Shown: positions 1 to 64,000 of the stretch, one piece after another | How positions within the stretch are numbered: position 1 is the first letter of the stretch | How the letters are laid out: each line of letters begins with the position of its first letter | NCBI GenBank assembly: GCA_963677925.2 | Contig: CAXXYH010000003.1 | Coordinates: 1,568,001 to 1,632,000, forward strand | Direction: 5' to 3' | Origin: Spirochaetia bacterium | Lineage (GTDB): Bacteria > Spirochaetota > Spirochaetia > UBA9216 | Length of the DNA: 64,000 bases | Made by a program: the position numbers and the translations under genes | Notes under the pieces: generated by a model | The model's input: only the letters and a program-made list of their open reading frames with translations | Database searches by the model: none | What the model was told of the DNA's origin: nothing

Positions 1-562
1 AAACATAATAGCAACCATCGTATCACCGCAGAATATGCCTCAAATGGCAACTGTTCGTGAAGGTGTTATGAAGATGACCGAGCCCAATCCTTCCTACAAG
101 GGTAAAATAACCGTTGAGAAGGTTGAACTCGAAGATTCCGACATAATGAGCGAAATCGTTAAGCGTGTTATCCAGGAAAAGAGAGTTAATCTCAAGGGCG
201 CCCAGATCATCGTTGCCGGCGGAATCGGCGTTGAGACAAAGGAGAACTTCAAGCTTATTGAAGAACTTGCTCATGTTCTAGGCGGTGAGGTCGGAGCATC
301 CAGAGCTGCAGTTGATGCGGGATTGATAAGCAAGGAACACCAGGTTGGTCAGACAGGAACAACTGTAAGACCCAGACTTTACATAGCCTGCGGTATTTCC
401 GGCTCAATCCAGCACAGGGCGGGAATGGCTGAATCTTCAAAGATTATCGCTATCAACACCGATCCTGACGCACCGATACTTCAGATTGCGCATTACGGAA
501 TTGTAGGCGATCTCAAAGAGGTAATTCCTCAGTTCATTAAAGCATACAAGGCTAAGGCATAG
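1..562 (+). CDS. etfA: Electron transfer flavoprotein alpha subunit (5'-truncated by window edge)
   Basis: Frame is open from base 2 (NIIATIVSPQNMPQMATVR). FAD-binding motifs GASRAAVDAG, QVGQTG, YIACGISGSIQH, IIAINTDPDAPI. Confidence 0.93.
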   Translation, partial: NIIATIVSPQNMPQMATVREGVMKMTEPNPSYKGKITVEKVELEDSDIMSEIVKRVIQEKRVNLKGAQIIVAGGIGVETKENFKLIEELAHVLGGEVGASRAAVDAGLISKEHQVGQTGTTVRPRLYIACGISGSIQHRAGMAESSKIIAINTDPDAPILQIAHYGIVGDLKEVIPQFIKAYKAKA

Positions 563-570
563 GGGGCACA

Positions 571-2283
571 ATGGAAAACTTTTTTACGGATAACGAAGAT
601 ATACAGTTTCACATGCAGCACCTTGGTCTTGATGAAATTATCAAGCTTAAGGAAGATGATTTCGCAGAAAAAGACAAGTTTGCCCATGCTCCTTCAGACA
701 TTGAAGATGCAATGGATTCCTACAGCAGGATTCTCGGCCTCATCGGAGAAATTGCAGGAGAGCACATGGCTCCTGTTGCCGCCGAGGTAGATGAAGAAGG
801 CGTTAAACTTGTGGACGGCGAAGTCGTATATGCAAAGGGAACACAGATGGCCCTTGATATGCTTGCACAGGCCGATCTCATGGGACTTGCAAATCCCCGG
901 AAATACGGGGGACTCAACTGCCCTGTTACGGTAATGTCCATTGCCGGAGAGATGATGAGCCGTGCAGACGGATCATTTCTGAACTTCGGACTTCAGCAGG
1001 ACATCAGCGAAACACTCAACAAATTCGGTTCAGAAGAACAGAAACAGAGAATAATACCGATTCTTGCAAGCGGAAAGGAAGGGTCCTCGATGATCCTGAC
1101 CGAACCCGATGCAGGTTCAGACCTTCAGGCAGTAACACTCAAGGCCCACCTTGGTGACGACGGTAAGTGGTACCTCAACGGTGTTAAGAGATTTATCACA
1201 AACGGTAACGGTAAAATAGGTCTTGTCCTTGCCCGTTCCGAAGAGGGATCAAAGGGTGCAGGCGGACTTTCATTCTTCCTCTACGAACGTGATGAACACA
1301 TGGTCATCAGACGTGTTGAAAACAAACTCGGAATCCACGGTTCACCCACCTGTGAACTTCAGTTCAACAACGCTCCGGCTGAACTGGTAGGACAGAGAAG
1401 ACGAGGTCTTACAAAGTACACAATGTGGCTGATGAACAGTGCCCGTCTGATGGTTTCTTCACAGGCAACAGGTATTGCAGAAGCAGCATACAGGGAAGCA
1501 TATAAATATGCACAGGAAAGAATTCAGTTCGGCAAGCCGATCATCGAGTTCCCGCCTGTTTTTGAAATGCTTACCGAGATGAAGATCCTCATCGAAGCAT
1601 CAAGAATCCTGCTTTATGAAACATCCAAGTTTGTTGATATGAAGGAATGTCTTGAAGAGTTCACCGAGAAGCATCCTGAACAGGCTGCCGACAAGAAGGG
1701 CGATCTTAAGAAATACACCAGACTCGCAAACCTGTTTACACCGATGACAAAACTTCACAATACAGAAGCTGCAAACAAGGTGACATACGACGGAATCCAG
1801 ATTCACGGCGGTACAGGCTTCATGAAGGAATTCAATGCCGAAAGACATTACCGTGACGCAAGAATTACCAATATCTATGAAGGAACCAGCCAGCTTCAGG
1901 TTGTTGCAGCAATCGGAGGCGTAACATCCGGTACAGCATCAGGCTACCTTGATGAACTGGAAGAAGAAGATTACGGACACTGTCCTGAACTCCTGAAGAA
2001 GGTAAAAAAGGCAAAGCTTAACTTTGAAAAGGCAGTTATTGCAATCAAGGAACTTGAAGACCAGGATATAGTGACCTACCACTCACGAAGAATGGTTGAG
2101 ATGGCTACCGATGTGGCACTCGGCTTCCTTATGATGAGAAACGCAAAGTTCTCAGAGCGGAAGATGCTCATTGCAGAGACTTTCATCGAAAAAATGCTGA
2201 CCAGAGTCGAAATGAACATGAACTTCGTTTCCTGCAAGGAATGCAGCCTGATGAAGAACTACAAGGAAATCATCGCTCATTAA
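571..2283 (+). CDS. Acyl-CoA dehydrogenase (long form with C-terminal extension)
   Basis: LTEPDAGSD, LNGVKRFITNG, KLGIHGSPT, QIHGGTGF, YRDARITNIYEGT motifs; follows etfA. Confidence 0.93.
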   Translation: MENFFTDNEDIQFHMQHLGLDEIIKLKEDDFAEKDKFAHAPSDIEDAMDSYSRILGLIGEIAGEHMAPVAAEVDEEGVKLVDGEVVYAKGTQMALDMLAQADLMGLANPRKYGGLNCPVTVMSIAGEMMSRADGSFLNFGLQQDISETLNKFGSEEQKQRIIPILASGKEGSSMILTEPDAGSDLQAVTLKAHLGDDGKWYLNGVKRFITNGNGKIGLVLARSEEGSKGAGGLSFFLYERDEHMVIRRVENKLGIHGSPTCELQFNNAPAELVGQRRRGLTKYTMWLMNSARLMVSSQATGIAEAAYREAYKYAQERIQFGKPIIEFPPVFEMLTEMKILIEASRILLYETSKFVDMKECLEEFTEKHPEQAADKKGDLKKYTRLANLFTPMTKLHNTEAANKVTYDGIQIHGGTGFMKEFNAERHYRDARITNIYEGTSQLQVVAAIGGVTSGTASGYLDELEEEDYGHCPELLKKVKKAKLNFEKAVIAIKELEDQDIVTYHSRRMVEMATDVALGFLMMRNAKFSERKMLIAETFIEKMLTRVEMNMNFVSCKECSLMKNYKEIIAH

Positions 2284-2309
2284 GCGGTTTCTGTTTAAGT
2301 TAAAATACC

Positions 2310-2345
2310 AGACTGGCCGGTACACTCCGGTCGGTCTTTTTTTTT
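2310..2345 (+). terminator. Rho-independent terminator
   Basis: agactggccgg-tacact-ccggtcggtct hairpin followed by a T run, just after the ACAD stop. Confidence 0.8.
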
Positions 2346-2356
2346 GCAAAAAAGAG

Positions 2357-3697
2357 CTAACCAGCAGGGAAAACTATCCTGGTAACGAAAAATCCATCAT
2401 CATAAAACTGTTCAATCGTTCCGTTAATCTGGCCCGTCAGTTTATGAATCAGTTTCAGACCCAGGGAATCTCCTTTCTGAAAATCAAACGATTCCGGAAG
2501 CCCCGGACCGTTATCCCCTACTTCAAGAACAATACCTTCATTTTTTCTGTAAAGAGATACTCTAATCCGGTTTTCCCTGTTCGCTGAGAATGCATATTTC
2601 ATACTGTTCGTAATAAGTTCATTCACAATAAGCCCCAGATTGATACCGAGATCAACGCCCAGCTCAATATCGGCCAAATTATAGTCGGCTTTTAAATTCT
2701 CAAAGGAATTGCCCTCCGGCTTAAAAGTCTGCATAACATGATCTGTCAGTTCTTTGATATATTCTGCGGAATGGATGATATTAGTGCTCTCAGTCTTGTA
2801 AAGCTTCTCATGTATTATGGATATGCTGACAATACGGTTGATCAGATCAGTAAAGACTGTCTTCTGTTCCGGATCCAGGCAGTGCAGGGCCTCAAGATTC
2901 AGAATGCCGATTATCATCTGCAGGTTGTTTTTGACCCTGTGATGCGTTTCCTTCAGCAGCATGTCCCTGGCTTCAAGAGCTTCTTTTAAATCGGTAATAT
3001 CGATATTCATTCCGAGAATTCCAAGAATATGCTCACCATCCTTGATAGGAGCAACTATGTTTCTGAAAAACCGCTTTTTACCGCGGATATGATAATTTAT
3101 CTCACCTTCATATGTCTCGCCATTAAGTGCAGCTGTGGTTGTTTCCATCCACAGCTCAACTATCCCTTCATGATCGGTTACTTCTGTCGGAAGCCTGCCG
3201 TGGACATCGCCCCAAAGAGCCCGGCTTATCGAATTCTGCATGTATGTACGATTATTAACGTCGTTGATCCAGAAGTCAAAGGGAAGACTTTCAAGCGTTG
3301 TCTTGAGCATAATCTCGCTTTTACGAAGACTCTCCTCCATTTCCTTGCGGAAAGATTTATTTTTAACAAGAAGCCAGTAAATATGACGGTTGTTATCTGT
3401 GGTACAGTGAATGCTGATCTCAGCCACTCTGGGAGTTCCCGCTTTCTGATTCAATTCACCATCAATTACCCTGGTGCTTCTGCATCTGGAGGCATCCTTG
3501 ATAAATTTCCTTATTTCATCAGAACTTTTATCATCAAAAAGCAGATTCAGATCAGCGCCTATCACTTCTTTTTCACTTAGCCCGGAAAGCCCGTATACAG
3601 CATGATTTACAGACAGGATCTGAGCTTGTCGGTCAAGGAGGATAAAGCCGTTGTCACAGCCGGATAGAAAATCTTTGTACATCGACTCAGGAAGCAT
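2357..3697 (-). CDS. PAS-domain sensor histidine kinase (HisKA_2 type)
   Basis: Two PAS-like segments; ETHHRVKNNLQ H-box, NELITNSMKYAF N-box, DNGPG, SLGL. Confidence 0.9.
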   Translation of the reverse strand: MLPESMYKDFLSGCDNGFILLDRQAQILSVNHAVYGLSGLSEKEVIGADLNLLFDDKSSDEIRKFIKDASRCRSTRVIDGELNQKAGTPRVAEISIHCTTDNNRHIYWLLVKNKSFRKEMEESLRKSEIMLKTTLESLPFDFWINDVNNRTYMQNSISRALWGDVHGRLPTEVTDHEGIVELWMETTTAALNGETYEGEINYHIRGKKRFFRNIVAPIKDGEHILGILGMNIDITDLKEALEARDMLLKETHHRVKNNLQMIIGILNLEALHCLDPEQKTVFTDLINRIVSISIIHEKLYKTESTNIIHSAEYIKELTDHVMQTFKPEGNSFENLKADYNLADIELGVDLGINLGLIVNELITNSMKYAFSANRENRIRVSLYRKNEGIVLEVGDNGPGLPESFDFQKGDSLGLKLIHKLTGQINGTIEQFYDDGFFVTRIVFPAG

Positions 3698-3754
3698 GAA
3701 TATAATTATAGTTTATATCAAACTGAAATCAAACTTTACAGAATTTTTATGACA

Positions 3755-4447
3755 TTAGAGTTCATCATTTGCAGAGACAGCAATTGAACTTGAAATCTCC
3801 AGATTTCCGTTTCGTATTCTCAGCTGATCAATAAACTCCTGTTCCTCGTCTGTTTCCTTCAGGTCAATTTCATACTGCAGTCTCAGCATACTGCCGAGAT
3901 TCGTTGTTTTTACAGAAAGCAGTTTGTATTCACGGGTATATCTGTCAAAAAGATCAGTGAATACATTGTTATACGCAAGATCTTCAGGTATGGATATTCT
4001 GAGAGAGCGTCTGGAACTGCTTCGAAACAGCTCTCCGAACGGAATTGATTCAAGCAGAAGCATTACAGAGGCAACAGCAGCCGTAAAAATCAGAGCACGC
4101 AGCAACGTTCCCAGTCCGCAGGTCAGACCGATAGCCATCGCAATAAAAACCGCCAGGATATCACGGCCCGATCCCGGTACCGAACGGAACCTTACCAGGG
4201 AAAAAGCCCCGGCAACCGCGACTCCCGCTCCGATCGAACCGTTAACCATCATTATTACCACAGCTACTACTGCCGGAAGTACCGCAAGAGTTACGGCAAA
4301 CGATTTTGATACCGAATTCTTCAGCTGGTAGATCAGTGAGAAAATTAAACCGAGTATAATTGCCGCACTTATTTTAACTGCATATGCTCCAAGAGACAGG
4401 GTTTCAACCGTCCCGTTATCTGTAAGTATTTGTGTAATTGTGTTCAT
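3755..4447 (-). CDS. DUF4956 family membrane protein
   Basis: GAGVAVAGAFSLVRFRSVPG, TTNLGS and IDQLRIRNGNLEI motifs; usual partner of VTC-domain proteins. Confidence 0.85.
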   Translation of the reverse strand: MNTITQILTDNGTVETLSLGAYAVKISAAIILGLIFSLIYQLKNSVSKSFAVTLAVLPAVVAVVIMMVNGSIGAGVAVAGAFSLVRFRSVPGSGRDILAVFIAMAIGLTCGLGTLLRALIFTAAVASVMLLLESIPFGELFRSSSRRSLRISIPEDLAYNNVFTDLFDRYTREYKLLSVKTTNLGSMLRLQYEIDLKETDEEQEFIDQLRIRNGNLEISSSIAVSANDEL

Positions 4448-4450
4448 ATT

Positions 4451-5170
4451 CTATCCTGCCATCCGTCTTTCAGGTGCGGACACAAGCCTGGAATAGGCCT
4501 GCCCGTACTTTGAAAACGATGTTTTATATATTCTGTTTTCTGCAAGAGCACCTGAAAGCCACAACGGCATTGCCGCTCCGCATTTTATTTCCATAAGAGA
4601 ATCATCCCCGCTTAAAATTCTTGTCCCGAAAAGGGATTCAGATTCAAGATGGATGTCAGAAGTCCTCCAGAAGATATCATCATCAAAGGTAATTCTGATG
4701 CTGTTATCCGGAACTCCCTGCCAGGCCTCACGCCTGTATCCTATATACATAGCCGGGATCAGGTTTTCATAAAAATCAATAAAATACCGGAGTTCCCGCT
4801 CAACCTGACCGCTGATATCGCTGCAGCTGTTTTTTTTCAGAACAAAGGCATCAGCTTCACAGGGCGTCATCACTGTCCGTCTCTTATAAACGGTGCCCAG
4901 ATATTTTTTCTTCAGCTCAACAAAGACTTTCCCGTCCGCTGATACCGGGCCGTAAGAGCGGATTCTCAGCTTTTCCTTGTATGACGGCTGTTCCATGCTG
5001 CTTCTGATAAGGCGGTAATCAGGCGTATCCAAATAAATATTGCAGATTCTGTATCTGTGAAACCTGTCAGGCTTTATATATTCCTGTATCTGATCCAGAA
5101 ACCTTCTTTTCTGCTCTGCATCAATAAGATATTTTTTTTCGTTCCGTTCAAAGGAATCCATCCTGCTCAT
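4451..5170 (-). CDS. VTC-domain (polyphosphate polymerase-like, CYTH) protein
   Basis: FERNEKKY, NIYLDT, KEKLRIRSY, ELKKK..VYKRR, RITFD, MEIK, SFSKY. Confidence 0.88.
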   Translation of the reverse strand: MSRMDSFERNEKKYLIDAEQKRRFLDQIQEYIKPDRFHRYRICNIYLDTPDYRLIRSSMEQPSYKEKLRIRSYGPVSADGKVFVELKKKYLGTVYKRRTVMTPCEADAFVLKKNSCSDISGQVERELRYFIDFYENLIPAMYIGYRREAWQGVPDNSIRITFDDDIFWRTSDIHLESESLFGTRILSGDDSLMEIKCGAAMPLWLSGALAENRIYKTSFSKYGQAYSRLVSAPERRMAG

Positions 5171-5195
5171 ACTGCGCCCCCTGTCTCCGAATCAA

Positions 5196-6326
5196 TTACC
5201 AGCGTCGACCCCCGTGAGCTCCTCCGCGGCCAAAACTCTGTACAGTAATTTCTGTAACAGCCGAACCGTTTACCTTCACATCACCTCCGGTCATTTCTGC
5301 TGTGCCGTCGGCATCAAAGGCTGAGCGGGCTGTAACATCAATATCCCCGCCACGTATATACAAATCACCGTTGGAATCAAAGGCATCGGTATCACCTGCC
5401 GCCATTGAAACAGAAATATCGCCTCCGTTTACTTCAATCATTACGGTTCCGTTTGATTTTCGCGCTGCATTTATACCGTCATCGGTTGCATAGATATCAA
5501 TATCACCGCCGTTTATCTGAATGTGAGTGGCTTCAAGGCCTTCCTGACTTGTTTTAATATCAAGAGTTCCGCCGTCTACCTGAACCAGACTTGTTCCCCG
5601 GACAGCATCATCCCCTGCCGAGATATCAAGACTGCCGCCCTGGATATAGATGTATCCGGTTGATTTATCCGAATCTTCAGCATGAAGAGCATCCTTTCCG
5701 GATTCAAGAACAATATTCCCGTCATAGATTCGGATTGAGTCGTTGGCTTCCAGAGCATCCTCATTCGCTTTTACATACAGTGATGAACCGGTAATTTTCA
5801 GATCATCCTTTGTACTTATTCCGTTGCCTGCGGCCGATATTACCTCAAGACTGCCGGTACCGTTAATGACAAGATCGGCCCTGGAAAAAACCGCAGCATC
5901 AAGATTCGTTGAGCCGTCGGCCTTATATCTGCCTGTTACTTCAATTGAATTATCATCTGATGCTGCGGTCAAAAAGACTTTATCTGCCGATTTAACATAT
6001 ATTGCAGGGGCGCTGCTGTTTTTGACATTGAATCCGTCAAGGACAAGCTGAACCTTGGCATCATCCCCGGCATCAACAACGACAGTGCTGTCAGCATATG
6101 TTCCGCTCAGGATGTACACGCCCTCATCCGCTATTATAGCCTGGCTTCTGCTGCTGAGCCCTATAATGGCTGCATCACTCAGATCTGCAGACTGCTGCAG
6201 ATCACGCGATGTAAAAAGATCTGAACCGCTTAGAACTCCTGCTGAAACAGACCCTGCCGCAAAGCAGCTGCCTAGACTCATTGTCATAAGAGCAAGTGCC
6301 CCGCTTATTTTCATAAACTTATTCAT
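5196..6326 (-). CDS. Secreted Cthe_2159-like (DUF4353) beta-helix carbohydrate-binding protein
   Basis: Signal peptide; repeated I.GG.I.I.A.DDGI motifs; GDTDAFDSNG; Gly/Arg tail. Confidence 0.85.
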   Translation of the reverse strand: MNKFMKISGALALMTMSLGSCFAAGSVSAGVLSGSDLFTSRDLQQSADLSDAAIIGLSSRSQAIIADEGVYILSGTYADSTVVVDAGDDAKVQLVLDGFNVKNSSAPAIYVKSADKVFLTAASDDNSIEVTGRYKADGSTNLDAAVFSRADLVINGTGSLEVISAAGNGISTKDDLKITGSSLYVKANEDALEANDSIRIYDGNIVLESGKDALHAEDSDKSTGYIYIQGGSLDISAGDDAVRGTSLVQVDGGTLDIKTSQEGLEATHIQINGGDIDIYATDDGINAARKSNGTVMIEVNGGDISVSMAAGDTDAFDSNGDLYIRGGDIDVTARSAFDADGTAEMTGGDVKVNGSAVTEITVQSFGRGGAHGGRRW

Positions 6327-6394
6327 AAACTACCTTCCGCTCAAATAATTGTTAAAAGAGCATTAGATTTTTAACAATCAGCTCTTTTTAAGCT

Positions 6395-6426
6395 AAGGTA
6401 GTCTGTAAATGTAAACAAATTGTGAA
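6395..6426 (-). promoter_or_regulatory. Pho-box-like direct repeat plus -10 box upstream of the VTC operon
   Basis: Minus strand reads TTCACA-N5-TTTACA (11-bp period, 6426-6410), then TACCTT 9 bp downstream. Confidence 0.5.
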
Positions 6427-6468
6427 CGGGATGTGTTTCTTTGTGCCTATCCTGAATGACCTGCAGCT

Positions 6469-7257
6469 TTAGAAACTGATTTTCCAGCCTACAGTAAGCC
6501 CTTCAGAAGGGCTATAAGCCAGGCGGCCGCTGCCCTCCTCTGTCTCAAGTTCTCCGTTATAATGAAGAAATGGAACAAGCCATCCGGCAAGTGAGCCGAT
6601 ACCTGCGCCGACAAGAACATCAGTGGGAAAATGCGCTCCGGAGGTTATACGAAGGACTGCCACTGTTCCTGAAAGCAGGTATGAGGCGGATATGAGCGGA
6701 ATACTAAGTGAAGACGGGGCTTTTTCAAGCAGCAGTGTGGTTGTCAGAAAAGCGGAACTCATGAATGCAAAGGTTGTATGACCGGAGGGAAAGCTGTTGT
6801 AGTAATCATCAGCATCCGGATCGAGTGAGATATCGCCGAAGTAGGTATAGGGACGGTATCTTGATATGAAAGTCTTTAAAATTTCCTTGGTACCGTTTGC
6901 CAAAAGGAAGGCTTCACTGTACATCACACCATAGGTGAGAAGATTGTCCAACTCAAAATCAAGATGAAGGAATATTGAAGCCGGAACGAGTAACGAAGCA
7001 TAAGCTCCATAGGTTGATATATCATCCATTGTACCGTTTATTTCAAACATCAGAGAATGATCAAGACTGTTGATTGCAGTAATATCGATTTGATCGGAAA
7101 TTACGGGATCAGAAAAGTAGCTTACTCCGTTAAGAGCCAGAGCTGCTGCACCTATACTTAAATCGGTCGCGAGATCGAGGCTGAACCGGCTTTCCTGTCC
7201 GAAGGCCTGAACTGCAGAGATAAGCACTGCAAGGATTAATAATGTTACTTTTTTCAA
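6469..7257 (-). CDS. PAP2 family phosphatase, exported
   Basis: K....SRYRP, SFPSGHT, RITSGAHFPTDVLVG motifs; signal peptide. Confidence 0.88.
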   Translation of the reverse strand: MKKVTLLILAVLISAVQAFGQESRFSLDLATDLSIGAAALALNGVSYFSDPVISDQIDITAINSLDHSLMFEINGTMDDISTYGAYASLLVPASIFLHLDFELDNLLTYGVMYSEAFLLANGTKEILKTFISRYRPYTYFGDISLDPDADDYYNSFPSGHTTFAFMSSAFLTTTLLLEKAPSSLSIPLISASYLLSGTVAVLRITSGAHFPTDVLVGAGIGSLAGWLVPFLHYNGELETEEGSGRLAYSPSEGLTVGWKISF

Positions 7258-7320
7258 TTTCTACTCTCCAATGTAAAATCAATACTGTATCTAATATACA
7301 CCATTGACCCGTAAGTTCAG

Positions 7321-8715
7321 TTGGAATATTATAGCCGGATGATAAAAAAGAATGAACCCTCGGTAAAGTTTTCAGAAAATCTGAAGAAGATCCTGCTTTT
7401 AGGGACCCCCCTCCTCGCAGGACGGCTTACGCACTACTCACACCAGGTTGCAGATTCCATCATGATGGGACACTTCAGACAGGGCGGTCTTGAACTTGGG
7501 GCACTTGCAGTAGCCGGAATGTACATCTGGGTGCTCAACACCTTTTTGTGGCCGCTGGGACAGGGAATACAGGCTATTGTTTCCAGGCGTGCAGGACGGT
7601 CTGATGAGCGTTCAAATCCTGAAACCTTCGGAACAGTACTTGATCACGGTATAATTACCTCACTGTTTTTCTCTGTAATTGCCTTTCTGCTGTCTTTTCT
7701 GGCCGGGCCGCTTTTCAGACTGATACTCCATGATGAGCAGATAATCAGCCTTGCTCTTGAATATATAGGGATTCTGAAGTGGTCTTTCTTCCCATTCAGT
7801 ATTTCACAGATAATCATGCGCTTTTTCAGTACGGTTCATAAACCGCGGTATTCCATGACTGCCAGCATTATCTCAAACAGTGTAAACATACTTTTAAATT
7901 ATATATTCATATACGGCAAGCTCGGATTACCGCAGATGGGAATCAGGGGGGCAGCACTTGGAAGCCTGCTGTCATACGTAATAGGACTGATATACGTTCT
8001 TTCTGTAGCACTCAGAAAAAACCACATGCAGACATACAGGTTCTTCCATACCCGAAAGATTGACTTTGAAATAATCAGAACCATCATCCGTGTCGCCTCA
8101 CCCCAGGCAATCCAGAACATACTTGCTATGCTGATAATGCTTTTCTATGAGGCAATGGTCGAGAATATCGGGACTGTATACCTGGCTGCTACCCATATAG
8201 TCTTTTCATTCTTCAGAATCAATAAGACAATTGTAGGCGGTTATGCTCAAGGGACGGCTATTCTTATAGGAAATGCCCTTGGAGGAGAAAACCACAGAGC
8301 CTCCGGACAGGCAATGAAGGCCGGCTACACCATCGGAACGGCAATCGGAATTATTATATTTTCTTTAGTCTTTTTCTTTCCATCAAGGATTGCAGGAATA
8401 TTCTCCGCCCCCGGTGAAACATTTGAAATTGCCGCAACGGCACTGCGTTTCTTTGCGCCCTTCTACTTCTTTGAAATACTCGGCTTCTCATTTGAAATGG
8501 TTTTCTGCGGAAACGGCTGGGGAAAATTTGTACTCTTTTCCGAATTTACTACAAATGTAGTATTCATTCTGGGTTTTACATTTCTGGTAACCAGAATTCT
8601 GGGGATGGGTGCGGTTTCTGCATGGTGGGGATTCGGACTTTATCAGATTTTCCACTCATTAATACTGCATACAGGGTTTAAGAGCGGACGATGGAAACGG
8701 GCACAGGTGGACTGA
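7321..8715 (+). CDS. MATE family efflux transporter
   Basis: About 12 TM segments; NILLNYIFIYGKLGLPQMGIRGAALGS. True start may be the ATG at 7339. Confidence 0.88.
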   Translation: MEYYSRMIKKNEPSVKFSENLKKILLLGTPLLAGRLTHYSHQVADSIMMGHFRQGGLELGALAVAGMYIWVLNTFLWPLGQGIQAIVSRRAGRSDERSNPETFGTVLDHGIITSLFFSVIAFLLSFLAGPLFRLILHDEQIISLALEYIGILKWSFFPFSISQIIMRFFSTVHKPRYSMTASIISNSVNILLNYIFIYGKLGLPQMGIRGAALGSLLSYVIGLIYVLSVALRKNHMQTYRFFHTRKIDFEIIRTIIRVASPQAIQNILAMLIMLFYEAMVENIGTVYLAATHIVFSFFRINKTIVGGYAQGTAILIGNALGGENHRASGQAMKAGYTIGTAIGIIIFSLVFFFPSRIAGIFSAPGETFEIAATALRFFAPFYFFEILGFSFEMVFCGNGWGKFVLFSEFTTNVVFILGFTFLVTRILGMGAVSAWWGFGLYQIFHSLILHTGFKSGRWKRAQVD

Positions 8716-8764
8716 CAGGAATATTAAAAGTGTTTCCTGCAAAATAATTAATTATTTTCCGGAA

Positions 8765-8780
8765 ATTAACATGTGTTAAT
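8765..8780. promoter_or_regulatory. Palindromic operator ATTAAC-ATGT-GTTAAT, candidate site for the adjacent Crp/Fnr protein
   Basis: Inverted repeat 34 bp upstream of the acyltransferase start. Confidence 0.5.
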
Positions 8781-8813
8781 GAGTATTTTCTGCAGCAGAG
8801 TTAGTTTCATGGA

Positions 8814-9950
8814 ATGAATAAGATTAACACTTTAATAAAACCTGAGAGGGATTACTATCTTGACTGGATCCGATCCGGAATTGTCCTCCTTCTTGTTCCC
8901 TATCACTGCGCCGTTACTTTTTCACATATTGGAAAGGGCTATATTTACACGGCAACAGCGGATCCTTCACTTTTTTTCAGCATAGGTTCAGATTTTCTGA
9001 ACCTGTGGTTCATGCGCACCCTGTTTCTTGTTTCGGGAATGGCAGCTTTCAAGGCTCTCCGCTTCAGATCAGTACGGCAATTTCTGCTTCAAAGAGTTAA
9101 CAAGCTGCTGCTTCCGGTAATATTTATGCTTATTGTAGTAAATCCGGCTGCAGGATACCTTCTTGCAGTAAACCACTTCGGATTCCAGGGCGGATTCTTG
9201 GATTTCTACCCTGATTTTTTTCTGAATCCGAAACAGTATCTTTTCTGGGGACATATGTGGTACTGCGTGTATCTATTTATTTTTTCAATAGCAACCATAC
9301 CCCTGTTTACTTTTTTAAACAGGAATTCACGCCTTGCCCGGATTAATAATTTTCTGCAGAAAAAAGCCATCATATTCCTTCCACTGGCAGCTGCAGGCTT
9401 GATTGAATTGCTTCTCAGACCGCTTTATCCGGGCTACCAGTCATTTATCGGAGACTGGGCAAATGTTGCGGTATATCTGTTTTTCTACTGTTTCGGATAT
9501 ATTATAGCCGGGAATGAACCTGTAATGGAAAAGTTTACAGGCTATTCGCGGGTACTTCTTATAAGCGGAACAGCGGCAGGCATCCTGTTTATCTGGCTGA
9601 AAAGATTTTTTCCGAATCCCGAAGAACTGGCTTATTTTGAGCAGATCAAGTCCTTTACATGGGGAGTGTCGGCATATTTACTCTGTATGGGAATTACAGG
9701 GGCATCCAGGAGACTGTTCAATAAGTCCGGCAAAATGCTTGCATTCCTGTCCAACTCATCCTTTTCGGTTTACATGTTCCATTATCTGGCTGTTTCTATT
9801 TTTAATACAATTCTTTTAAAAACGGGTTTGAACAATATATCAGTCTGGGCTCTATCAACAGTCTGTACTTACGCTGTCCTGTTTCTTCTTTTTGAATTTA
9901 TACTGAAACGTATAAAACCCATGAGATTTATCTGCAGCATCAAAAAATAA
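8814..9950 (+). CDS. Acyltransferase 3 family (OpgC/MdoC-like) membrane protein
   Basis: RDYYLDWIR, WFMRTLFLVSG, GHMWYCVYLF, SFSVYMFHY. Confidence 0.85.
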   Translation: MNKINTLIKPERDYYLDWIRSGIVLLLVPYHCAVTFSHIGKGYIYTATADPSLFFSIGSDFLNLWFMRTLFLVSGMAAFKALRFRSVRQFLLQRVNKLLLPVIFMLIVVNPAAGYLLAVNHFGFQGGFLDFYPDFFLNPKQYLFWGHMWYCVYLFIFSIATIPLFTFLNRNSRLARINNFLQKKAIIFLPLAAAGLIELLLRPLYPGYQSFIGDWANVAVYLFFYCFGYIIAGNEPVMEKFTGYSRVLLISGTAAGILFIWLKRFFPNPEELAYFEQIKSFTWGVSAYLLCMGITGASRRLFNKSGKMLAFLSNSSFSVYMFHYLAVSIFNTILLKTGLNNISVWALSTVCTYAVLFLLFEFILKRIKPMRFICSIKK

Positions 9951-9973
9951 GAATATGATGTATAATTCTTTCC

Positions 9974-10555
9974 ATGGACATCAGGAAAGAATGGAAAGAT
10001 GCTATATACACAGAGCTGCAGGAGTTCGGGATATCTGATACTGAATGGAAGAAATTTGAATCCTGCCTTCAGGGTATAAGACTAAAAAACAAGGACTACC
10101 TTGAAAGGCAGGGTGAAAGACCTGAACATATATCTATAATAATTAAAGGGATTTTCAGAGCCTTTTATCTTACTGAATCAGGTGATGAAAAAACCATAGT
10201 ATTCAGAGGCCCAGGAAAGCTCTTATCAACTTACAGTTCTTTCATTGATGAGAAATCATCAAAGTTCTCAATTCAGGCACTTGAGGACAGCATTGTATTA
10301 TGTATTTCAATAGAGGATTTCAGAAAACTGATTGACGGAAACAGTTTCTGGCAGAATTTTGCAGGTGAATACTATACAAGACTTTTTATTGAAAAAGAGA
10401 AGAGAGAGCACTCGCTGCTATCAGAAGATGCCAGAACAAGATACGAGAATTTTCTCAAGGATTACCCTGAACTCATAAACAGAATAAATCATTATTATAT
10501 TGCATCCTATCTAGGAATATCCAATGTATCCCTCAGCAGGATAAGAAATTCCTGA
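9974..10555 (+). CDS. Crp/Fnr family transcriptional regulator
   Basis: cNMP-binding fold (IQALEDS) and C-terminal IASYLGISNVSLSRIR HTH. Confidence 0.88.
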   Translation: MDIRKEWKDAIYTELQEFGISDTEWKKFESCLQGIRLKNKDYLERQGERPEHISIIIKGIFRAFYLTESGDEKTIVFRGPGKLLSTYSSFIDEKSSKFSIQALEDSIVLCISIEDFRKLIDGNSFWQNFAGEYYTRLFIEKEKREHSLLSEDARTRYENFLKDYPELINRINHYYIASYLGISNVSLSRIRNS

Positions 10556-10587
10556 AAGACTGAAGATAAAATTAAAGAAATTAATAA

Positions 10588-11523
10588 TCAGCCGAGGATT
10601 CTAAGCGCAGCAGCCTCATCGGTTATAAGCACTGTAAGAAGCCCTGCCTCAAGCGCAGCCTTGACAGCTTCGGCTTTCCCCGCGCTGCAGGCAATTCCAA
10701 CTCGCTCGGGGATATTCCTGAAACGGTTAAAATCTATGCCGATAATACGCTGGTTGAACGATATATCCAGAAGTTCTCCCCTGCTGTTGTAACTGTAGCC
10801 GCAGAGATGGCCGACAGCTCCGGCCTCCAGCATCTCGCTGGCTTCGGCCCGCGAAATAAATCCCGCACGGACAAGAGCACTCTTATCAATGTCATTTGAA
10901 CTTAAACCGACAAAAGCTATGTCGAGTTTTTCAGTATGATCAAGTGATGCCTTTATTCCGGGTTCAGTGAGCAGCATCTGCTTAAGTTCCGGCTTCTGAA
11001 CAATTACAGGGCATTGAAGCGGAAAGTATCTTGCATTGAGCTTTTTGGACATTTCACGGGCAAGGTCAGAACCGTCATACTGAGGGTTCTCCGAACCGAA
11101 ACCGCCCATAAGCTGTACAACGCTGGTGTCCACAACATTGAGCTGCTTCATCTGGTGAACCATCTGGTACAGGGTTGTCCCCCAGGCTATGCCTACCCTT
11201 GTTCCATCCTTTATAACAGATTCGGCGTAAGCGGCGGCTTCAGCCCCGGCAAGGTTCAGAACTGCACTCTGATCCGGTGCAGAGGGTACAATAATAACTG
11301 TCGCAAGATTATAGCGGGCTTTAAGACGCTCCCCGAGCTCGGTAGAGAACGGGGATGCATCATGTATTTTGATTTCAACAATGCCTTCGTCACGGCACTG
11401 CTTTAATATACTTGAAACGGTAGGCCTTGAAAGACTGTATTCGCGGGCAATTTCCTGCTGGGAAAGTTCATCAATGTAATATTTCCTGGCTATTTCAACC
11501 AGGAAATCACGGCTGCGCTGCAT
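10588..11523 (-). CDS. SorC/DeoR family sugar-binding transcriptional regulator
   Basis: YYIDELSQQEIA...SRPTVS HTH; GIAWGTT; LITDE C-terminus. Confidence 0.9.
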   Translation of the reverse strand: MQRSRDFLVEIARKYYIDELSQQEIAREYSLSRPTVSSILKQCRDEGIVEIKIHDASPFSTELGERLKARYNLATVIIVPSAPDQSAVLNLAGAEAAAYAESVIKDGTRVGIAWGTTLYQMVHQMKQLNVVDTSVVQLMGGFGSENPQYDGSDLAREMSKKLNARYFPLQCPVIVQKPELKQMLLTEPGIKASLDHTEKLDIAFVGLSSNDIDKSALVRAGFISRAEASEMLEAGAVGHLCGYSYNSRGELLDISFNQRIIGIDFNRFRNIPERVGIACSAGKAEAVKAALEAGLLTVLITDEAAALRILG

Positions 11524-11545
11524 GCAGGAATATTAACCTGAAAAC

Positions 11546-12955
11546 CTATTTTTTGGAAGCAGGAAGGTGAATACACCTGCCCAGACAGTCCGCACAGGCT
11601 TCCATAAACGCTTCTGAAATTGTCGGGTGACCGTGGATAATTTCTGACACTTCATGAACGGTAATTTCCATTGCCATAAGCGCTGCAGCTTCATTGATAA
11701 TCTCTGATGCGCTGTGCCCGACTATATGAACACCGAGAATTTCACCGTACTTTTTATCAGCAATAACCTTAACAAAGCCTTCAGCAGCACCCGCAGCCAG
11801 CGCCCTACCGTTAACTGCAAGCGGAAATTTACCGACTGCAATATCATATTCTTTTGCAGCCTCTTCCTCCGTCAGACCGACACCTGCAACTTCCGGTACT
11901 GAGTAGACAACGCCGGGAACAAATCGCAGATCCGCAGATGCGGGAGCTTCTTCAGTCTTTATGCCTGCATAAGCTGCGGCATTGACTGCTGCAACCTCAC
12001 CCATTTTAAAAGCGGCGTGGGCAAGCATTCGCTTTCCATTAAGATCGCCGGCGGCATAAATGCCTGAAACAGATGTTTCCATCTTTTCATTTGCGGTTAT
12101 CTTCCCGCGTTCACTCGCAACACCGGAAGCACCGGCACAGCTGGTGTCCGCCTGGCGGCCGATAGAAAGCAGAGCCTTATCAGCCTCTACAGCTTCGCCC
12201 TTGTCAACCGACAGCTTGATTCCGCCGGAGACCTTCTCTATCTTCTCAAGCTTGACGCCTGTTTTTATCTCAACACCCTTTTTCTTAAGCGATCTTGCAA
12301 TCAGATCAGCCGATTCCTTATCCATAAAAGGAAGAATCCTGGGTTCCATCTCTATTACTGTGATTTTACTGCCGAATGCTGCAAATACCATTGCAAGCTC
12401 GATTCCTATAACGCCGCCGCCTATTACAGCAAGCCGTTTGGGAACCTCCTGTATATCGAGGATCTCATCACTGGTCATTACATTGGGATCATCAATACCC
12501 TGAACAGGGATTCTGGAAGCCTTAGAACCTCCGGCAAGAATAACGGCACCGGCGGTAAAGGTTTTCTTTCCGTCAATCACGACCTCGCTTGCCGATTTTG
12601 CCTCACCTGAACCGTAGAATACTTCAACACCGTTTGATTTGAGCAGTGTACCTACTCCGCCGGTTAGTTTTTTTACAACCTGGTTCTTTGCAGACACAGC
12701 ATCCTTCATATCAACTTTGAAAGAGGTACTTTCAAGCTTAATACCTCTGGATGCAGCCTCGGCCAGTTCATAGATAAACTCGGCACTCTTAAGAAAATTC
12801 TTGGTCGGTATACAGCCCCGGTTAAGACATGTTCCGCCAAGTACATCTTTCTCAACAAGAGCAGTTTTCGCTCCAAGCTGAGCAGCCTTGATGGCAGCAA
12901 CATAGCCCGCGGGACCTCCGCCTATCACAATTACATCAAAATCTTTTCCAGCCAA
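11546..12955 (-). CDS. lpdA: Dihydrolipoyl dehydrogenase (E3)
   Basis: GGGPAGY, GGTCLNRGCIPTK redox disulfide, HPTISEA. Confidence 0.95.
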   Translation of the reverse strand: MAGKDFDVIVIGGGPAGYVAAIKAAQLGAKTALVEKDVLGGTCLNRGCIPTKNFLKSAEFIYELAEAASRGIKLESTSFKVDMKDAVSAKNQVVKKLTGGVGTLLKSNGVEVFYGSGEAKSASEVVIDGKKTFTAGAVILAGGSKASRIPVQGIDDPNVMTSDEILDIQEVPKRLAVIGGGVIGIELAMVFAAFGSKITVIEMEPRILPFMDKESADLIARSLKKKGVEIKTGVKLEKIEKVSGGIKLSVDKGEAVEADKALLSIGRQADTSCAGASGVASERGKITANEKMETSVSGIYAAGDLNGKRMLAHAAFKMGEVAAVNAAAYAGIKTEEAPASADLRFVPGVVYSVPEVAGVGLTEEEAAKEYDIAVGKFPLAVNGRALAAGAAEGFVKVIADKKYGEILGVHIVGHSASEIINEAAALMAMEITVHEVSEIIHGHPTISEAFMEACADCLGRCIHLPASKK

Positions 12956-12977
12956 ATCGACCTCCTATGAAAGCATG

Positions 12978-14309
12978 CTACGCCAGAATTGTAAGCGGAG
13001 ACTCAAGCAGATCACGTATTGTTTTAAGGAAGACCGCTGCTTCAGCGCCGTCCACAACCCGGTGATCAAATGTCAGGCTCAGTCCCATTATTTTTCGGTT
13101 AACGACTTCTCCGTCAATCATTTTAAGCTGATCTTCAATGGCACATACTCCGAGAATTCCGGCTTCAGGCTGATTGATTATCGGAGTGAAGGATGTTACC
13201 CCGTACATTCCAATATTTGAAACAGAAAATGTTCCGCCCTGCATTTCTTCAGGCTTAAGCTTTCCGTTTCTGCCCTTTTCCGCCATCTCGGCAGCTTTGG
13301 CTGAAAGACCTGATATTGTATAACAGTCCGCATCGGGAATTACCGGAACAACCAGGCCCCGTTCTGTTGCCACAGCCATTCCAAGATTTATATTTCCAAG
13401 ATACAGCAGTCCGTCACCTTCAAGACGGCTGTTCACTCTCGGATTAGCCCGAAGGGCTCTTGCTGTCGCTAACAGAATAAAGTCATTAATTGTAATAGAA
13501 CTGCCAAGACTTTCATTTAGCTTCTTTCTGGTATCAAGAAGTTCCGTAACATCCGCCCTGGTATTTTCAGTAACAACCGGAACTTCGGTATGACTCTGAA
13601 GCATTCGCTTTCCGGTTATCTTCTGTATATTAGTAAATTTAACGAATTCATCCTTCTGCTGTCCAGCTGAAACCGCAAAATTCTGAGATTTAAGTCCCGA
13701 ACCGAGGATATCGGCTTTAAAAACTTTTCCGCCGTGACCTGATCCTGCAACTCCTCCAAGTGAAATCTGCTGGTCGGCCGCGATTCTGGCGGCAAGCGGG
13801 GTCGCTGAAACAGAATCCGCTGACAGAACATCGGCTTCCCGGACTTCGCCGTGCTTTCCTGAAGGTGAAACTGAAGCCAGATCAACCTTCTTCTCACCTG
13901 CGGCTCTACGTGCTGCAGGAGTGGCCTTTACACGTCCGGACTCACTCACAGAGGCTGAAACCGCAGTGGCTGCCGGCACTTCGGCGGCGGAAGCGGTGCT
14001 ACCTGCTGCTGCAGCATCGGCAGCAGGAGCCTCCGCAGCTGCCGGAGCTTCCTCTTCGGGGACAGCTTCGCCCGGTTCGCCGATCCAGGCAATTGTCCTG
14101 ACTACCGGGACAGTACTTCCGGCCGGATATAGTATCTTGAGAATCTGACCTTCATAATCCGATTCAAGTTCCATCGTGGATTTATCTGTTTCAATTTCGG
14201 CAACAACATCCCCCTTGGAGACCTTATCACCTTCCTTGATGAACCATTCAATAATTACGCCTTCTTCCATTGCCATGCCCGTTTTGGGCATTATGATTTT
14301 ATCAGCCAT
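12978..14309 (-). CDS. Dihydrolipoamide acyltransferase (E2): one lipoyl domain, two E3-binding domains
   Basis: EIETDKSTME lipoyl site; Ala-rich linker; two ATP.A.R.A repeats; DHRVVDG catalytic motif. Confidence 0.93.
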   Translation of the reverse strand: MADKIIMPKTGMAMEEGVIIEWFIKEGDKVSKGDVVAEIETDKSTMELESDYEGQILKILYPAGSTVPVVRTIAWIGEPGEAVPEEEAPAAAEAPAADAAAAGSTASAAEVPAATAVSASVSESGRVKATPAARRAAGEKKVDLASVSPSGKHGEVREADVLSADSVSATPLAARIAADQQISLGGVAGSGHGGKVFKADILGSGLKSQNFAVSAGQQKDEFVKFTNIQKITGKRMLQSHTEVPVVTENTRADVTELLDTRKKLNESLGSSITINDFILLATARALRANPRVNSRLEGDGLLYLGNINLGMAVATERGLVVPVIPDADCYTISGLSAKAAEMAEKGRNGKLKPEEMQGGTFSVSNIGMYGVTSFTPIINQPEAGILGVCAIEDQLKMIDGEVVNRKIMGLSLTFDHRVVDGAEAAVFLKTIRDLLESPLTILA

Positions 14310-14317
14310 GGTTCCTC

Positions 14318-15301
14318 CTAAAGCAGGCTTTTAACAGCAGCCGCTATTTTTTCTTCAGTGGGTACTACCTGTGCCTCAAGTTCAGGGTTGTATGGAATAG
14401 GTACATCAAGTCCCCCGAGTCTTCTGATGGGTGCATCAAGATAGAAGAATGCTTCACTGTCGGCAATTGTAGCCGCAAGTTCACCGCCGAAACCGCCTGT
14501 CTGGCATGCTTCATGAACTATAAGAACCTTTCCGGTTTTCTTTGCCGAGTTGATAATTGTCTCCTTATCAAGAGGAACAAGGCTTCTGATATCTACAACT
14601 TCCACATCTATGCCCTCTTTAGCAAGATCTTCAGCAACCTTTATGCTTCTGGGAGCCATGCGGCCGTAGGTAATTATGGAAACATCCTTTCCCTCTCTTT
14701 TTACATCAGCCTTTCCCAGAGGAATTGTGTATTCTTCCTCAACTTCGGGAACCGGACCCTTTGCTCTGTAAAGCAGCTTCTGTTCTATAAAAACAACCGG
14801 ATTGTTGTCGCGTATTGCAGTTTTAAGAAGGCCCTTTGCATCGTAGGGAGTTGAAGGAATGACAACCTTAAGCCCCGGAACATGGGCTACCCAGGCTTCA
14901 AGACTCTGGCTGTGCTGTTCGGCAGCGCCTGTTCCTGAACCGCCGGGGGTTCTGAGTACCATGGGAACACTGGCCTGACCGCCGAACTGAAAACGGTTCT
15001 TGGCTGCCTGGTTCGCAAGCTGCTCCATTGATAGAGTGATAAAATCGCTGAACATGATTTCAGCTATGGTCCGCAGCCCCGTCATAGACGCGCCTGCGGC
15101 ACAGCCTGCAATTACAAGCTCTGAAATGGGAGTATCTTTTACTCTTTCAGGACCGAATTCTTCAAACATTCCTCTTGAAACACCGAAGGCTCCGCCGTAT
15201 AAACCTATATCCTCTCCTATGAAGATAAGATTCTTTTCACGGCGCATTTCCTCGCTCATAGCTTCATTTATTGCCTGTGCATATGTAATTTCTCTCATCA
15301 T
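14318..15301 (-). CDS. 2-oxoacid/acetoin dehydrogenase E1 beta subunit
   Basis: [30 protein letters not shown]. Confidence 0.93.
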
Positions 15302-15309
15302 ATTCTCCT

Positions 15310-16268
15310 TTAATCGGCATACACGTCGTCGAAGATGTTTTCGATCTTCGGTTCAGGGCTGTTCTCGGCAAACTCAACGGCCTTCACAACATCGTCTGCA
15401 GCCTGTTTTGCAATAGCATCAATCTCAGCCTGAGTCATTATCTTGTTTTCAAGAAGATAAGCGGTATGCCTCTTAATGGGACATTTTTCCTTCCATTCGG
15501 CAACCTCGTCCTTGGTTCTGTAAAGCTGGGCATCACTCTTGGAATGGCCTAGCCAGCGGTAGGTATTTAGAACCATAAGCATTGGTCCGTTTTCAAGAAC
15601 GTATTTCTTTGCTTTGATTGTCTCTTCGTAGATCTTCAGAACATCGTTTCCATCGAGTGAAATACCCTTCATTCCGTAGCTGGTAGCCCTTATGGAAATA
15701 TCGTCGATATTCATTGACTGCTTTGTACTGGTGGACATGCCGTAAAAGTTGTTTGTGCATACAAAAAGTACAGGAAGCTTCCATACTGAAGCAAGGTTCA
15801 GAGACTCATGAAAAGCGCCTTCATTTGAGGCTCCGTCTCCGAAAAAACATACTGTAATATTATTTTCCTTGTTGTACTGCTGTTTTAGAGCAGCACCGGT
15901 TGCCAGAGGAAGACCTCCGCCTACAACGCCGTTTGCACCGAGGCTTCCGACAGAAAAGTCAGCAATATGCATACTTCCGCCCTTGCCCTTGCAGTAGCCG
16001 GTTTCCTTTCCGCGGAATTCCGCCATCATCGGCCGAGATCCATGCCCTTTCCTATTGCCTGGTTATGGCTTCGGTGCGTCTGGAGGATGTAGTCTTCTTT
16101 TTCAAGCGGATGACATACTCCTATCGCAGCAGCCTCCTCTCCAATACTGAAATGAGCGGTTCCATGAACCTTTCCTTCTACGAAAAGTCTGGCCGCAGTT
16201 TCTTCAAATTCTCTGGTCTGCATCATCTTGAGCAGAAGCTCTTTGTGTATTTGTTTTGACAGCTTCAT
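15310..16268 (-). pseudogene. 2-oxoacid/acetoin dehydrogenase E1 alpha, split by a 1-nt deletion near 16029
   Basis: N-part (ATG 16268, GTAHFSIGEEA...GKGMDLGR*) and C-part (MMAEFRGK...GGSMH...GDGASNEG ThDP motif) overlap at ATGA. Total span is 959 nt, one short of 320 codons. Confidence 0.8.
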
Positions 16269-16323
16269 TTTTCCCCCCGTCAAATTTCTTTATTATCAGG
16301 ATGATTCGAATATAATCCATTAA

Positions 16324-16367
16324 TTTACTTTTGTAAAGTTTTATTTCTATATTTTTACATTTGTAAA
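16324..16367. promoter_or_regulatory. Two palindromic operators TTTACWTTTGTAAA upstream of the dehydrogenase operon
   Basis: TTTACTTTTGTAAA (16324-16337) and TTTACATTTGTAAA (16354-16367), 30 bp apart; the operon ends in a SorC regulator. Confidence 0.6.
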
Positions 16368-16533
16368 CTTTTTCCACCTGCATCTTAACATATATCTTCT
16401 TTATTAAAATAAAATAGCATTATTTTAGGCATATAATAAATCTATTTGAATGTACATTGATAAAGCTGATGGCTTTTTAAGTGGCGGTTTTTTATGATAA
16501 TATAAAAGACCGTTTTTTATCAGGAGGCATATT

Positions 16534-16701
16534 ATGAACATAAGAAAGTTTTTTTCACTTCTGATCACCATAATTGTATTGTCATCACTGACTTCATGTG
16601 TGATCCTGGAAAATGGCAGAATGCTGCCTCCGGGACAGGAAAAAAAGATAACCGGAGATAAGGATGCCAGTAAACTTGCTCCAGGAAAAGAAAAAAAATA
16701 G
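16534..16701 (+). CDS. Small (55 aa) lipoprotein with PPGQEKK/APGKEKK repeats, missed by the ORF track
   Basis: RBS AGGAGG at 16522; MNIRKFFSLLITIIVLSSLTS-C lipobox; mature part VILENGRMLPPGQEKKITGDKDASKLAPGKEKK. Confidence 0.75.
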   Translation: MNIRKFFSLLITIIVLSSLTSCVILENGRMLPPGQEKKITGDKDASKLAPGKEKK

Positions 16702-16715
16702 CGAAGGATCGGCAA

Positions 16716-17570
16716 TTGATTTTCACAATAGATAATGACTCATGTACATTATGCGGTCTCTGTTCCGCTGATTGTCCTCAGCAGGTAATAAACATAGACA
16801 GGGAATCGGGGGCAGCTGATATTAATAATACCCTCTGTATGCAGTGCAGCCACTGCGGTACAATCTGCCCGGTCGGGGCGGTGAAGGTTGACGGTGAGCC
16901 TTTTGAGGCATATGCAGAATCCCGCATCACCGATGATGAGTTGATCTCTGCTGCAGAGAATCTCATATTGGGAAAACGCTCGATACGAAGCTACCGTCAG
17001 GAGAAATTACTGCCGGAAGACCTGCAGGCTGTGATAAAAGCCGGGTATATGAGTCCCACAGCAAGCAATACCTGCCAGGTTTCTGCTTTAGTACTCAGCG
17101 GAGCGTATCTCGCTGCGGTACAGAAGGCAATGATCGATCTTATGTACCGGGTCGTTAAAACTGCAAACAATCCTGCAGGACGGCTCATTCTTAAACTGAT
17201 TGGTTTAAAACGGTATGCCGTAAAAAGTAAACTGAACAGTTATTATTCAAGACTCAGCTCTGCTGTTAAGGGAGAGTCAGACCCCTTATTTTTCAGCGCT
17301 CCATGTGCGGTAATACTCACCTTCCCCAAAGGTTCGGAACGCTTCGGCAGAACCGACTGCGCACTTGCAGGGCAGAATATGATGCTCACAGCCCAGGCAA
17401 GAGGGATAGGTTCATGCATGATTGGTTTTGCTGAGGTTGTACTGAAAAATAAAAAAATAAGAAGGCTGACCGGCATCCCTGACGACCGAAGTGTGGGCCT
17501 GGTCTTCACTCTGGGATATACCGACCGGAAATATCACCGCTACCCGAAACGGGAAAAGTGGAATTTGTAA
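16716..17570 (+). CDS. Nitroreductase family protein with N-terminal 2x[4Fe-4S] ferredoxin domain
   Basis: CTLCGLCSADCP and CMQCSHCGTICP; KRSIRSY, SPTASN, GIGSCMIG. Confidence 0.9.
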   Translation: MIFTIDNDSCTLCGLCSADCPQQVINIDRESGAADINNTLCMQCSHCGTICPVGAVKVDGEPFEAYAESRITDDELISAAENLILGKRSIRSYRQEKLLPEDLQAVIKAGYMSPTASNTCQVSALVLSGAYLAAVQKAMIDLMYRVVKTANNPAGRLILKLIGLKRYAVKSKLNSYYSRLSSAVKGESDPLFFSAPCAVILTFPKGSERFGRTDCALAGQNMMLTAQARGIGSCMIGFAEVVLKNKKIRRLTGIPDDRSVGLVFTLGYTDRKYHRYPKREKWNL

Positions 17571-17749
17571 ATCGAACTAAATTTCCGCTGCTGACTGAAA
17601 AACAAGCTAACCATACATCAACTCATAATGCTGGAATAAAATTTGGAATTTATTCTGCTGTTATACATGTACTACCCTATTGCTTTCTACTCTAGTTCAT
17701 TCTATATTTTTATAACTTCATAACTTTTTATTATATTAGGAGACATACA

Positions 17750-19270
17750 ATGGGATTAGGAACATTCGAAGAATATAAAGAGAGACTTTTTAAAATGAAA
17801 CCGAATATCTATATTAATGGAGAAAAGGTTGGACGTGATGGAGATTTCATGAGGGGCGGACTGTATGTAATCAAGCAGACATACGACTGCGCTCATGACC
17901 CCAAGTATGAAGATGTATGTACTGCAAACTCACATCTTACCGGCGAAAAGATAAACAGGTTCACGCACATTCACCAGTCAGTAGACGACCTGCTGAACAA
18001 ACAGCTGATGACCAAACTCCTCTGTCACAGAGTTGGCGGATGCATTCAGAGGTGTATGGGAACCGATGCTCTTAATGCCCTTTCAGTAGTTACATACGAC
18101 TGTGACCAGGCAAACAGAACTAAATACTATGAAAGACTCAACAAGTATCTTGCCTACTGCCAGGAAAAGGATCTTACCTGCAACTGCGCACAGACTGATG
18201 TTAAGGGGGTCAGAGGATTACGGCCGCATGAGCAGCCGGATCCCGATCAGTACCTAAGAATCGTTGAAGTACGCGATGACGGTATTGTTGTAAGAGGAGC
18301 AAAGGTCTGTAACTCTATCGCCCCATACACTGATGAAATAATCGCCCTTCCTACCAGATTCATGGGCTCAAAGGATGCCGCATACGCAGTAGCCTTTGCA
18401 CTTCCGGCAGACTGGGACGGTATCAAGATCATGGGACTTCCCGGACTTCAGGCCAAAAGAAGCAAGCTTAATGCTCCTGTTGCCGAAGTCGGCGATGTAG
18501 AATCCCTGACAATCTTTGATGACGTATTTGTTCCGAATGACAGGATTTTCCTCAACGGACTGGAGAATCCGGATAATGTTCAGTATGCAGGCTATCTTGC
18601 ACTGATGTTCGCCCACTTTCACAGACACTCATACACCGGCTGTAAAACTGCTGTATCTGAAGTTCTGGCATCACAGGCAACACTCGTTGCAGATGTGAAC
18701 GGAATTCTCAAGAAAGACCATGTTCAGGAGAAGATATCCCACATAATCGGAACTGCAGAGCTTGTATTTGCAGCAGGACAGGCAAGCGCGTACCGGGCGG
18801 TAAAATTCCCCAACGGTTCATGGGTTCCAGACGAGATTCTGACAAATGCAGGAAGAAGACTTGCAGGAAGCGAGATCTACAATGAATACTCAATCCTTGC
18901 CGACCTTGCCGGAGGAATCAGCGCATCACTCCCGACAGAAGAATCATATTATGCTCCGGAGACCGCCGAACTTGTGGCAAAATACACAAAACGAAACCCT
19001 GAATACTCAGCCGAGGATGCTCACAGAACCTTCAGGATGATGGAGAACAAGCTCTGTTCACCATTCAGCGGTGCGGAAATGGTTGCAGGCGTACACGGCG
19101 GCGGCTCTCCGCTGATGGAAACAATCACAATGATGTCCAGATACGATCTGAAGCCGCTGCTTGATATAGGAAAATACCTTGCCGGCATTAACGATGATAT
19201 CCCGAGATACGAGCGTCCAACTATGACCCCAAGGGTTATGCTTGATAGATTCAGGAAAACCCAGAAATAA
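17750..19270 (+). CDS. 4-hydroxybutyryl-CoA dehydratase (AbfD)/HpaB-family FAD [4Fe-4S] enzyme
   Basis: GGCIQRCMGTD, QTDVKG, HRHSYTGCK cluster-ligand motifs; HGGGSP. Confidence 0.82.
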   Translation: MGLGTFEEYKERLFKMKPNIYINGEKVGRDGDFMRGGLYVIKQTYDCAHDPKYEDVCTANSHLTGEKINRFTHIHQSVDDLLNKQLMTKLLCHRVGGCIQRCMGTDALNALSVVTYDCDQANRTKYYERLNKYLAYCQEKDLTCNCAQTDVKGVRGLRPHEQPDPDQYLRIVEVRDDGIVVRGAKVCNSIAPYTDEIIALPTRFMGSKDAAYAVAFALPADWDGIKIMGLPGLQAKRSKLNAPVAEVGDVESLTIFDDVFVPNDRIFLNGLENPDNVQYAGYLALMFAHFHRHSYTGCKTAVSEVLASQATLVADVNGILKKDHVQEKISHIIGTAELVFAAGQASAYRAVKFPNGSWVPDEILTNAGRRLAGSEIYNEYSILADLAGGISASLPTEESYYAPETAELVAKYTKRNPEYSAEDAHRTFRMMENKLCSPFSGAEMVAGVHGGGSPLMETITMMSRYDLKPLLDIGKYLAGINDDIPRYERPTMTPRVMLDRFRKTQK

Positions 19271-19286
19271 TTTTTTCCGTATTTTT

Positions 19287-19322
19287 GTTGTCCGCCGGTT
19301 GCTCTTCCGGCGGACAACTCTT
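19287..19322 (+). terminator. Hairpin (probable terminator) after the AbfD-like gene
   Basis: gttgtccgccgg-N8-ccggcggacaac perfect 12-bp stem; weak T tail. Confidence 0.6.
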
Positions 19323-19404
19323 ATAGTAACTGGAGCTTCTTGCAAAACTCGGTTAGTTTTGAAATTGCCTCAACCGGATAATATATTACAGGATGGTCGA
19401 ATAA

Positions 19405-20280
19405 GTGAAAATTTCACAGATTCAGTGTTTCATGGAAGCTGCTGAATGCCTCAGCTTTACGGAAGCTGCAAATAAACTTGAATTATCTCAGCCTGCCCTA
19501 AGCAAACAGGTAGCCGCTTTGGAAGAAGAACTGGAAATACAGCTTTTTCTGCGTATAAAAAAACGTGTATACCTTACTGAACCCGGAAAAATGTTTCTTG
19601 AAGGCCTTAAAAGGCTATCCGGAGATTTTAATATAATGCTTTCAGAAGTAAAAAGAGCGAGTGAGGGTGCGCAGCGGACAATCAGAATAGGCTACCTCGA
19701 AGATCGAAGCATCAGCCCTAAATGTACAAAGGCCATATCTGTCTTAACCGAGAAATATCCTGATATTAAAATAACGGTTGATCAGTTTAAGCTGATTGAA
19801 CTTCTTGAAAAACTTGATGAGAATCAGATCGATATCGGGTTCACCCTTGAGTTTGAATTGGGAAAACACCCGGCTCTCCGTCATGACGTTATTGCCACAA
19901 ACCACAATTATCTTGCAATCCCTGCGGACCATCCAAAAGTAAACCAGAAAGGACTGACCCTGGCCGACTTTTCAGATGAGACTTATGTAATCCTTGATCC
20001 TGAAGTCAGCAGTGACGTTGTTTCAAAACTGCAGGAATCCTGTGCGGAGGCTGGATTTACACCCAAACTTAAATATGCACCAACCCTTAGAACCCTTGCG
20101 CTCTGGGCCGAAGCCGGACTGGGAATTGCAGCCGTAGATAAGGGATGTTTCCTCTATCATAATCCTAATTTCAAATTCATCGATGTTCCTGAAATTCACA
20201 ATATGAATTCAATTGTAGTCTGGAATGAAAACCACCTGAGTAATGTAGGAAAAGTTTTTCTGGATATGGTGCTTCAGTAA
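19405..20280 (+). CDS. LysR family transcriptional regulator
   Basis: SFTEAANKLELSQPALSKQVAALEEEL...LTEPG. Confidence 0.93.
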   Translation: MKISQIQCFMEAAECLSFTEAANKLELSQPALSKQVAALEEELEIQLFLRIKKRVYLTEPGKMFLEGLKRLSGDFNIMLSEVKRASEGAQRTIRIGYLEDRSISPKCTKAISVLTEKYPDIKITVDQFKLIELLEKLDENQIDIGFTLEFELGKHPALRHDVIATNHNYLAIPADHPKVNQKGLTLADFSDETYVILDPEVSSDVVSKLQESCAEAGFTPKLKYAPTLRTLALWAEAGLGIAAVDKGCFLYHNPNFKFIDVPEIHNMNSIVVWNENHLSNVGKVFLDMVLQ

Positions 20281-20397
20281 ACAATTCAAGCTTACTGTGT
20301 AAATTTCTAAAAACCTTTTTTTTAGAAATTTTAATTGCAATTGGAAATGGAAACATCTATTCTTAAATAATTAAGATATAAATTAAGAGATTACCAG

Positions 20398-21600
20398 ATG
20401 CCTGATTCTACACGACACGCAAGAGTAAAAATTCATGGCCGGACATCCCCTGTTACGGTTCCTGTAAGCAGCAATAAACCTCAGATTAAAAATGAGATGA
20501 AAAACAAATGGCAGAATCTGATCAATGTTATGGCTGAATGTCTTGATGTTCCTTCAGGTCTGATAATGGAAATAAAAACCTCAAGGATTTCTGTATTTCT
20601 CTCCAGCCTTTCTGAAGGTAATCCATACAAAGAGGGAGAGTCGGAAAAACTTCTCATGGGGCTGTACTGTGAAACAGTTATAGGGACAGGAGAAAGCCTT
20701 AGTATCCCTGATGCTACAAAGCTTGAAGGGTGGAAGGATAATCCCGACATCAAACTCGGGATGATTTCATACCTTGGTTTTCCGATAAAGTGGCCGGACG
20801 GTGAATTTTTCGGAACACTCTGTATTCTGGATTCCAGGGAAAATTCGTATTCAGATAAGCATATTCATCTGATGGAGATTCTTAAATCAATCATTGAGGA
20901 AGACCTTAAGAATCTTACAGATAATCAAGTTGAGGTCTTGAATTATCTGCAGAAGCTTGAACAGACAAATATGAAACTAAAAGATATGGTTAAAGAACGG
21001 GAAATCCTTTTAAGCGAAGTGCATCATCGCGTCAAAAATAATATGCAGATAATTACAAGCCTCATAGAACTGCAGGACAGCGAAAAACTTGGCGGAGAAA
21101 GGCGCCTTCAGACTTTGTCAATAAAGAATAGAATTCAGGCTATGAGTATTGTTCATGAGATACTTTATAAATCTGAAGATCTCAAGGACATAAAATTAGA
21201 AGAGTATATACATAAGCTGGTTGATAATCTGATAGCAGGACTTGCAGCCCCGGATCTTAAACTGAATGTGAAATATGATATCGATGAAGAGTTTAATATA
21301 AGGTTTGAAAATGCAATTCCTATAGGCCTTATAACAAATGAAATTATCACAAATTCTATTAAATACGCTTTTAAATCAGCAGCGGATGCTGAAATAAAAA
21401 TACTTATCAGGAATATCGACGAGAACGGTTATTCGTTTATTATTTCCGATAATGGCTGCGGAATTGAAGATGCAGGTGAAAATAACCCGACAAAGGGTAT
21501 GGGCAGGGTTCTTATTCCGCTTCTTGTTCAGCAGATGAACGGTTCTCTTGAAATATCCAGTAATAATGGAACTGAATATTCGATGCTCTTCAGAAAGTAA
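20398..21600 (+). CDS. GAF-domain sensor histidine kinase (HisKA_2)
   Basis: SYLGFPIKWPDGEFFGTLCILD GAF; EVHHRVKNNMQ; NSIKYAF; DNGCG. Confidence 0.9.
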   Translation: MPDSTRHARVKIHGRTSPVTVPVSSNKPQIKNEMKNKWQNLINVMAECLDVPSGLIMEIKTSRISVFLSSLSEGNPYKEGESEKLLMGLYCETVIGTGESLSIPDATKLEGWKDNPDIKLGMISYLGFPIKWPDGEFFGTLCILDSRENSYSDKHIHLMEILKSIIEEDLKNLTDNQVEVLNYLQKLEQTNMKLKDMVKEREILLSEVHHRVKNNMQIITSLIELQDSEKLGGERRLQTLSIKNRIQAMSIVHEILYKSEDLKDIKLEEYIHKLVDNLIAGLAAPDLKLNVKYDIDEEFNIRFENAIPIGLITNEIITNSIKYAFKSAADAEIKILIRNIDENGYSFIISDNGCGIEDAGENNPTKGMGRVLIPLLVQQMNGSLEISSNNGTEYSMLFRK

Positions 21601-21725
21601 TACCACAGGGTTCCATCAAAATAAGCTTTCCGCATTAAAGTTGCTTAACCGTTGTTCATTTTTTTCTTTACGGACGGTAAAAAACTGCTGTATATTATAT
21701 TTACTATATAGATTAGGGGTTTGAT

Positions 21726-22562
21726 ATGAAAAATGTTACAATAATAACAGGCGGAGCCGGAGGAATGGGGCTGGCTACTGCAAAAATCATCGGACATGAA
21801 AATAACCTCATTCTTGTTGATGTCAATGAAGACAGACTTAAGCTCGCAGTAGACACATTGGCTAAACTAAATATTGAAAGTGAATTTTTTGTGGGCGACA
21901 TCACAAATCCTGACTCGGTTAAAGAACTGTTTAAATACACAGCCGGTAAAGGCAAACTGACTTCAATGATACATACAGCAGGTGTAAGTCCACAAATGGG
22001 TAAAGCTGATTTCATAATGAAAGTTAACGCGTTAGGAACAGTTTACCTTACCGAGGCCTTTTTTGAACATGCAGAAGATGGGGCAAGCCTTGTCAATGTG
22101 GCTTCAATGGCCGGGCATTTACTACCTTCTTTTATGATTCCGGAGAAAGCTTTTGAATACGCATTATCGGATAAGCAGAAATTCTTTAACCGTGTAATGC
22201 GCCGTATTAATCTGATTCCTAAAAAAGGAAGATCGGGGCTTTCATATTCTATCAGCAAACGTTTTGTAATCTGGTATTCAAATAAAATGGCCAAGCAGTT
22301 CGGCAGTAGAAATCTGAGGATCCTTTCAGTATCTCCGGGTACTTTTAATACTGAAATGGGAAAATTGGAGGAGAAATCGGGATCCGATAAAATTGCCGAA
22401 AAATCTGCACTTGGCCGCGTTGGGAAGGTTGAAGAAATTGCAGGGATTCTGGCCTGTGCAGCAGGACGAGAGGCAAGTTACATGACAGGGATTGATATAC
22501 TCTGTGACGGCGGTACTGTAGCAAGTGTTTCTCTAAAAGATTTGGCTAATATGAATCCATAG
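21726..22562 (+). CDS. Short-chain dehydrogenase/reductase
   Basis: TGGAGGMG, HTAGVS, YSISK, SPG, DGG. Confidence 0.9.
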   Translation: MKNVTIITGGAGGMGLATAKIIGHENNLILVDVNEDRLKLAVDTLAKLNIESEFFVGDITNPDSVKELFKYTAGKGKLTSMIHTAGVSPQMGKADFIMKVNALGTVYLTEAFFEHAEDGASLVNVASMAGHLLPSFMIPEKAFEYALSDKQKFFNRVMRRINLIPKKGRSGLSYSISKRFVIWYSNKMAKQFGSRNLRILSVSPGTFNTEMGKLEEKSGSDKIAEKSALGRVGKVEEIAGILACAAGREASYMTGIDILCDGGTVASVSLKDLANMNP

Positions 22563-22624
22563 TCTTGCGTCTGCCCAAATACTACATCATCCACCAGGCA
22601 AACATCATTGTCCGAGCTGGGGAA

Positions 22625-23475
22625 GAGGAAGGTATACTTTAAAAGTGCTGCCCTGTCCTGATAAAATTTTTCAAGAACATGCATTTGAACTTCTTCAGTC
22701 ATCCCCGATCCTTCATCAGTAATTCTGTATCTCCGCAGTATTCCACAGTTTCAAGCTGAACTATCAACTCGATATTTTTTTTATTGATCTGAGGGAAGGT
22801 ACCTGCGCTTTTCATCATCTGAAACATCTTCGTCCAGTAAAATCGAAAAGAACCCGTTTATGGATGTAATCTGAGTCTTAAATTCATGTGAGAAATGATT
22901 TATAAAATCATTTCTCAGAGTCTGAACACTATTGAGCTCTGATACCATCTTATTGAAATTATGATACAATTCAGCCATCGGACCAGATTTCCGGACATCA
23001 CGATGAACATTAAAATCACCCTCTCTGTTTATGTCAGCTTTATAACCGAGATCTCGGAGTGTAGTGATTTCTTGTTAAGATCTGACCTTTATGAGAGAGC
23101 TGTTTGAAAAGAAGTTCAAACTCATTCTTCGATAATTCTGCTGCTTGCAGCGATGCTTTGACCATGCATAATGTCCAGAGCTTCCTGCCCGTTAACGGCA
23201 TCTATTACATAATTATTTGTTAGCAATTTACAGCTTATCAGAATCTGTAAATTTTCATCATCTTAGAACCTGAACCAATCAGAATCATGGCTTTTTTTCT
23301 TTCAATTCCACAGGGAATGACGACTGAGACGCCCGCTTTAGTCTCCGAAAGTTCCATTCTAAGACCTTCTGTGGCTATTTTGACCGAAGTCTTTGATTCA
23401 CCGTTTTCTATTGGTTTCGATAGTAATTTAGAAACAAAAGATTACATGAAAGAGACCTTTTTGATTTTTTAAGGA
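22625..23475 (-). pseudogene. Multiply deleted relic of an SDR-response regulator-histidine kinase operon (paralogue of 30041-32790)
   Basis: Collinear peptide patches matching the intact operon: SKTSVKIATEGLRMELS, DENLQILISCKL, ELSKNEFELLFK, LGYKADI, FINHFSHEFKTQITSING, PQINKKNIE, ITDEGSGM, GSTFKVYL. Confidence 0.88.
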
Positions 23476-23504
23476 ATTTAAGATAATTTCTTTAAATTTG
23501 TATT

Positions 23505-25298
23505 TTAGTTTGAAAGCAGCGGAACTGAGAAACTCACCCTCAAACCATCTGAACCGTCAACCTTATAGTCACCTTCAATCTGAATCATAAGAGTGCTTAT
23601 AATAAGCATGCCCAGTGAATCATTCTCTTTCGATGCAGATTTGCCGGAGAAGCCCACACCATTATCCCTGTATTCAAATATATATCGATTAGTGTCCTTT
23701 CTACCTCTGATAGAAATGGAAGGATCAGTTATTCCATCAAAAGCATGTTTTATTGAATTGGTAACCAGTTCATTAAAAACCAGACCTATTGGAATCATAA
23801 GGTCCATAGTCAGATTCTGTTCTTCAACCTGAAGATCGTATGTAACTGATAATTCACTTTTATCGTGATAACTGTATATCACTGAATCACACAATTCCCT
23901 TAAATATTCCTTTATATCTATCTGTTCAATTTTATTATCCTTATACAGCTGTTCGTGTACAAGCGACATGGCATATATCCTGTTCTGCAGTTTACCCAGA
24001 ACTTCAAGCAGTTCCTCATTATTTACTACATCAGACTGAAGAGAAAGAAAGGATATAACAAGCGATAAATTATTCTTTACCCTGTGATGAACTTCTCTTA
24101 ATAGAATCTCCTTTTCTTTCAATGACTGGGATATCTGCAGATGCTTATTCTCAAGCTCATAATGCAGTATTTTTCTCCGTCTTACCTGATTTACAAGGAA
24201 AATAATAGTTATTGTCTGGAGCAGAACAATAATGGCTGTAATAAGAACAATTTCTTTATATTTCATCCAGAAAGTCTCTTCTACAAACATAATTTCCGCA
24301 TTTCCGGGAACATTTTTAAGTTCAATTCCCCAACGCTGCAGCTGCCTCCAGTCATACATCTTTTTTGAAGTATCTACTTCTTCGATAACAAGTTCTTTAT
24401 TTCCACCAACTATTTTATCGATTATACGTGCTGTATGTCTTCCATAACTATCAGCACTGGTCATTGTTCCCCCTATCACTCCCATGCCGAATTCATTATC
24501 ATAAAATGAAAACACCGGAGCTGCAGCCCGCTCGGAATACAATGGGAAAAAATCAGATATTGTATATGTATCCCCGTTTTTATCACTGTTTGACGTCAAC
24601 ATCATGATTGCCGAGTTGGGAGGAACCCTGCTGATTCTATTCAGAATTTCATTCATTGGCTCACCTACCCAGTAATCAATAAGCTCTTCATCAAAATATT
24701 TAGTTACATGCTCCTTAAAAATTGCAAGATAAGGGAGATCTGCAATACCGATTCCGCTATGAACATACAGGTGTTCAATGTCAGGCAGCATCCGCTTTAT
24801 ATCTGATATAGTTTCAGTTATTGCAGCTGTAGAGCCGCTTTTAAGGTAGTAATAGGCGTCTTTATTTTCTATTTGTTCAACCTGGGAATCAACAGCGGCA
24901 ACAAGGATTTTGGGAATACCGGGAAAAAGGGCCTCTCCGTAATTAATAAGAAAATTATTGACCGGAGGCAGAAGGCTGACAACAAAATCCAGTTTATAGG
25001 ACTCTGCCAGATTTTCAAGCTCTCTGAGATTCCTTCCGTCCTGGTCATTAACCGAAATATCGATCTGAAGAAAATGAAAATAGATGGAATTTTTAAAGGA
25101 GGAATAAGAATTAACCTCCGAATAAAAGCCCTCATTGAATTCCAGCCCCCAGTCCCCAATCTCGGCAAAGGGGTAGATAACCAGAATCCGTTCAACAGCG
25201 CCAGGCTCTTCAGCTGAAACTGTAAGAGGAGTAAGGATAAGAAGGAGAAGAGCAAAAAAAACAAAGGTGCAGCTTACTTTTGCATAAGGATTTTCCAT
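23505..25298 (-). CDS. Membrane sensor histidine kinase with periplasmic ABC-substrate-binding-like domain (HisKA_2)
   Basis: Signal/TM; YDWRQLQRWGI; second TM; EVHHRVKNNL; NSIKHAF; DNGVG. Confidence 0.88.
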   Translation of the reverse strand: MENPYAKVSCTFVFFALLLLILTPLTVSAEEPGAVERILVIYPFAEIGDWGLEFNEGFYSEVNSYSSFKNSIYFHFLQIDISVNDQDGRNLRELENLAESYKLDFVVSLLPPVNNFLINYGEALFPGIPKILVAAVDSQVEQIENKDAYYYLKSGSTAAITETISDIKRMLPDIEHLYVHSGIGIADLPYLAIFKEHVTKYFDEELIDYWVGEPMNEILNRISRVPPNSAIMMLTSNSDKNGDTYTISDFFPLYSERAAAPVFSFYDNEFGMGVIGGTMTSADSYGRHTARIIDKIVGGNKELVIEEVDTSKKMYDWRQLQRWGIELKNVPGNAEIMFVEETFWMKYKEIVLITAIIVLLQTITIIFLVNQVRRRKILHYELENKHLQISQSLKEKEILLREVHHRVKNNLSLVISFLSLQSDVVNNEELLEVLGKLQNRIYAMSLVHEQLYKDNKIEQIDIKEYLRELCDSVIYSYHDKSELSVTYDLQVEEQNLTMDLMIPIGLVFNELVTNSIKHAFDGITDPSISIRGRKDTNRYIFEYRDNGVGFSGKSASKENDSLGMLIISTLMIQIEGDYKVDGSDGLRVSFSVPLLSN

Positions 25299-25491
25299 AT
25301 AGTCCTTCCATCTTCAAAAAGTATCTTGAGAACCTGCTTATATTATATTGCAGTTCAATACTTAAAGTCAAAATTTTAAGAGATGCTGAAATCAGGAATA
25401 TTCAGGCTCTTCAGAGCTACTTCCGTTTTCCTATGAATACTGTAAAAATAAAAGAGAGTTAAACTAAAGTTTATACACGAGCGGTCATATT

Positions 25492-25840
25492 TCATGCCAT
25501 AAATCCACCAAGCTCTTCTTTCAGCTGTTCAACTATTTTTTCCAGCCTGTGTGCTTCTGATGTTATCTTCAGCATGGAACCAAGTTTTTCATCATTACCG
25601 GACATGATTTCCTTCATGCCTGAACTGATTTTTACTGCTACATCCTTCACGGATTTACTTGATTTAAGAATTGGGCCGCTTCCGGTCTGAATTTCCTTAT
25701 AACTGTCGCGGATTTCAAGTGTTACCGTATTTATAAGATGAGTTACTTATAGAACCTGCTGAACACTGATATCTGTATTTTTTAGCGCATCTGCAATATC
25801 TTTTATTAATGAAAAAAGTTCTCCCCTTGTCCCTGTATCC
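25492..25840 (-). pseudogene. C-terminal remnant of a methyl-accepting chemotaxis protein
   Basis: Reads LIKDIADALKNTDISVQQVL*VTHLINTVTLEIRDSYKEIQTGSGPILKSSKSVKDVAVKISSGMKEIMSGNDE...LKEELGGFMA*. It has an in-frame TAA, no start codon, and a heptad pattern like spirochaete MCP tails. Confidence 0.65.
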
Positions 25841-26698
25841 CTACTGAATATTCCTGCCATTGAGATAACTCATCCAGTAGAAGAAGGCTACAAATACCCC
25901 GCCGCCAATGATATTTCCAAGCGTTACCGGAATAAGATTGCTTAAAAAGAAACTCTTCCAGCCAAGCACTGACAGAGCTTCAGCAGTCAGACCGTGCGCC
26001 GCAGCAGCACTCATCATTGCTTCACTTCCCTTAGCGATTATTCCAGCCGGAATATAATACATGTTCGCTATGCTGTGCTCAAAGCCCGAGGTTATAAACA
26101 GCCATATCGGAAAAAATATTGCAAAGATTTTTCCGGTTATATCCTTTGCTCCCCAGGCCATCCATACTGCAAGGCAGACCAGCCAGTTGCACATGATGCC
26201 AAGTACAAAAGCCTTCGTAAATGAAAGATTAACCTTGTACAGCGCTATCTTCATCGTGACAACTCCAAGTCCGCCGGCGCTGCTCTCAAACAGTCCGGAG
26301 AGATTCATTAACCAGGCTATAAATACACTGCCTAAAAAGTTTCCGACATACACAAATAACCAGTTCTTAAGCATCTTTGTGACTCTCACCCTCCGCTCAA
26401 GCACCCCTGCAACTATAAGCACGTTCCCGGTAAACAGCTCTCCGCCGGCAATAACTACCAGCATAAGTCCTGTTCCGAAAATCGCTCCGGCCAGCGCTTT
26501 CCCAAGTCCGTATGTATCTGCATTCGCAAATAAGTTGAATGCTGCCACATTGGAACCTTCCGCTGCAAAGGCTATGAAGGCTCCGGCAAGAAATCCCAGC
26601 ATCAGCATTTTCAGAATGCTCAGTTCTGATTTCTTTATTCCGTTATTTACTGTTTCCTCCGCTATCTCAGGCGGTGTCAGAAAGTTTTTATCACCCAA
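25841..26698 (-). CDS. Formate/nitrite transporter (FdhC/FocA family)
   Basis: GGELFTGN, NWLVCLAVW, GFEHSIANMY, VTLGNIIGG. Confidence 0.95.
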   Translation of the reverse strand: MGDKNFLTPPEIAEETVNNGIKKSELSILKMLMLGFLAGAFIAFAAEGSNVAAFNLFANADTYGLGKALAGAIFGTGLMLVVIAGGELFTGNVLIVAGVLERRVRVTKMLKNWLFVYVGNFLGSVFIAWLMNLSGLFESSAGGLGVVTMKIALYKVNLSFTKAFVLGIMCNWLVCLAVWMAWGAKDITGKIFAIFFPIWLFITSGFEHSIANMYYIPAGIIAKGSEAMMSAAAAHGLTAEALSVLGWKSFFLSNLIPVTLGNIIGGGVFVAFFYWMSYLNGRNIQ

Positions 26699-26710
26699 TT
26701 TATTCCCCCT

Positions 26711-27340
26711 TTATGTTTCCAACTGATTTCTGACCTTATGATAAATTGAGTTAGCCAATACAGTTCCTTTTACTTCAATATCTTTCAGTCGTTTTTCAAA
26801 TTTGTATTTAAGCTCTTCGTCCTTCATTATTTTTGTATTTATAAGAACATTAAGACCAGCCCCCTGCAGTGCTGCCTTGCAGAAAAGGGCTCCGGTACCT
26901 GCATCACTTACTGCCAGGCTGCTGCCTTTTTCCGCATACTGCTCAAGCAGCTTCAGGGCTTCAACAGCGCATTGCGCTATTTCCAGCGGGACCTCTGCAG
27001 CAGCTTTAAGTACAGACTGCAGTCTTTCATCTTTCAGCCTTTTCTCATCATCGCTCTGAGACGGCAGGCGGTAGGCTTCTGAAAGCGGTTCAAAGACCTC
27101 GGCATCCCTTTGCACAAGTTTACAGAACCTTTCTGAAAGAGCCTCCGATTCGGTTAACAGTTTTTGTATATCATCCTCAACAGCTGCATACTTTTTCTTG
27201 CCGACTGTAAGATGTCCAACCATACTCCCCAGTGCCGTCCCAAGCGCTCCGGCATAGGCCGAAGCTCCGTCGCCTCCGGGTACCGCAGCCTTTGAGCCAA
27301 GCTCTTTCAGAAAATCTGTGCAGCTGTTATCAAGTATCAC
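26711..27340 (-). CDS. fchA: Cyclodeaminase/methenyl-THF cyclohydrolase (FTCD_C family)
   Basis: SKAAVPGG.GASA, LTVGKKKY, SDAGTGA, NVLINT; sits in the fhs operon. Confidence 0.85.
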   Translation of the reverse strand: MILDNSCTDFLKELGSKAAVPGGDGASAYAGALGTALGSMVGHLTVGKKKYAAVEDDIQKLLTESEALSERFCKLVQRDAEVFEPLSEAYRLPSQSDDEKRLKDERLQSVLKAAAEVPLEIAQCAVEALKLLEQYAEKGSSLAVSDAGTGALFCKAALQGAGLNVLINTKIMKDEELKYKFEKRLKDIEVKGTVLANSIYHKVRNQLET

Positions 27341-28212
27341 AGGCTTACTGCCCCGGCAGATATTTCATTGGATTTCTCACAGGAGACCACTACATGCGAC
27401 AACAGTATTGTCGTTGTTATAAGTCCTACCCCGCCCACGGCCGGAGTGATGAAGCACACTTTCGACGCCGCTTCATCAAAATCCACATCACCGCAGATCC
27501 CCCCATCACCGTCATCGTTTATACCCACATCCACCACTACCGATTCTTCTGTAAAATAACTGCTGTCCATCATCCTTGCACGGCCGGCTGCAGCAACTAC
27601 TATATCGGCTCTTCTGGTAACTGTACTCAGCTCCCAGGTTTTTGAATGGCAGATTGTCACTGTTGCATTTTCATCAAGCATAAGCATCGCAAGAGGTTTT
27701 CCGACAACCGTACTGCGGCCGACAACGGCAACCTCGGCTCCTGCAAGCGGTATTTCATAATGCTTTAACAGCCTTACTACAGCTTCAGGCGTGCAGGGAT
27801 TAAAGCCTTCGTTTCCGCCTCTGAAGACCCTTTCGAGGTTCACCGGATTCATGCAGTCTATATCCTTGCCAGGCAGGATGCTCCGGCATACAAGCTCTTC
27901 ATCTATATGTGAGGGCAGCGGTCGAAACAGCATTATTCCATTTACCAGGCTGTCCCTGTTTGCATGCTGTATATTTTTAATCAGTTCGCCTGTCGTGATG
28001 TCCCTGGATAGAACATCACGGCGGGCAGTTAAGCCAATCAATTCACAATTTTTCAATATACCTTTTTCATACGAAATATCGTCTTCTCTTTCCCCTACCC
28101 TGAGTATCAATATTGAAGGATTGATTCCCCGGTTCTTCAATACACTGATTCTGTTTTTCAGTTCCTCGCGCAAAGAGTCGACTACAGGTTTTCCCTTAAG
28201 TACAGTCCCCAC
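27337..28212 (-). CDS. folD: Methylene-THF dehydrogenase/cyclohydrolase
   Basis: PCTPEAV, VVGRSTVVGKP, ATVTICHS, VDVGIN, GDVD, TPAVGGVG. Confidence 0.92.
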   Translation of the reverse strand: MGTVLKGKPVVDSLREELKNRISVLKNRGINPSILILRVGEREDDISYEKGILKNCELIGLTARRDVLSRDITTGELIKNIQHANRDSLVNGIMLFRPLPSHIDEELVCRSILPGKDIDCMNPVNLERVFRGGNEGFNPCTPEAVVRLLKHYEIPLAGAEVAVVGRSTVVGKPLAMLMLDENATVTICHSKTWELSTVTRRADIVVAAAGRARMMDSSYFTEESVVVDVGINDDGDGGICGDVDFDEAASKVCFITPAVGGVGLITTTILLSHVVVSCEKSNEISAGAVSL

Positions 28213-28222
28213 TATTTTCTCC

Positions 28223-29893
28223 TCAGGATAGTCCTGTTATTTCTCCGTTTGAATCTATATCCATTCCACAGGCTGCAGGTACCCTCGGCAGCCCGGGCAT
28301 GGTCATTATTTCTCCTGTGATTGCAACTATAAAGCCGGCTCCGGCTGATACTCTTATCTCTCTTACCGTTACCCGAAATCCGCGCGGGGCGCCTAAGAGG
28401 GCGGCATTGTCGGAAAAAGAGTACTGGGTCTTCGCCATGCATATGGGCATCTTATCAAGCCCAAGCTTTTCTATGTCGCTTATCTGTTTCTTTGCTGATG
28501 CTGTAAAATCTACCCCATCTGCATGATAGATGGATTTGGCTATCACGCTTATCTTTTCCTCTATGCTGCTTTCACTATCATAAAGCGTATGGAAATCGGC
28601 TTTTCCGCTTTCACATATTTCAACTACTTTTTTTGCAAGCTCTATGCCGCCCTCTCCGCCTTTTGCAAATACTTCAGACAGCACTACTGAAGCTCCAAGA
28701 GCACCGCATCTTTTTTCGATAAGTTTAAGTTCAGCTTCTGTATCTGCGGGAAAGCGGTTTATGGCAACAACTGCCGGAACTCCGAACAGGGCGAGGTTTT
28801 CAAGGTGCTGCTCAAGGTTCACAATTCCGCTTCCAAGCGCTTCGAGATTCTCTGCTCCAAGTTCGCTCTTTGCTATGCCTCCGTTCATCTTAAGCGCCTT
28901 TACTGTTGCTACAATTACTACGGCATCGGGTTTAAGACCTGCATACCTGCATTTTATATTGAAGAACTTTTCTGCTCCCAGGTCGGCTCCGAATCCGGCT
29001 TCGGTTACAACATAGTCAGCCAGTTTAAGCGCTGTACGCGTTGCTACTACCGAGTTGCATCCGTGGGCTATGTTTGCAAAGGGCCCGCCGTGGATGAAGG
29101 CCGGAGTATTCTCAATCGTCTGCACAAGGTTGGGTTTTATTGCATCTTTTAAAAGCAGCGTCATTGCACCAGTTGCTCCAAGGTCTCCGGCTGTTACTGC
29201 CTTGCCGCTGTTGTCATAGGCTACTACCATTCTTGATATCCTTGTCTTTAGATCATCAAGACCGGTTGCAAGACAGAGAATCGCCATTATCTCGGAAGCC
29301 ACTGTAATATCAAAACCGTCCTGGCGGGTTACTCCGTCTCCCTTTGCTCCAAGTCCGACAATAATGTTTCTAAGCGCCCGGTCGTTCATATCAACTACAC
29401 GGCGCCATACTATACGCTTGGGGTTTATTCCAAACTCATTTCCCTGCTGCAGGTGGTTGTCTACCATGGCTGCAAGCAGATTATGTGCCGCTGATATTGC
29501 ATGAAAGTCTCCGGTAAAATGCAGGTTGATATCTTCCATCGGTACTACCTGCGCGTACCCGCCTCCAGCTGCTCCGCCTTTTACTCCGAACACAGGCCCC
29601 AGACTGGGCTCCCTCAGCGTTGTCATTGTCTTTTTTCCTATCTTGTTAAGCGCCATGGAAAGTCCTACATTCGTGGTGGTTTTTCCCTCGCCGGCAGGGG
29701 TCGGGTTGATTGCAGTTACCAGTATCAGCTTCGCGTCTTTTTTATTTTCAAGTCTTTTCAGCACATCAAGCGATACCTTCGCCTTGTACTTTCCGTACAT
29801 TTCAAGTTCATCGTCTTCGATTCCAAGCTCAGATGCTAGCTCTGACACCGGTTTCATCTTTGCTTCCTGTGCGATCTGTACATCAGTTTTCAT
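28223..29893 (-). CDS. fhs: Formate--tetrahydrofolate ligase
   Basis: [45 protein letters not shown]. Start moved to the ATG at 29893 (GGAGG RBS), giving 556 aa. Confidence 0.97.
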
Positions 29894-29971
29894 TATGTAA
29901 TTACCTCCTGCAATAATCAGATTCAAGTTAATTATTGTAGAGATTTTAAGGTAAGAGATTTTTCGGGTATA

Positions 29972-29987
29972 TACGCAGAATTATGTA
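29972..29987. promoter_or_regulatory. 7-2-7 operator copy upstream of fhs
   Basis: TACGCAG-AA-TTATGTA; minus-strand -10 TAAAAT at 29948-29943 (23-bp gap). Confidence 0.7.
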
Positions 29988-30040
29988 TTTTAATATATGT
30001 GTATTTTTATAAAAGCTTTGTTTATCATTATTAAATATTA

Positions 30041-31081
30041 TCAGTTATTCATAAGAAAAACTGTGAAAGAGCTGCCTTTCCCCTGGCTGCTTTCAACCTC
30101 AATTCGTCCCTGACAAAGAATCAGAATCCTGTGCACTATGGATAAACCAAGGCCCAGACCGGGCTGCCGGCTGTTTGCTTTGTCCTGAAAATACTTTTCA
30201 AAAATACGAGTTTTCGCTTCTTCATCCATTCCTATACCCTTATCTGTTATTGAAAAAACAATCTCGCCATTCTTGGAGCTGAGAGATATTGATATATTTC
30301 CGCCAGGGCTGGAATATTTAACTGCATTATCCAGCAGATTTATCCAGATATGTTTCATAAGCTCCGGATTTCCGGAATACTTGACCGGACTCAAATCTAC
30401 AGATAATTCGATTTCTTTTTTATTAATCTGAGGCATAAGCAGAATTACAGATTCACGTACCTGTTCATCCAGCTGAAAATAAGTCTGATTCAGGATAATA
30501 TGCTGAGATTCCAGCTTTGTGATGAGCAGAGCATTGTCGGAAAGACTGGCCAGTCTTTTAGATTCGGAAGTTATTATATCAAGATATTTCCACGCTTCTT
30601 CCTCCGGGAGCTCTTCATCCCTCAGAATAGTGGAAAATCCATTAATTGACGTGATCGGGGTTTTAAACTCATGGGAAAAGTGATTAATAAAATCATCTCT
30701 CAGAGTCTGAACACCCTCAAGTTCCGAAGCCATTTTATTAAAATTCCGGAACAGCTCAGACATGGCCCCGGCATCTGATTCATCCAGCCTGACAGAAAAA
30801 TCTCCATCAGCTACTGTTGTAATACCGTTCATCAGCTGGTTGATGTATTTACTGCTGATCTTTATAAAATTATAAGATACCAGCCACATGAATAGACTCA
30901 TGGGGCCAATCATTCCAAGAGCATCGATAGGATCATATTTCCAGTTGTGTTTAATTATGCCGTTTACGAAAAACTCAACCAGTAGGAAAGTCATCACGGA
31001 TATAATTACAATTATCACAGACTGCAGAATCATCCACCTTCTCAAAGGCTTGTTTTTCATGATTTTTGTTTTCTGCTTCAT
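30041..31081 (-). CDS. HAMP-domain sensor histidine kinase
   Basis: 2 TM; SHEFKTPI; NLLDNAVKY; DKGIG; GLGLGL. Confidence 0.93.
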   Translation of the reverse strand: MKQKTKIMKNKPLRRWMILQSVIIVIISVMTFLLVEFFVNGIIKHNWKYDPIDALGMIGPMSLFMWLVSYNFIKISSKYINQLMNGITTVADGDFSVRLDESDAGAMSELFRNFNKMASELEGVQTLRDDFINHFSHEFKTPITSINGFSTILRDEELPEEEAWKYLDIITSESKRLASLSDNALLITKLESQHIILNQTYFQLDEQVRESVILLMPQINKKEIELSVDLSPVKYSGNPELMKHIWINLLDNAVKYSSPGGNISISLSSKNGEIVFSITDKGIGMDEEAKTRIFEKYFQDKANSRQPGLGLGLSIVHRILILCQGRIEVESSQGKGSSFTVFLMNN

Positions 31082-31761
31082 TTACCAACCTCTTCAGTTA
31101 TCTCAGCCTTATAACCTATCCCGCGGACTGCAACAATTTCAATTTCATTAAACATCTTTAATCTGTTTCTAAGTCTGCTTACATGGGTTTTAACAGTGTC
31201 TTCACCGCTTTCGGTAGTAAAACCCCAGATATCATCAAGCAGCTGATTTTTTGTAAAGATCTGCCCCTTGTATGAAAGCAGCTTGAACAGCAGGTCAAAT
31301 TCCTTCTTTGATAATTCAATCTTCTGCTCATTATTTGAAACAGTGTAGGTTGACGAATCTATTACAAGCTCCCCTTCGATAATTTTATTACTTACAGCTA
31401 TATTTGATCGGCGTAGAAGCGCTTTTATCCGCCAGACAAGTTCCTCGGGATCAACAGGTTTTGTCAGAAAATCATCAGTACCCTTTGAAAAACCCGTCCT
31501 TTTTGCATCAAACGACTGATTGGCTGTCAGAATAATAACAGGGAACTGAAACCCGAGCTTTCTGATATTCTGGAGCAGTGTAAAACCGTCCATTACAGGC
31601 ATTTCAATATCAGCAATCAGAAGATCAATCGAACGCGATCGAATTATTTCAAGCGCCTGCGCACCATCCGGTGAGCTTATCACATTAAAATTGGACCTCA
31701 GTTTTCGACTTATCAGAAGCTGAACATTCTCATCATCTTCAGCAAAAAGGATGGTTGCCAT
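31078..31761 (-). CDS. OmpR family response regulator
   Basis: AEDD, DIEMPVMDG, KP, wHTH VKTHVSRLR, RGIGYK. Confidence 0.93.
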   Translation of the reverse strand: MATILFAEDDENVQLLISRKLRSNFNVISSPDGAQALEIIRSRSIDLLIADIEMPVMDGFTLLQNIRKLGFQFPVIILTANQSFDAKRTGFSKGTDDFLTKPVDPEELVWRIKALLRRSNIAVSNKIIEGELVIDSSTYTVSNNEQKIELSKKEFDLLFKLLSYKGQIFTKNQLLDDIWGFTTESGEDTVKTHVSRLRNRLKMFNEIEIVAVRGIGYKAEITEEVGK

Positions 31762-31831
31762 CTTAAAAACTCCGGAGCAAGATTATTATACATAATAGAA
31801 TCTTATCTCCGGAACCACAAGATGACTATTG

Positions 31832-32695
31832 TTATACAGCTACTTTGTTCTTTTTCAATTTCAGGCCATCAACCGAGTTCATTATACCGCCGTGGTTTGC
31901 AGCCATGACTTTACTGATCATAGCGGCAGCCTTCAAGGGAGCTAACCTGTAAAGAATATCCATCATTTTGGCATCGGATCCGACAAGGACCTTGGCCTTG
32001 TTCTTCCCGATTGCACTGATAATAATTGCTGCGGCTTCTTCAGGTTTTGTAAGGGATACCCCCGCCTTTTTCTTGGCTTCCTCGCTTATTTCAGCATTCT
32101 CAAGACCTGAGTTTTTCTTGATATCAGTCTCTATACCGCCCGGTATCACAAGAGATACCCCTATTGCGGTTTTGGAAAGTTCCATCCTCAGAGCCTCTGT
32201 CGCAATCTTTACAGCAGCCTTTGATGCCCCGTAGACGGCCTGCCCTGGAACAGGAAGAAATCCGCCCATGCTTGAAACATTCGCGATATGGCCTTCAGGT
32301 CTTTCTGCTATATATGGGAGAAATGCCCTGACCATATTCATCATTCCGTAAAAATTAATATTTAACTGCCGTTCTATCTGGGAATCCTCAATGTCTGCAA
32401 GGGTCATAAAGGGCTGAATTATTCCGGCATTATTAATCAGACCATCAATTTGACCGTGAACTTCATTGATTTCAGCGGCAAGATTGCTAACCCTGAACTT
32501 ATCTGTTATATCAGCAGTATGAATTGATACTTTGCCGGAATCAATACCTGCAGCCATTTTGGTTTGTTCAAGTGCGTTTCTGTTGATATCAATGGCAGCA
32601 ACCCTTGCGCCCTTTTTAAGCAGCTGAAGAACCAGCTGCCTTCCTACTCCGCCGCCTGCTCCTGTTACTGCTATTACCTTATTATTTAATTTCAT
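31832..32695 (-). CDS. Short-chain dehydrogenase/reductase
   Basis: TGAGGGVG, NNAGI, SSMGG, YGASK. Confidence 0.92.
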   Translation of the reverse strand: MKLNNKVIAVTGAGGGVGRQLVLQLLKKGARVAAIDINRNALEQTKMAAGIDSGKVSIHTADITDKFRVSNLAAEINEVHGQIDGLINNAGIIQPFMTLADIEDSQIERQLNINFYGMMNMVRAFLPYIAERPEGHIANVSSMGGFLPVPGQAVYGASKAAVKIATEALRMELSKTAIGVSLVIPGGIETDIKKNSGLENAEISEEAKKKAGVSLTKPEEAAAIIISAIGKNKAKVLVGSDAKMMDILYRLAPLKAAAMISKVMAANHGGIMNSVDGLKLKKNKVAV

Positions 32696-32864
32696 TGTCG
32701 TACTCCTTTATGCGGCTTACCGCTTAATCTTTGTTACAATGGTAATTTAGAAAAAAAAGGTAACAATAAAGTAAACTTTTGATTTTTTTTAAAGTTTTTT
32801 TAAAATCTTGAGATTTGATATCAGACTTTCAATTTAATATAATTCGGATATACAAGGAGTAAAA

Positions 32865-33992
32865 TTGACGGAAGTCTGGCTTAAAACTATTATCAATATA
32901 ATCTGCTCTCAATTTGCAGTCCTTATGTTTGCAAAAATAGAGAACAAAAAAGAGAATAATCACCATGATTACAGATTATTCAAGATAATGCTTCTCACAA
33001 TCATAGTCCTGCTGCTCCTCCATTCTCTGACTTTATTTACCAACGGTTCAAAAGAAGCCCCTGGGAAAATAATCCTGCAGGCATCTGTTTTCCTGCTCTT
33101 TCCGGCAGCAGGCTTTCTTGCCATGATCTATGCGATATATATGGAAAAAATCATAAAAACAGTTAAACGACGTTTCAGATACTGGCTATTTCTCTATACC
33201 ATTCCTTTAATTATTATCACAGGCCTCTGCGTTGCCTCCGAATTTACCCACTGGTTTTTCACCTTTGATGATGAGGGTTATTTCCATCAGGGGCGTTTTT
33301 TCTATATACCGATAATCATCTCATTCGGATACGTAATCACTGCACTGTTCAGGGTTATATCGCAAAGAAAAAATATGAATATCAGGGAATATTCAGACCT
33401 GGTCGCAATGCCTGTTCCAATGATTGTGACAGGAACACTGCAGAGTTTTTTTCCTGAATTTCCAATTCTACTCCCGGGATGCGTGCTGACACTTTTTCTT
33501 GTATTTTCAATCATACAGGATAGACGGCTTTCCTTTGATCATCTGACAGGTGCATACAACAGACAGAAACTGGATGAATACCTGGAGTTGATGTCTGGAA
33601 ACTCCACAGCATCAGGAAAAAACTTTGCGGCTATGCTTGCGGATGTAAATAAATTCAAGTTTATCAATGATACCTATGGGCACCTACAGGGAGATCTTGC
33701 CCTTATTGAGGTAGTAAAAACCATTAGAAGCGGTATAAGGAATATTGATTTCCTGGCCAGGTATGCAGGTGATGAATTTGTTGTAATATTTCCTGACTGC
33801 AATGAACAACAGCTCAATTCGATTATTTCTAGAATAAATCAGAATTTCAGTCTGATTGCCGCAAAAAATACAAAATACAAACTATCCATAAGCATCGGTG
33901 CAGATGTATATAATCATGAAGTTTTTAAGAATCCGGAGCATTTCATAGAACATCTTGATGCACTGATGTATAAATCCAAACATAAAAACTGA
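32865..33992 (+). CDS. Membrane-anchored diguanylate cyclase-like protein (AGDEF)
   Basis: Multi-TM N-terminus; DHLTGAYNR, FKFINDTYGHLQGD, ARYAGDEF. Confidence 0.88.
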   Translation: MTEVWLKTIINIICSQFAVLMFAKIENKKENNHHDYRLFKIMLLTIIVLLLLHSLTLFTNGSKEAPGKIILQASVFLLFPAAGFLAMIYAIYMEKIIKTVKRRFRYWLFLYTIPLIIITGLCVASEFTHWFFTFDDEGYFHQGRFFYIPIIISFGYVITALFRVISQRKNMNIREYSDLVAMPVPMIVTGTLQSFFPEFPILLPGCVLTLFLVFSIIQDRRLSFDHLTGAYNRQKLDEYLELMSGNSTASGKNFAAMLADVNKFKFINDTYGHLQGDLALIEVVKTIRSGIRNIDFLARYAGDEFVVIFPDCNEQQLNSIISRINQNFSLIAAKNTKYKLSISIGADVYNHEVFKNPEHFIEHLDALMYKSKHKN

Positions 33993-34100
33993 AACTTGAG
34001 AGTAAATACTCAATTTTTTTTCTCACACCGAAAAACAGACGATATACTTAGAACTGATTATTTTTGGAAGAAAATATAAATGTCGCGGAAAGCAGAAAGA

Positions 34101-34132
34101 TGGCATCATAATTCTATAGAATTATGATGCCA
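34101..34132. repeat. Perfect 32-bp palindrome between convergent genes (probable terminator)
   Basis: tggcatcataattcta|tagaattatgatgcca, no spacer. Confidence 0.75.
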
Positions 34133-34157
34133 AAAAAATAGATTGGAGTTAAAACCG

Positions 34158-34838
34158 CTAAAAGGCAAGCTTATATCCCGCATTAAGAATGATATTACGT
34201 CTGGCATAAAGCGAGACAGGCTCACCATTAGTCGCTTCCATTTTGGTTGATGAGAAATCAAAAAGATACCTCATATCCAGCACAACAAATCCAGGGCCTG
34301 CTTTTATATTGCCTGTTACACCTGCGGTTCCGCCAAATATCGGAGAAATGCCTTTAAGCTGTGATGTAAGTTCTGCTGAAGTAATCATTCCTGCAAGCGG
34401 TATAGAAATATAAGGACCCATATAGTAGTCAAGGATCCATACATCTGAAACCTTAGACTCCATACCAAACAAAACGGGAATATCGATTGTGGACACCGAA
34501 ACTTCACAGAGTGAATCATTCGAAATTCCTATAGTTTCATCTTCATAAGTAAAATGAAAGCCATTACCTACACCATTATTAAAAAGCATCCCTGCTTCGG
34601 GTCGAATAAAAAAGCCACCTGACTCACTTCCAAAAGTGATCTGCGATGAAATCAAAAAACCGGGAATGATATTCATATTATCATCACTGGCACCATAGAT
34701 ATCATCGAACTCACCGGTTCGCACTGAACCGACACCGGAACCGAAACTGCCGTTGATTCCCAGACTGACATCTGCAAAGGCTGTACCGCCTATGACCAGT
34801 ATTGCAATTAACAAAGTAATTATTTTTGTGTGTTTCAT
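34158..34838 (-). CDS. Outer-membrane beta-barrel protein (PorT-like)
   Basis: Signal peptide, amphipathic strands (IDIPVL, GPYISIP, LDMRY), C-terminal AGYKLAF. Confidence 0.7.
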   Translation of the reverse strand: MKHTKIITLLIAILVIGGTAFADVSLGINGSFGSGVGSVRTGEFDDIYGASDDNMNIIPGFLISSQITFGSESGGFFIRPEAGMLFNNGVGNGFHFTYEDETIGISNDSLCEVSVSTIDIPVLFGMESKVSDVWILDYYMGPYISIPLAGMITSAELTSQLKGISPIFGGTAGVTGNIKAGPGFVVLDMRYLFDFSSTKMEATNGEPVSLYARRNIILNAGYKLAF

Positions 34839-34854
34839 TAGTTTATCCTATTAA

Positions 34855-35388
34855 TTATGAATTGGACTGAAGATTAAAGGCTTTCTCACAAACTGTGTAA
34901 AGGACTTCATATTGATTATCAACGAGGGGTGTAATTGTTTCAATTTTTCTGTTGCGTATCTTAATGAAGAGAAAATACGGTAATACCCACCCGGCGAACG
35001 CAGGAACAGCAAGCAGAATAGTAAGAATTATATATCCCGCAAGATAAGCAAATACCGAACCGGCCATAAATGCAGAACCGGCAATTCCAACAGTATATGC
35101 AGCAGTGCTTGCTGATACATATTTAGACTGTTCAAGATGCTGAATATCTTTTACACATGACTCAAATTGTCTTTGAAGTCTGGTAATCTCCATCTTTTTA
35201 CCAATTTTACGATCTCTCTTAAATCTTAAGACAGTGTATAAAAGACCCTTGCTTGAGTGGGAAACATTTTCAATATTCCATCCGAAGTTCTGATAGTTAT
35301 CGATGTAAAGGTGTTCAATATCACGCCTTACCGTTACATCCTTGTATTCATAACCGACGAAGGTTGCTGAGCTATTCGTTTCATTCAT
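34855..35388 (-). CDS. Conserved hypothetical membrane protein
   Basis: FVGYEYK..YIDNYQNFGW..FKRDRK soluble part, two C-terminal TMs; RBS AGGAG. Confidence 0.7.
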   Translation of the reverse strand: MNETNSSATFVGYEYKDVTVRRDIEHLYIDNYQNFGWNIENVSHSSKGLLYTVLRFKRDRKIGKKMEITRLQRQFESCVKDIQHLEQSKYVSASTAAYTVGIAGSAFMAGSVFAYLAGYIILTILLAVPAFAGWVLPYFLFIKIRNRKIETITPLVDNQYEVLYTVCEKAFNLQSNS

Positions 35389-35451
35389 GTTTAATCTCCT
35401 ATGATGTATTAATTTATTGATTCTACACTCAAGAAAATAAACCGGTGATAT

Positions 35452-35479
35452 TTATGATTTACTTATGAAATATTGCTGA
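35452..35479. promoter_or_regulatory. 11-bp-period direct repeats (OmpR-type site)
   Basis: TTATGA (35452), TTATGA (35463), TGCTGA (35474) upstream of the 35388 gene, next to an OmpR pair. Confidence 0.45.
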
Positions 35480-35499
35480 AATGTTAAACTTTAAATTTT

Positions 35500-36567
35500 T
35501 TATCGATTTATGGAGATCATAAAAGTTGAGCCCTTATTCAGTTCGCTTTGTACAGTAATTGTTCCATTAATAATTTCTATTACCCTATACACAAGCGACA
35601 GACCAAGCCCATTACCTTCCTGAGAGCGGGAAGAATCCCCCTGATAGAACTTGTCGAAAATATGACTTAATGTTTTTTCATCCATCCCGCAGCCGTTATC
35701 AGAGATAGATATTTCAACATGCTCATCAAAACTCACCTGCGTCAACTTTATAACTCCATGCTCGTCTGTAAACTTCACTGCATTGGAAAACAGGTTATTC
35801 CACACCAGTTCCAGAATGGTTTTATCCGCATTTATAATACAGCGTTCCTCTATGGAGGTCTCAAGTCTTATCTTTTTAAGATCAAGTATATCTTCAAAAT
35901 TTAAGGCGCACTCACAAAGTTGACGACAGAGATCAAATGATTCTGCAGCCGGTCTGATTTCCTGATTCTCCAGCTTATTTAGCCGGAGTATATTTGAAAC
36001 CAGCTCAGTCAGTCTTTTAGATGCTGTTATAATAGTTTCTGTATAATCGCTTCTTTCGGCTTCTGAAAGATCATGCTTTTGCAGCGCTGTTGCGTAACTT
36101 TGAATTACAGAAAGAGGTGATTTAATTTCATGAGATACATTTGAAATAAAATCATTTTTAAGGGTTTCTATTGTTCCAAGCTCCTCTACCATTTTATTAA
36201 AATCTTCGAAAAGCACATCTATATAATCATATTTATCAGGAGAATGTACAGTTTCAAGATAAACAGAGAAATCTCCTGAAGCTACATTTTCTGCCGCATT
36301 ACTCAAACGCTTAAGAGGCATGTCATAACGTTTATTCTTCTGCGTAGTCGTGATTATAAAAAAAACTAAAGTAACAATACCCCAATACCCAAGCATTCCG
36401 GCAATAAAAGCTGGTGGTGCATTCTCAAGATCAACATATTCATAAAATATCATAAACTGTCCGGCAGACAAAACAAGTAAAATCAGATATGTAAAAAGAT
36501 ATTCAATCCAGGGAAAATATTTTCGTTTTATCCTGGAATCTATTGATGAAGACTTATTTTCAATCAT
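35500..36567 (-). CDS. HAMP-domain sensor histidine kinase
   Basis: SHEIKSPL, NLFSNAVKF, DNGCG, GNGLGL. Confidence 0.93.
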   Translation of the reverse strand: MIENKSSSIDSRIKRKYFPWIEYLFTYLILLVLSAGQFMIFYEYVDLENAPPAFIAGMLGYWGIVTLVFFIITTTQKNKRYDMPLKRLSNAAENVASGDFSVYLETVHSPDKYDYIDVLFEDFNKMVEELGTIETLKNDFISNVSHEIKSPLSVIQSYATALQKHDLSEAERSDYTETIITASKRLTELVSNILRLNKLENQEIRPAAESFDLCRQLCECALNFEDILDLKKIRLETSIEERCIINADKTILELVWNNLFSNAVKFTDEHGVIKLTQVSFDEHVEISISDNGCGMDEKTLSHIFDKFYQGDSSRSQEGNGLGLSLVYRVIEIINGTITVQSELNKGSTFMISINR

Positions 36568-37235
36568 TCAATCACCGCTTTATACCCAAGCCCATGAACA
36601 GTTATGATTTTAAAATCGGAACATGAAGAAAATTTATCCCGTAATTTTGTTATATAAACATCAACAGCTCTCAAGCTTGTATCACCATCGGAATCCCAGA
36701 ACTCATCTATAAGCTGTGCTCTGGAAAATGTTTTTTTGGGATAGGACAATAGTTTATACAGGATATTAAACTCCCGGAATGTAACAGGAATTTCAATATC
36801 ATTTACCTGCGCTGATACAGCATCAGCATCCAATACCAGAGACTGGAGTACTATTTTTCTTTCTGCTTTTATATTGGAACGCCTTAACAGTGCACTGACT
36901 CTCAATACAAGTTCATTCATATCAATGGGCTTAACCATGTAATCATCTATACCTGCATTAAATCCCCGTTGTTTTGATACAAAATCATCTTTTGCCGATA
37001 CAAAAAGCATTGGAATTGTCTCATTTACAGCTCTTACCGCTTTAGCAAATTCAAAACCGTCTATTTCTGGCATCATTATATCGGATATTATCAAATCAAA
37101 CATTTTAGTGTTCATTCTGTTATAAGCTTCAACAGGATTCAGACAGCCCTCTGATGAATAACCATTTTCATCCATATAAGTACAAATCAACCGGTTAAGT
37201 TTTATATCATCTTCAACTACAAGAATATTTATCAA
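36564..37235 (-). CDS. OmpR family response regulator
   Basis: VEDD, DIMMPEIDG, VDVYITKLR, HGLGYK. Confidence 0.93.
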   Translation of the reverse strand: MINILVVEDDIKLNRLICTYMDENGYSSEGCLNPVEAYNRMNTKMFDLIISDIMMPEIDGFEFAKAVRAVNETIPMLFVSAKDDFVSKQRGFNAGIDDYMVKPIDMNELVLRVSALLRRSNIKAERKIVLQSLVLDADAVSAQVNDIEIPVTFREFNILYKLLSYPKKTFSRAQLIDEFWDSDGDTSLRAVDVYITKLRDKFSSCSDFKIITVHGLGYKAVIE

Positions 37236-37366
37236 AAGATGCTCCTTATAATAACTAAAGAATGACTTGTTATAATAAATCTATTTGCTGATTAAATTCT
37301 ATTCGACAGAAAGGATATTTTTTATATATTTCCGTAATAATTCTGAAATGTTTCTGTTTTGTTAAT

Positions 37367-37397
37367 AAAAAAGGCAGATCAATCAACCGGATCTGCC
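37367..37397 (-). terminator. Rho-independent terminator after the SDR
   Basis: ggcagatc-N9-gatctgcc followed by TTTTTT on the minus strand. Confidence 0.75.
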
Positions 37398-37415
37398 AGA
37401 ATTTATATTTATATT

Positions 37416-38309
37416 TTACTTTTGAATCATCAGTCGTGTTCCGCCGTCAACTACAACAACTTCTCCGTCCATGAACGAGGTTACACCTGTACACATCATG
37501 TAAACAACACGGGCTACATCATCAGGATCTGCAACAGGAGCTTTAACCGCCTGTGTCCTTTTTTCCTTCGCTGAATCTGTAGCGTCCATATTCATTGCTC
37601 CAGTTGTAAGCATTCCAGCCGGTGCCACACAGTTGACAGTAATGCCTGCAGGTTTTAATTCACGGGCTAAAGACTGAGAAATACCGACAACCCCGGACTT
37701 GGCTGCTACATAAGGAGAGAGGCATCCGGCGGAAGATTCCATTGAAATTCCGGCTACTGATGCAACATTAACAATATGGCCGCCTGTACCCTGTTTTATC
37801 ATTTGCCTCGCAGCCGCCTGATCAAAGAAAAAGGTTCCTTTTAAACCGGTATCCACGACTAGATCATAATCTTCTTCATCAATATCAACAAATTCTTCCA
37901 TCCTCCAGTGAGCAGCATTACTCACCAGAATATCAAGCTTTCCGAACTCTTTTACTGTAAAATCAACTGCTTCATTTATCTGTTTAACATCCCGGACATC
38001 TGCCTTAAAGAATTTCACATCAAAGCCCTTTCCGGAAAAAAACTCTATGGCAATCTCTGCATATTCTTTTGCAATATCAACTATCATGACCTTTGCACCG
38101 GCTTCACACAGTCTGTTGACAATACAGGCGCCCAGCCCCATTGCGCCTCCTGTGACCACCGCGACCTTCCCGCTCAGGCTTAAAATTTCTGCCATAGGGA
38201 CAGCATTTGCCAGTCCGGCCATTTTTATTCCCGGAGCGGCTTCCATTCCCCTCACATCCACACCAAGCAGACGTTTAAAACCTTCATGAAATTTGTCCAA
38301 TTCCTTCAT
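37416..38309 (-). CDS. Short-chain dehydrogenase/reductase with N-terminal extension
   Basis: TGGAMGLG, SNAA, ASVAG, YVAAK, VDGG. Confidence 0.9.
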   Translation of the reverse strand: MKELDKFHEGFKRLLGVDVRGMEAAPGIKMAGLANAVPMAEILSLSGKVAVVTGGAMGLGACIVNRLCEAGAKVMIVDIAKEYAEIAIEFFSGKGFDVKFFKADVRDVKQINEAVDFTVKEFGKLDILVSNAAHWRMEEFVDIDEEDYDLVVDTGLKGTFFFDQAAARQMIKQGTGGHIVNVASVAGISMESSAGCLSPYVAAKSGVVGISQSLARELKPAGITVNCVAPAGMLTTGAMNMDATDSAKEKRTQAVKAPVADPDDVARVVYMMCTGVTSFMDGEVVVVDGGTRLMIQK

Positions 38310-38367
38310 TAAATTCTCCTGTCTATTTTATTTTGAAATTATAGGGTTATGAATTCTTAACTTGAAA

Positions 38368-38383
38368 TACATAAATTTATGCA
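38368..38383. promoter_or_regulatory. 7-2-7 operator copy upstream of the SDR
   Basis: TACATAA-AT-TTATGCA; -10 TATAAT at 38343-38338 (24-bp gap). Confidence 0.8.
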
Positions 38384-38409
38384 TTAAAACTTTTTATTAA
38401 TCTGATAAC

Positions 38410-38449
38410 AAAAACAGCCGGCTGCATAATTTTACAGTCGGCTATTTTT
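38410..38449 (-). terminator. Terminator after the PanB-like gene
   Basis: aaaaacagccggctg-N10-cagtcggctattttt hairpin with A/T tails. Confidence 0.7.
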
Positions 38450-38490
38450 AACTCTTCTGATGTATAATGAATTATTATTCTTATATCTTA

Positions 38491-39378
38491 TTATACTTTT
38501 TCTATTGCATTCAAAAATTTCTCCAGCTCTCTATCTTCCATATGAAATCCATGCTTATCTTCAGGATACGCTCCTGTTCGTACATCATTAGCCCATGCAC
38601 CATATGCAGTTGCTGCCCATTTGAAAAAGTCTCCATAAACCTTTGCATGTGAAGCGAGTGACGGCATCATATTAAAAGTATCAAAATCGACCATCTCGCA
38701 GCCATCTGCAGCTCCGCCTGCTGCGATTGAAATCACAGGAACTCTCAGCTTTTTTGCTATGGCATTAGTTACTTCTATGGGGGTTAATTCTATTGTCATA
38801 GCCATCATTCCATTCTCCTGATATTCATAAGCCATTCTGAAAACTTCCATAGCTTCTTCAGCGGTCTTACCCATTCTTTTATATCCACCGTGTCTGCTTG
38901 TCTGCCATCCGGATAAAGCTCCTACATGACCAAAAACAACCAGGTGGTTGTCTGCCATATATTTAAGTGTATCGTTATTTATTCCCATTGGAAGTAATGA
39001 GTCTGCACCTTCGGCCATATACATTGCACCATATTCAAGAGCCTTTTCTTTTGATGAAAAAGTAGGAGTCTGCATATAAAAATTAATATGAATAAATTTG
39101 GCTGCATTTCTTACAGTTCTAATCCACCATGGTGCGTTTGCTATAGACATAAGTGTATTTTCTGCGGGAACCGTCAAACGGCATATATCACAGCCCGCCA
39201 TTTCTGCCGCCATTGTAAAGTACTGATCGCGGTTGGCAGGGCACATCTGCACTATTGGAGTTCCTTCATCTTTACATTTCTGAAGATATGCAATTGATTT
39301 TCGGCCTTTCTGCATCAGCGAAGCTTTAACTTTTTTATCTTCCTTATTTATTTCGACTTCCTTCTTTTCCTCTGCCAT
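38491..39378 (-). CDS. Divergent PanB-fold (ketopantoate hydroxymethyltransferase-like) protein
   Basis: GHVG, GGYKRMGKT, IELTP, VPVISIAAG..ADG, DVRTGAYP match PanB; the GDS and K.EG metal/substrate motifs are absent. Confidence 0.75.
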   Translation of the reverse strand: MAEEKKEVEINKEDKKVKASLMQKGRKSIAYLQKCKDEGTPIVQMCPANRDQYFTMAAEMAGCDICRLTVPAENTLMSIANAPWWIRTVRNAAKFIHINFYMQTPTFSSKEKALEYGAMYMAEGADSLLPMGINNDTLKYMADNHLVVFGHVGALSGWQTSRHGGYKRMGKTAEEAMEVFRMAYEYQENGMMAMTIELTPIEVTNAIAKKLRVPVISIAAGGAADGCEMVDFDTFNMMPSLASHAKVYGDFFKWAATAYGAWANDVRTGAYPEDKHGFHMEDRELEKFLNAIEKV

Positions 39379-39462
39379 AACAGCTCTCCTTATAATCCAA
39401 AGATTAATATCTTAAATTCGTTAAACCGAATGGTTAACCTGAAAATTTTTATCATTCAGCAT

Positions 39463-39969
39463 TTACTTATAGACAGCGTTTGAACAGATTAAATCAATTG
39501 CTTTTCTTATTTGAAGATCATTTTTTATTGGAGTCAGCTCCTTACCCATAAAATCTATGACCATTTCTAAACTAATATTCTGCCTATGTGCTATCCGGCA
39601 GGCTTCATCTAAAAGTTCAGATTCCGCTGCAAAAATTTTTTCACTTGAAATAATTCCCTGCAGCAGAATTTCTGTTTTTACAGTTTTATAAGCCTCATTT
39701 CTGAATTCTTCTTCTTTTTCATTCCAATCGTAATTTAAAAAATCTTCATTTATTTCATAAGACATACTCTGATATCTCATTCTGCATTTAGCTTCGGTCA
39801 AAATAGTCTGGAATTCTTCCGCCACTGTCTCAGCAGGAACATCAAAATCGTTAGCCTCAAGAACAAGATCAATCAGAATTCCCTGAAGTCTTCTGTCGGT
39901 CTTAGCTGACTCGCAGTTAATGTTCAAGTGCCTGGCATCTACACCCAGATAATTTTTAACAGTTGCCAT
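39463..39969 (-). CDS. Trigger-factor C-terminal-domain-only chaperone-like protein
   Basis: NDFDVPAETV, EAYKTVKTEILLQGI, KAIDLI resemble the TF C-domain; no ribosome-binding or FKBP domain. ATG at 39969 with GGAG RBS. Confidence 0.65.
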   Translation of the reverse strand: MATVKNYLGVDARHLNINCESAKTDRRLQGILIDLVLEANDFDVPAETVAEEFQTILTEAKCRMRYQSMSYEINEDFLNYDWNEKEEEFRNEAYKTVKTEILLQGIISSEKIFAAESELLDEACRIAHRQNISLEMVIDFMGKELTPIKNDLQIRKAIDLICSNAVYK

Positions 39970-40028
39970 CTTCCAGTCTCCGTGCACAAGTTACAGGAAA
40001 TGATAACTCCGGCATGAGCTGACGTAAA

Positions 40029-40044
40029 TACATAGATTTATGCA
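40029..40044. promoter_or_regulatory. 7-2-7 operator copy upstream of the TF-like/PanB-like genes
   Basis: TACATAG-AT-TTATGCA; -10 TATCAT at 40005-40000 (23-bp gap). Confidence 0.8.
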
Positions 40045-40089
40045 ATTATTTGCATCATTTGAGAAATGATTTAAATTGTAAAATATAAT

Positions 40090-40872
40090 TTATATTTCTG
40101 GAGAAATTCCGTAGCGAATCAATTTCAGAATAAGCTCCTGTCTTGAAGACACTTTAAGCTTAAGATGAATATTGGCAATGTGCCTATAGATTGTCGAGAC
40201 ACTTATAAAAAAGCGATCACTTATCTGGCCCGGAGACAAGCCTTCGCAGATAAGTCTTGCGATCTCTCTTTCCCTTTTTGAAAGTATACCTTCAAGCTCT
40301 TCAACCTTATTCTCATTATGAACTGAGAGCATCACATGCATATTTCTGAAAAGATTTTCCAGGTGTGGATATACAGCCTTCATAATACCGATTTCAGTTT
40401 TGTTAAAACTACAGCGGCCCACACGATCCAGGGCAAATACGCACCTTACAAAATCATCATTTGCATGCAGGGTAAACCCTGCACTGTATGAGATTCCCTG
40501 TGGTTTAATATAATCTTTTAAAAACTCATCTTCATAATGACTCGTCCAGTCTTTAATTCCGACATCAAAGTTTTTTTTATAATCAGCAATATTATCTTTG
40601 ATTTTCAAAACTGAATATTTTCCATTTTCAACTTTTGAATAATAATCAAGATAGGCATCTGTCCATTGTTTATCTGCCCCTATCTGGCAGACATCCTGAA
40701 TATTTCCATTGACGTTTAAAAAAAATATTCTGGCCTGTTCAAAAGGAACAAGTTCATAAATGTTTTCGATAGATTTATTTATAAAGGCTTTAGGTTCTCT
40801 TTCATTACCTGTTTTAAGGAGATAATTGCTAATACTGGCCCAGGGTAATTCTTCTGAATATTTATGTACCAT
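40090..40872 (-). CDS. LuxR-family regulator (GAF/autoinducer-like N-domain + HTH), paralogue 1
   Basis: LSKREREIARLICEGLS..QIS..FFISVSTIYRHIANI.LKL.VSSR. Confidence 0.9.
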   Translation of the reverse strand: MVHKYSEELPWASISNYLLKTGNEREPKAFINKSIENIYELVPFEQARIFFLNVNGNIQDVCQIGADKQWTDAYLDYYSKVENGKYSVLKIKDNIADYKKNFDVGIKDWTSHYEDEFLKDYIKPQGISYSAGFTLHANDDFVRCVFALDRVGRCSFNKTEIGIMKAVYPHLENLFRNMHVMLSVHNENKVEELEGILSKREREIARLICEGLSPGQISDRFFISVSTIYRHIANIHLKLKVSSRQELILKLIRYGISPEI

Positions 40873-40971
40873 AAATAAATCTCTTTTCTTTATGAAGCCT
40901 GAAAGTACCGTACAACAAGTAAATAATAAATGCCTTACCGCTTATTATATATTATTTATGCCGACAGTATA

Positions 40972-40987
40972 TACATAATTTTATGTA
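40972..40987. promoter_or_regulatory. 7-2-7 operator copy upstream of LuxR paralogue 1
   Basis: TACATAA-TT-TTATGTA (perfect arms, flanked by gacagta...tactgtc); -10 TATAAT at 40949-40944 (22-bp gap). Confidence 0.82.
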
Positions 40988-41021
40988 GTACTGTCTTAAA
41001 AACGTAAAGTTAGGCCAATTT

Positions 41022-41051
41022 AAAAGGCAGATAAGTAAATATCCGCCTTTT
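41022..41051 (-). terminator. Terminator after the 407-aa gene
   Basis: aaaaggcggata-N6-tatctgcctttt on the minus strand. Confidence 0.7.
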
Positions 41052-41067
41052 AACAATTTCTGCATTT

Positions 41068-42291
41068 TCAGCAGAATTTATCAATCTTTTTTGAAATTAT
41101 AAGACGTATAGTATCTTCCGGAACATTTTCAAACTCTCTCCAGACCGACCATCTTGCTCCAATCAGAGTTTTACTCATTCCATACCACATTGATAGATAA
41201 GCAGGAACCATAAGAGGATAACGCCGTTCCAGAGCGGCCTGCTTAAATTCGTATATAACTTCATTTTCGTTAAAATTAATAATTGAATATTCTATCAATA
41301 AAACCTGAAGTATTACTTCAATAAATCCACCAAGAACCCGGCCGTCATTAACATCATTTGGAACGCCCAGCCAGTCCCGAAGTCCTTTTATGGCAAAGAA
41401 TTCCCCGAACATCGTCTTGCCTGTAGCCTCAAACATACATCTGATCATATGCTCAACACTTTGCGGGTCTAATTCACCAGAGGCAATCTTTACATTTAAA
41501 ACATTTATCACGTATGAAGCTCCCAGAGGGTGAACAAGTGTTGATCCGTAACACTGCGCCGCTGTTAGTTCGCCTGTTAATCCGTTACTGAATTTGTAGC
41601 CGCATTCCTCTCTAAGCTGCATAGGTTCCACAACCATCTGCTCTTCAGGAGTGAATTTTATCTGGTCATCAGTTGCTATTGGTCCGAACTTTTCCCAGAC
41701 CTGCTTTTCCGGCATAGGAAATTTTGTACGATCTTCAGCTATAACCCTGCAATGAAGATCACCGCATCCGATAGCTTCTACCATATTATATTCAGTGTCT
41801 GGGCCGAAGGCTTCACCGACACCCTGCAGGGATGCCGTAGTTGCACGGCAGAATTCCGATCCCAGAATATCCCAGGGGCAGACATCAAGCTCCTTTTCTA
41901 CTCTGTACTGTCCGAAATCATTCACTCTGCCAGGCATACACTGCCGATCATCCCCGGCATCTCCCATGACACCGCCAATATACCCTCCCTGCATAAAAGG
42001 GTGTATACAGTAATTATCAATATTCATCTGCTTGACTATCGGCATTGAAAACATACCTGCCATTGCCTTTCTATTAACCTCACAAAGCAATGAAGCCCTT
42101 TCTTTATAATCAGGTATCAATATACGTAAAGCCTGAATAAAAACCGTATCAATAACCGGGATATGCCGGCATAAATAGTGATATGCATCATGGAAAGAAA
42201 TCAATTTCTCCCATGGGGTTTTTATTGCAGGGTGTTCAGGAAGAGCCCCCTTACCAACTTCTCTTGGTATATGTGTACTATATTTACTCAT
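41068..42291 (-). CDS. Uncharacterised Cys-motif protein, V4R/ATC-hydrolase-like metal site
   Basis: ELDVCPW..GSEFC...VEAIGCGDLHCRV resembles the CP..C..GD..C signature of V4R-type domains; RBS AGGAG. Confidence 0.55.
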   Translation of the reverse strand: MSKYSTHIPREVGKGALPEHPAIKTPWEKLISFHDAYHYLCRHIPVIDTVFIQALRILIPDYKERASLLCEVNRKAMAGMFSMPIVKQMNIDNYCIHPFMQGGYIGGVMGDAGDDRQCMPGRVNDFGQYRVEKELDVCPWDILGSEFCRATTASLQGVGEAFGPDTEYNMVEAIGCGDLHCRVIAEDRTKFPMPEKQVWEKFGPIATDDQIKFTPEEQMVVEPMQLREECGYKFSNGLTGELTAAQCYGSTLVHPLGASYVINVLNVKIASGELDPQSVEHMIRCMFEATGKTMFGEFFAIKGLRDWLGVPNDVNDGRVLGGFIEVILQVLLIEYSIINFNENEVIYEFKQAALERRYPLMVPAYLSMWYGMSKTLIGARWSVWREFENVPEDTIRLIISKKIDKFC

Positions 42292-42321
42292 CTTATTTCT
42301 CCTAACTGATATATAACCGAC

Positions 42322-43338
42322 TTAATAAAAGACTTTTTCGGTGACTAAAGCTTCAAATCCGTTCATTTTTACTTTATCCCCGATATTTACTTTTCCTTTA
42401 TCAAGTAATGCATAACCGATATTCTTGTTTATCATGTAAGAATAACTGACTTTTTTTACTATCCCTACTTTTTGATCATCAAGAAAAACTTCTGCCGGAA
42501 CGTTTCCTATACTGCTGTTCGGAATATGGATATCATCTTCATCAACCGTAAAACCGAACATTTGCCTTTTTGGTCCTTCTTCCTTAATTTTAGCAAGGGC
42601 AGCTTTCCCAATAAAATTCTTGTTCCAGTCGATGGATCGTTCAAATCCAACCTCAAGCGGGTTTGTTCCTTTAAGATCAGCCATAAGATAAAGCCCTTTT
42701 TCAGTGGACAGCGTCCAGGCAAGCACCTGAAACTCTGTAATATGAACAGCTCCGAAAGCAGTTCCGGCTTCGGATAGTTTTTCTGCAATCACCGGAGTGT
42801 TTTCGGGATCAGAATAAATTTCATAACCGATTTTTTCGCCTGCAAAGCCGGCTCTGGCTATTTTAACAGGTATACCATCAAAACTGTTATCTGCAATAGT
42901 GAAGAATTTCATGTCGTCAATTGGTTTTGCAAGTAAAACATTTAACAAATCTTTTGATCTGGGGCCCTGAACAGAATGCATATCCCATTTCGGGGTTACA
43001 TCAGCATATTCTACTTTTAATCCTTCTTTGTGAGCATCGAACCAGTCTGTCAGTCTTTTTTTAAACAGCGTAGATATCCAGAATTTTTGCTGCTCGATCC
43101 GGAAGATAACAACATCATCAATAATTATACCTTCATCATTAAGCGCTGTTGTATACCTTGCACATCCTGTTTTTAAAGATGAAATGTTATTCACGTAAAT
43201 TTTATCAAGAAACGATACAGAATCTTCGCCAGTTACTTCTATCAGATAATGCGTGAAGTAGTACCATCCGACAGTCTTTCGAACAGCTTCGTGCTGTTCT
43301 CTTTTCATTTCATCATCTTTATAAACGTTCTTAAACAT
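42322..43338 (-). CDS. GcvT-family THF-dependent aminomethyltransferase/demethylase-like protein
   Basis: QHEAVRK, G.IIDDVVIFR, VQGPRS, RAGFAGE..GYEIY, NFIGKAAL; no GcvP or GcvH in the window. Confidence 0.88.
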   Translation of the reverse strand: MFKNVYKDDEMKREQHEAVRKTVGWYYFTHYLIEVTGEDSVSFLDKIYVNNISSLKTGCARYTTALNDEGIIIDDVVIFRIEQQKFWISTLFKKRLTDWFDAHKEGLKVEYADVTPKWDMHSVQGPRSKDLLNVLLAKPIDDMKFFTIADNSFDGIPVKIARAGFAGEKIGYEIYSDPENTPVIAEKLSEAGTAFGAVHITEFQVLAWTLSTEKGLYLMADLKGTNPLEVGFERSIDWNKNFIGKAALAKIKEEGPKRQMFGFTVDEDDIHIPNSSIGNVPAEVFLDDQKVGIVKKVSYSYMINKNIGYALLDKGKVNIGDKVKMNGFEALVTEKVFY

Positions 43339-43393
43339 ATAGACCGCTCCTTTCGGGGATTACGGCGATTTTACCTTTCTGCCTTTTAGACAT
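43331..43393 (-). CDS. Putative 20-aa leader ORF overlapping the GcvT-like start
   Basis: GGGAGG RBS, then ATG 43393: MSKRQKGKIAVIPERSGLYV*. Confidence 0.35.
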   Translation of the reverse strand: MSKRQKGKIAVIPERSGLYV

Positions 43394-43470
43394 AAATCTT
43401 CCTCCCTATAATACAACATTCAGTGAATTGCTTATTTATTCAGGCTAAACCCACTGGATTTATTCATAAA

Positions 43471-43486
43471 TACACTATTTTATGTA
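43471..43486. promoter_or_regulatory. 7-2-7 operator copy upstream of the GcvT-like operon
   Basis: TACACTA-TT-TTATGTA; candidate -10 TAGCCT at 43447-43442 (23-bp gap). Confidence 0.72.
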
Positions 43487-43533
43487 TTTGAAAATGCAGG
43501 AAGAGATGAGGTTAATTGTATTGATTTTATTTA

Positions 43534-44316
43534 TCAGTTAGCAGGAATTATTCCAAAACTATATAATTTGATAATTAGCTCCTGTCTGCTGCAGACATTT
43601 AATTTCTGGTAGATATTGGCAATATGCCTGTAAACGGTTGAAATACTTATAAAGAGTTTTTTGCTGATCTGATCCGGATTTAAACCCTCACAAATATGAC
43701 GGGAAATTTCACGCTCGCGGACTGATAGAATATCATCAAGCTTTTCAATATTTTTTTCATTATTTTTTAATAATGTAATATGTAAATTCCTAAACAGATT
43801 TTCCAGATGGAGCAGTATGATTTTCATGATAGCCTGTTCCCTCTTCGAATAACCTCTTTTACTGACTCTATCCAGGGCAAAAACACATTTAACAAAATCA
43901 TCGTATGCATGAATTGTAAATATAGCACTGTAGTTAATCCCCTGCGGTTTTATGTAATCTTTTAGAAATTCATCCTCAGACTGGGCAGTCCAATCAAGAA
44001 CACTGATATCTATATCAGTATAATACTTTGAATAATCTTTTATTAGATTCCCGATTGAATATTTGCCATTATCCAGTTTGGAATAATATTCAAGATAGAC
44101 ATCTGTCCAGTCCTTTTTTGTACCCATTTGCCAGTAATCGTTAATTTTACCATTGGTATTGAAAAAAAAGATTCGTGCCTGCTCGAATGGAATCAAATCA
44201 GATATATTTTGAATAGACTTATCAATAAAGGCTTCAGGGTCTCTTACACTCCCTGTTTTAAGCAGATAATCATTTATATTATTCCATGGTAATTTTTCAA
44301 CATACTTGGATTCCAT
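43534..44316 (-). CDS. LuxR-family regulator, paralogue 2
   Basis: Same length (260 aa) and collinear with 40090-40872; LSVREREI..ICEGL..ISISTVYRHIANI. Confidence 0.9.
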   Translation of the reverse strand: MESKYVEKLPWNNINDYLLKTGSVRDPEAFIDKSIQNISDLIPFEQARIFFFNTNGKINDYWQMGTKKDWTDVYLEYYSKLDNGKYSIGNLIKDYSKYYTDIDISVLDWTAQSEDEFLKDYIKPQGINYSAIFTIHAYDDFVKCVFALDRVSKRGYSKREQAIMKIILLHLENLFRNLHITLLKNNEKNIEKLDDILSVREREISRHICEGLNPDQISKKLFISISTVYRHIANIYQKLNVCSRQELIIKLYSFGIIPAN

Positions 44317-44357
44317 ATACCCATCTCAATAATTGGTGAAAGAACAGCAATTATTCA

Positions 44358-45962
44358 TCACTGCAAAGCATCCTGCAGCAATGCTGTTTGTGTTTTCATA
44401 CTATCCGCCAGCTTGGTAAGCTCTGCAACCGAATCACGAGAATTGGCTGCTCCCAACTTTATTTCATCGGCGCCCTGTGAAACTTCATCAATAATCCGGC
44501 TGACCTGCTGAACATTTTTCAGTATTTCAAGAGAAAAAGCAGCTACGTTTCTTGTATTCTCATCAACGGCCGAAGTTGAATCAGCCAGTATCTCAGCGGC
44601 ATTGTTTACATCTACGGCATCATTATCCAGTTTCTTCATAATTGATGCAATATCATTCATTGCAGAGTTAACTCTGGCTGCACTTAGATTAATTTGATTA
44701 AATGATTTACCGCTTTGTCCTACACGCTGATCGGTAAGGTATATTGCATCAGTTAAAGCTTTTAAATCTCTTTCAATACTTTCCGCACTGATTCTGCTCG
44801 ATTCAGCAAGTTTTCTTATTTCCTCTGCAACCACTGCAAAACCCTTACCTGAATCTCCGGCATGAGCAGCTTCTATTGCAGCATTCATTGAAAGCAGATT
44901 TGTCTGCGAAGAAATATCGGAAATCAGCTGAGTCATCTCCTTAATACTGTCAATCATTGTCACGACACGTCGAAATGCTTCCGTTGTTTCATTTAAGGTA
45001 TTTAATCCTTCAACTGAAGCTTCCTTAAGGCTGTCAGTATCTTCAGTTCTAGCCTGTATCTCCTTTGTTACTGATGCAATAGATGAAGCAATATTCTTAA
45101 CTCCGATTGAAGCGGCTGAAACACTGTCAGTCTGCCTGGATGATAGTTCCGCCAGGTTATCAATTCTATTATTGATCTGCCCTATGGAACTTTCGGTATT
45201 CTGAAATTGTTCGTTAAGATAAATAATCTGCTTATTTATAGATTGAACATTCTGTTCTATCTCATAACTTGAGGATGTAGTTTCTTCTGCTGCAATTTTC
45301 AGTAAATCACTGTTATTCATCTGAACAGCAACCTGTGACATTATGCGCCTGCTTTTTTGCTCGGCATGATGAGATCTTTCAAGTTCTGCAGCAAGATTAT
45401 TTAATAATTTTTTAAAGATAGTCTGACTTGAAACACCGACACCTATAAAAACCAGAAGCAGGACTATTGCAGGTATTCCAAGACTTATAAAAATACCAGA
45501 ATTTAATTTACCGTTAAGAAAATCAATTAAAATATGAACCATACTGCTGAATAAAATAAAACCGGCAAAAGAATTGGTTATCTTCCGGGAACTGAGCAGT
45601 AATGAAATAATCAGAAAGATAGCGCCGTAGGCTGCAGATTCAAAAATATATGAATATGCTTCAAGCCCCATAGTGGATAGAGCAACTGAAATGGATATAA
45701 AGAAGGTAGGTCCTATGATATTTGTAGACAGTTCATATTTACCTTTAAAGAGACTTATAGTTGCAAAAATAAGTACAGCCTCAGCAATTAAAAAAGTTAC
45801 AAACAGATAATTAAACACCAGATGAATTACCATATTCAAAATAAATAAAGTGTATAGTATATCAAAAATAAGCAGTATCACGATTGATATTACTGATTTA
45901 AGTCGTATCTCATAACTGGAGTTCTTATATATTTGTTCAATATGATTAAGTATATTTTTCAT
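44358..45962 (-). CDS. Methyl-accepting chemotaxis protein with multi-TM sensor
   Basis: ISSQTNLLSMNAAIEAAHAGDSGKGFAVVAEEIRKLAE; about 6 N-terminal TMs. Confidence 0.93.
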   Translation of the reverse strand: MKNILNHIEQIYKNSSYEIRLKSVISIVILLIFDILYTLFILNMVIHLVFNYLFVTFLIAEAVLIFATISLFKGKYELSTNIIGPTFFISISVALSTMGLEAYSYIFESAAYGAIFLIISLLLSSRKITNSFAGFILFSSMVHILIDFLNGKLNSGIFISLGIPAIVLLLVFIGVGVSSQTIFKKLLNNLAAELERSHHAEQKSRRIMSQVAVQMNNSDLLKIAAEETTSSSYEIEQNVQSINKQIIYLNEQFQNTESSIGQINNRIDNLAELSSRQTDSVSAASIGVKNIASSIASVTKEIQARTEDTDSLKEASVEGLNTLNETTEAFRRVVTMIDSIKEMTQLISDISSQTNLLSMNAAIEAAHAGDSGKGFAVVAEEIRKLAESSRISAESIERDLKALTDAIYLTDQRVGQSGKSFNQINLSAARVNSAMNDIASIMKKLDNDAVDVNNAAEILADSTSAVDENTRNVAAFSLEILKNVQQVSRIIDEVSQGADEIKLGAANSRDSVAELTKLADSMKTQTALLQDALQ

Positions 45963-46020
45963 CGAATACCTTTCTATTTAAGTCATAATTATATCGTTTT
46001 ATTATAACAGATCTCTGAAC

Positions 46021-47700
46021 TCAAGTTGTTTCTGAATTATTAATTTTATCCTTTTTTTGCATATATCTGAAAAATATAAAAAAAGTTCCGGACAGCAGCA
46101 AACAAAGCGCCGCCTGGTAAAAAACCCATCCGGGCAGGCCCATAAATATAACATGACCTCCATCAAAAATAAAATAATTTAAAAAATCAGTTCCCATAAT
46201 CAGCAGAAGTACAAATACTGTCATCCAGGCTGGAGGAAGTTTGGAAGAAAGGCTGTATACATGGATATCATTATCAAAAAAAGAGGAATTATTTAAATGC
46301 GAGCCTGCAAACATGGCAAGCCATGAAGCACTGCATATAATAAAAACAGCAGGTATTTTACCAAAACTGATAAACCCAAGGCCATGAAACAATGTCAGCA
46401 TTTCACCGACCAGGATTGAAGCAAAAGCTCCGGTAAAATTCAGTTTTTTACAGTACAAGCCGCCAAAAACCAGAGGAGCCAGAGCTGCATAACCAAGAAA
46501 GCTTGATTTATTAATAAAATCAAGAATATTTTTTGGAGGAAAGAGAGCGATTAAAAGCCCGCTTAAGGCTATTAGTCCGGTAATAATTCTTATCAGCCCA
46601 ATTTTTAAATCCTTCTTTCCCATTAAATCTCTTGTTATAATTGATGAAAGACTTAACAGCTGTGAGTCAAGCGAGGACATTATTGCAGCGAGCGGGGCAA
46701 TCATGAAAACCGAGGCCATCACAGGATTAACCGCTTCCGCTGTCACCATCGGCCATATACGGTCTGTGCTGCCTGAATCCAGACCGGGAAATATTCCGGC
46801 ACCGATTACACCTACAGAAATAGTTAAAAAGAATAAAACCATTGTTATTACCGGATAAAATGAAACTGTTTTGTTCAGGGTATTAACATTTTTTGCTGCA
46901 AGAAATCTTTGATTCAACTGAGGAAACATCGGATCAGCAAAAAACCACAGAACAATATATCCCGCGAGCGTACTGAAGTTTATCCCCGGGCCGCGTCCTG
47001 ATCTGCTGAACAATTCAGGAACTGCTCTGTAGGTTAATGCATGAACTTCTGAAAAACCGCCGAAATGTTTAACTGCTGCGCCATACGCAGCAGCCGCAAG
47101 TACCAGCATTATTACACCCTGAAAAAGATCAGTTCTTGCAACAGCCCGCATTCCTCCCCGTGTAGTATACAGACCGACAACCAGTGAACATGTAATTACA
47201 CCGATTCGATATGGAACACCGAAAAATGATTCGAGTATGATACCGGCCGACATAGGCTGAAGTGCCAGATACGGCAATGTCAGGAGAATTAAAACTACAG
47301 AATATATTTTTGTAAGTTTCCTGTTTCTGTACCTATCCTGAACATAGTCTGCCGGACTTACATATCCCCGCAGGCGTCCGAGTTCTCCAAGGGGAGCTCC
47401 TACCAGATACATTCCGAGAGCCATAAACCCGGTACCGAAAGCCATCACAGGATAAAATGCGTAACCGATTCTATATCCGGCTCCGGATAATCCAAGTATG
47501 GTAAAAGCCGAAAAGTTGGTAGCAGCAGTAGATACAAGCAATACCGCAGTCGACATCTTTTTTCCAGACAGAAAGTAGTTTTCATCAGATCCGTATTTTA
47601 TTGAATTTATTTTGTTTGATTGTTTATTATTAAAAGGGCTGAAGTCAATAACAATAATAATTAAGAAATAAAGAACCAGCAGTAGAATTCCCAAGAGCAT
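46021..47700 (-). CDS. Sodium:solute symporter family protein with an extra C-terminal two-TM module
   Basis: YFLSGK, ATNFSAFT..G..G, GGMRAVARTDLFQG, AAIMSSLDSQLL; tail GLPGWVFY. Confidence 0.88.
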   Translation of the reverse strand: MLLGILLLVLYFLIIIVIDFSPFNNKQSNKINSIKYGSDENYFLSGKKMSTAVLLVSTAATNFSAFTILGLSGAGYRIGYAFYPVMAFGTGFMALGMYLVGAPLGELGRLRGYVSPADYVQDRYRNRKLTKIYSVVLILLTLPYLALQPMSAGIILESFFGVPYRIGVITCSLVVGLYTTRGGMRAVARTDLFQGVIMLVLAAAAYGAAVKHFGGFSEVHALTYRAVPELFSRSGRGPGINFSTLAGYIVLWFFADPMFPQLNQRFLAAKNVNTLNKTVSFYPVITMVLFFLTISVGVIGAGIFPGLDSGSTDRIWPMVTAEAVNPVMASVFMIAPLAAIMSSLDSQLLSLSSIITRDLMGKKDLKIGLIRIITGLIALSGLLIALFPPKNILDFINKSSFLGYAALAPLVFGGLYCKKLNFTGAFASILVGEMLTLFHGLGFISFGKIPAVFIICSASWLAMFAGSHLNNSSFFDNDIHVYSLSSKLPPAWMTVFVLLLIMGTDFLNYFIFDGGHVIFMGLPGWVFYQAALCLLLSGTFFIFFRYMQKKDKINNSETT

Positions 47701-48012
47701 ATAGCCTCCCCTGAGCCGGGATGGTTATTTAAAACCTTGCATAGCTCTTAGATAGTCTTGAACAAAGTCAGAAGAATTTATATAAGAATTAACTTCTATA
47801 GTCAATGCCCCAAAAAACTTTTCCCATTTTTTAAACATTTATGCAGAGCTATGCAGAACTGCAATATTAATTCCGGGCTTATCACATATAAGTAGTGTAT
47901 TGCTTCCCCTCTGCTTTATAAATATTCAGAATATATGGTCTTAGTTAATTTAAAAGAAATTTTAATAAATTATTATTTATCTCATGCTTATTTAGACCTA
48001 CAATTGAGTTAT

Positions 48013-48999
48013 ATGAATATTCTAATAACCGGCGGATTCGGTAACATCGGCATTTCTGTAATAGAAGAATGTCTCAGACGGGAACACTCAGTTACTGTTT
48101 TTGATCTCAAAAATAGAAGAACAGAGAAAGCTGCCAAAAAATTTTCAAAGCAAATGGTAAGAACGGTTTTCGGTAATATTACAAATATCACTGATGTGTC
48201 AAAAGCCGCTAAAGATCAGGATGCGGTCATCCATCTGGCGGCAATACTTCCGCCGCTAAGCAACAGCAATCCGGCATTATGCAGAGCAGTAAATGTTACC
48301 GGTATTAAAAACCTGATTGATTCCATTAAAGCCTTGAATAAAAATACAGTATTTGTAGAAGTCTCTTCAGCCAGTGTAATGGGGCCAACACAGAAAAAGA
48401 GCCCGCCTGTCTGCTCTGATGATCCAATGAATGGTACTGATAATTATTCAAAGACAAAGATTGAAGCTGAAACTCTTGTAGAAAAATCCGGCTTGCCATC
48501 TTGCATTCTGCGTCTTGCCGCGGTACTGCCTACTAATATCAATCTTTCATATTTTACTAACATGATAAAGGTAATGTTTGATATGCCTTTGGATGCAAGA
48601 TGTGAAATTGTACTTGATCTTGACGTCGCTTCAGCCCTTGTATCGGCAGCCGAAAATCTTTACAGCGGTGGAAGTCTCTGTGGTAAGAAAGGATTTATTG
48701 CAGGCGGAGATAAAAACAGCTGCAGGCTTACCAACAGAGATATGCTGACATCAGTATTCAAACAAACAGGTCTTTCCTTTCCAAGTGAAGAGCTGTTCTC
48801 TTCTAATATAAACAACTATTACCTGGACTGGTATGACACAGAGGATATGCAGAAGATTCTCTGTTTCCAGAATCATTCATTTGATCAGTGGAAAAGTATA
48901 ATAGGTAGAAAGCTGTCTGCCTATAAACTTCCCATTCTGCTGTTTAACCGTACTATTCTGAAATGGCTGGAAAATCAGGCTCCTGATTTTCGAAGCTGA
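48013..48999 (+). CDS. NAD-dependent epimerase/dehydratase family protein
   Basis: MNILITGGFGNIG, VIHLAA, SSASV, YSKTK; start moved to the ATG at 48013. Confidence 0.88.
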   Translation: MNILITGGFGNIGISVIEECLRREHSVTVFDLKNRRTEKAAKKFSKQMVRTVFGNITNITDVSKAAKDQDAVIHLAAILPPLSNSNPALCRAVNVTGIKNLIDSIKALNKNTVFVEVSSASVMGPTQKKSPPVCSDDPMNGTDNYSKTKIEAETLVEKSGLPSCILRLAAVLPTNINLSYFTNMIKVMFDMPLDARCEIVLDLDVASALVSAAENLYSGGSLCGKKGFIAGGDKNSCRLTNRDMLTSVFKQTGLSFPSEELFSSNINNYYLDWYDTEDMQKILCFQNHSFDQWKSIIGRKLSAYKLPILLFNRTILKWLENQAPDFRS

Positions 49000-49041
49000 T
49001 ACAGGATCTCAATACTCTATATTGCATTTTGAGAAGACAGT

Positions 49042-49401
49042 TCAAAACTCCATCAGCACATTACTTGTCAACACCACATCAACTTCCAATCCCAGTACAT
49101 TTTGAATAATGACAGAACCTGTCCCTAATCGTTTGTCCAGCCTGACTTTATGAATCTCATCCATTACATCAAAGATTCTCGCCTTAGGAATTTCCGCTGA
49201 GATTTTCACCGGGACAACCGGTGTTTCTGAAAATGAGGTCCTTACTGTGGAGCTGATGGTTCTCATGGGAGAGGTCAGCTCGGATAGGGCAAAGCTTTTT
49301 CCTCTGGGACAGCTGTATCCGCTGATATCAGGTTCATCAGCTTTCCCGCTTATTTTCAACATGCAGCCTTTCGGGCATTCAATACATACAATTTCAGTCA
49401 T
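49042..49401 (-). CDS. DUF1667 CxxC metal-binding protein
   Basis: CIECPKGC...GYSCPRG; usual third gene of the GlpA-like FAD oxidoreductase triad. Confidence 0.85.
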   Translation of the reverse strand: MTEIVCIECPKGCMLKISGKADEPDISGYSCPRGKSFALSELTSPMRTISSTVRTSFSETPVVPVKISAEIPKARIFDVMDEIHKVRLDKRLGTGSVIIQNVLGLEVDVVLTSNVLMEF

Positions 49402-49402
49402 T

Positions 49403-50698
49403 TCAGGCTACCTCAATTTCCAGAGTGATTTTCGCATCGACCCGCAGATTATGCTGCCCGAAGCGGTATGAAAGCCTTTCCATCTCCGGCGGCTTCATAA
49501 AGCCGTACTTTTTACGGTAGACCTCTGCACCGTCTATCCTGATAACAAGAAAACAGTCTGACAGTATTTCACGGCTTCTGAAAAACAGAACTGTCTCTTC
49601 TTCTGAATCATAAAATGAAAGACGCTGCGGCACAACATATGCCAGGCCATTTCCTGCAGAAAGAACCGCCGATTTAATGTCAGCTGAAGTAGATTCAGCA
49701 TCACAGCACGCCGCCTCTTCGCTCCTCCCAGCGCTGTACTCAGCTGCTGCCTTCCCCGCAAGCTCACCGCTCTCTGAAACATAATCGACAAGATCATTTA
49801 CATGCAGGGCATTGCCGCAGGCAAAGACTCCCTCAACATCTGTCATAAGCTTCGTATTGCATAGCGGCCCTTTTGTCAGCGGATCTATCTGCACGCCGAG
49901 TTTATCCGCAAGTTCATTTTCAGGGATAAGACCTACCGAAAGAATAAGCGAGTCGCATTCAATTATTTCTGCAGTGCCCGGAATAGGCTGCATCTTTTCA
50001 TCCACGGAACTCACCTCGACGGCAGTGAGCCTTTCATTTCCGAATACTCTTGTAACAGTCATTGAAAGATGCAGCGGGATATCATAATCGTTCAGACACT
50101 GGTGAATATTGCGTGTCAGTCCGGAAGGTGTTGATTTGGCCTCGTAAACACCTATAACTTCCGCTCCCTCCAGAGAGAGCCTGCGCGCCATAATAAGACC
50201 GATATCCCCGCTTCCCAGAATAACACAGCGCTTCGCGGGCATCTCACCAAGAAGGTTGATGTAATGCTGGGCAGTTCCGGCAGTAAAGATTCCCGAGGGG
50301 CGGGTGCCGTGGATAAACACCTGTCTGGCCGTTCTCTCCCGGCATCCGGTGGCAAGGATGATGGTCTTTGAAGCGATGACACTCACCCCCTCCCTGCTGA
50401 CTGTAGTAATATGGAAGAGGTCCTCCTTTTTCTCAATCGCGGTAACGAATGTCAGAACCATAGTATCGATTCCGTGCTCCCGCAGCTCGGAGGTAAACCT
50501 TTCAGCATATTCAGGACCTGTCAGTTTCTCTTTAAAGCGGACAATTCCGAATCCGTCATGAATGCACTGTTTGAGGATGCCGCCAAGGCGTGCTTCTCTT
50601 TCAATTAAAAGTACAGCAGCTCCGTTTTTCTCCGCGGCAATTGCCGCAGCAAGTCCGGCCGGACCGCCGCCGATAACTGTAACGTCAAATTTGTTCAT
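49403..50698 (-). CDS. FAD/NAD(P)-dependent oxidoreductase (pyridine nucleotide-disulfide family)
   Basis: GGGPAG, GGILKQCIHDGFG, ATGCRER, GSGDIG, GNALHVNDLVD. Confidence 0.88.
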   Translation of the reverse strand: MNKFDVTVIGGGPAGLAAAIAAEKNGAAVLLIEREARLGGILKQCIHDGFGIVRFKEKLTGPEYAERFTSELREHGIDTMVLTFVTAIEKKEDLFHITTVSREGVSVIASKTIILATGCRERTARQVFIHGTRPSGIFTAGTAQHYINLLGEMPAKRCVILGSGDIGLIMARRLSLEGAEVIGVYEAKSTPSGLTRNIHQCLNDYDIPLHLSMTVTRVFGNERLTAVEVSSVDEKMQPIPGTAEIIECDSLILSVGLIPENELADKLGVQIDPLTKGPLCNTKLMTDVEGVFACGNALHVNDLVDYVSESGELAGKAAAEYSAGRSEEAACCDAESTSADIKSAVLSAGNGLAYVVPQRLSFYDSEEETVLFFRSREILSDCFLVIRIDGAEVYRKKYGFMKPPEMERLSYRFGQHNLRVDAKITLEIEVA

Positions 50699-52476
50699 TC
50701 TGCGCGCTCCTGTACCGGGCCTAAAGTAACTGCCGAACCCGGACTGCCTTTTCTTACATCGGAGAGTTTTTTGCCCTGATGTTCTGCTATAATCTGAGTA
50801 ATCAGCGGTGAGCAGAAACCGCCCTGGCAGCGTCCCATTCCGGGTCTGAGCCGGCGTTTAATTCCGTCAAGCGTGGGCACACAAAGCGGAGAATTCAGAG
50901 CGTCAATAATTTCGCCGCGGCTGACTTCCTCACAGCGGCAGACTATGATTCCATAATCAGGATTTTTCTTTATAAGAGCATCCCTTTCCTCATCACTGAT
51001 TTCCGAAAGTTTTGGTTTTGCTTTGCGGCTCATACTGTATTGGTCTTCTTTTTTCAGCTCTGTTCCGCCGCGGAAAAAATCGACTGCCCATTTACAAATG
51101 TCCACGGCAACAGCTGGCGCAGCAGTAATTCCGGGCGACTGAATACCGGCCGCCTGAAGGATATTCTTTGTGAATATCCCCTTTCTGACCACAAAATCCT
51201 CTTCATAAGTCGCCGCCCGAACACCGGTAAAATATGCAATCACATCAGAATACTTTAAGTCTGCAGCTATATGCTGCTGCATGTTTATTATCGATTCAAC
51301 TTCGGTCCTGTCTGTCGCCGTATTTTCCCGATCCGGAGTCTCTACCGCATTTGGACCGATAAGCATATTTCCATGAACAGAATGAATAAGCCCCACACCC
51401 TTCGTATGGCTTTTACTGGTTATTGTATCGAGGAAAAAACTGATACGCTTTTTGAGCCCTTTAGGTTTATCAGTCTCCTGATAAGGAAGAATACTGAAGG
51501 GTGATTTACCCATGCTTGATCTGACCATGTAACCGGCTTTTTTATCGGTAATTATATTAGTGCCCCGTCTCGGATGAATTGTGAAGGTTCTGTCGTCTGC
51601 CATCTCAGCAATTTCATCCGCATATACACCGGCAGCATTTATCACAAGCCGCGGGTACATTCTACCCCGGTTTGTGAGGACACTTTTTATTTTCCCATCA
51701 TCCACCGTCATACCGGTAACAACAGTATTGAGGCTCAGCCGGACTCCGTTTGAAACAGCATTCTCGGCCATTGCAACGGTCATCTCATAAGGATTTGTTA
51801 TGCCGCCTATAGGCATATACATTCCGCCTATTGCAAAATCAGGGAGTTCAGGTTCATATTTTTTAAGCTCTTCCCTCTTAAGATATTTAACTCCGGGAAT
51901 GCCGAGAAGTTTTGCATTCAGCCTCAGAAGAAAAACAGGAAGGCGCTCCCAGTTTTTGCTGCAGAGCATTATCTGTCCTTCCTGTTCAAATGGAACATCA
52001 AGAGCTTCTGAAAGCCCTGCGTACATTCTGTTGCCTCTGATATTGTAATAGTGCTTCAGTGATTTTCGGGAAAAGTTAATACCGACATGGACAACCCCGC
52101 CGTTTGCCCTGGAGGCTCCTACGGCTACATCCTCGCCCTTTTCAGCAAGAATTACATTCAGGTTGTATTTTGAAAGTTCACGTGCAATGGAACAGCCGGT
52201 TATTCCTCCCCCGATTACAAGCACATCCGGTTTAAGTCCTTCAAGTTCAGAATCATTGATTTCGGGAAGTATCCGATGCTGTGTGAAATTTTTAAGATTT
52301 ATATTATTAATCACACCAAGATAATGCTTCTTATCTACCGCAGCCTGCCCCGCCTTTACAACAGTTTCCCAGCTGTCAACCTCACCTTCCAGAACTATGC
52401 AGTTCCGAACCTCAGATATTTTTATATCAGGAGAAATTTCATTTATCTTTCTGCGGATTTTACTGATACTGCTCAT
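50695..52476 (-). CDS. Glycerol-3-phosphate/L-2-hydroxyglutarate dehydrogenase-like flavoprotein with N-terminal BON and C-terminal BFD [2Fe-2S] domains
   Basis: GGGITG, INAAG, AGIQSPGITAAP, CRCEEV...GRCQGGFC; N-terminal VLEGEV..W..A..A....GVINNI. Start 52476 overlaps the upstream stop (ATGA). Confidence 0.82.
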   Translation of the reverse strand: MSSISKIRRKINEISPDIKISEVRNCIVLEGEVDSWETVVKAGQAAVDKKHYLGVINNINLKNFTQHRILPEINDSELEGLKPDVLVIGGGITGCSIARELSKYNLNVILAEKGEDVAVGASRANGGVVHVGINFSRKSLKHYYNIRGNRMYAGLSEALDVPFEQEGQIMLCSKNWERLPVFLLRLNAKLLGIPGVKYLKREELKKYEPELPDFAIGGMYMPIGGITNPYEMTVAMAENAVSNGVRLSLNTVVTGMTVDDGKIKSVLTNRGRMYPRLVINAAGVYADEIAEMADDRTFTIHPRRGTNIITDKKAGYMVRSSMGKSPFSILPYQETDKPKGLKKRISFFLDTITSKSHTKGVGLIHSVHGNMLIGPNAVETPDRENTATDRTEVESIINMQQHIAADLKYSDVIAYFTGVRAATYEEDFVVRKGIFTKNILQAAGIQSPGITAAPAVAVDICKWAVDFFRGGTELKKEDQYSMSRKAKPKLSEISDEERDALIKKNPDYGIIVCRCEEVSRGEIIDALNSPLCVPTLDGIKRRLRPGMGRCQGGFCSPLITQIIAEHQGKKLSDVRKGSPGSAVTLGPVQERAE

Positions 52477-53702
52477 ACAATAATTTTTTCCTTTCCCAGA
52501 GACTTCAGCTGCTCTTCGGCACTTTTCTCGGCTGCTCTGCACTTTGCAAAAGCATCTTCCATATTTGTTCCGCAGACTGCCATGCCATGATTCTCCATAA
52601 CGCAGGCTCTGTTTTCCCTGATGGCGGAAACAACATTATCCGACAGTCTTTTCGATGAAGGCAGTCCGTATCCTGCAAGCCTGATTTCTCCGCCCAGCAG
52701 AGTCCTGCTTTCCAGATCAAACGGTATGATTTGTTTATGTGCAGCGGCAAAAACACTGCAGTTTGACGGATGGCTGTGAATGATACAGTTTACATCCGGA
52801 TGTGAAGCAAGAAGGGCTGCATGAAACGACTTTTCACCGGTCGGCTTCACAGCTCCCTCATATTCCAGTGTACTGATATTCACCCTGACAATATCGTATT
52901 CATTGATCGTAGAGTAATCCATTCCAGAAGGTGTACAGAGCATATAGTCCTCATCAAGCCGTACTGAAATATTCCCCCAGGTTCCCTGCACAAGATTACT
53001 TTCCACCAGCCGGTTTCCAAGACTTATGATCTCACCGCGCAGCTTCAGCTCATCCTGTTCAATTTTTCTATCGATATCCGATGCACTCTGATGTTTAACT
53101 GCCGCCGCCTTTTTTGAATAGGCCAGTTTATATGCGATGTGCATCAGCAGTGCTTCAATCAACGGCAGAGGTTTAGCACCCCCAAGCAGTCCGGCCTGAA
53201 CATGTACCTGTGCCGCCTTTTCAATCACAAGTGCTGCAGTGTAGGCTGTGCGCAGATCGGCTCCGACAGCCAGAAGCCCCGGTGCCAGACCCTTTGAAGG
53301 ACCGGTCAGACATGCGCCGTTACCGCCTGTAATTCGATGCAGCCGAAATGTATTAAAAGGAGAACAGTTTTTGACAAAAACCCCTATAATCTGTGCCATA
53401 TCATCAAGAACCGGCGGGATTCTTCCCCCGGCCTCAGCAGCAACCGAACAGAACTTTGACGCGGCTCTGATTACTGCATTAACCTTCCGGCTCCGGCGGA
53501 ATATTCCATAAACAGCAGGATGCCTGCGAAGCAGCTCTACCCTTGTTAAAACCTCAGCATTCTCCCCACCATTTTCAAGAATAAGAAACTGACCGCCGTT
53601 AAATCGTGCTGCAATAACGGAATTATCCAGATCCATTCCGGCGGTCTTAAGTCGTCCGCTGTAATCCAGAAGGCTTTCCGCGGTTTCCTGCTTTTCAGTC
53701 AT
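52473..53702 (-). CDS. Tandem class II aldolase/adducin-domain protein
   Basis: C-domain has GTWGNIS, TPSG, E..FH, IIHSH, MENHG; the N-domain is a degenerate copy lacking HxH. Confidence 0.85.
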   Translation of the reverse strand: MTEKQETAESLLDYSGRLKTAGMDLDNSVIAARFNGGQFLILENGGENAEVLTRVELLRRHPAVYGIFRRSRKVNAVIRAASKFCSVAAEAGGRIPPVLDDMAQIIGVFVKNCSPFNTFRLHRITGGNGACLTGPSKGLAPGLLAVGADLRTAYTAALVIEKAAQVHVQAGLLGGAKPLPLIEALLMHIAYKLAYSKKAAAVKHQSASDIDRKIEQDELKLRGEIISLGNRLVESNLVQGTWGNISVRLDEDYMLCTPSGMDYSTINEYDIVRVNISTLEYEGAVKPTGEKSFHAALLASHPDVNCIIHSHPSNCSVFAAAHKQIIPFDLESRTLLGGEIRLAGYGLPSSKRLSDNVVSAIRENRACVMENHGMAVCGTNMEDAFAKCRAAEKSAEEQLKSLGKEKIIV

Positions 53703-54553
53703 TTACACTCCAGTTCGTTTATTTCCAAAATGGCATCTTTAATTTTCTGCTTCAGGGTTTCGCGCTCACTTTCAATATTCCAGAGGCCCAGCCGTACGAT
53801 CATGAATGGAAGTCTCCAGCATGTAATTTCTTCATCACATATCCCTGAAGCCTTTTTGTACTGCTTCAGATAATTTCTGCAGATGGTTTTTCTGATTCCT
53901 TCAAGGACAGCTGCTGTAATCCTGTTAAAACCGGGAATCATTTCACCTTCGTTAAGGAGAAATAGAGTTGCAGCAACATCGGCAGCGGGTACACCGCGTG
54001 CCGCCGTCATCCAGTCAATTATCGAGGTTGCTTTTGTATCAGACATTATATTATCAGGATGAAAATCAAGATGAAGTATCGAGTTTCCATCAGGAAGGTT
54101 CTGAAGCAGCTCATCAACCATAGCCCTTTCAGTAACCGAAAGAAAATCCAGAGGTTCAGACTTCAGTGCCTCTCTGACCATATCCTTATAGCTTCTAATT
54201 ACTTCAGTTTGAGTTTCATGCATCGCAAGCTGCAGCTGAGCCATAAGCTTAGGGACGTTGAATGCAGTAAGAGGCTTTGCCCCTGCAAGACTTATCAGAG
54301 GCATTCCCGGTATTTTTTCTATTATCAGCCCGGTCTGCGTTCCGACACTTATCTGACCGTAACATTTAACACTTGAGATTCCCCTGGAAAAAGTCTCCTT
54401 CGAGTTTATCTCTTCATTATCTATCAGTTCAGATCCAATTCCTTCATTAAAAAGTTTTATCAGCTGGTTTTCTTTCCACTTATAAATTTTTGAAGACCTG
54501 CTTATAAACAGAGGTTCTCCAAGAACATCCGTACTGCTTAGTTTCTCCTGCAT
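53699..54553 (-). CDS. APH/choline-kinase-like phosphotransferase
   Basis: LHLDFHPDNI, IIDW, DVA. Confidence 0.82.
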   Translation of the reverse strand: MQEKLSSTDVLGEPLFISRSSKIYKWKENQLIKLFNEGIGSELIDNEEINSKETFSRGISSVKCYGQISVGTQTGLIIEKIPGMPLISLAGAKPLTAFNVPKLMAQLQLAMHETQTEVIRSYKDMVREALKSEPLDFLSVTERAMVDELLQNLPDGNSILHLDFHPDNIMSDTKATSIIDWMTAARGVPAADVAATLFLLNEGEMIPGFNRITAAVLEGIRKTICRNYLKQYKKASGICDEEITCWRLPFMIVRLGLWNIESERETLKQKIKDAILEINELECK

Positions 54554-54611
54554 ACCCTACTCCCGTTATTAATCTTCTCCCTGTTTTGCTGCTACTTAGA
54601 GCTGTACCAAT

Positions 54612-54739
54612 TCACATTTGTGATTCACATATGTTATTTCAATTTTACAAAATAATAAATCAACATCCTGCTCAAGTCAACAAAAACTTTAAGACAGAAA
54701 GACTGAATTTCATCCAAGCTTGACAAGTCACAAATGTGA
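54612..54739. promoter_or_regulatory. Three TCACAWWTGTKA operators in the divergent promoter region
   Basis: TCACATTTGTGA (54612-54623), TCACATATGTTA (54625-54636), TCACAAATGTGA (54728-54739). Confidence 0.7.
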
Positions 54740-54782
54740 TTATAAGATTTTCAAATCCCGGGTTGCTCAGAGAGGAGTGCTG

Positions 54783-55748
54783 ATGACATTGAATGTTGAT
54801 AAGATGGTGATACTCAGAATTGCAAAGGATTACTATCTTGATCGTCTGAGCCAGCAGGAAATAGCTGATAAAGAGAATATTCACAGATCACAAATTTCAC
54901 GGATACTGAAAATGGCGCGCGAAATGGGCTTTGTCAGCATCAAAATTGCCGCCCCTGAAGATCAGGATCTTGAGACACTGTCGGAACAGCTCTGCTCTTC
55001 ACTGAAACTTGATGATGTGTTTATTGCACCCAGCCTGTCATCGGAAGGAAATCCTGATGAATCACTGTATTTTTTTGCCGCCAGACGACTTGAAGAGGTA
55101 CTGCTTAAAAGCAGGCGGATAGGTATAGGCCTTGGGAAAACCCTGTATCATACCGCCTCACAGCTCACAAAACAGAGCCTTCCTCAGCCTCCGGATTTTT
55201 ACTCTATAGTAGGAACATCCGGAACAGACAACACCTACCTTCAGGCAGGTGTGCTTCTTGACTCTTTTGCAAAGCCGTTCGGAGGAGCATGTCATTACAA
55301 CAATTTTCCAATCTGCATCAACCGTAAACTGATGACAGATCTGGACCTTAACCGTCATAACGAGCTTCTTCAGTCATACAGTCAGCTTGATACAGTGGTG
55401 CTTTCAGTTGGAGGTCCCCTTAATATAGATTATCCATATCTGGAAGAGGTTTCCTTTTTTGGAAAGGAAATAGATACAAGCAAGGCTTTTTCAAGACCGC
55501 ACGGGAATCTGCTTGGTCATGTATTCTACGATGATCACGAAATACTTAAAATGCCTGAAAATTATATGATGACCAGTATGGATCTTCAAACACTGCAGCA
55601 GATTCCGAATGTCATAGCAATCGCAAGCGGTCTGCGCAAAGCTGATGCAATAATAAGCGCCGCCTCTCAGAATTATATCAAATCTCTGATAACCGATGAA
55701 GCAACCGCGCGCGAGATAATCAAAAGAAAGAGTTCAGTCCTGATATAG
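54783..55748 (+). CDS. SorC/DeoR family sugar-binding regulator
   Basis: YYLDRLSQQEIA..HRSQISR, GIGLGKT, LITDE; start moved to the ATG at 54783 (AGGAG RBS). Confidence 0.9.
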   Translation: MTLNVDKMVILRIAKDYYLDRLSQQEIADKENIHRSQISRILKMAREMGFVSIKIAAPEDQDLETLSEQLCSSLKLDDVFIAPSLSSEGNPDESLYFFAARRLEEVLLKSRRIGIGLGKTLYHTASQLTKQSLPQPPDFYSIVGTSGTDNTYLQAGVLLDSFAKPFGGACHYNNFPICINRKLMTDLDLNRHNELLQSYSQLDTVVLSVGGPLNIDYPYLEEVSFFGKEIDTSKAFSRPHGNLLGHVFYDDHEILKMPENYMMTSMDLQTLQQIPNVIAIASGLRKADAIISAASQNYIKSLITDEATAREIIKRKSSVLI

Positions 55749-55770
55749 GCTGATTATTGATATTTAATAT

Positions 55771-56643
55771 TTATCGGGTTAAACCATGGAGTTCCCTGAA
55801 CTCTGAAGGTGCAAGCCCCTTCACCCTTTTATAGGCACGTGTAAAGTTAAACGGAGAGTCGAACCCCAGTTCAATACTTATCTCTTTAACTGTCTTATCA
55901 CCATGCCTGAGTAAATTCTCTGCTTTCTGAAGACGTGATTCCAGATACAGCCTTGCCGGTGAACTGTTGAGGTACTCACTGCATTTCATTGACAATGCTC
56001 TTTTTGACATTCCCATTTTCTCGGCTATCCCTTCAACTCCCAGCGGCTGGGTCAGTCTCTCTTTGAAAACAGAATACAGTCTGGAAACAAAAAGCTGACG
56101 GTCGGAATAATTCCTGAACACCTCAGACAGGGATGTTTCAGGCAAAATTCTTGCGATATGCCAGAAGAGGGTTTCCAGCAGGGAATCCTGAAGAGCTCCG
56201 GAAAAGCGGTCGGTATTTCCTGAAACAGAGGCTTCCTGCTCCATATCCTTCAGGATACTCGCCGCTCCGTCCAGAATAGAAGCACCAATCTGCCCTGAGG
56301 CTGATACCGATGGTGAGAAAAGCGGTTCATTTAGTGAAAAATGGAGAACAAAGTGAGCCTGACTTTTTTTCAGATAATCCTGATGCAGATCTCCGGGCTT
56401 GATTACAACAAACATATTATCGCTTATTTCAAGTTTCTGATGATTGAGACTGAACAGATAGGGTCCATGTTCAACCCAGATTAGCTCATAATTATCATGC
56501 TGATGTTCAGGATATTTATAATCCCTGCCGACCGTCATCCTGTGAAAATCAAGGAAAGAAGGCTTTATCTCTTTGTACATATCCATTACACCGGCTCTGC
56601 GCACATAGTCTTTTCTGTAATAATTATTTATCTCAGCATCCAT
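55771..56643 (-). CDS. AraC family regulator (cupin + HTH)
   Basis: HQHDNYEL cupin; VKEISIELGFDSPFNFTRAYKR..G.APSEFR. Confidence 0.9.
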   Translation of the reverse strand: MDAEINNYYRKDYVRRAGVMDMYKEIKPSFLDFHRMTVGRDYKYPEHQHDNYELIWVEHGPYLFSLNHQKLEISDNMFVVIKPGDLHQDYLKKSQAHFVLHFSLNEPLFSPSVSASGQIGASILDGAASILKDMEQEASVSGNTDRFSGALQDSLLETLFWHIARILPETSLSEVFRNYSDRQLFVSRLYSVFKERLTQPLGVEGIAEKMGMSKRALSMKCSEYLNSSPARLYLESRLQKAENLLRHGDKTVKEISIELGFDSPFNFTRAYKRVKGLAPSEFRELHGLTR

Positions 56644-56750
56644 TAGCTTATTATAACCCTATTTGCCCGAATTGATATGTCATTTTCCTGTCTGCACATT
56701 CCCGTTTTGAAGCAGTACGGATAGTATTGAGAGTATACCGGAGGATATAG

Positions 56751-57503
56751 ATGATAAGTGTAAAAGATCTGGCAAAAATGATAGACCACTCGCTGCTTCA
56801 CCCGACAATGACTGATGAAATACTGAGAAAGGAATGCGAAACTGCAGTGCAATACGATACAGCATCGGTATGCATCAAACCGTACGCAGTCTCACTCGCA
56901 GCTGAAATACTTGCAGGCACCGAAGTGGCAGTTGGAACTGTAATCGGCTTTCCCCATGGAAACAGCAGTACGGAAATAAAGGTTGCTGAAACTTCCAGGG
57001 CCTGTGCCGAAGGCGCTGCAGAAATTGACATGGTGATAAATATCGGCAAGGCGCTTGGAAAAGAATGGAACTATGTAAAAGATGAAATTGCTGCCGTTAA
57101 TAAGGCTGCAGCAGGCGGGGGTGCACATTTAAAAGTGATTTTTGAGAACGATTATCTTGATGATGAAACGATAATTCAGCTCTGCCGGATCTGCAGTGAA
57201 GTTAAACCGGCATTTGTAAAAACAAGTACCGGCTACGGATTTGTAAAACAGGACAACGGCTTCTACACCTACAAAGGCGCCACCGAAGCTCATCTGAAAC
57301 TGATGCGGGCAAATACTGACAGCAGCATTCAGATTAAGGCTGCAGGCGGAGTCAGAACCCTGAAAGACCTTCTTTACGTCCGTTCAATCGGCGTAACACG
57401 GGCCGGAGCAACTGCAACCGCCGCCATGCTCACAGAGGCAGCGGAAGCTGTCAGCAGGGGAATAGAGCTTGAATCACTTACCCCGCAGCATATGGGCGGC
57501 TGA
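56751..57503 (+). CDS. deoC: Deoxyribose-phosphate aldolase
   Basis: IDHSLLHP, VIGFPHG, EIDMVIN, FVKTSTG, IKAAGGVR. Confidence 0.92.
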   Translation: MISVKDLAKMIDHSLLHPTMTDEILRKECETAVQYDTASVCIKPYAVSLAAEILAGTEVAVGTVIGFPHGNSSTEIKVAETSRACAEGAAEIDMVINIGKALGKEWNYVKDEIAAVNKAAAGGGAHLKVIFENDYLDDETIIQLCRICSEVKPAFVKTSTGYGFVKQDNGFYTYKGATEAHLKLMRANTDSSIQIKAAGGVRTLKDLLYVRSIGVTRAGATATAAMLTEAAEAVSRGIELESLTPQHMGG

Positions 57504-57514
57504 AAAACCACGCC

Positions 57515-59905
57515 CTATGCATCACCGTAGCTTGTACGGGCTATTATCTCCTCCTGGAGGTCACCGGCAAGCTCGGTGAAATAGGCTGTATAGCCGGCTA
57601 CGCGGACAGTCATACTCCGGTACTTCTCGGGAGTCTCCCTGGCGGCTATCAGGTCTTCCTTCCGCAGAACGTTAAACTGGATGTGGTTTATATTCAGCCG
57701 GACGAAGGTTCTCAGAAAGCCGTTGAACTTTCTGATGCCGTCCTCAGTATAAAAAAACTCAGGAAGAAATTTCATATTAAGCAGGGTTCCGTTGCTTCCG
57801 CAGGCTGCGGGTATTCTTGATACTGATTTCAGCAGGGCTGTAGGACCTTCGATGTCGCGGCCGTACATTGCAGACATACCGCCGTCTGCAAGAGGATCCT
57901 TCGCAAGGCGCCCATCCGGTGATGCGCCTACATTCTGCCCCATCGGGACATGGGCCGAAACTGTATACAGGCCGGTGTGATACCGGCCGCCGCGGGCATT
58001 GGTAAACTCGCCCATGCGTCCTGCAAAGTAATTGACCCATTTTGCGCCTATTGCATCAACCCATTCTTCATCGTTTCCGTATTTCGGCACCCTGTTGAGC
58101 ACCCTCTGCCTGAGAACCTCGTCGGATTCCCAGTTGGTCTGAAGTGCTTTCAGCAGCCGCTCGCCGCTTACGCTTTTTTCATCATAAATAAGCTTCTTGA
58201 TTACTGCAAAGCTGTCGGCAAGATTTGCTACCTGGATGGCCTGAATACCTGACAGGTTGTACCGGGCTCCTCCCGCTGTAACGTCAACACCCTTTTCCAG
58301 ACAGTTATCGATCACCGAGGACAAAAACGCCGAGGGGACAACCTCTGCATGAAAACGGTCAACCCGATCGCACATAAGCATCATCCGGTCGATAAAATGA
58401 TCAAGCTGCTTTGTATACGCGGATTCCAGTTCTTCATAGGTTTTATAATCAGCAAGTGAACCGAGGTCCAGACCGATTTTATCTCCGGTTAAAAGACAGA
58501 TGCCGTTGTTGAGCGTAAGTTCCAGAGCCTTGTTCAGATTAAACATCGCGGCATCACTCCAGCCGAGATTATTGCCGTGGGTTGTGAGTTCGACGCAGCC
58601 TACGATAGCGTAATTTCTGGCATCATCCGGTTCTATTCCCTGGTTCATCAGTGCCGGAACAATACTCTCGTCATTAAAAATCTGGGGCATTCCGCTGCCC
58701 TTACCTATTACCCTGGCGCACTCATCAACCAGATCATCCGGACTGCCCTTGAACAGCCTGGCAGAGAGGTTCGGCTGGGGAAGGCCGATATGTTCCTGCG
58801 CCTTCAGAAACAGGAACGAAAGCTCATTGGATGAGTCCTCACCGGCAGAGGTCTGTCCGCCCAGAGCTACATTGAAACCGATTGGAAAACCGGCGAAGTA
58901 ACGGGCACTCCCTGAATTACGCAGGTATACAATCTGATTAAACTTCAGCCACAGGGCCTCAACCAGTTCAAGTGCTCTATTATAATCTATGAGTCCCTTA
59001 TCCATATCCTTCTTCCAGTAGGGATACAGATACTGATCGGCCCTGCCGGGTGAGAAGGATGAAGCGTTTGATTCCATCTGAAGAATGACGTAGAGGAACC
59101 AGAAAGACTGAAGTGCTTCATGAAAACTTTCCGCCGGTTCAGAAGCAAGCTTGCGGCAAATCCGGGCTACTTCTGAAAAATCAGCTTTAACCTTTTCATC
59201 TGCGGCTTCAGCTGCCAATCTTTCAGCCTCAGCAGCATAACGGAGAATAAACTTAAGAGTGCCTTCAAGAACGGTTTGAACTGCAGTATAGAAATTCAGG
59301 TGATCGTCCGCTGCCTTCAGGGCATTCCGTTTTGCCTCTTCAAGCAGTCCGGCAGGTCCCATGGCAAGCCAGTTTTCAGTATCAGGGCATATATGTCCCT
59401 GCGGATGATCCTTCTGGTTTATCTTTGCAACCTTGCCTATAGCCGAAACCTCATCACCTATACTGCTGTATATTCGATCCTCAAGACTCTTTCCCTTCCA
59501 GTATGGAAGAATCTCTTTTCTGAAAAGTTCAATATCTTCCGGGTGAACATTGAAACGATCCTGGGGCCTGTCGTGCAGATGCTCTATTTCACGGTCTATC
59601 CAGGAAATCCCTGCATCCGGTGAAACAACTCCCGCTCTTACACCTGCAGTACGGTTTCCAACTATCAGCTCTCCTTCATCAATTCTGATTTCAATTCTCT
59701 CCAGGGCCGCAGCAAGAGCCATTGCCCGTTTAAGCTCAATCGGCTTATCCTCATTCTGCTTATAAACAGAAGTAACTATCCGGGCCTGTTCTATGGAAAG
59801 ATAGCGCGGTTCATCAAGCATCGCGTCCTTTAATCTTCCTATCCTTTCTGATAGTTCAAGATTTTTAATTTCTTTTACATATCTGCTTCTGTCGTTATTG
59901 TTCAT
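57515..59905 (-). CDS. Glycyl radical enzyme, PflD-like
   Basis: Cys loop IVGCVEL, Gly loop VRVAGY; PflD-like RPQDRF, ESNASS, SARYFAGFP, YTVSAHVP, LADGG, SNGTLLN. Confidence 0.92.
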   Translation of the reverse strand: MNNNDRSRYVKEIKNLELSERIGRLKDAMLDEPRYLSIEQARIVTSVYKQNEDKPIELKRAMALAAALERIEIRIDEGELIVGNRTAGVRAGVVSPDAGISWIDREIEHLHDRPQDRFNVHPEDIELFRKEILPYWKGKSLEDRIYSSIGDEVSAIGKVAKINQKDHPQGHICPDTENWLAMGPAGLLEEAKRNALKAADDHLNFYTAVQTVLEGTLKFILRYAAEAERLAAEAADEKVKADFSEVARICRKLASEPAESFHEALQSFWFLYVILQMESNASSFSPGRADQYLYPYWKKDMDKGLIDYNRALELVEALWLKFNQIVYLRNSGSARYFAGFPIGFNVALGGQTSAGEDSSNELSFLFLKAQEHIGLPQPNLSARLFKGSPDDLVDECARVIGKGSGMPQIFNDESIVPALMNQGIEPDDARNYAIVGCVELTTHGNNLGWSDAAMFNLNKALELTLNNGICLLTGDKIGLDLGSLADYKTYEELESAYTKQLDHFIDRMMLMCDRVDRFHAEVVPSAFLSSVIDNCLEKGVDVTAGGARYNLSGIQAIQVANLADSFAVIKKLIYDEKSVSGERLLKALQTNWESDEVLRQRVLNRVPKYGNDEEWVDAIGAKWVNYFAGRMGEFTNARGGRYHTGLYTVSAHVPMGQNVGASPDGRLAKDPLADGGMSAMYGRDIEGPTALLKSVSRIPAACGSNGTLLNMKFLPEFFYTEDGIRKFNGFLRTFVRLNINHIQFNVLRKEDLIAARETPEKYRSMTVRVAGYTAYFTELAGDLQEEIIARTSYGDA

Positions 59906-59918
59906 TTCTCATTCCCCC

Positions 59919-61781
59919 TTATGCCAGGCCCTTTCTGATCAGGCATTCATTGGCATAGTAAATTGCTCCAACAGCCTGTGCAAACTGGGCAACCGTATAG
60001 TCCCGGTCCTCCTCAAGCTGTTTCATCAGACTTGTATTTGCCAGAGTTGAGTCTGCTATTTCAAACTCTATTTCAGGAACTACCGTTTTTGCACCCTCCA
60101 GAAGAAGGTCGTAACAGATTTTACGCTTAACAAGACGTCCGAACTGAAATCTTGTTTTTGCGGCCGGGTGCAGAATCCGCTCTGTCTCAAGCCAGGTGAC
60201 TCCAAGCGCAGCACCGATTTCAAGCCATATTTTGCGGTTGGTTTCATCGTTTTCCCTTTCTGCAAGCATCATCATATGCTCAAGAAAGGCTTTTCTCATA
60301 TCTTCAGGCTCGGTGGGAACAATCAGCCGGCTTTCCCCGTTAATCTGAACCTCCTGCACAAAGCCCTTTTCTTCAAGCTCCCTGTAAAGGTCAGGACGTT
60401 CTGCCGGAAAGTATTTTACAGCCAGCCTGAAAACACCGCTCTGACTGGTATATTTCTGAAGCGTCCCTGAAAGCCCTGTGTTGAAATTATTTACACTTCG
60501 CAGATCATCAGGATGATACTGCTGTTCCGGTACACAGCCAAGATCTATTATAAAGTTGTACACCTCAAGCGGTATATCAGGTATTGTACCATCCTCACGG
60601 ACCCAGCCTGTACCAAGCTCTGTCCCAAGAGTATGGGCAAATACCCCCTTTTCAACCATCGGAGCCTTTTCCGAAGCAGCCATTTCAACCGCCGCAGTGA
60701 AGGCCGCCATCGGTCCGTCATTTATCATGCTGACAGCCCCTGGCTTTGAACAGTACTGCTCAAGCCGTACATTAAGATCCGTAAGGCTGGTAAAATCATC
60801 CTCATAATCAATCTCGGGATTATTCCTTATGCCTCTGGTCTTGTAGACCTCCCCGCCTACAACCTTGTCCCTGATTACTACATCAGGAAAGCAGAGTCCT
60901 ATTCCGTCAAAGTTAATAATGTGATCCTTAAGAAAGGCTTCGGCATCATCACAGAAGGCAGCCATTTCAGATTCAGTCGCCTCACGCCTGAGAACTTCGG
61001 AAATTCGAACCTTGAGCTCGACCGGGACTTTATCATGAACATGAGTAAGTATGAAAATATTACGGAGCATTCTTGTAAGCAGGACTACAGGTTCAACAAG
61101 CTGCTTCGACTGTTTAAAAACAGCCGGAAACCAGTCGTATTCCTTGAAAGCAATTACCCGGCCGTCATAGACAACGGCCAGCTTGATATCAGTCCCGCCT
61201 ACATCAATTCCGCAGAGTAGCTTTCCCTCAAGGCCCTCGGCAGCTCGTCTGAATATGACAAGCCCTGATTCTCTGCCGGATTCAGAAGATACAGGTAATG
61301 GATTACCGAGAGCGCTGATATCCGAATAAACAAAACTGAAACGCTCATTATCTGAAGAAAGGGCGGCAAGCATGCGGTCAATTACATTTACGCATCTGCC
61401 GTAACCGGGCCTGTCTTTCCGGCTTAGACTGATACCGAAGGCCTCATCAAGTGAGGAGCACAGAGCGTCAAGGCTGCGGTTTGCCTTGTCATAGAAGATC
61501 TCAAGCATTCTGCCGCCAAGAGACGAAAGGATATTATAGACTTCAGCGTACAGATAACGCCTGCAAAGCTCAAATAGTATCGGCTCTGCACCTTTCGGAT
61601 CGGGGATAACTAAATCAAAGCGTGAGCGGTTTTCACCTTCAAGCGCAGTTAAAAGCATGCTTATATTCACAGTCTGCTTATTGTCCATACCAGTGAAGCA
61701 TTTTCTTACCCTGTTTATATAAACAGAATTACCTGAATCGGCATCCTTTATAAGATCCTTCCAACCCTCTGTTCCGCTCAT
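59919..61781 (-). CDS. Large divergent ROK/ASKHA-family sugar kinase-like protein
   Basis: GIDVGGTDIK, INDGPMAA, HTLGTELGTG, GTLQKYTSQSG, AQAVGA; about 185-aa N-terminal extension. Confidence 0.65.
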   Translation of the reverse strand: MSGTEGWKDLIKDADSGNSVYINRVRKCFTGMDNKQTVNISMLLTALEGENRSRFDLVIPDPKGAEPILFELCRRYLYAEVYNILSSLGGRMLEIFYDKANRSLDALCSSLDEAFGISLSRKDRPGYGRCVNVIDRMLAALSSDNERFSFVYSDISALGNPLPVSSESGRESGLVIFRRAAEGLEGKLLCGIDVGGTDIKLAVVYDGRVIAFKEYDWFPAVFKQSKQLVEPVVLLTRMLRNIFILTHVHDKVPVELKVRISEVLRREATESEMAAFCDDAEAFLKDHIINFDGIGLCFPDVVIRDKVVGGEVYKTRGIRNNPEIDYEDDFTSLTDLNVRLEQYCSKPGAVSMINDGPMAAFTAAVEMAASEKAPMVEKGVFAHTLGTELGTGWVREDGTIPDIPLEVYNFIIDLGCVPEQQYHPDDLRSVNNFNTGLSGTLQKYTSQSGVFRLAVKYFPAERPDLYRELEEKGFVQEVQINGESRLIVPTEPEDMRKAFLEHMMMLAERENDETNRKIWLEIGAALGVTWLETERILHPAAKTRFQFGRLVKRKICYDLLLEGAKTVVPEIEFEIADSTLANTSLMKQLEEDRDYTVAQFAQAVGAIYYANECLIRKGLA

Positions 61782-61871
61782 ACCTCGCCTCCGGACTGCA
61801 TTTACAACAATTATTTCATTATTTAAACTAATTATCGTTCAGGAAATGCGGGTTGTCGTTAGACGGTTTTG

Positions 61872-62729
61872 TCAGATTTCTTGGATTATTTTGCGGTCGG
61901 CTGTAGGTGAAAGTCCGGTAATCTGCTTGTACAGTCTTGAAAAGTAGTGGTAGTCGTCAATTCCAACACGTTCTGAAGCCTCAAGCAGCGTCATGTCCGG
62001 ATTATTTTTCAACAGGTACCTTGCTCTCAGGATCTTAGCCCTGTTCCAGTAACCCGAAAGAGGCATATCCATCTGCTCTTTAAAAACACGGCTGATATAG
62101 TATGAGGAGTAACCCAGTTCATTTGCTATATCATCGAGGTAAAATTTCTGGTGTATGTTTGAATCGATGTAGGTGGTAATCTTCTGGATAAGAAGCTGCT
62201 TACTGCTGTATTCCCGGGCTATTCCTGCCTTGTCAACCAGACAGTTTCTGTGCAGAAAGATCACAATTGAATGAAACAGACTTTCAATAGCCTTGTTTCT
62301 TGCAGTAAAATTATTCAGAACTTCCTCAATGAGTGCACTGAAGTACTGAGGCAGGTTGAACTGGTCGGTAAAAACGTGCTGAGTAACATGGGACATCTCA
62401 TCATACAGCTTTTTATAAACAGGATCATCAAAGAGACGAAATGCAAGATAATACATCCGGTACGGATCATGGGGATCAGCAACCGAGTGATGAACCTGAT
62501 ACGGCATGGCAAAAAACAAGTCTCCCTGTTTCACTTTATACTCGGTGTCTTCTATGATAAAGCTTCCCTTTCCGGCAGTTATCAGACATATCTCAATATC
62601 CGCACTGTGATGATGAGGCTCCCGATAGTAGTCGGGAGTACAGACCAGATCACCAAGCAGGGTAATTGATGAGATATCATCCTTATAGAGATTCTCTCTG
62701 TGAAATAGATAGTAATGCTGTAGCTTCAT
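61872..62729 (-). CDS. AraC family regulator
   Basis: PHHHSADIEI cupin; ERVGIDDYHYFSRLYKQITGLSP. Confidence 0.9.
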   Translation of the reverse strand: MKLQHYYLFHRENLYKDDISSITLLGDLVCTPDYYREPHHHSADIEICLITAGKGSFIIEDTEYKVKQGDLFFAMPYQVHHSVADPHDPYRMYYLAFRLFDDPVYKKLYDEMSHVTQHVFTDQFNLPQYFSALIEEVLNNFTARNKAIESLFHSIVIFLHRNCLVDKAGIAREYSSKQLLIQKITTYIDSNIHQKFYLDDIANELGYSSYYISRVFKEQMDMPLSGYWNRAKILRARYLLKNNPDMTLLEASERVGIDDYHYFSRLYKQITGLSPTADRKIIQEI

Positions 62730-62739
62730 ACCTCCTACA

Positions 62740-63969
62740 TCATACCATGTCTACAAAAACAAGAAGTCCTTTTTTCCTGAAATATATCAAAAGTATAAAC
62801 TGGGCAATTAGCAAGGCAGTGCAGACCATAAGAAAAGAAAAAAGCGTCACAGACATGCCCTTCCCATCACTGATTATTCCGCCGAAGAAAGTTCCTACAA
62901 TTATTCCCAGGTTAATCACTCCCTCATGAATAGCCATACTCCTCTCACGGTTGGTGCTTCCAGTTGCTCCGTAAAACTGTCCCAGAGTATAGGAAAAGCT
63001 GAGATTAAATCCCATCATACCGAAGAAAACAAGCAGGGCTGCAGGAGTCCTGGAGACCAGAAGCAGGGCAAGTGTCAGTACAGTGAGTATCTGATTAAAA
63101 AGAATCAGCCGCGGCTTAAAATGCCAGCCCTTCCATTTCCCCCAGAGAATAAAGCCCGCAGTTGAAAAGATCTGTCTGAAAAGCAGAAAAAAACCTATTA
63201 TCCCTTCCCGGTAGCCAAGACTTTCCCTCATATATGCCGGAAAAATAAAAACTATCATACCGGAAATTACATAGGTTGAGAGCACACCAAGCCTGGCAGG
63301 AAACCTGAGCGGAGTCATCTGAGTGGTTCCGATTTCTGGATCTGTATCGGCGGGTTCTTCACCCTCCTCCAGAGCCTTTACTCTTGCTTTTCTGATTTCC
63401 GCCTGCCCCTTTCTCATTTCCGGATAGATACGTGAAAATATAAAAAGAAGCAGTCCTATAAACAGCAGCATAAATATAGTTGAAATAAATGGTAGAACAA
63501 TATTTCGCTCGGTAAGAAACCCGCTTACTGCCGGGGCAATAATTCCCCCAGTAGACCACGAAAAATTATACTGGGACATGGTTTTACTCAGGTTATTACC
63601 CTCAAGACCCCATGAGACCCAGCCTGAAATTCGCGGCCAGAAAAGAGCCATGAAGAGTCCGTACAGACATCCGCAGATAAGGGTGAGACGCCAGTATGGA
63701 AAAATCTGGTAGACAGTTAACAATACAGCCATACCAAGGGCGGAAAAACCGAGAAAATACCTTGGATGCGTATTTTTATTAAGGGAAAAAGCAAGAACTC
63801 CTATTATATAGAAAAGAGTTTGTCCTGAAGTAATCATACCTATCATAGTATGATCAGCATCAAAACGCTGCTTTACGTAAAAAACAATTGCAAAACTAAC
63901 CATTCCGGTTGCCAGGCTGAATAGAAATGTAGCAGCCATTAGTATATTTAAATATGTAGGTCTGTTCAT
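62740..63969 (-). CDS. MFS transporter
   Basis: Two six-TM halves with a central hydrophilic loop; FSWSTG..IAP, HEGVINLG..GGIIS. Confidence 0.82.
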   Translation of the reverse strand: MNRPTYLNILMAATFLFSLATGMVSFAIVFYVKQRFDADHTMIGMITSGQTLFYIIGVLAFSLNKNTHPRYFLGFSALGMAVLLTVYQIFPYWRLTLICGCLYGLFMALFWPRISGWVSWGLEGNNLSKTMSQYNFSWSTGGIIAPAVSGFLTERNIVLPFISTIFMLLFIGLLLFIFSRIYPEMRKGQAEIRKARVKALEEGEEPADTDPEIGTTQMTPLRFPARLGVLSTYVISGMIVFIFPAYMRESLGYREGIIGFFLLFRQIFSTAGFILWGKWKGWHFKPRLILFNQILTVLTLALLLVSRTPAALLVFFGMMGFNLSFSYTLGQFYGATGSTNRERSMAIHEGVINLGIIVGTFFGGIISDGKGMSVTLFSFLMVCTALLIAQFILLIYFRKKGLLVFVDMV

Positions 63970-64000
63970 AATATATAATTTGAATCTATATTCAGGAGTA

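Follow-up and report, generated by a model that had tools for sequence, protein, structure and literature searches.

Candidate folate-type C1-transfer modules and a formate-linked C1-tetrahydrofolate operon in an acquired genomic island

An acquired island of 24.9 kb (~24156-49043 of the window, i.e., the whole stretch of 64,000 nucleotides analysed) has, in our judgement, an even chance of combining two inducible folate-type C1-transfer modules with its own formate- and ATP-yielding C1-tetrahydrofolate (C1-THF) operon. A folate-dependent C1 chemistry with formate exit is supported by the genomic context, and we further infer the class of substrate, a physical complex of the module A proteins, C1 units at the oxidation level of formaldehyde and a catabolic direction. 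Both modules and the operon headed by Fhs are probably placed under two LuxR-type receptors via one predicted 19-bp palindromic operator. If true, the island would encode an undescribed route by which anaerobes harvest C1 groups. The genes named in an earlier, sequence-only reading of this DNA were all recovered (ORF listing, Pfam, NCBIfam); that reading had recognised no named pathway, and literature searches likewise turned up no published description of this gene set.

The island and its C1-THF operon

The island is absent from a genome of the same genus (G401), where synteny on contig C1 breaks off at window position 24155 and picks up again at 49044, about 780 bp being present where the island sits in the window. 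The GC content is 35-40% across window 30-48 kb and 42-48% in the syntenic sequence past the right boundary. Within the island, the Fhs operon stands at 46-47% and the remainder at 36-39%, a contrast from which it follows that the island may be a mosaic. Since canonical GcvT with GcvH, PanB, FolD and Fhs are encoded elsewhere in the genome, with housekeeping PanB-FolD-Fhs lying outside the island, the island copies are extra ones.

The operon comprises, on the minus strand, (i) Fhs, a formate--tetrahydrofolate ligase (28223-29926; NF010030, 934 bits for a cut-off of 652), which is the second copy of the genome and shares 45% identity with the housekeeping Fhs at C3:324382-326112 (tblastn), (ii) after a gap of 10 bp, FolD, a methylene-THF dehydrogenase/cyclohydrolase (27337-28212) with both THF_DHG_CYH domains (PF02882 and PF00763), likewise a second copy with 36% identity to the housekeeping FolD (tblastn), (iii) overlapping FolD by 4 bp, an FchA-type methenyl-THF cyclohydrolase/cyclodeaminase-domain protein (26711-27340; PF04961, 213 bits; NF045657, 192 bits, under the cut-off of 275), for which tblastn with the island protein revealed no second copy in the genome, and (iv) as the final gene, an FNT channel of the formate/nitrite family (25841-26698; PF01226, 273 bits), scoring 238 bits against the TIGR00790 cut-off of 232 and falling under the cut-off of the FocA equivalog. 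The same three enzymes are known from the methyl branch of the Wood-Ljungdahl cluster (fhs-fchA-folD) and from purine-fermenting clostridia, where a branch leads from formimino- or methenyl-THF to formate and ATP. As in these systems, one operon encodes the enzymes, and reverse operation of Fhs would give substrate-level ATP; unlike them, the island operon is an extra copy, ends in a formate channel and has its operator in common with two putative C1-donating modules.

Also within the island and on the minus strand, a chemoreceptor (44358-45962; MCPsignal domain) is found next to a PanF-like sodium:solute symporter (46021-47700; SSF domain), which reaches 161 bits for TIGR02119 panF, with a cut-off of 328. 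Any tie to the modules is tentative, and SSS relatives occur near the module A gene U407 in only four of 80 loci.

Two separate gene modules

Module A associates a short GcvT-like folate-binding C1 transferase of 338 aa (42322-43338, minus strand; PF01571, 140 bits; PF08669, 36 bits) with U407, a 407-aa partner protein (41068-42291, minus strand). The GcvT-like protein had been regarded as an orphan, which holds for the window, where neither GcvP nor GcvH is present, but not for the genome, where canonical GcvT adjoins GcvH (C3:264506-265941). Its scores for the named equivalogs of the GcvT family (gcvT, DmdA, LigM, DesA and Tdm) all remain under their cut-offs, and its closest solved relatives are T-proteins and DmdA. 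The best sequence match is the glycine cleavage T-protein (1yx2, E 4e-31; TIGR00528, 133 bits, under the gcvT cut-off of 236), which also needs a partner protein presenting the C1 unit; here, GcvH and GcvP are not nearby and the partner is U407 rather than a lipoyl protein. In Tdm and the dimethylglycine/sarcosine dehydrogenase-oxidase family (E 1e-14 to 1e-20), a first domain frees a formaldehyde-level C1 unit that a GcvT-like domain traps on THF. In these enzymes the GcvT-like domain is fused to a DUF1989 metal domain or to a flavoprotein, whereas U407 is a separate protein of different fold, and the GcvT-like protein scores 114 for NF053776, with a cut-off of 1100.

U407 matches no family in Pfam or NCBIfam, and PF02830 was not detected in it. 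In its structural model (pLDDT 81), residues 16-200 match the sensor domain of DmpR/PoxR with Z 8.9 and 8.2, which are moderate values given that the best Z is typically 7-8 for models lacking a clear Foldseek match; the resemblance to V4R has a Foldseek E of 3e-3 and a sequence match E of 0.076. With only moderate confidence, the N-terminal half may thus be likened to the V4R phenol-sensor domain of DmpR and PoxR. U407 carries a Cys/Glu/His cluster, with a motif (ExxxGCGxxHCR) common to U407 and PoxR at the zinc-site region of the latter; unlike the phenol-responsive activators DmpR, PoxR and MopR, U407 has no AAA+ or DNA-binding part and is encoded in an enzyme operon. The second half is of alpha/beta type (residues 293-403) with many invariant charged residues. 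Relatives of U407 occur in 325 stretches of species-representative genomes. Over the 80 genome loci with fetched flanks used for neighbourhood counts, the gene directly adjoins a GcvT-like gene on the same strand in 75, three of the five misses lying at a contig edge, and an SDR is adjacent to the pair in 45. A search through proteins of 714-2035 aa gave no fused form.

Module B, likewise on the minus strand, consists of an SDR oxidoreductase (37416-38309; adh_short, 162 bits), its partner, a PanB-like TIM-barrel protein of 295 aa (38491-39378; PF02548, 135 bits), and TigC, a mini chaperone of 174 aa reduced to the Trigger-factor C-domain (39463-39987; PF05698, 74 bits). The PanB-like protein was rejected as the housekeeping PanB, scoring 77.5 for TIGR00222 with a cut-off of 207.55, the canonical PanB being located at C3:327115-327879 (363 bits). 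It belongs with ketopantoate hydroxymethyltransferase to the PF02548 family and keeps the positions H136 and E181, but is flanked by genes for an SDR, LuxR and chaperones instead of panC/panD. When the PanB-like family is aligned with E. coli PanB, D84 is replaced by Y/N, K112 by L and E114 by M, and the 'GDS' segment reads 'VPAEN'; the replaced positions are those we take to be the Mg/2-oxoacid site. With these residues missing from the alignment, PanB-type chemistry is not assured and the pantoate-like substrate once suggested for the island is doubtful. Among 80 metagenome loci, the PanB-like gene has an SDR beside it in 50, LuxR in 54, a Cpn60-type chaperonin in 39 and TigC in 30; about 40 of these loci are near-identical human-gut contigs, so that independent lineages are far fewer than these counts imply. 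The flanking SDR genes of the 50 loci are SDR297-like, with 60% identity in loci L162, L164 and L169, and TigC is found beside U407 in L011 and L053.

The grouping of these genes goes beyond chance, with gene pairs recurring across genomes and one palindrome marking five promoters, and the neighbourhoods foreseen for the 407-aa and PanB-like proteins were indeed observed. The view of the whole set as one conserved pathway did not hold, however, as the modules are rarely neighbours: a PanB-like gene lies <=10 kb from U407 in three of 80 U407 loci, and U407 <=8 kb from the PanB-like gene in one of 80 PanB-like loci. What emerges are two modules, the GcvT-like/U407 pair on one side and the PanB-like gene on the other, for which one common substrate is not required. 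Locus L011 reads, in one direction, LuxR-SDR-PanB-like-TigC-U407-GcvT-SDR.

Two one-component receptors of LuxR type are encoded on the minus strand among these genes, namely LuxR1 (40090-40872), with a ligand-binding domain and an HTH (GerE domain), and LuxR2 (43534-44316; GerE domain at residues 196-249), which are 61% identical (tblastn). The model of LuxR1 (pLDDT 74.5) matched CviR, SdiA, RhlR and QscR over the full length (Foldseek E 2e-8).

Candidate route and competing readings

In the reading given an even chance, the substrate of module A would be a small molecule, hydrophobic or phenolic, that is bound by U407 and from which the GcvT-like protein would transfer a C1 unit to THF. In module B, the SDR would oxidise an alcohol to a ketone and the PanB-like protein would strip the neighbouring hydroxymethyl onto THF in a retro-aldol step, the chaperones being dedicated to this module. 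FolD and FchA would oxidise 5,10-methylene-THF to 10-formyl-THF, which Fhs would convert to formate and ATP, with formate leaving through the FNT channel.

Alternatively, module A could be a redox-neutral methyl transferase akin to DmdA or LigM, moving the methyl group of an O-, S- or N-methyl compound to 5-methyl-THF to feed acetogenesis or methionine synthesis, with Fhs, FolD and FchA serving mainly the PanB-like module or C1 balance. In Sphingobium sp. SYK-6, LigM and DesA act together with MetF and LigH (10-formyl-THF synthetase); these single proteins of ~460 aa yield 5-methyl-THF and require MetF. The likeness to the island lies in a GcvT-fold enzyme bringing an aromatic C1 unit onto THF and in clustered C1-THF genes including an Fhs homologue. 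Solved relatives of the GcvT-like protein include DmdA (E 4e-25) and, more distantly, LigM (E 2e-9), U407 resembles phenol-binding domains through its V4R-like part, and many U407 hosts belong to Blautia and other Lachnospiraceae, Eubacteriaceae and termite-gut spirochaetes, groups that include acetogens using methyl groups. On the other hand, the GcvT-like protein is far under the DmdA, LigM and DesA cut-offs (57-74 bits for cut-offs of 580-800 in the case of LigM/DesA), is shorter at 338 aa, and is paired with U407 and usually an SDR in anaerobic hosts, with MetF not nearby. Moreover, the SDR so often adjacent to the pair would be needless for plain methyl transfer, a single tblastn query (the genome's own MetF-type protein) gave no match to an MTHFR domain across the 80 U407 loci, and the neighbours are FolD, FchA and Fhs where C1 genes occur. 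Such methyl transfer is therefore considered rather unlikely.

Flux could also run in reverse, formate entering by the FNT channel and being converted by Fhs, FchA and FolD to methylene-THF, from which the modules would add C1 units as a hydroxymethylation or C1 sink. All steps are reversible in principle, which is established for Fhs, FolD and PanB, formate passes FNT channels in both directions, and several of the host groups are acetogens of the gut, which import formate. This direction nonetheless appears unlikely, with U407 loci carrying ligand sensors of LuxR and PucR type and MFS or SSS importers, the window holding a chemoreceptor, and no biosynthetic genes found at the loci; several U407 paralogues in some genomes or loci (reaching three or more copies in a genome) suggest the substrate diversity typical of catabolism.

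Quite unlikely is a role of module A in formaldehyde capture, where a thiol of U407, either the near-C-terminal Cys or a Zn-type Cys cluster, would bind formaldehyde, the methylene would go on to THF by way of the GcvT-like protein, and an SDR or Zn-ADH would provide alternative oxidising branches. T-proteins do take their C1 unit from a sulphur-bound carrier, the U407 residues C138, C148, E172, C176, H180, C181 and C407 are 90-100% conserved over 120 homologues, and Zn-ADH genes lie near U407 in 12 loci, with an HxlR-type regulator in one. Against this, in the alignment with PoxR the Cys/Glu/His motif falls on a structural Zn site, and the PucR- and LuxR-type regulators, transporters and multiple copies fit specific substrates better than detoxification.

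The palindrome and linkage to the Fhs operon

Operator-like palindromes of one 19-bp pattern were found on the minus strand upstream of Fhs (29968-29986, 42-60 nt before its start), the module B SDR (38364-38382), TigC and the PanB-like gene (40025-40043), LuxR1 (40968-40986) and the GcvT-like/U407 operon (43467-43485). These five sites are among only nine genome-wide matches at <=1 mismatch. When the consensus is derived from the remaining four alone, the Fhs site is still recovered as one of 25 genome-wide matches at <=2 mismatches, and the chance expectation in the 114-bp region upstream of Fhs is ~2e-4, a rough estimate from 20 non-training matches in 10.1 Mb. The Fhs operon thus has its operator-like palindrome in common with the promoters of the modules. 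Comparable palindromes are present in the LuxR-bearing loci L004, L011, L053, L070, L095, L097, L099 and L107.

Between the Fhs operon and the modules, signalling genes and genes of unknown type fill about 7.2 kb (30041-37235), i.e., two HisKA/OmpR-type two-component pairs, an SDR (31832-32695), a GGDEF protein and two unknowns. These genes are not conserved with the modules, their relatives occurring in at most eight of the 80 U407 loci, and the 19-bp palindrome was not found upstream of them. Fhs lies in the fetched flanks of six of the 80 U407 loci (Eubacteriaceae, Spirochaetales, Bacillota, Oscillospiraceae (two) and Coriobacteriaceae), the other 74 having none there, and in four of the 80 PanB-like loci, from three lineages.

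That the functional link is absent, a horizontally acquired Fhs operon simply lying near unrelated accessory genes in a mosaic island, would fit the intervening genes (about 7.4 kb), the differing GC and the lack of Fhs in the fetched flanks of most related loci, but is improbable in view of the palindrome in the Fhs promoter and of tight clusters in other lineages. Indeed, the co-occurrence of both modules with Fhs, FchA, FolD and FNT recurs in unrelated lineages, e.g., L015, L027 and L069 for module A, and L097 and L168 for the PanB-like gene. L015 has the order SDR-U407-GcvT-MFS-ECF S component-FNT-Fhs-FchA, and in L168 an 88%-identical PanB-like gene is divergent from the Fhs-FolD-FchA-FNT cluster, which is arranged as 5-formyl-THF cyclo-ligase-ECF S component-Fhs-FolD-FchA-FNT.

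Gene set and the U407/GcvT-like pair

The data support a set of folate-type C1-transfer enzymes served by their own FolD/FchA/Fhs set for processing the C1 unit and by a formate channel, all probably under shared control by ligand-responsive regulators. The genes listed by the sequence-only reading on the minus strand of window positions 25841-44316 are present as claimed, as judged by ORF, Pfam and NCBIfam analyses. Fhs, FolD, an FchA-type protein and an FNT channel are encoded by a tight operon (25841-29926, minus strand), with a gap of 10 bp, a 4-bp overlap and a gap of 12 bp. A second block on the minus strand comprises LuxR2 (43534-44316), a short GcvT-like protein of 338 aa (42322-43338) and a 407-aa protein, hereafter U407 (41068-42291), the last two constituting module A. 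The rest of the set, also on the minus strand, consists of LuxR1 (40090-40872), the 174-aa Trigger_C-only protein TigC (39463-39987), a PanB-like protein (38491-39378) and an SDR (37416-38309), the last three forming module B. The ~7.2-kb stretch between the blocks (30041-37235) encodes a pair of two-component systems, a further SDR, a protein with a GGDEF domain and two unknowns. At 34158-35388 (minus strand), neighbouring genes for proteins of 226 and 177 aa lack any Pfam or NCBIfam match, and their products were not found in related loci.

The GcvT-like gene and U407 are separated by 30 bp, within which lies a ribosome-binding site. The GcvT-like protein exceeds the gathering scores of PF01571 (139.8 vs 25.6) and PF08669 (35.6 vs 25.9) and falls below every equivalog cut-off considered, namely TIGR00528 gcvT (132.6 bits vs 235.85), NF001567 (155.7 vs 300), DmdA (113 vs 410), LigM (57 vs 580), DesA (74 vs 800) and Tdm (114 vs 1100), its closest relatives being true T-proteins (E 4e-31) and DmdA (E 4e-25). 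A canonical role in glycine cleavage was rejected, given the score below the equivalog cut-off and the occurrence of a canonical GcvT elsewhere in the genome, where it adjoins the sole GcvH (C3:265585-265941); the window itself contains no GCV_H.

U407 matches no Pfam or NCBIfam family, and 19 relatives likewise match no Pfam family, even at E up to 10. The family is nonetheless populated, with 353 relatives in the protein database at E up to 0.001 and 325 confirmed stretches in species-representative genomes, several copies being present in some of them. Among the hosts are Fusibacter, Sporosalibacterium, Eubacteriaceae, Desulfitobacterium, Mogibacterium and Alkalibacter, as well as many Blautia and other Lachnospiraceae, Oscillospiraceae, Coriobacteriia and termite-gut Spirochaetales. 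The co-occurrence with a GcvT-like gene anticipated by the sequence-only reading recurs across these genomes: in 75 of the 80 loci kept, both genes lie on the same strand at most 400 bp apart. Of the five other loci, three (L029, L033 and L054) break off within 1.1 kb past U407, L022 extends for ~1.4 kb and L030 is fully flanked. An SDR gene is found on the same strand within 600 bp of U407 in 45/80 loci (39/64 where at least 1.4 kb is available on both sides), and crude ORF clustering retrieved a regulator of ~520 aa with a PucR-type HTH in 53 loci, along with MFS transporters (13 loci) and Zn-ADH genes (12 loci). U407 may bind the GcvT-like protein. No U407-GcvT fusion was found among proteins of 714-2035 aa, a negative that counts as weak evidence.

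In the predicted model of U407 (pLDDT 81, pTM 0.83), residues 16-200 resemble the V4R phenol-sensor domain of DmpR and PoxR (Z 8.9 and 8.2, ~152 residues, rmsd ~5 A), which rank ahead of Bet3/TRAPP, H-NOX and an archaeal V4R protein. Foldseek matches to V4R-type domains are weak (E 3e-3 to 1e-2), as is that of the family profile to PoxR (5fru, E 0.076), which falls exactly over a common ExxxGCGxxHCR motif; PF02830 (V4R) has no match in the 19 family members scanned, with E allowed up to 10. The motif corresponds to the zinc-site region of the DmpR/PoxR sensors. Across 120 homologues, C138, C148, E172, C176, H180 and C181 are 94-100% conserved and a Cys at or beside the C-terminus 90% conserved, many charged residues being invariant too. 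In the ESM Atlas, only unnamed clusters score above 0.9, and the V4R and MetOD1 clusters, at 0.84, serve as a lead only. The predicted V4R-like fold suggests a hydrophobic or phenolic ligand.

The PanB-like protein and its neighbours

The PanB-like protein exceeds the gathering score of PF02548 (135.3 vs 28.7) over profile positions 2-258 of 259 and stays below the cut-off of TIGR00222 (77.5 vs 207.55). A role in pantothenate synthesis was rejected on account of this equivalog score and of a canonical PanB elsewhere in the genome. When aligned to E. coli PanB, the H136 and E181 positions are retained, the 'GDS' segment reads 'VPAEN', and D84, K112 and E114 correspond to Y101/N99, L129 and M131, respectively, the alignment of the N-terminal third being uncertain; N99 and M131 are invariant in eight family members. 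In E. coli PanB, D84, K112 and E114 are the acidic residues and the Lys binding Mg and the 2-oxoacid. The pantoate-like 2-oxoacid substrate once envisaged is therefore not borne out, the PanB-like protein lacking the aligned residues of this site, as far as the N-terminal alignment holds.

Metagenome contigs were scanned with the eight-member alignment and 80 loci were kept of 171 confirmed, about 40 of the 80 being near-identical human-gut contigs counted as one lineage. The PanB-like gene is accompanied by an SDR gene like that of the window (SDR297) in 50/80 loci, by a LuxR-type gene in 54 (best match LuxR1 in 41 and LuxR2 in 13), by a Cpn60/TCP-1-family chaperonin in 39 and by TigC in 30. 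U407 and the GcvT-like protein appear in only one of the 80 (L114) and, from the U407 side, PanB-like genes are near in 3/80 loci (L011, L053 and L070), with up to three copies there. In L011, the window's set is found rearranged in one direction, i.e., LuxR-SDR-PanB-like (71%)-TigC-U407-GcvT-like-SDR. Relatives of the SDR are generic FabG and polyol dehydrogenases only and give no clue to the substrate.

In the ~40 human-gut contigs (L113-L151), the order SDR-PanB-like-LuxR-Cpn60-TigC is constant and the PanB-like protein is 75-76% identical to that of the window. Module B seems common in human-gut metagenomes.

Putative formate-exit operon, predicted common control and proposed chemistry

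Among the operon products, Fhs exceeds the cut-off of NF010030 (933.7 vs 652). FolD is above the cut-offs of both THF_DHG_CYH Pfam domains (188.7 and 94.7 bits), its best NCBIfam model reaching 261.7 vs 421. The FchA-type protein meets PF04961 (213 bits) and is below the cut-off of NF045657 (191.6 vs 275), cyclohydrolase and cyclodeaminase being indistinguishable by sequence. The channel is above TIGR00790 (238.1 vs 232.3) and below the FocA equivalog (242 vs 290).

Fhs lies in the fetched flanks of 6/80 U407 loci (L003, L004, L015, L027, L062 and L069), FchA in three, FolD in two and FNT in three. By rough estimate, one or two fhs genes per ~3-Mb genome would place well under one Fhs in 80 such flanks by chance. 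The order in L015 is SDR-U407-GcvT-MFS-ECF S component-FNT-Fhs-FchA, and in L027 and L069 Fhs-FchA-FolD stand a few kb downstream of the U407/GcvT-like pair. Fhs also accompanies 4/80 PanB-like loci, of which L111 and L112 represent one lineage. In L097, FolD-FchA-Fhs diverge from LuxR-SDR-PanB-like-Cpn60; in L168, whose PanB-like protein is 88% identical to that of the window, a 5-formyl-THF cyclo-ligase, an ECF S component, Fhs (76%), FolD, FchA and FNT (69%) diverge from the PanB-like gene.

An ECF-transporter S component is located directly upstream of the Fhs operon adjoining the modules in L168 (4513-5812) and L015 (9670-10221); together with the L168 cyclo-ligase, these gene contents hint that folate uptake and salvage may belong to the system. 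In L003 (3971-8448, Eubacteriaceae bacterium ES2), the Fhs by the GcvT-like/U407 pair begins at profile position 135, right after an integrase-core (IS-type) gene, and an HxlR-type regulator adjoins the PucR-type one.

The operon and the modules are further tied by a 19-bp palindrome-like motif, RCATAAWNNTRYGTATWTA in gene orientation, which precedes five genes, namely Fhs (29968), the SDR (38364), TigC (40025), LuxR1 (40968) and the GcvT-like gene (43467). These sites make up five of the nine genome-wide matches at no more than one mismatch. With a consensus drawn from the other four sites, leaving out that of Fhs, 25 matches at no more than two mismatches are obtained over the genome, the Fhs site among them, where ~2e-4 hits are expected in the 114-bp Fhs region by our own arithmetic (20 non-training hits, 10.1 Mb, both strands). 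Kindred palindromes occur in all four LuxR-bearing U407 loci and between LuxR and SDR/PanB-like genes in L095, L097, L099 and L107; the 12-nt palindrome core occurs 19 times vs 6.25 in shuffles, the exact core not being found in L168. The LuxR-type receptors carry a GerE domain (54-58 bits), and the LuxR1 model (pLDDT 74.5) matches the whole of the CviR, SdiA, RhlR and QscR receptors (E 2e-8), hence a predicted ligand-binding domain followed by an HTH. Such an architecture and the palindrome fit a putative lux-box-like operator.

Run oxidatively, FolD/FchA/Fhs yield NAD(P)H and formate, with ATP formed at Fhs. A single query found no MTHFR domain in the 80 U407 loci, which, with the clustering of FolD/FchA/Fhs, is consistent with the C1 unit being at the oxidation level of methylene (formaldehyde). 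The sequence-only reading had proposed one THF-dependent C1-stripping pathway with an ATP-yielding formate exit: its core, i.e., folate-type C1 transfer and putative formate-exit genes under common control, is supported, and one fixed pathway is unsupported since modules A and B mostly occur separately. The methylene level points to several candidate substrate groups, among them hydroxymethyl groups made labile by SDR oxidation, as in PanB-type retro-aldol chemistry, and, for the GcvT-like/U407 pair, methylenedioxy, aminomethyl or like groups.

Clustering of a C1-removing folate enzyme with genes of C1-THF oxidation is a known logic, exemplified by LigM-MetF-LigH (Sphingobium), cmu, sox/dmg and Tdm. 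Compared with these clusters, what is new here is a V4R-like partner family without a model, a short GcvT-like clade, a chaperone-associated PanB-like clade without the aligned PanB metal site, an anaerobic and gut distribution, and the formate-channel ending. Harvesting of methyl groups by anaerobes is known mainly via corrinoid-dependent methyltransferase systems, and folate-only C1 removal (LigM, DmdA, SesA, Tdm) is mostly known in aerobes. No published description of this gene set was found in full-text searches of papers readable without subscription; PMC13564433 deals with ordinary GcvT and corrinoid O-demethylation.

The model-less U407 family is tightly coupled to a GcvT-like enzyme and recurrently linked with Fhs/FolD/FchA and a formate channel, many hosts being human- or animal-gut Blautia, other Lachnospiraceae, Oscillospiraceae and Coriobacteriia. 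If the folate-dependent C1-stripping reading holds, new enzymes would be at hand that turn over compounds from the diet or from plants, as well as a supply of formate and ATP within gut and sediment communities. The LuxR regulators, as sensors of a ligand, and the predicted operator offer a direct experimental handle on the substrate. It is possible, though less likely than not, that U407 and the short GcvT-like protein constitute a new class of THF-dependent C1 transferase made up of two proteins. In it, the V4R-like zinc protein, a tandem, would either accommodate a plant-derived substrate of hydrophobic or phenolic nature or, as an H-protein analogue, bear the C1 unit on its conserved terminal Cys. 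With a chaperone-dependent PanB-like 'de-hydroxymethylase', gut, rumen, termite and sediment anaerobes would thereby gain a way, independent of corrinoids, of converting C1-bearing compounds to methylene-THF, formate and ATP.

The island and its genomic setting

The genome (5.04 Mb, four contigs) also harbours a canonical PanB (363 bits on PF02548), a second FolD and a second Fhs side by side at C3:324382-327879, outside the window; the island copies of FolD and Fhs are 36 and 45% identical to them, respectively. This trio represents the same folate functions as on the island, in canonical form. The sole MTHFR domain of the genome is fused, in a 665-aa protein, to a homocysteine methyltransferase-like half.

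Synteny with a same-genus genome, G401 (85-94% DNA identity), extends up to 24155 and resumes from 49044, with ~780 bp in G401 at the place of the island; the 24.9 kb comprising the Fhs operon, both modules, a chemoreceptor, a symporter and an epimerase-family gene thus represent one indel. The GC content is 35-40% over 30-48 kb and 46-47% over the Fhs operon, and attachment-site-like direct repeats were looked for at the island ends and none seen. U407 occurs in two of 41 genomes (own and 40 relatives), the second being a homologue of 32% identity, and a close PanB-like relative (E up to 1e-30) in one of 401 genomes of the phylum, i.e., the own genome only.

The left boundary falls within a gene for a 597-aa HisKA_2/HWE histidine kinase (23505-25298, minus strand), the 3' 640 bp of which (23516-24155) are 94% identical to G401, the 5' sensor-encoding part being without match there; from the sequence, this gene looks chimeric. 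A second non-matching stretch of ~1.9 kb (21586-23515), including an ORF at 21726-22562 (plus strand), has no DNA match in G401, where only 129 bp separate its flanks. Repeat families D1 and D2 correspond to three paralogous histidine-kinase segments (22878-22973, 30663-30758 and 36122-36217), two in the island two-component systems and one just outside the island. Finally, ~105 bp of the chemoreceptor gene (44800-44908) match at least nine places in G401 at 81-88% identity and presumably encode the conserved MCP signalling hairpin.

Follow-up and report, generated by a model that had tools for sequence, protein, structure and literature searches.

The closest described counterpart of the promoters reported here is E. 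coli yeaR, where the 7-2-7 site of the phosphorylated two-component regulator NarL has its centre at -43.5 and lies immediately before the -35 element (PMC10853779). Quorum-sensing LuxR proteins (CepR2, VqsR, QscR, SdiA, LasR) join a ligand-binding fold to a LuxR helix-turn-helix (HTH). Among enzymes, the catalytic core of the TMAO demethylase Tdm releases formaldehyde that is channelled to a GcvT-type tetrahydrofolate (THF) site to give methylene-THF (PMC13619132), a scheme found also in dimethylglycine and sarcosine oxidases. Removal of one-carbon (C1) units from plant aromatics is described for the THF-dependent demethylases/demethylenases LigM, DesA and BrdA (PMC5547118) and for the lignin deformylase LdpA, a cofactor-free NTF2-fold enzyme that releases C1 as formaldehyde (PMC9942872). 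In the PmfR-controlled system, a catabolic enzyme that yields methylene-THF is under the same activator as FolD and a step that releases formate.

The locus analysed here lies in a 64,000-nucleotide stretch of a Spirochaetia genome (the window). It shares with yeaR a LuxR-type HTH regulator and a 16-bp 7-2-7 palindrome centred at about -43.5, directly upstream of a weak -35, but its two regulators, LuxR1 and LuxR2, carry a GAF/autoinducer-binding-like domain and no receiver, and its half-site, TRCATAA, is unlike that of NarL. Predicted structures share the ligand-binding fold and HTH of the quorum-sensing proteins (Z 10.9-12.6), whereas identity in structural alignments is 11-19% and the targets are catabolic-looking enzymes; no autoinducer synthase gene was found among the ORFs of 22-50 kb. 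The proposed pair of U407 and a GcvT-like protein would follow the formaldehyde-to-THF scheme of Tdm, though with a separate tandem V4R-fold subunit without known enzyme relative as its core. The PmfR-controlled system differs in relying on PurU and an aerobic amine oxidase and in lacking an ATP-forming Fhs. The GcvT-like protein, at 338 residues, has neither the N-terminal extension nor the insertions seen in the LigM-like proteins of locus L006. Its scores of 57-74 bits fall far below the LigM/DesA O-demethylase cut-offs of 580 and 800, and it does not belong to that class of about 460-residue proteins.

Table 1. Features of the locus, in window coordinates; spacing is the distance in nucleotides between operator and -10 hexamer.
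Feature	Position	Strand	Basis
focA-type formate/nitrite channel	25841..26698	-	TIGR00790 above cut-off; PF01226
fchA-like methenyl-THF cyclohydrolase	26711..27340	-	NF045657 192 bits (below cut-off 275); PF04961
folD, accessory second copy	27337..28212	-	FolD models 197-262 bits
fhs formate-THF ligase, accessory second copy	28223..29893	-	NF010030 933 bits, above cut-off
Predicted operator 1 (fhs cassette)	29972..29987		17.4 bits; leave-one-out 16 genome matches; -10 TAAAAT 29943-29948 (-), spacing 23
SDR dehydrogenase	37416..38309	-	PF00106
Predicted operator 2 (SDR)	38368..38383		20.8 bits; -10 TATAAT 38338-38343 (-), spacing 24
PanB-like protein	38491..39378	-	PF02548; far below panB equivalog cut-offs
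Stand-alone trigger-factor C-terminal (TF-C) domain protein	39463..39969	-	PF05698
Predicted operator 3 (TF-C and panB-like genes)	40029..40044		20.2 bits; -10 TATCAT 40000-40005 (-), spacing 23
LuxR1, GAF/autoinducer-binding-like domain and LuxR HTH	40090..40872	-	PF00196; 61% identical to LuxR2
Predicted operator 4 (luxR1, putative autoregulation)	40972..40987		20.3 bits; -10 TATAAT 40944-40949 (-), spacing 22
U407, 407 aa, no Pfam/NCBIfam family, predicted tandem V4R/H-NOX/Bet3 fold	41068..42291	-	model pLDDT 89.6
GcvT-like THF-binding protein	42322..43338	-	PF01571 and PF08669; below gcvT cut-offs
20-codon ORF, strong ribosome-binding site, overlaps gcvT start	43331..43393	-	sequence
Predicted operator 5 (gcvT-like and U407)	43471..43486		16.9 bits; leave-one-out 11 genome matches; weak -10 TAGCCT 43442-43447 (-), spacing 23
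LuxR2, LuxR1 paralogue without operator upstream	43534..44316	-	PF00196

All five 16-mers listed by an earlier sequence-only reading were recovered in place, as were their minus-strand hexamers and distances (Table 1). Its description of them as 7-2-7 palindromes holds for the 16-bp sites, while the palindromes are imperfect: counted from the sequence, four of seven arm positions pair in the fhs site and five of seven in the gcvT site, and two of the five sites end in GCA. Operators 1 (fhs) and 5 (gcvT) are the weakest of the set, and the gcvT promoter is itself the weakest because TAGCCT agrees with the -10 consensus at only three of six positions. The operator 4 16-mer has identical copies in L003, L019, L020, G454 and G237.

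A genome scan, as the sequence-only reading had proposed, placed the five sites at ranks 1-5 in 5,044,142 bases (16.9-20.8 bits with a symmetric matrix; next best 16.4), a ranking that is partly circular, as the matrix was made from the same sites. With each site left out in turn, those of the SDR, TF-C and luxR1 genes were equalled or beaten by two, three and three genome positions, all inside the window; the fhs and gcvT sites were equalled or beaten by 16 and 11, five of them in the window in each case. Between 20 and 48 kb of the window there are five matches of at least 13 bits, whereas 200 shufflings confined to 100-bp blocks gave 0.19 on average and never more than 2, again with a matrix derived from the scored sites. 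None of the genome's 45 matches above 11 bits falls in the native fhs-folD-panB region (C3:322-330 kb). The sixth-best genome match (C3:1732821, 16.4 bits) was set aside because only 24 bp separate its end from a start codon, too few to accommodate a promoter. A -10-like hexamer lies 22-24 nt from all five window sites by a TAnnnT rule and from four by a stricter one. A generic sigma-70 scan of 25.0-44.6 kb returned 53 promoter-like sites where 55 were expected, with only one of the five predicted promoters among them, a result that is consistent with weak -35 boxes and no evidence by itself.

Conservation provides an independent test, which the motif passed, being above background at related loci. 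At 15 bits or more, nine matches were found in 7 of 20 loci of the LuxR1/LuxR2 family (168 kb), none in 14 U407 loci without a LuxR-family regulator (164 kb), and three in 3 of 63 generic LuxR loci (566 kb), compared with a mean of 0.08 and a maximum of 1 in 60 block shuffles; at 19 bits or more the three sets gave seven, zero and zero, counts that overstate independence because several loci are close kin. Sites outside the window have a -10-like hexamer at 22-24 nt in 17 of 25 cases, while other non-overlapping 3-nt windows reach at most seven. In the clostridial genome G474 a single site heads an SDR-luxR-focA-fhs-fchA-folD run, and the panB-like gene, on a separate contig, has its own about 80 bp upstream; in G454 the entire gene set lies within about 45 kb, with four sites. 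The G474 arrangement supports two proposals of the sequence-only reading, the linkage of the fhs cassette to the enzyme cluster and positive feedback on luxR. LuxR-family members also adjoin unrelated genes, including an agmatine deiminase (L035) and an ABC transporter (L104). In a survey of 399 clostridial-class genomes, the LuxR and PanB-like families occurred in the same three, one of them being G454 (the centre), with G561 and G820 left unscored.

Ten of the 20 LuxR-family loci have no match at 13 bits or more, and ten lack a TAC-N10-GTA palindrome; some of the site-less loci are short contigs. No clear site was seen, despite room for one, in L026, L028, L023, G714 or at the first LuxR of L032 (helix NTIYKHIAN). 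Genome-wide, a degenerate pattern gave counts near its reversed control (3 against 2 in G474, 0 against 4 in G714), and four of five other annotated matches fell within genes. Recognition helices of the YRH/YRY type pair with TRCAYA half-sites (the window, L003, L018, L019, L020, L021, G454), and YKH helices with TACATA, TACCYA, TACTNA or no site; L017 and L027 offer too little sequence for this comparison. A simple helix-to-operator code was thus found in part only, YKH helices going with mixed half-sites.

Both LuxR1 and LuxR2 match PF00196 (GerE-type LuxR HTH) above cut-off. Pfam gave no receiver match in either, which separates them from two-component NarL/FixJ proteins, and no autoinducer-binding match at E 0.01, though the fold is similar: the N-domain of the LuxR2 model resembles GAF and LuxR ligand-binding domains (Z 11-13.6). 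The features of class II NarL/LuxR activation are found together, namely a nearby GerE HTH protein, a 7-2-7 repeat that tracks it across genomes, and a predicted centre of -42.5 to -44.5. The assignment of the motif to the local LuxR family, and of the sites to an activator position next to -35, is supported as first read. The regulon is well supported because genome rank, conservation beside the LuxR family, geometry and the G474 arrangement agree. The five sites are very probably operators of the local GAF-like LuxR family, and it is nearly as probable that a regulator of this family activates the promoters predicted there. From motif, geometry and conservation, all read from sequence, we infer binding and activation as follows: a ligand-bound LuxR dimer would bind the 7-2-7 site directly upstream of the weak -35 and would switch on five promoters, luxR1's own included.

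How the paralogues divide this work is evenly poised. The recognition helices (STIYRHIAN and STVYRHIAN) differ by a single conservative change, so both proteins should read the same site, and the earlier proposal that both act on all five promoters has an even chance of being right. Since luxR2 lacks a site of its own, a cascade or ligand split is as likely as co-activation. A single master, either LuxR2 at basal expression or LuxR1 alone, or a shared operator read with different ligands (one paralogue for the PanB-like branch and the other for the U407 branch, with the pathway unchanged), is a serious contender that falls somewhat short of an even chance. The missing luxR2 site, the 39% divergence of the paralogues, the finding of just one family LuxR in G474 for both the fhs cassette and the unlinked panB-like gene, and paralogues with different helices beside variant operators in L003 and G454 all favour it; the near-identity of the window helices speaks against it.

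It is improbable that the sites instead serve a repressor, or that a different protein occupies them, for example one of the response regulators encoded at 30-37 kb. The sites do abut the -35 region, so that a protein bound there might obstruct polymerase, and two-component pairs lie within the island and recur in L032. Against this stand the weak -35 hexamers, the constant 22-24 nt spacing and the pairing of operator variants with helix variants; the sites also follow the LuxR family, and none was found in the 14 U407 loci that lack it. Least likely of all, and very improbable, is that the three strong central sites alone are genuine and those of fhs and gcvT are chance matches in AT-rich DNA, leaving fhs outside the regulon: leave-one-out scores and the poor gcvT -10 would allow it, but both sites are intergenic with 23-nt spacing, a strong G474 site heads an fhs-containing run, and in L003, L018, L025 and G454 no more than a few kb separate fhs from a LuxR gene of the family.

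For an operator regulon of the LuxR family, the question becomes what it controls. The sequence-only reading left the enzymes of the cluster (U407/GcvT-like, PanB-like and SDR) undefined. It also took the fhs-SDR gap as about 7 kb of unrelated DNA, which is not wholly so: the sensor kinase/regulator pairs, the SDR and the membrane protein encoded in the gap all have homologues next to LuxR-family and panB-like genes in L028 and L032. The accessory fhs is 45% identical to the native copy, and folD 33% (native copy at C3:326-327 kb). SDR relatives (54-63% identical) stand beside LuxR-family genes in L021, L023, G474 and G714. The TF-C gene, probably starting at ATG 39969 (longest ORF from GTG 39987), has a homologue between the panB-like and U407 genes in G454.

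The PanB-like protein resembles PanB (ketopantoate hydroxymethyltransferase) in its PF02548 domain, its equivalents of H136 and E181 and a plausible CH2OH/methylene-THF exchange. It differs in being about 25% identical to the genome's own PanB, in scoring 78-80 bits against equivalog cut-offs of 208 and 272, and in having lost the equivalents of the metal-site motifs GDS and D84 and of K112 and E114 (E. coli numbering). In alignments to the native PanB of this genome, the same motifs and residues are missing from at least 118 of 120 homologues; D84 is replaced by N in all 120, GDS occurs anywhere in two, and the H136 and E181 equivalents are kept throughout. The genes of this family are paired with SDR and formate genes and not with those for pantothenate. 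The family (638 clusters at E 1e-40 or better) is named 3-methyl-2-oxobutanoate hydroxymethyltransferase in the source databases; the canonical metal-site motifs are absent, so its annotation to vitamin B5 synthesis may be wrong. A search of plasmid records with the protein gave no match at 1e-50. Pantothenate breakdown, suggested by an upstream sodium symporter with PanF among its matches (161 bits against a cut-off of 328), was rejected, as a symporter does not recur at related loci and the alpha-keto-acid site motifs are lost.

U407, which has no family name, has 102 relatives and no sequence match among solved structures. Both halves of its predicted structure match the V4R/H-NOX/Bet3 fold: the closest resemblance of residues 40-200 is to DmpR (Z 10.0, rmsd 3.3, 146 aligned), followed by PoxR (Z 9.4), and residues 230-401 resemble BcsD (Z 6.1-6.4). 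The top natural Foldseek matches were H-NOX, Bet3 and MopR (E 0.002-0.04), with none at E 0.001 or better, and Atlas leads for the homologue P0005 were V4R and ATC hydrolase at 0.87. The V4R match is only middling, and the fold by itself indicates no function. V4R folds are mostly known from sensors and trafficking subunits. U407 adjoins a GcvT-like gene in all 14 loci that extend past it and in three further pairs. Their predicted complex scored 0.92 (best of three controls 0.01), a mark that 116 of 157 solved complexes attained, as did 2 of 215 mismatched pairs; this calibration is rough for our own alignments. At least 97% of contacts are shared between runs, with partner pLDDT of at least 92. 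U407 is thus predicted to bind the GcvT-like protein and is a candidate catalytic subunit. Its partner scores 133 and 156 bits against gcvT equivalog cut-offs of 236 and 300, and has AWTLS aligned to the RDTLR segment of its best solved match.

Overall, the regulon with its LuxR switch is likely best explained as a C1-stripping pathway on an accessory island, its chemistry deduced from folds, residues and gene context. SDRs would oxidise a hydroxyl group of the substrate, after which two systems would transfer a hydroxymethyl/methylene unit onto THF: the PanB-like enzyme by a retro-aldol reaction without the usual alpha-keto-acid/Mg site, and the U407-GcvT-like heterocomplex by freeing a formaldehyde equivalent at the V4R-fold subunit and trapping it at the GcvT-like one. 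FolD, FchA and Fhs would take methylene-THF to formate with ATP formation, and FocA would export the formate. An aromatic substrate of lignin or lignan type is a tentative suggestion.

Fhs and FolD are reversible, so the genes themselves do not fix the direction of C1 flow, although the catabolic one, towards formate, is probable. Reverse flow is unlikely; here formate would enter through FocA and be turned into methylene-THF by Fhs, FchA and FolD, and PanB-like and U407-GcvT enzymes would add hydroxymethyl to build or detoxify a small molecule. In its favour, the cassette, PanB-like and U407-GcvT reactions are all reversible, canonical PanB is biosynthetic, and MFS proteins with weak efflux-family matches occur in U407 loci. 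Against it, the loci are rich in dehydrogenases and include demethylase-like GcvT proteins (L006) and an aldehyde:ferredoxin oxidoreductase (L022); inducible one-component LuxR or PucR regulators are typical of catabolism; the genome already carries a native fhs-folD-panB operon; and no biosynthetic core genes recur in the loci.

The switch follows textbook NarL/LuxR rules; the regulated enzymes are the most novel part, in a pathway that appears undescribed. No paper on U407, the PanB-like family or the regulon was found among listings and abstract openings from a collection thin in subscription journals. More speculatively, and with the chances against it, catabolic C1 stripping may be a mobile energy pathway common to anaerobes of several phyla, in which the catalytic, V4R-fold subunit of a two-part formaldehyde lyase channels to a GcvT-like module and PanB relatives without the metal site dehydroxymethylate oxidised plant compounds by a retro-aldol reaction (e.g. 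at C-gamma of lignin or lignan side chains), yielding one formate and one ATP per carbon without corrinoid or oxygen, under a GAF-LuxR family with co-varying helix and operator. If the PanB-like family and U407 do strip hydroxymethyl onto folate, this would be an undescribed anaerobic way to alter plant compounds or drugs and gain ATP. The operator groups orphan proteins into a testable pathway and, with its LuxR, offers a ready biosensor for finding the substrate. By eye, the 20-codon ORF at the gcvT start resembles the beginning of a deleted SDR gene (compare L018:4181).

The five 16-bp 7-2-7 operators proposed in the sequence-only reading are all present, intergenic and upstream of minus-strand genes, each with its claimed -10 hexamer. 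A symmetric matrix derived from these sites themselves was scanned over the 5.04 Mb genome, where they occupy ranks 1-5. In leave-one-out scans, each of the three central sites was matched by just 2-3 genome positions, all within the window, and the fhs and gcvT sites were equalled by 16 and 11 positions, respectively (five in the window each); the site observation holds, with the two outer sites weaker than the central ones. The six bases that follow the operators often resemble a weak -35 (e.g. TTTACA, TTTACG). The genes under predicted control are fhs-folD-fchA-focA, an SDR gene, a trigger-factor C-domain (TF-C) gene with a panB-like gene, luxR1, and a gene for a GcvT-like protein with that for U407, a 407-residue orphan protein. 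luxR2 lies directly upstream of the GcvT-like/U407 pair and has no operator of its own. Because the recognition helices of LuxR1 and LuxR2 are nearly identical, either paralogue is probably able to read the site, and the joint activation proposed in the sequence-only reading is a possibility.

Coordinates of operators, genes and minor features (within the window unless a locus or contig is named; gap, distance from operator to -10 hexamer)
Feature	Location	Strand	Gap (nt)
Operator, fhs	29972		23
Operator, SDR	38368		24
Operator, TF-C/panB-like	40029		23
Operator, luxR1	40972		22
Operator, gcvT-like	43471		23
LuxR1	40090..40872	-	
U407	41068..42291	-	
GcvT-like protein	42322..43338	-	
LuxR2	43534..44316	-	
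Kinase/regulator pairs	30041-31761, 35500-37235		
20-codon ORF	43331-43393		
Chaperone-like genes	39463-39969; L018:6135-8824; G454 C11:81883-82662, 100249-106529; L025:1272-2381		
Second focA	G000 (host) C4:2573650-2574489		
LigM/DesA-like proteins	L006:4132-5454, 16746-18125		
G454 island (L117-L119)	C11:67-112 kb		
Two operator types	L003:3581, 5082, 8983		
Back-to-back operators	L018:3874-4180, L019:901-1296		
Near-identical sites, generic LuxR loci	L064:3381, L076:690		
Unlinked operator (L132)	G237 C25:51202		

Both paralogues combine a GAF/autoinducer-binding-like N-domain (structure modelled for LuxR2 only) with a LuxR HTH, and belong to a family of their own, with about 40 clusters. 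The motif tracks this family. We compared 20 loci whose family members are full-length or end-truncated (L003, L017-L032, L035, L104, L105) with 14 U407 loci lacking a family regulator and 63 generic LuxR loci matched mainly through the HTH. At 15 bits or more, nine matches fell in seven of the 20 family loci, none in the U407 loci and three in three of the 63 generic loci; at 19 bits or more, the counts were seven, none and none, and block-shuffled family loci gave a mean of 0.08 matches. Near-perfect TAC-N10-GTA palindromes with any inner sequence numbered 16 in 10/20 family loci, against a single one for the U407 set and 13, spread over 11 of the 63, for the generic loci. From outside the window we chose 25 intergenic matrix matches or palindromes in the neighbourhood of family or regulon genes, blind to any -10; 17 have a -10-like hexamer 22-24 nt away, compared with at most seven for other non-overlapping windows. 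Motif, geometry, co-occurrence and gene content are documented here at the level of sequence. The 23-nt gap centres the operator at -43.5, the position given for the NarL site at yeaR in the available text of PMC10853779. The class is familiar, and this operator is a new addition to it. No clear operator was found in G714, L023, L026, L028 or at one LuxR of L032, where the helices have diverged; in L035 and L104 family members adjoin unrelated genes.

Several loci show variations on this arrangement. Two of the generic-LuxR controls bear a near-identical site, so the operator may also be read by certain LuxR proteins that are not family members. L003 holds two operator types, with TACCCAA half-sites near an intact LuxR (helix ETVYKHIAH) and a window-type operator beside a broken one (helix ATVYRYIAN). 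In L018 and L019, two back-to-back operators follow luxR, one predicted to drive a promoter antisense to it; in L018 this transcript could run through luxR into an operator-less fhs-fchA-folD, coupling fhs induction to negative feedback. In G237, a perfect operator distant from the family LuxR of that genome stands ahead of genes for a small protein and an SDR, a candidate for an unlinked member of the regulon.

The proposed tie between fhs and the enzyme cluster is upheld in another genome, G474, where SDR-luxR-focA-fhs-fchA-folD run on one strand behind a 19.7-bit site whose TATAAT lies at 23 nt; the SDR is 63% identical to that of the window. The G474 panB-like gene, on a different contig, is preceded at about 80 bp by a site scoring 18.6 bits, with its hexamer 23 nt away; a site at this unlinked gene was an expectation that might have failed. 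The third and remaining pattern match in G474 is intragenic. In G454 (the Mogibacterium sp. genome of L007), about 45 kb holds two U407-GcvT pairs, a TF-C protein and four PanB-like genes, together with numerous SDRs and zinc dehydrogenases; four LuxR genes of the family, focA-folD-fchA-fhs and four operator sites lie there too. This island, the best natural system for finding a substrate series, also carries a canonical-looking PanB and two regulators of PucR type. Among 399 clostridial-class genomes, the LuxR family and the PanB-like family were found in the same three.

U407 has 102 relatives (50% clustering), every one checked being unnamed or hypothetical. Its model (pLDDT 89.6) comprises two V4R/H-NOX/Bet3-type domains, the first best matching DmpR (Z 10.0) and PoxR (Z 9.4). 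Residues D111, D114, R130, E132, C138 and C181 of this domain are invariant over 29 sequences, and C148 and E172 nearly so, which suggests a metal and a polar pocket. A GcvT-like gene adjoins U407 in all 14 loci extending past it (L016 stops short) and in another three pairs; many of these lie under PucR-type regulators (Pfam confirmation in four loci). The GcvT-like protein scores below the T-protein and LigM cut-offs and lacks LigM-type insertions; it retains D74, D75 and E173, which we take to be folate-site residues. Modelling predicts both folds and a heterocomplex, scoring 0.92 vs 0.01 for the best control, a mark reached by 116/157 solved complexes and 2/215 mismatched pairs, though this calibration is rough for the alignments used here. 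Runs share at least 97% of contacts, with partner pLDDT of at least 92, and the predicted interface takes in U407 residues 111 and 122-130 along with conserved GcvT residues 26-31 and 201-204. The closest working model for the pair's presumed chemistry is Tdm, in which formaldehyde from the catalytic core is tunnelled to the THF site (available text of PMC13619132). In L006, from a Eubacteriaceae genome, two LigM/DesA-like proteins flank U407-GcvT alongside a BaiCD-like flavoenzyme, with a PucR-type regulator gene near each.

The PanB-like family comprises 638 clusters. Among its best 120 homologues aligned to the genome's own PanB (numbering and roles as in E. coli PanB), all lack the D45/S46 segment, K112 and E114, have N at D84, and retain the H136 and E181 equivalents. 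The family falls outside PanB, yet it may catalyse a PanB-like reaction backwards, with a beta-hydroxy ketone or aldehyde from its SDR as substrate. Because a single gene run in G454 and in G714 combines U407-GcvT with SDR-PanB-like under different regulators, the two modules are linked independently of the operator.

The regulon is probably a new form of folate-linked C1 catabolism, made of two uncharacterised enzyme families. Ligand-bound LuxR would activate the promoters and the C1 unit would pass to THF; FolD and FchA would then oxidise it to formyl-THF, Fhs in reverse would form ATP, and FocA would export formate. For the last three steps this chemistry is established in the respective families. 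As substrates, compounds outside the two classes considered by name have just under an even chance. Plant aromatics are a tentative candidate; the hints are faint, none reaching a curated cut-off, namely the phenol-sensor fold matches, the LigM/DesA-like genes of L006, coniferyl-alcohol-dehydrogenase-like SDRs in L005 and L022, and an aldehyde:ferredoxin oxidoreductase in L022. A steroid or terpenoid is unlikely. C1 removal from plant aromatics is described for BrdA and LdpA (available texts of PMC5547118 and PMC9942872), and the PmfR-activated purU-mabO-folD operon (PMC3891541, likewise) follows an analogous logic. We found no description of this regulon in the open-access library searched.

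The system is a horizontally moved accessory island. The 20-48 kb region is mostly 35-40% GC (fhs cassette 46-47%; rest of window 41-48%), U407 occurs in one of 60 related genomes searched and the LuxR family in two of 400 of the phylum, and the nearest PanB-like relative, 92% identical, is named from Clostridiales. The sole same-genus genome matches the fhs cassette in DNA over focA only. The host, probably a spirochaete in view of its four FlaA matches, carries a separate native panB-folD-fhs operon elsewhere with no matrix match above 11 bits. A second focA encodes a 76% identical protein, with a similar match in the same-genus genome. The 7 kb between fhs and the SDR holds no operator in the matrix scan; to call it unrelated overstates the case, as L028 and L032 encode homologues, 36-59% identical, of its kinase/regulator pairs, SDR and membrane protein. 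The two pairs, themselves without an operator, are accompanied by a small membrane protein, an SDR and a GGDEF protein. In the window, gcvT and U407 stand in the opposite order to that in all 17 other pairs. A 20-codon ORF whose ribosome-binding site is strong, its end overlapping the gcvT start, resembles what would be left of a deleted SDR. Chaperone-like genes recur alongside the clusters (a trigger-factor C-domain standing alone, a GroEL-like extra gene recognised by eye, a histidine-phosphatase-domain protein), and one of the pathway enzymes may need help in folding.
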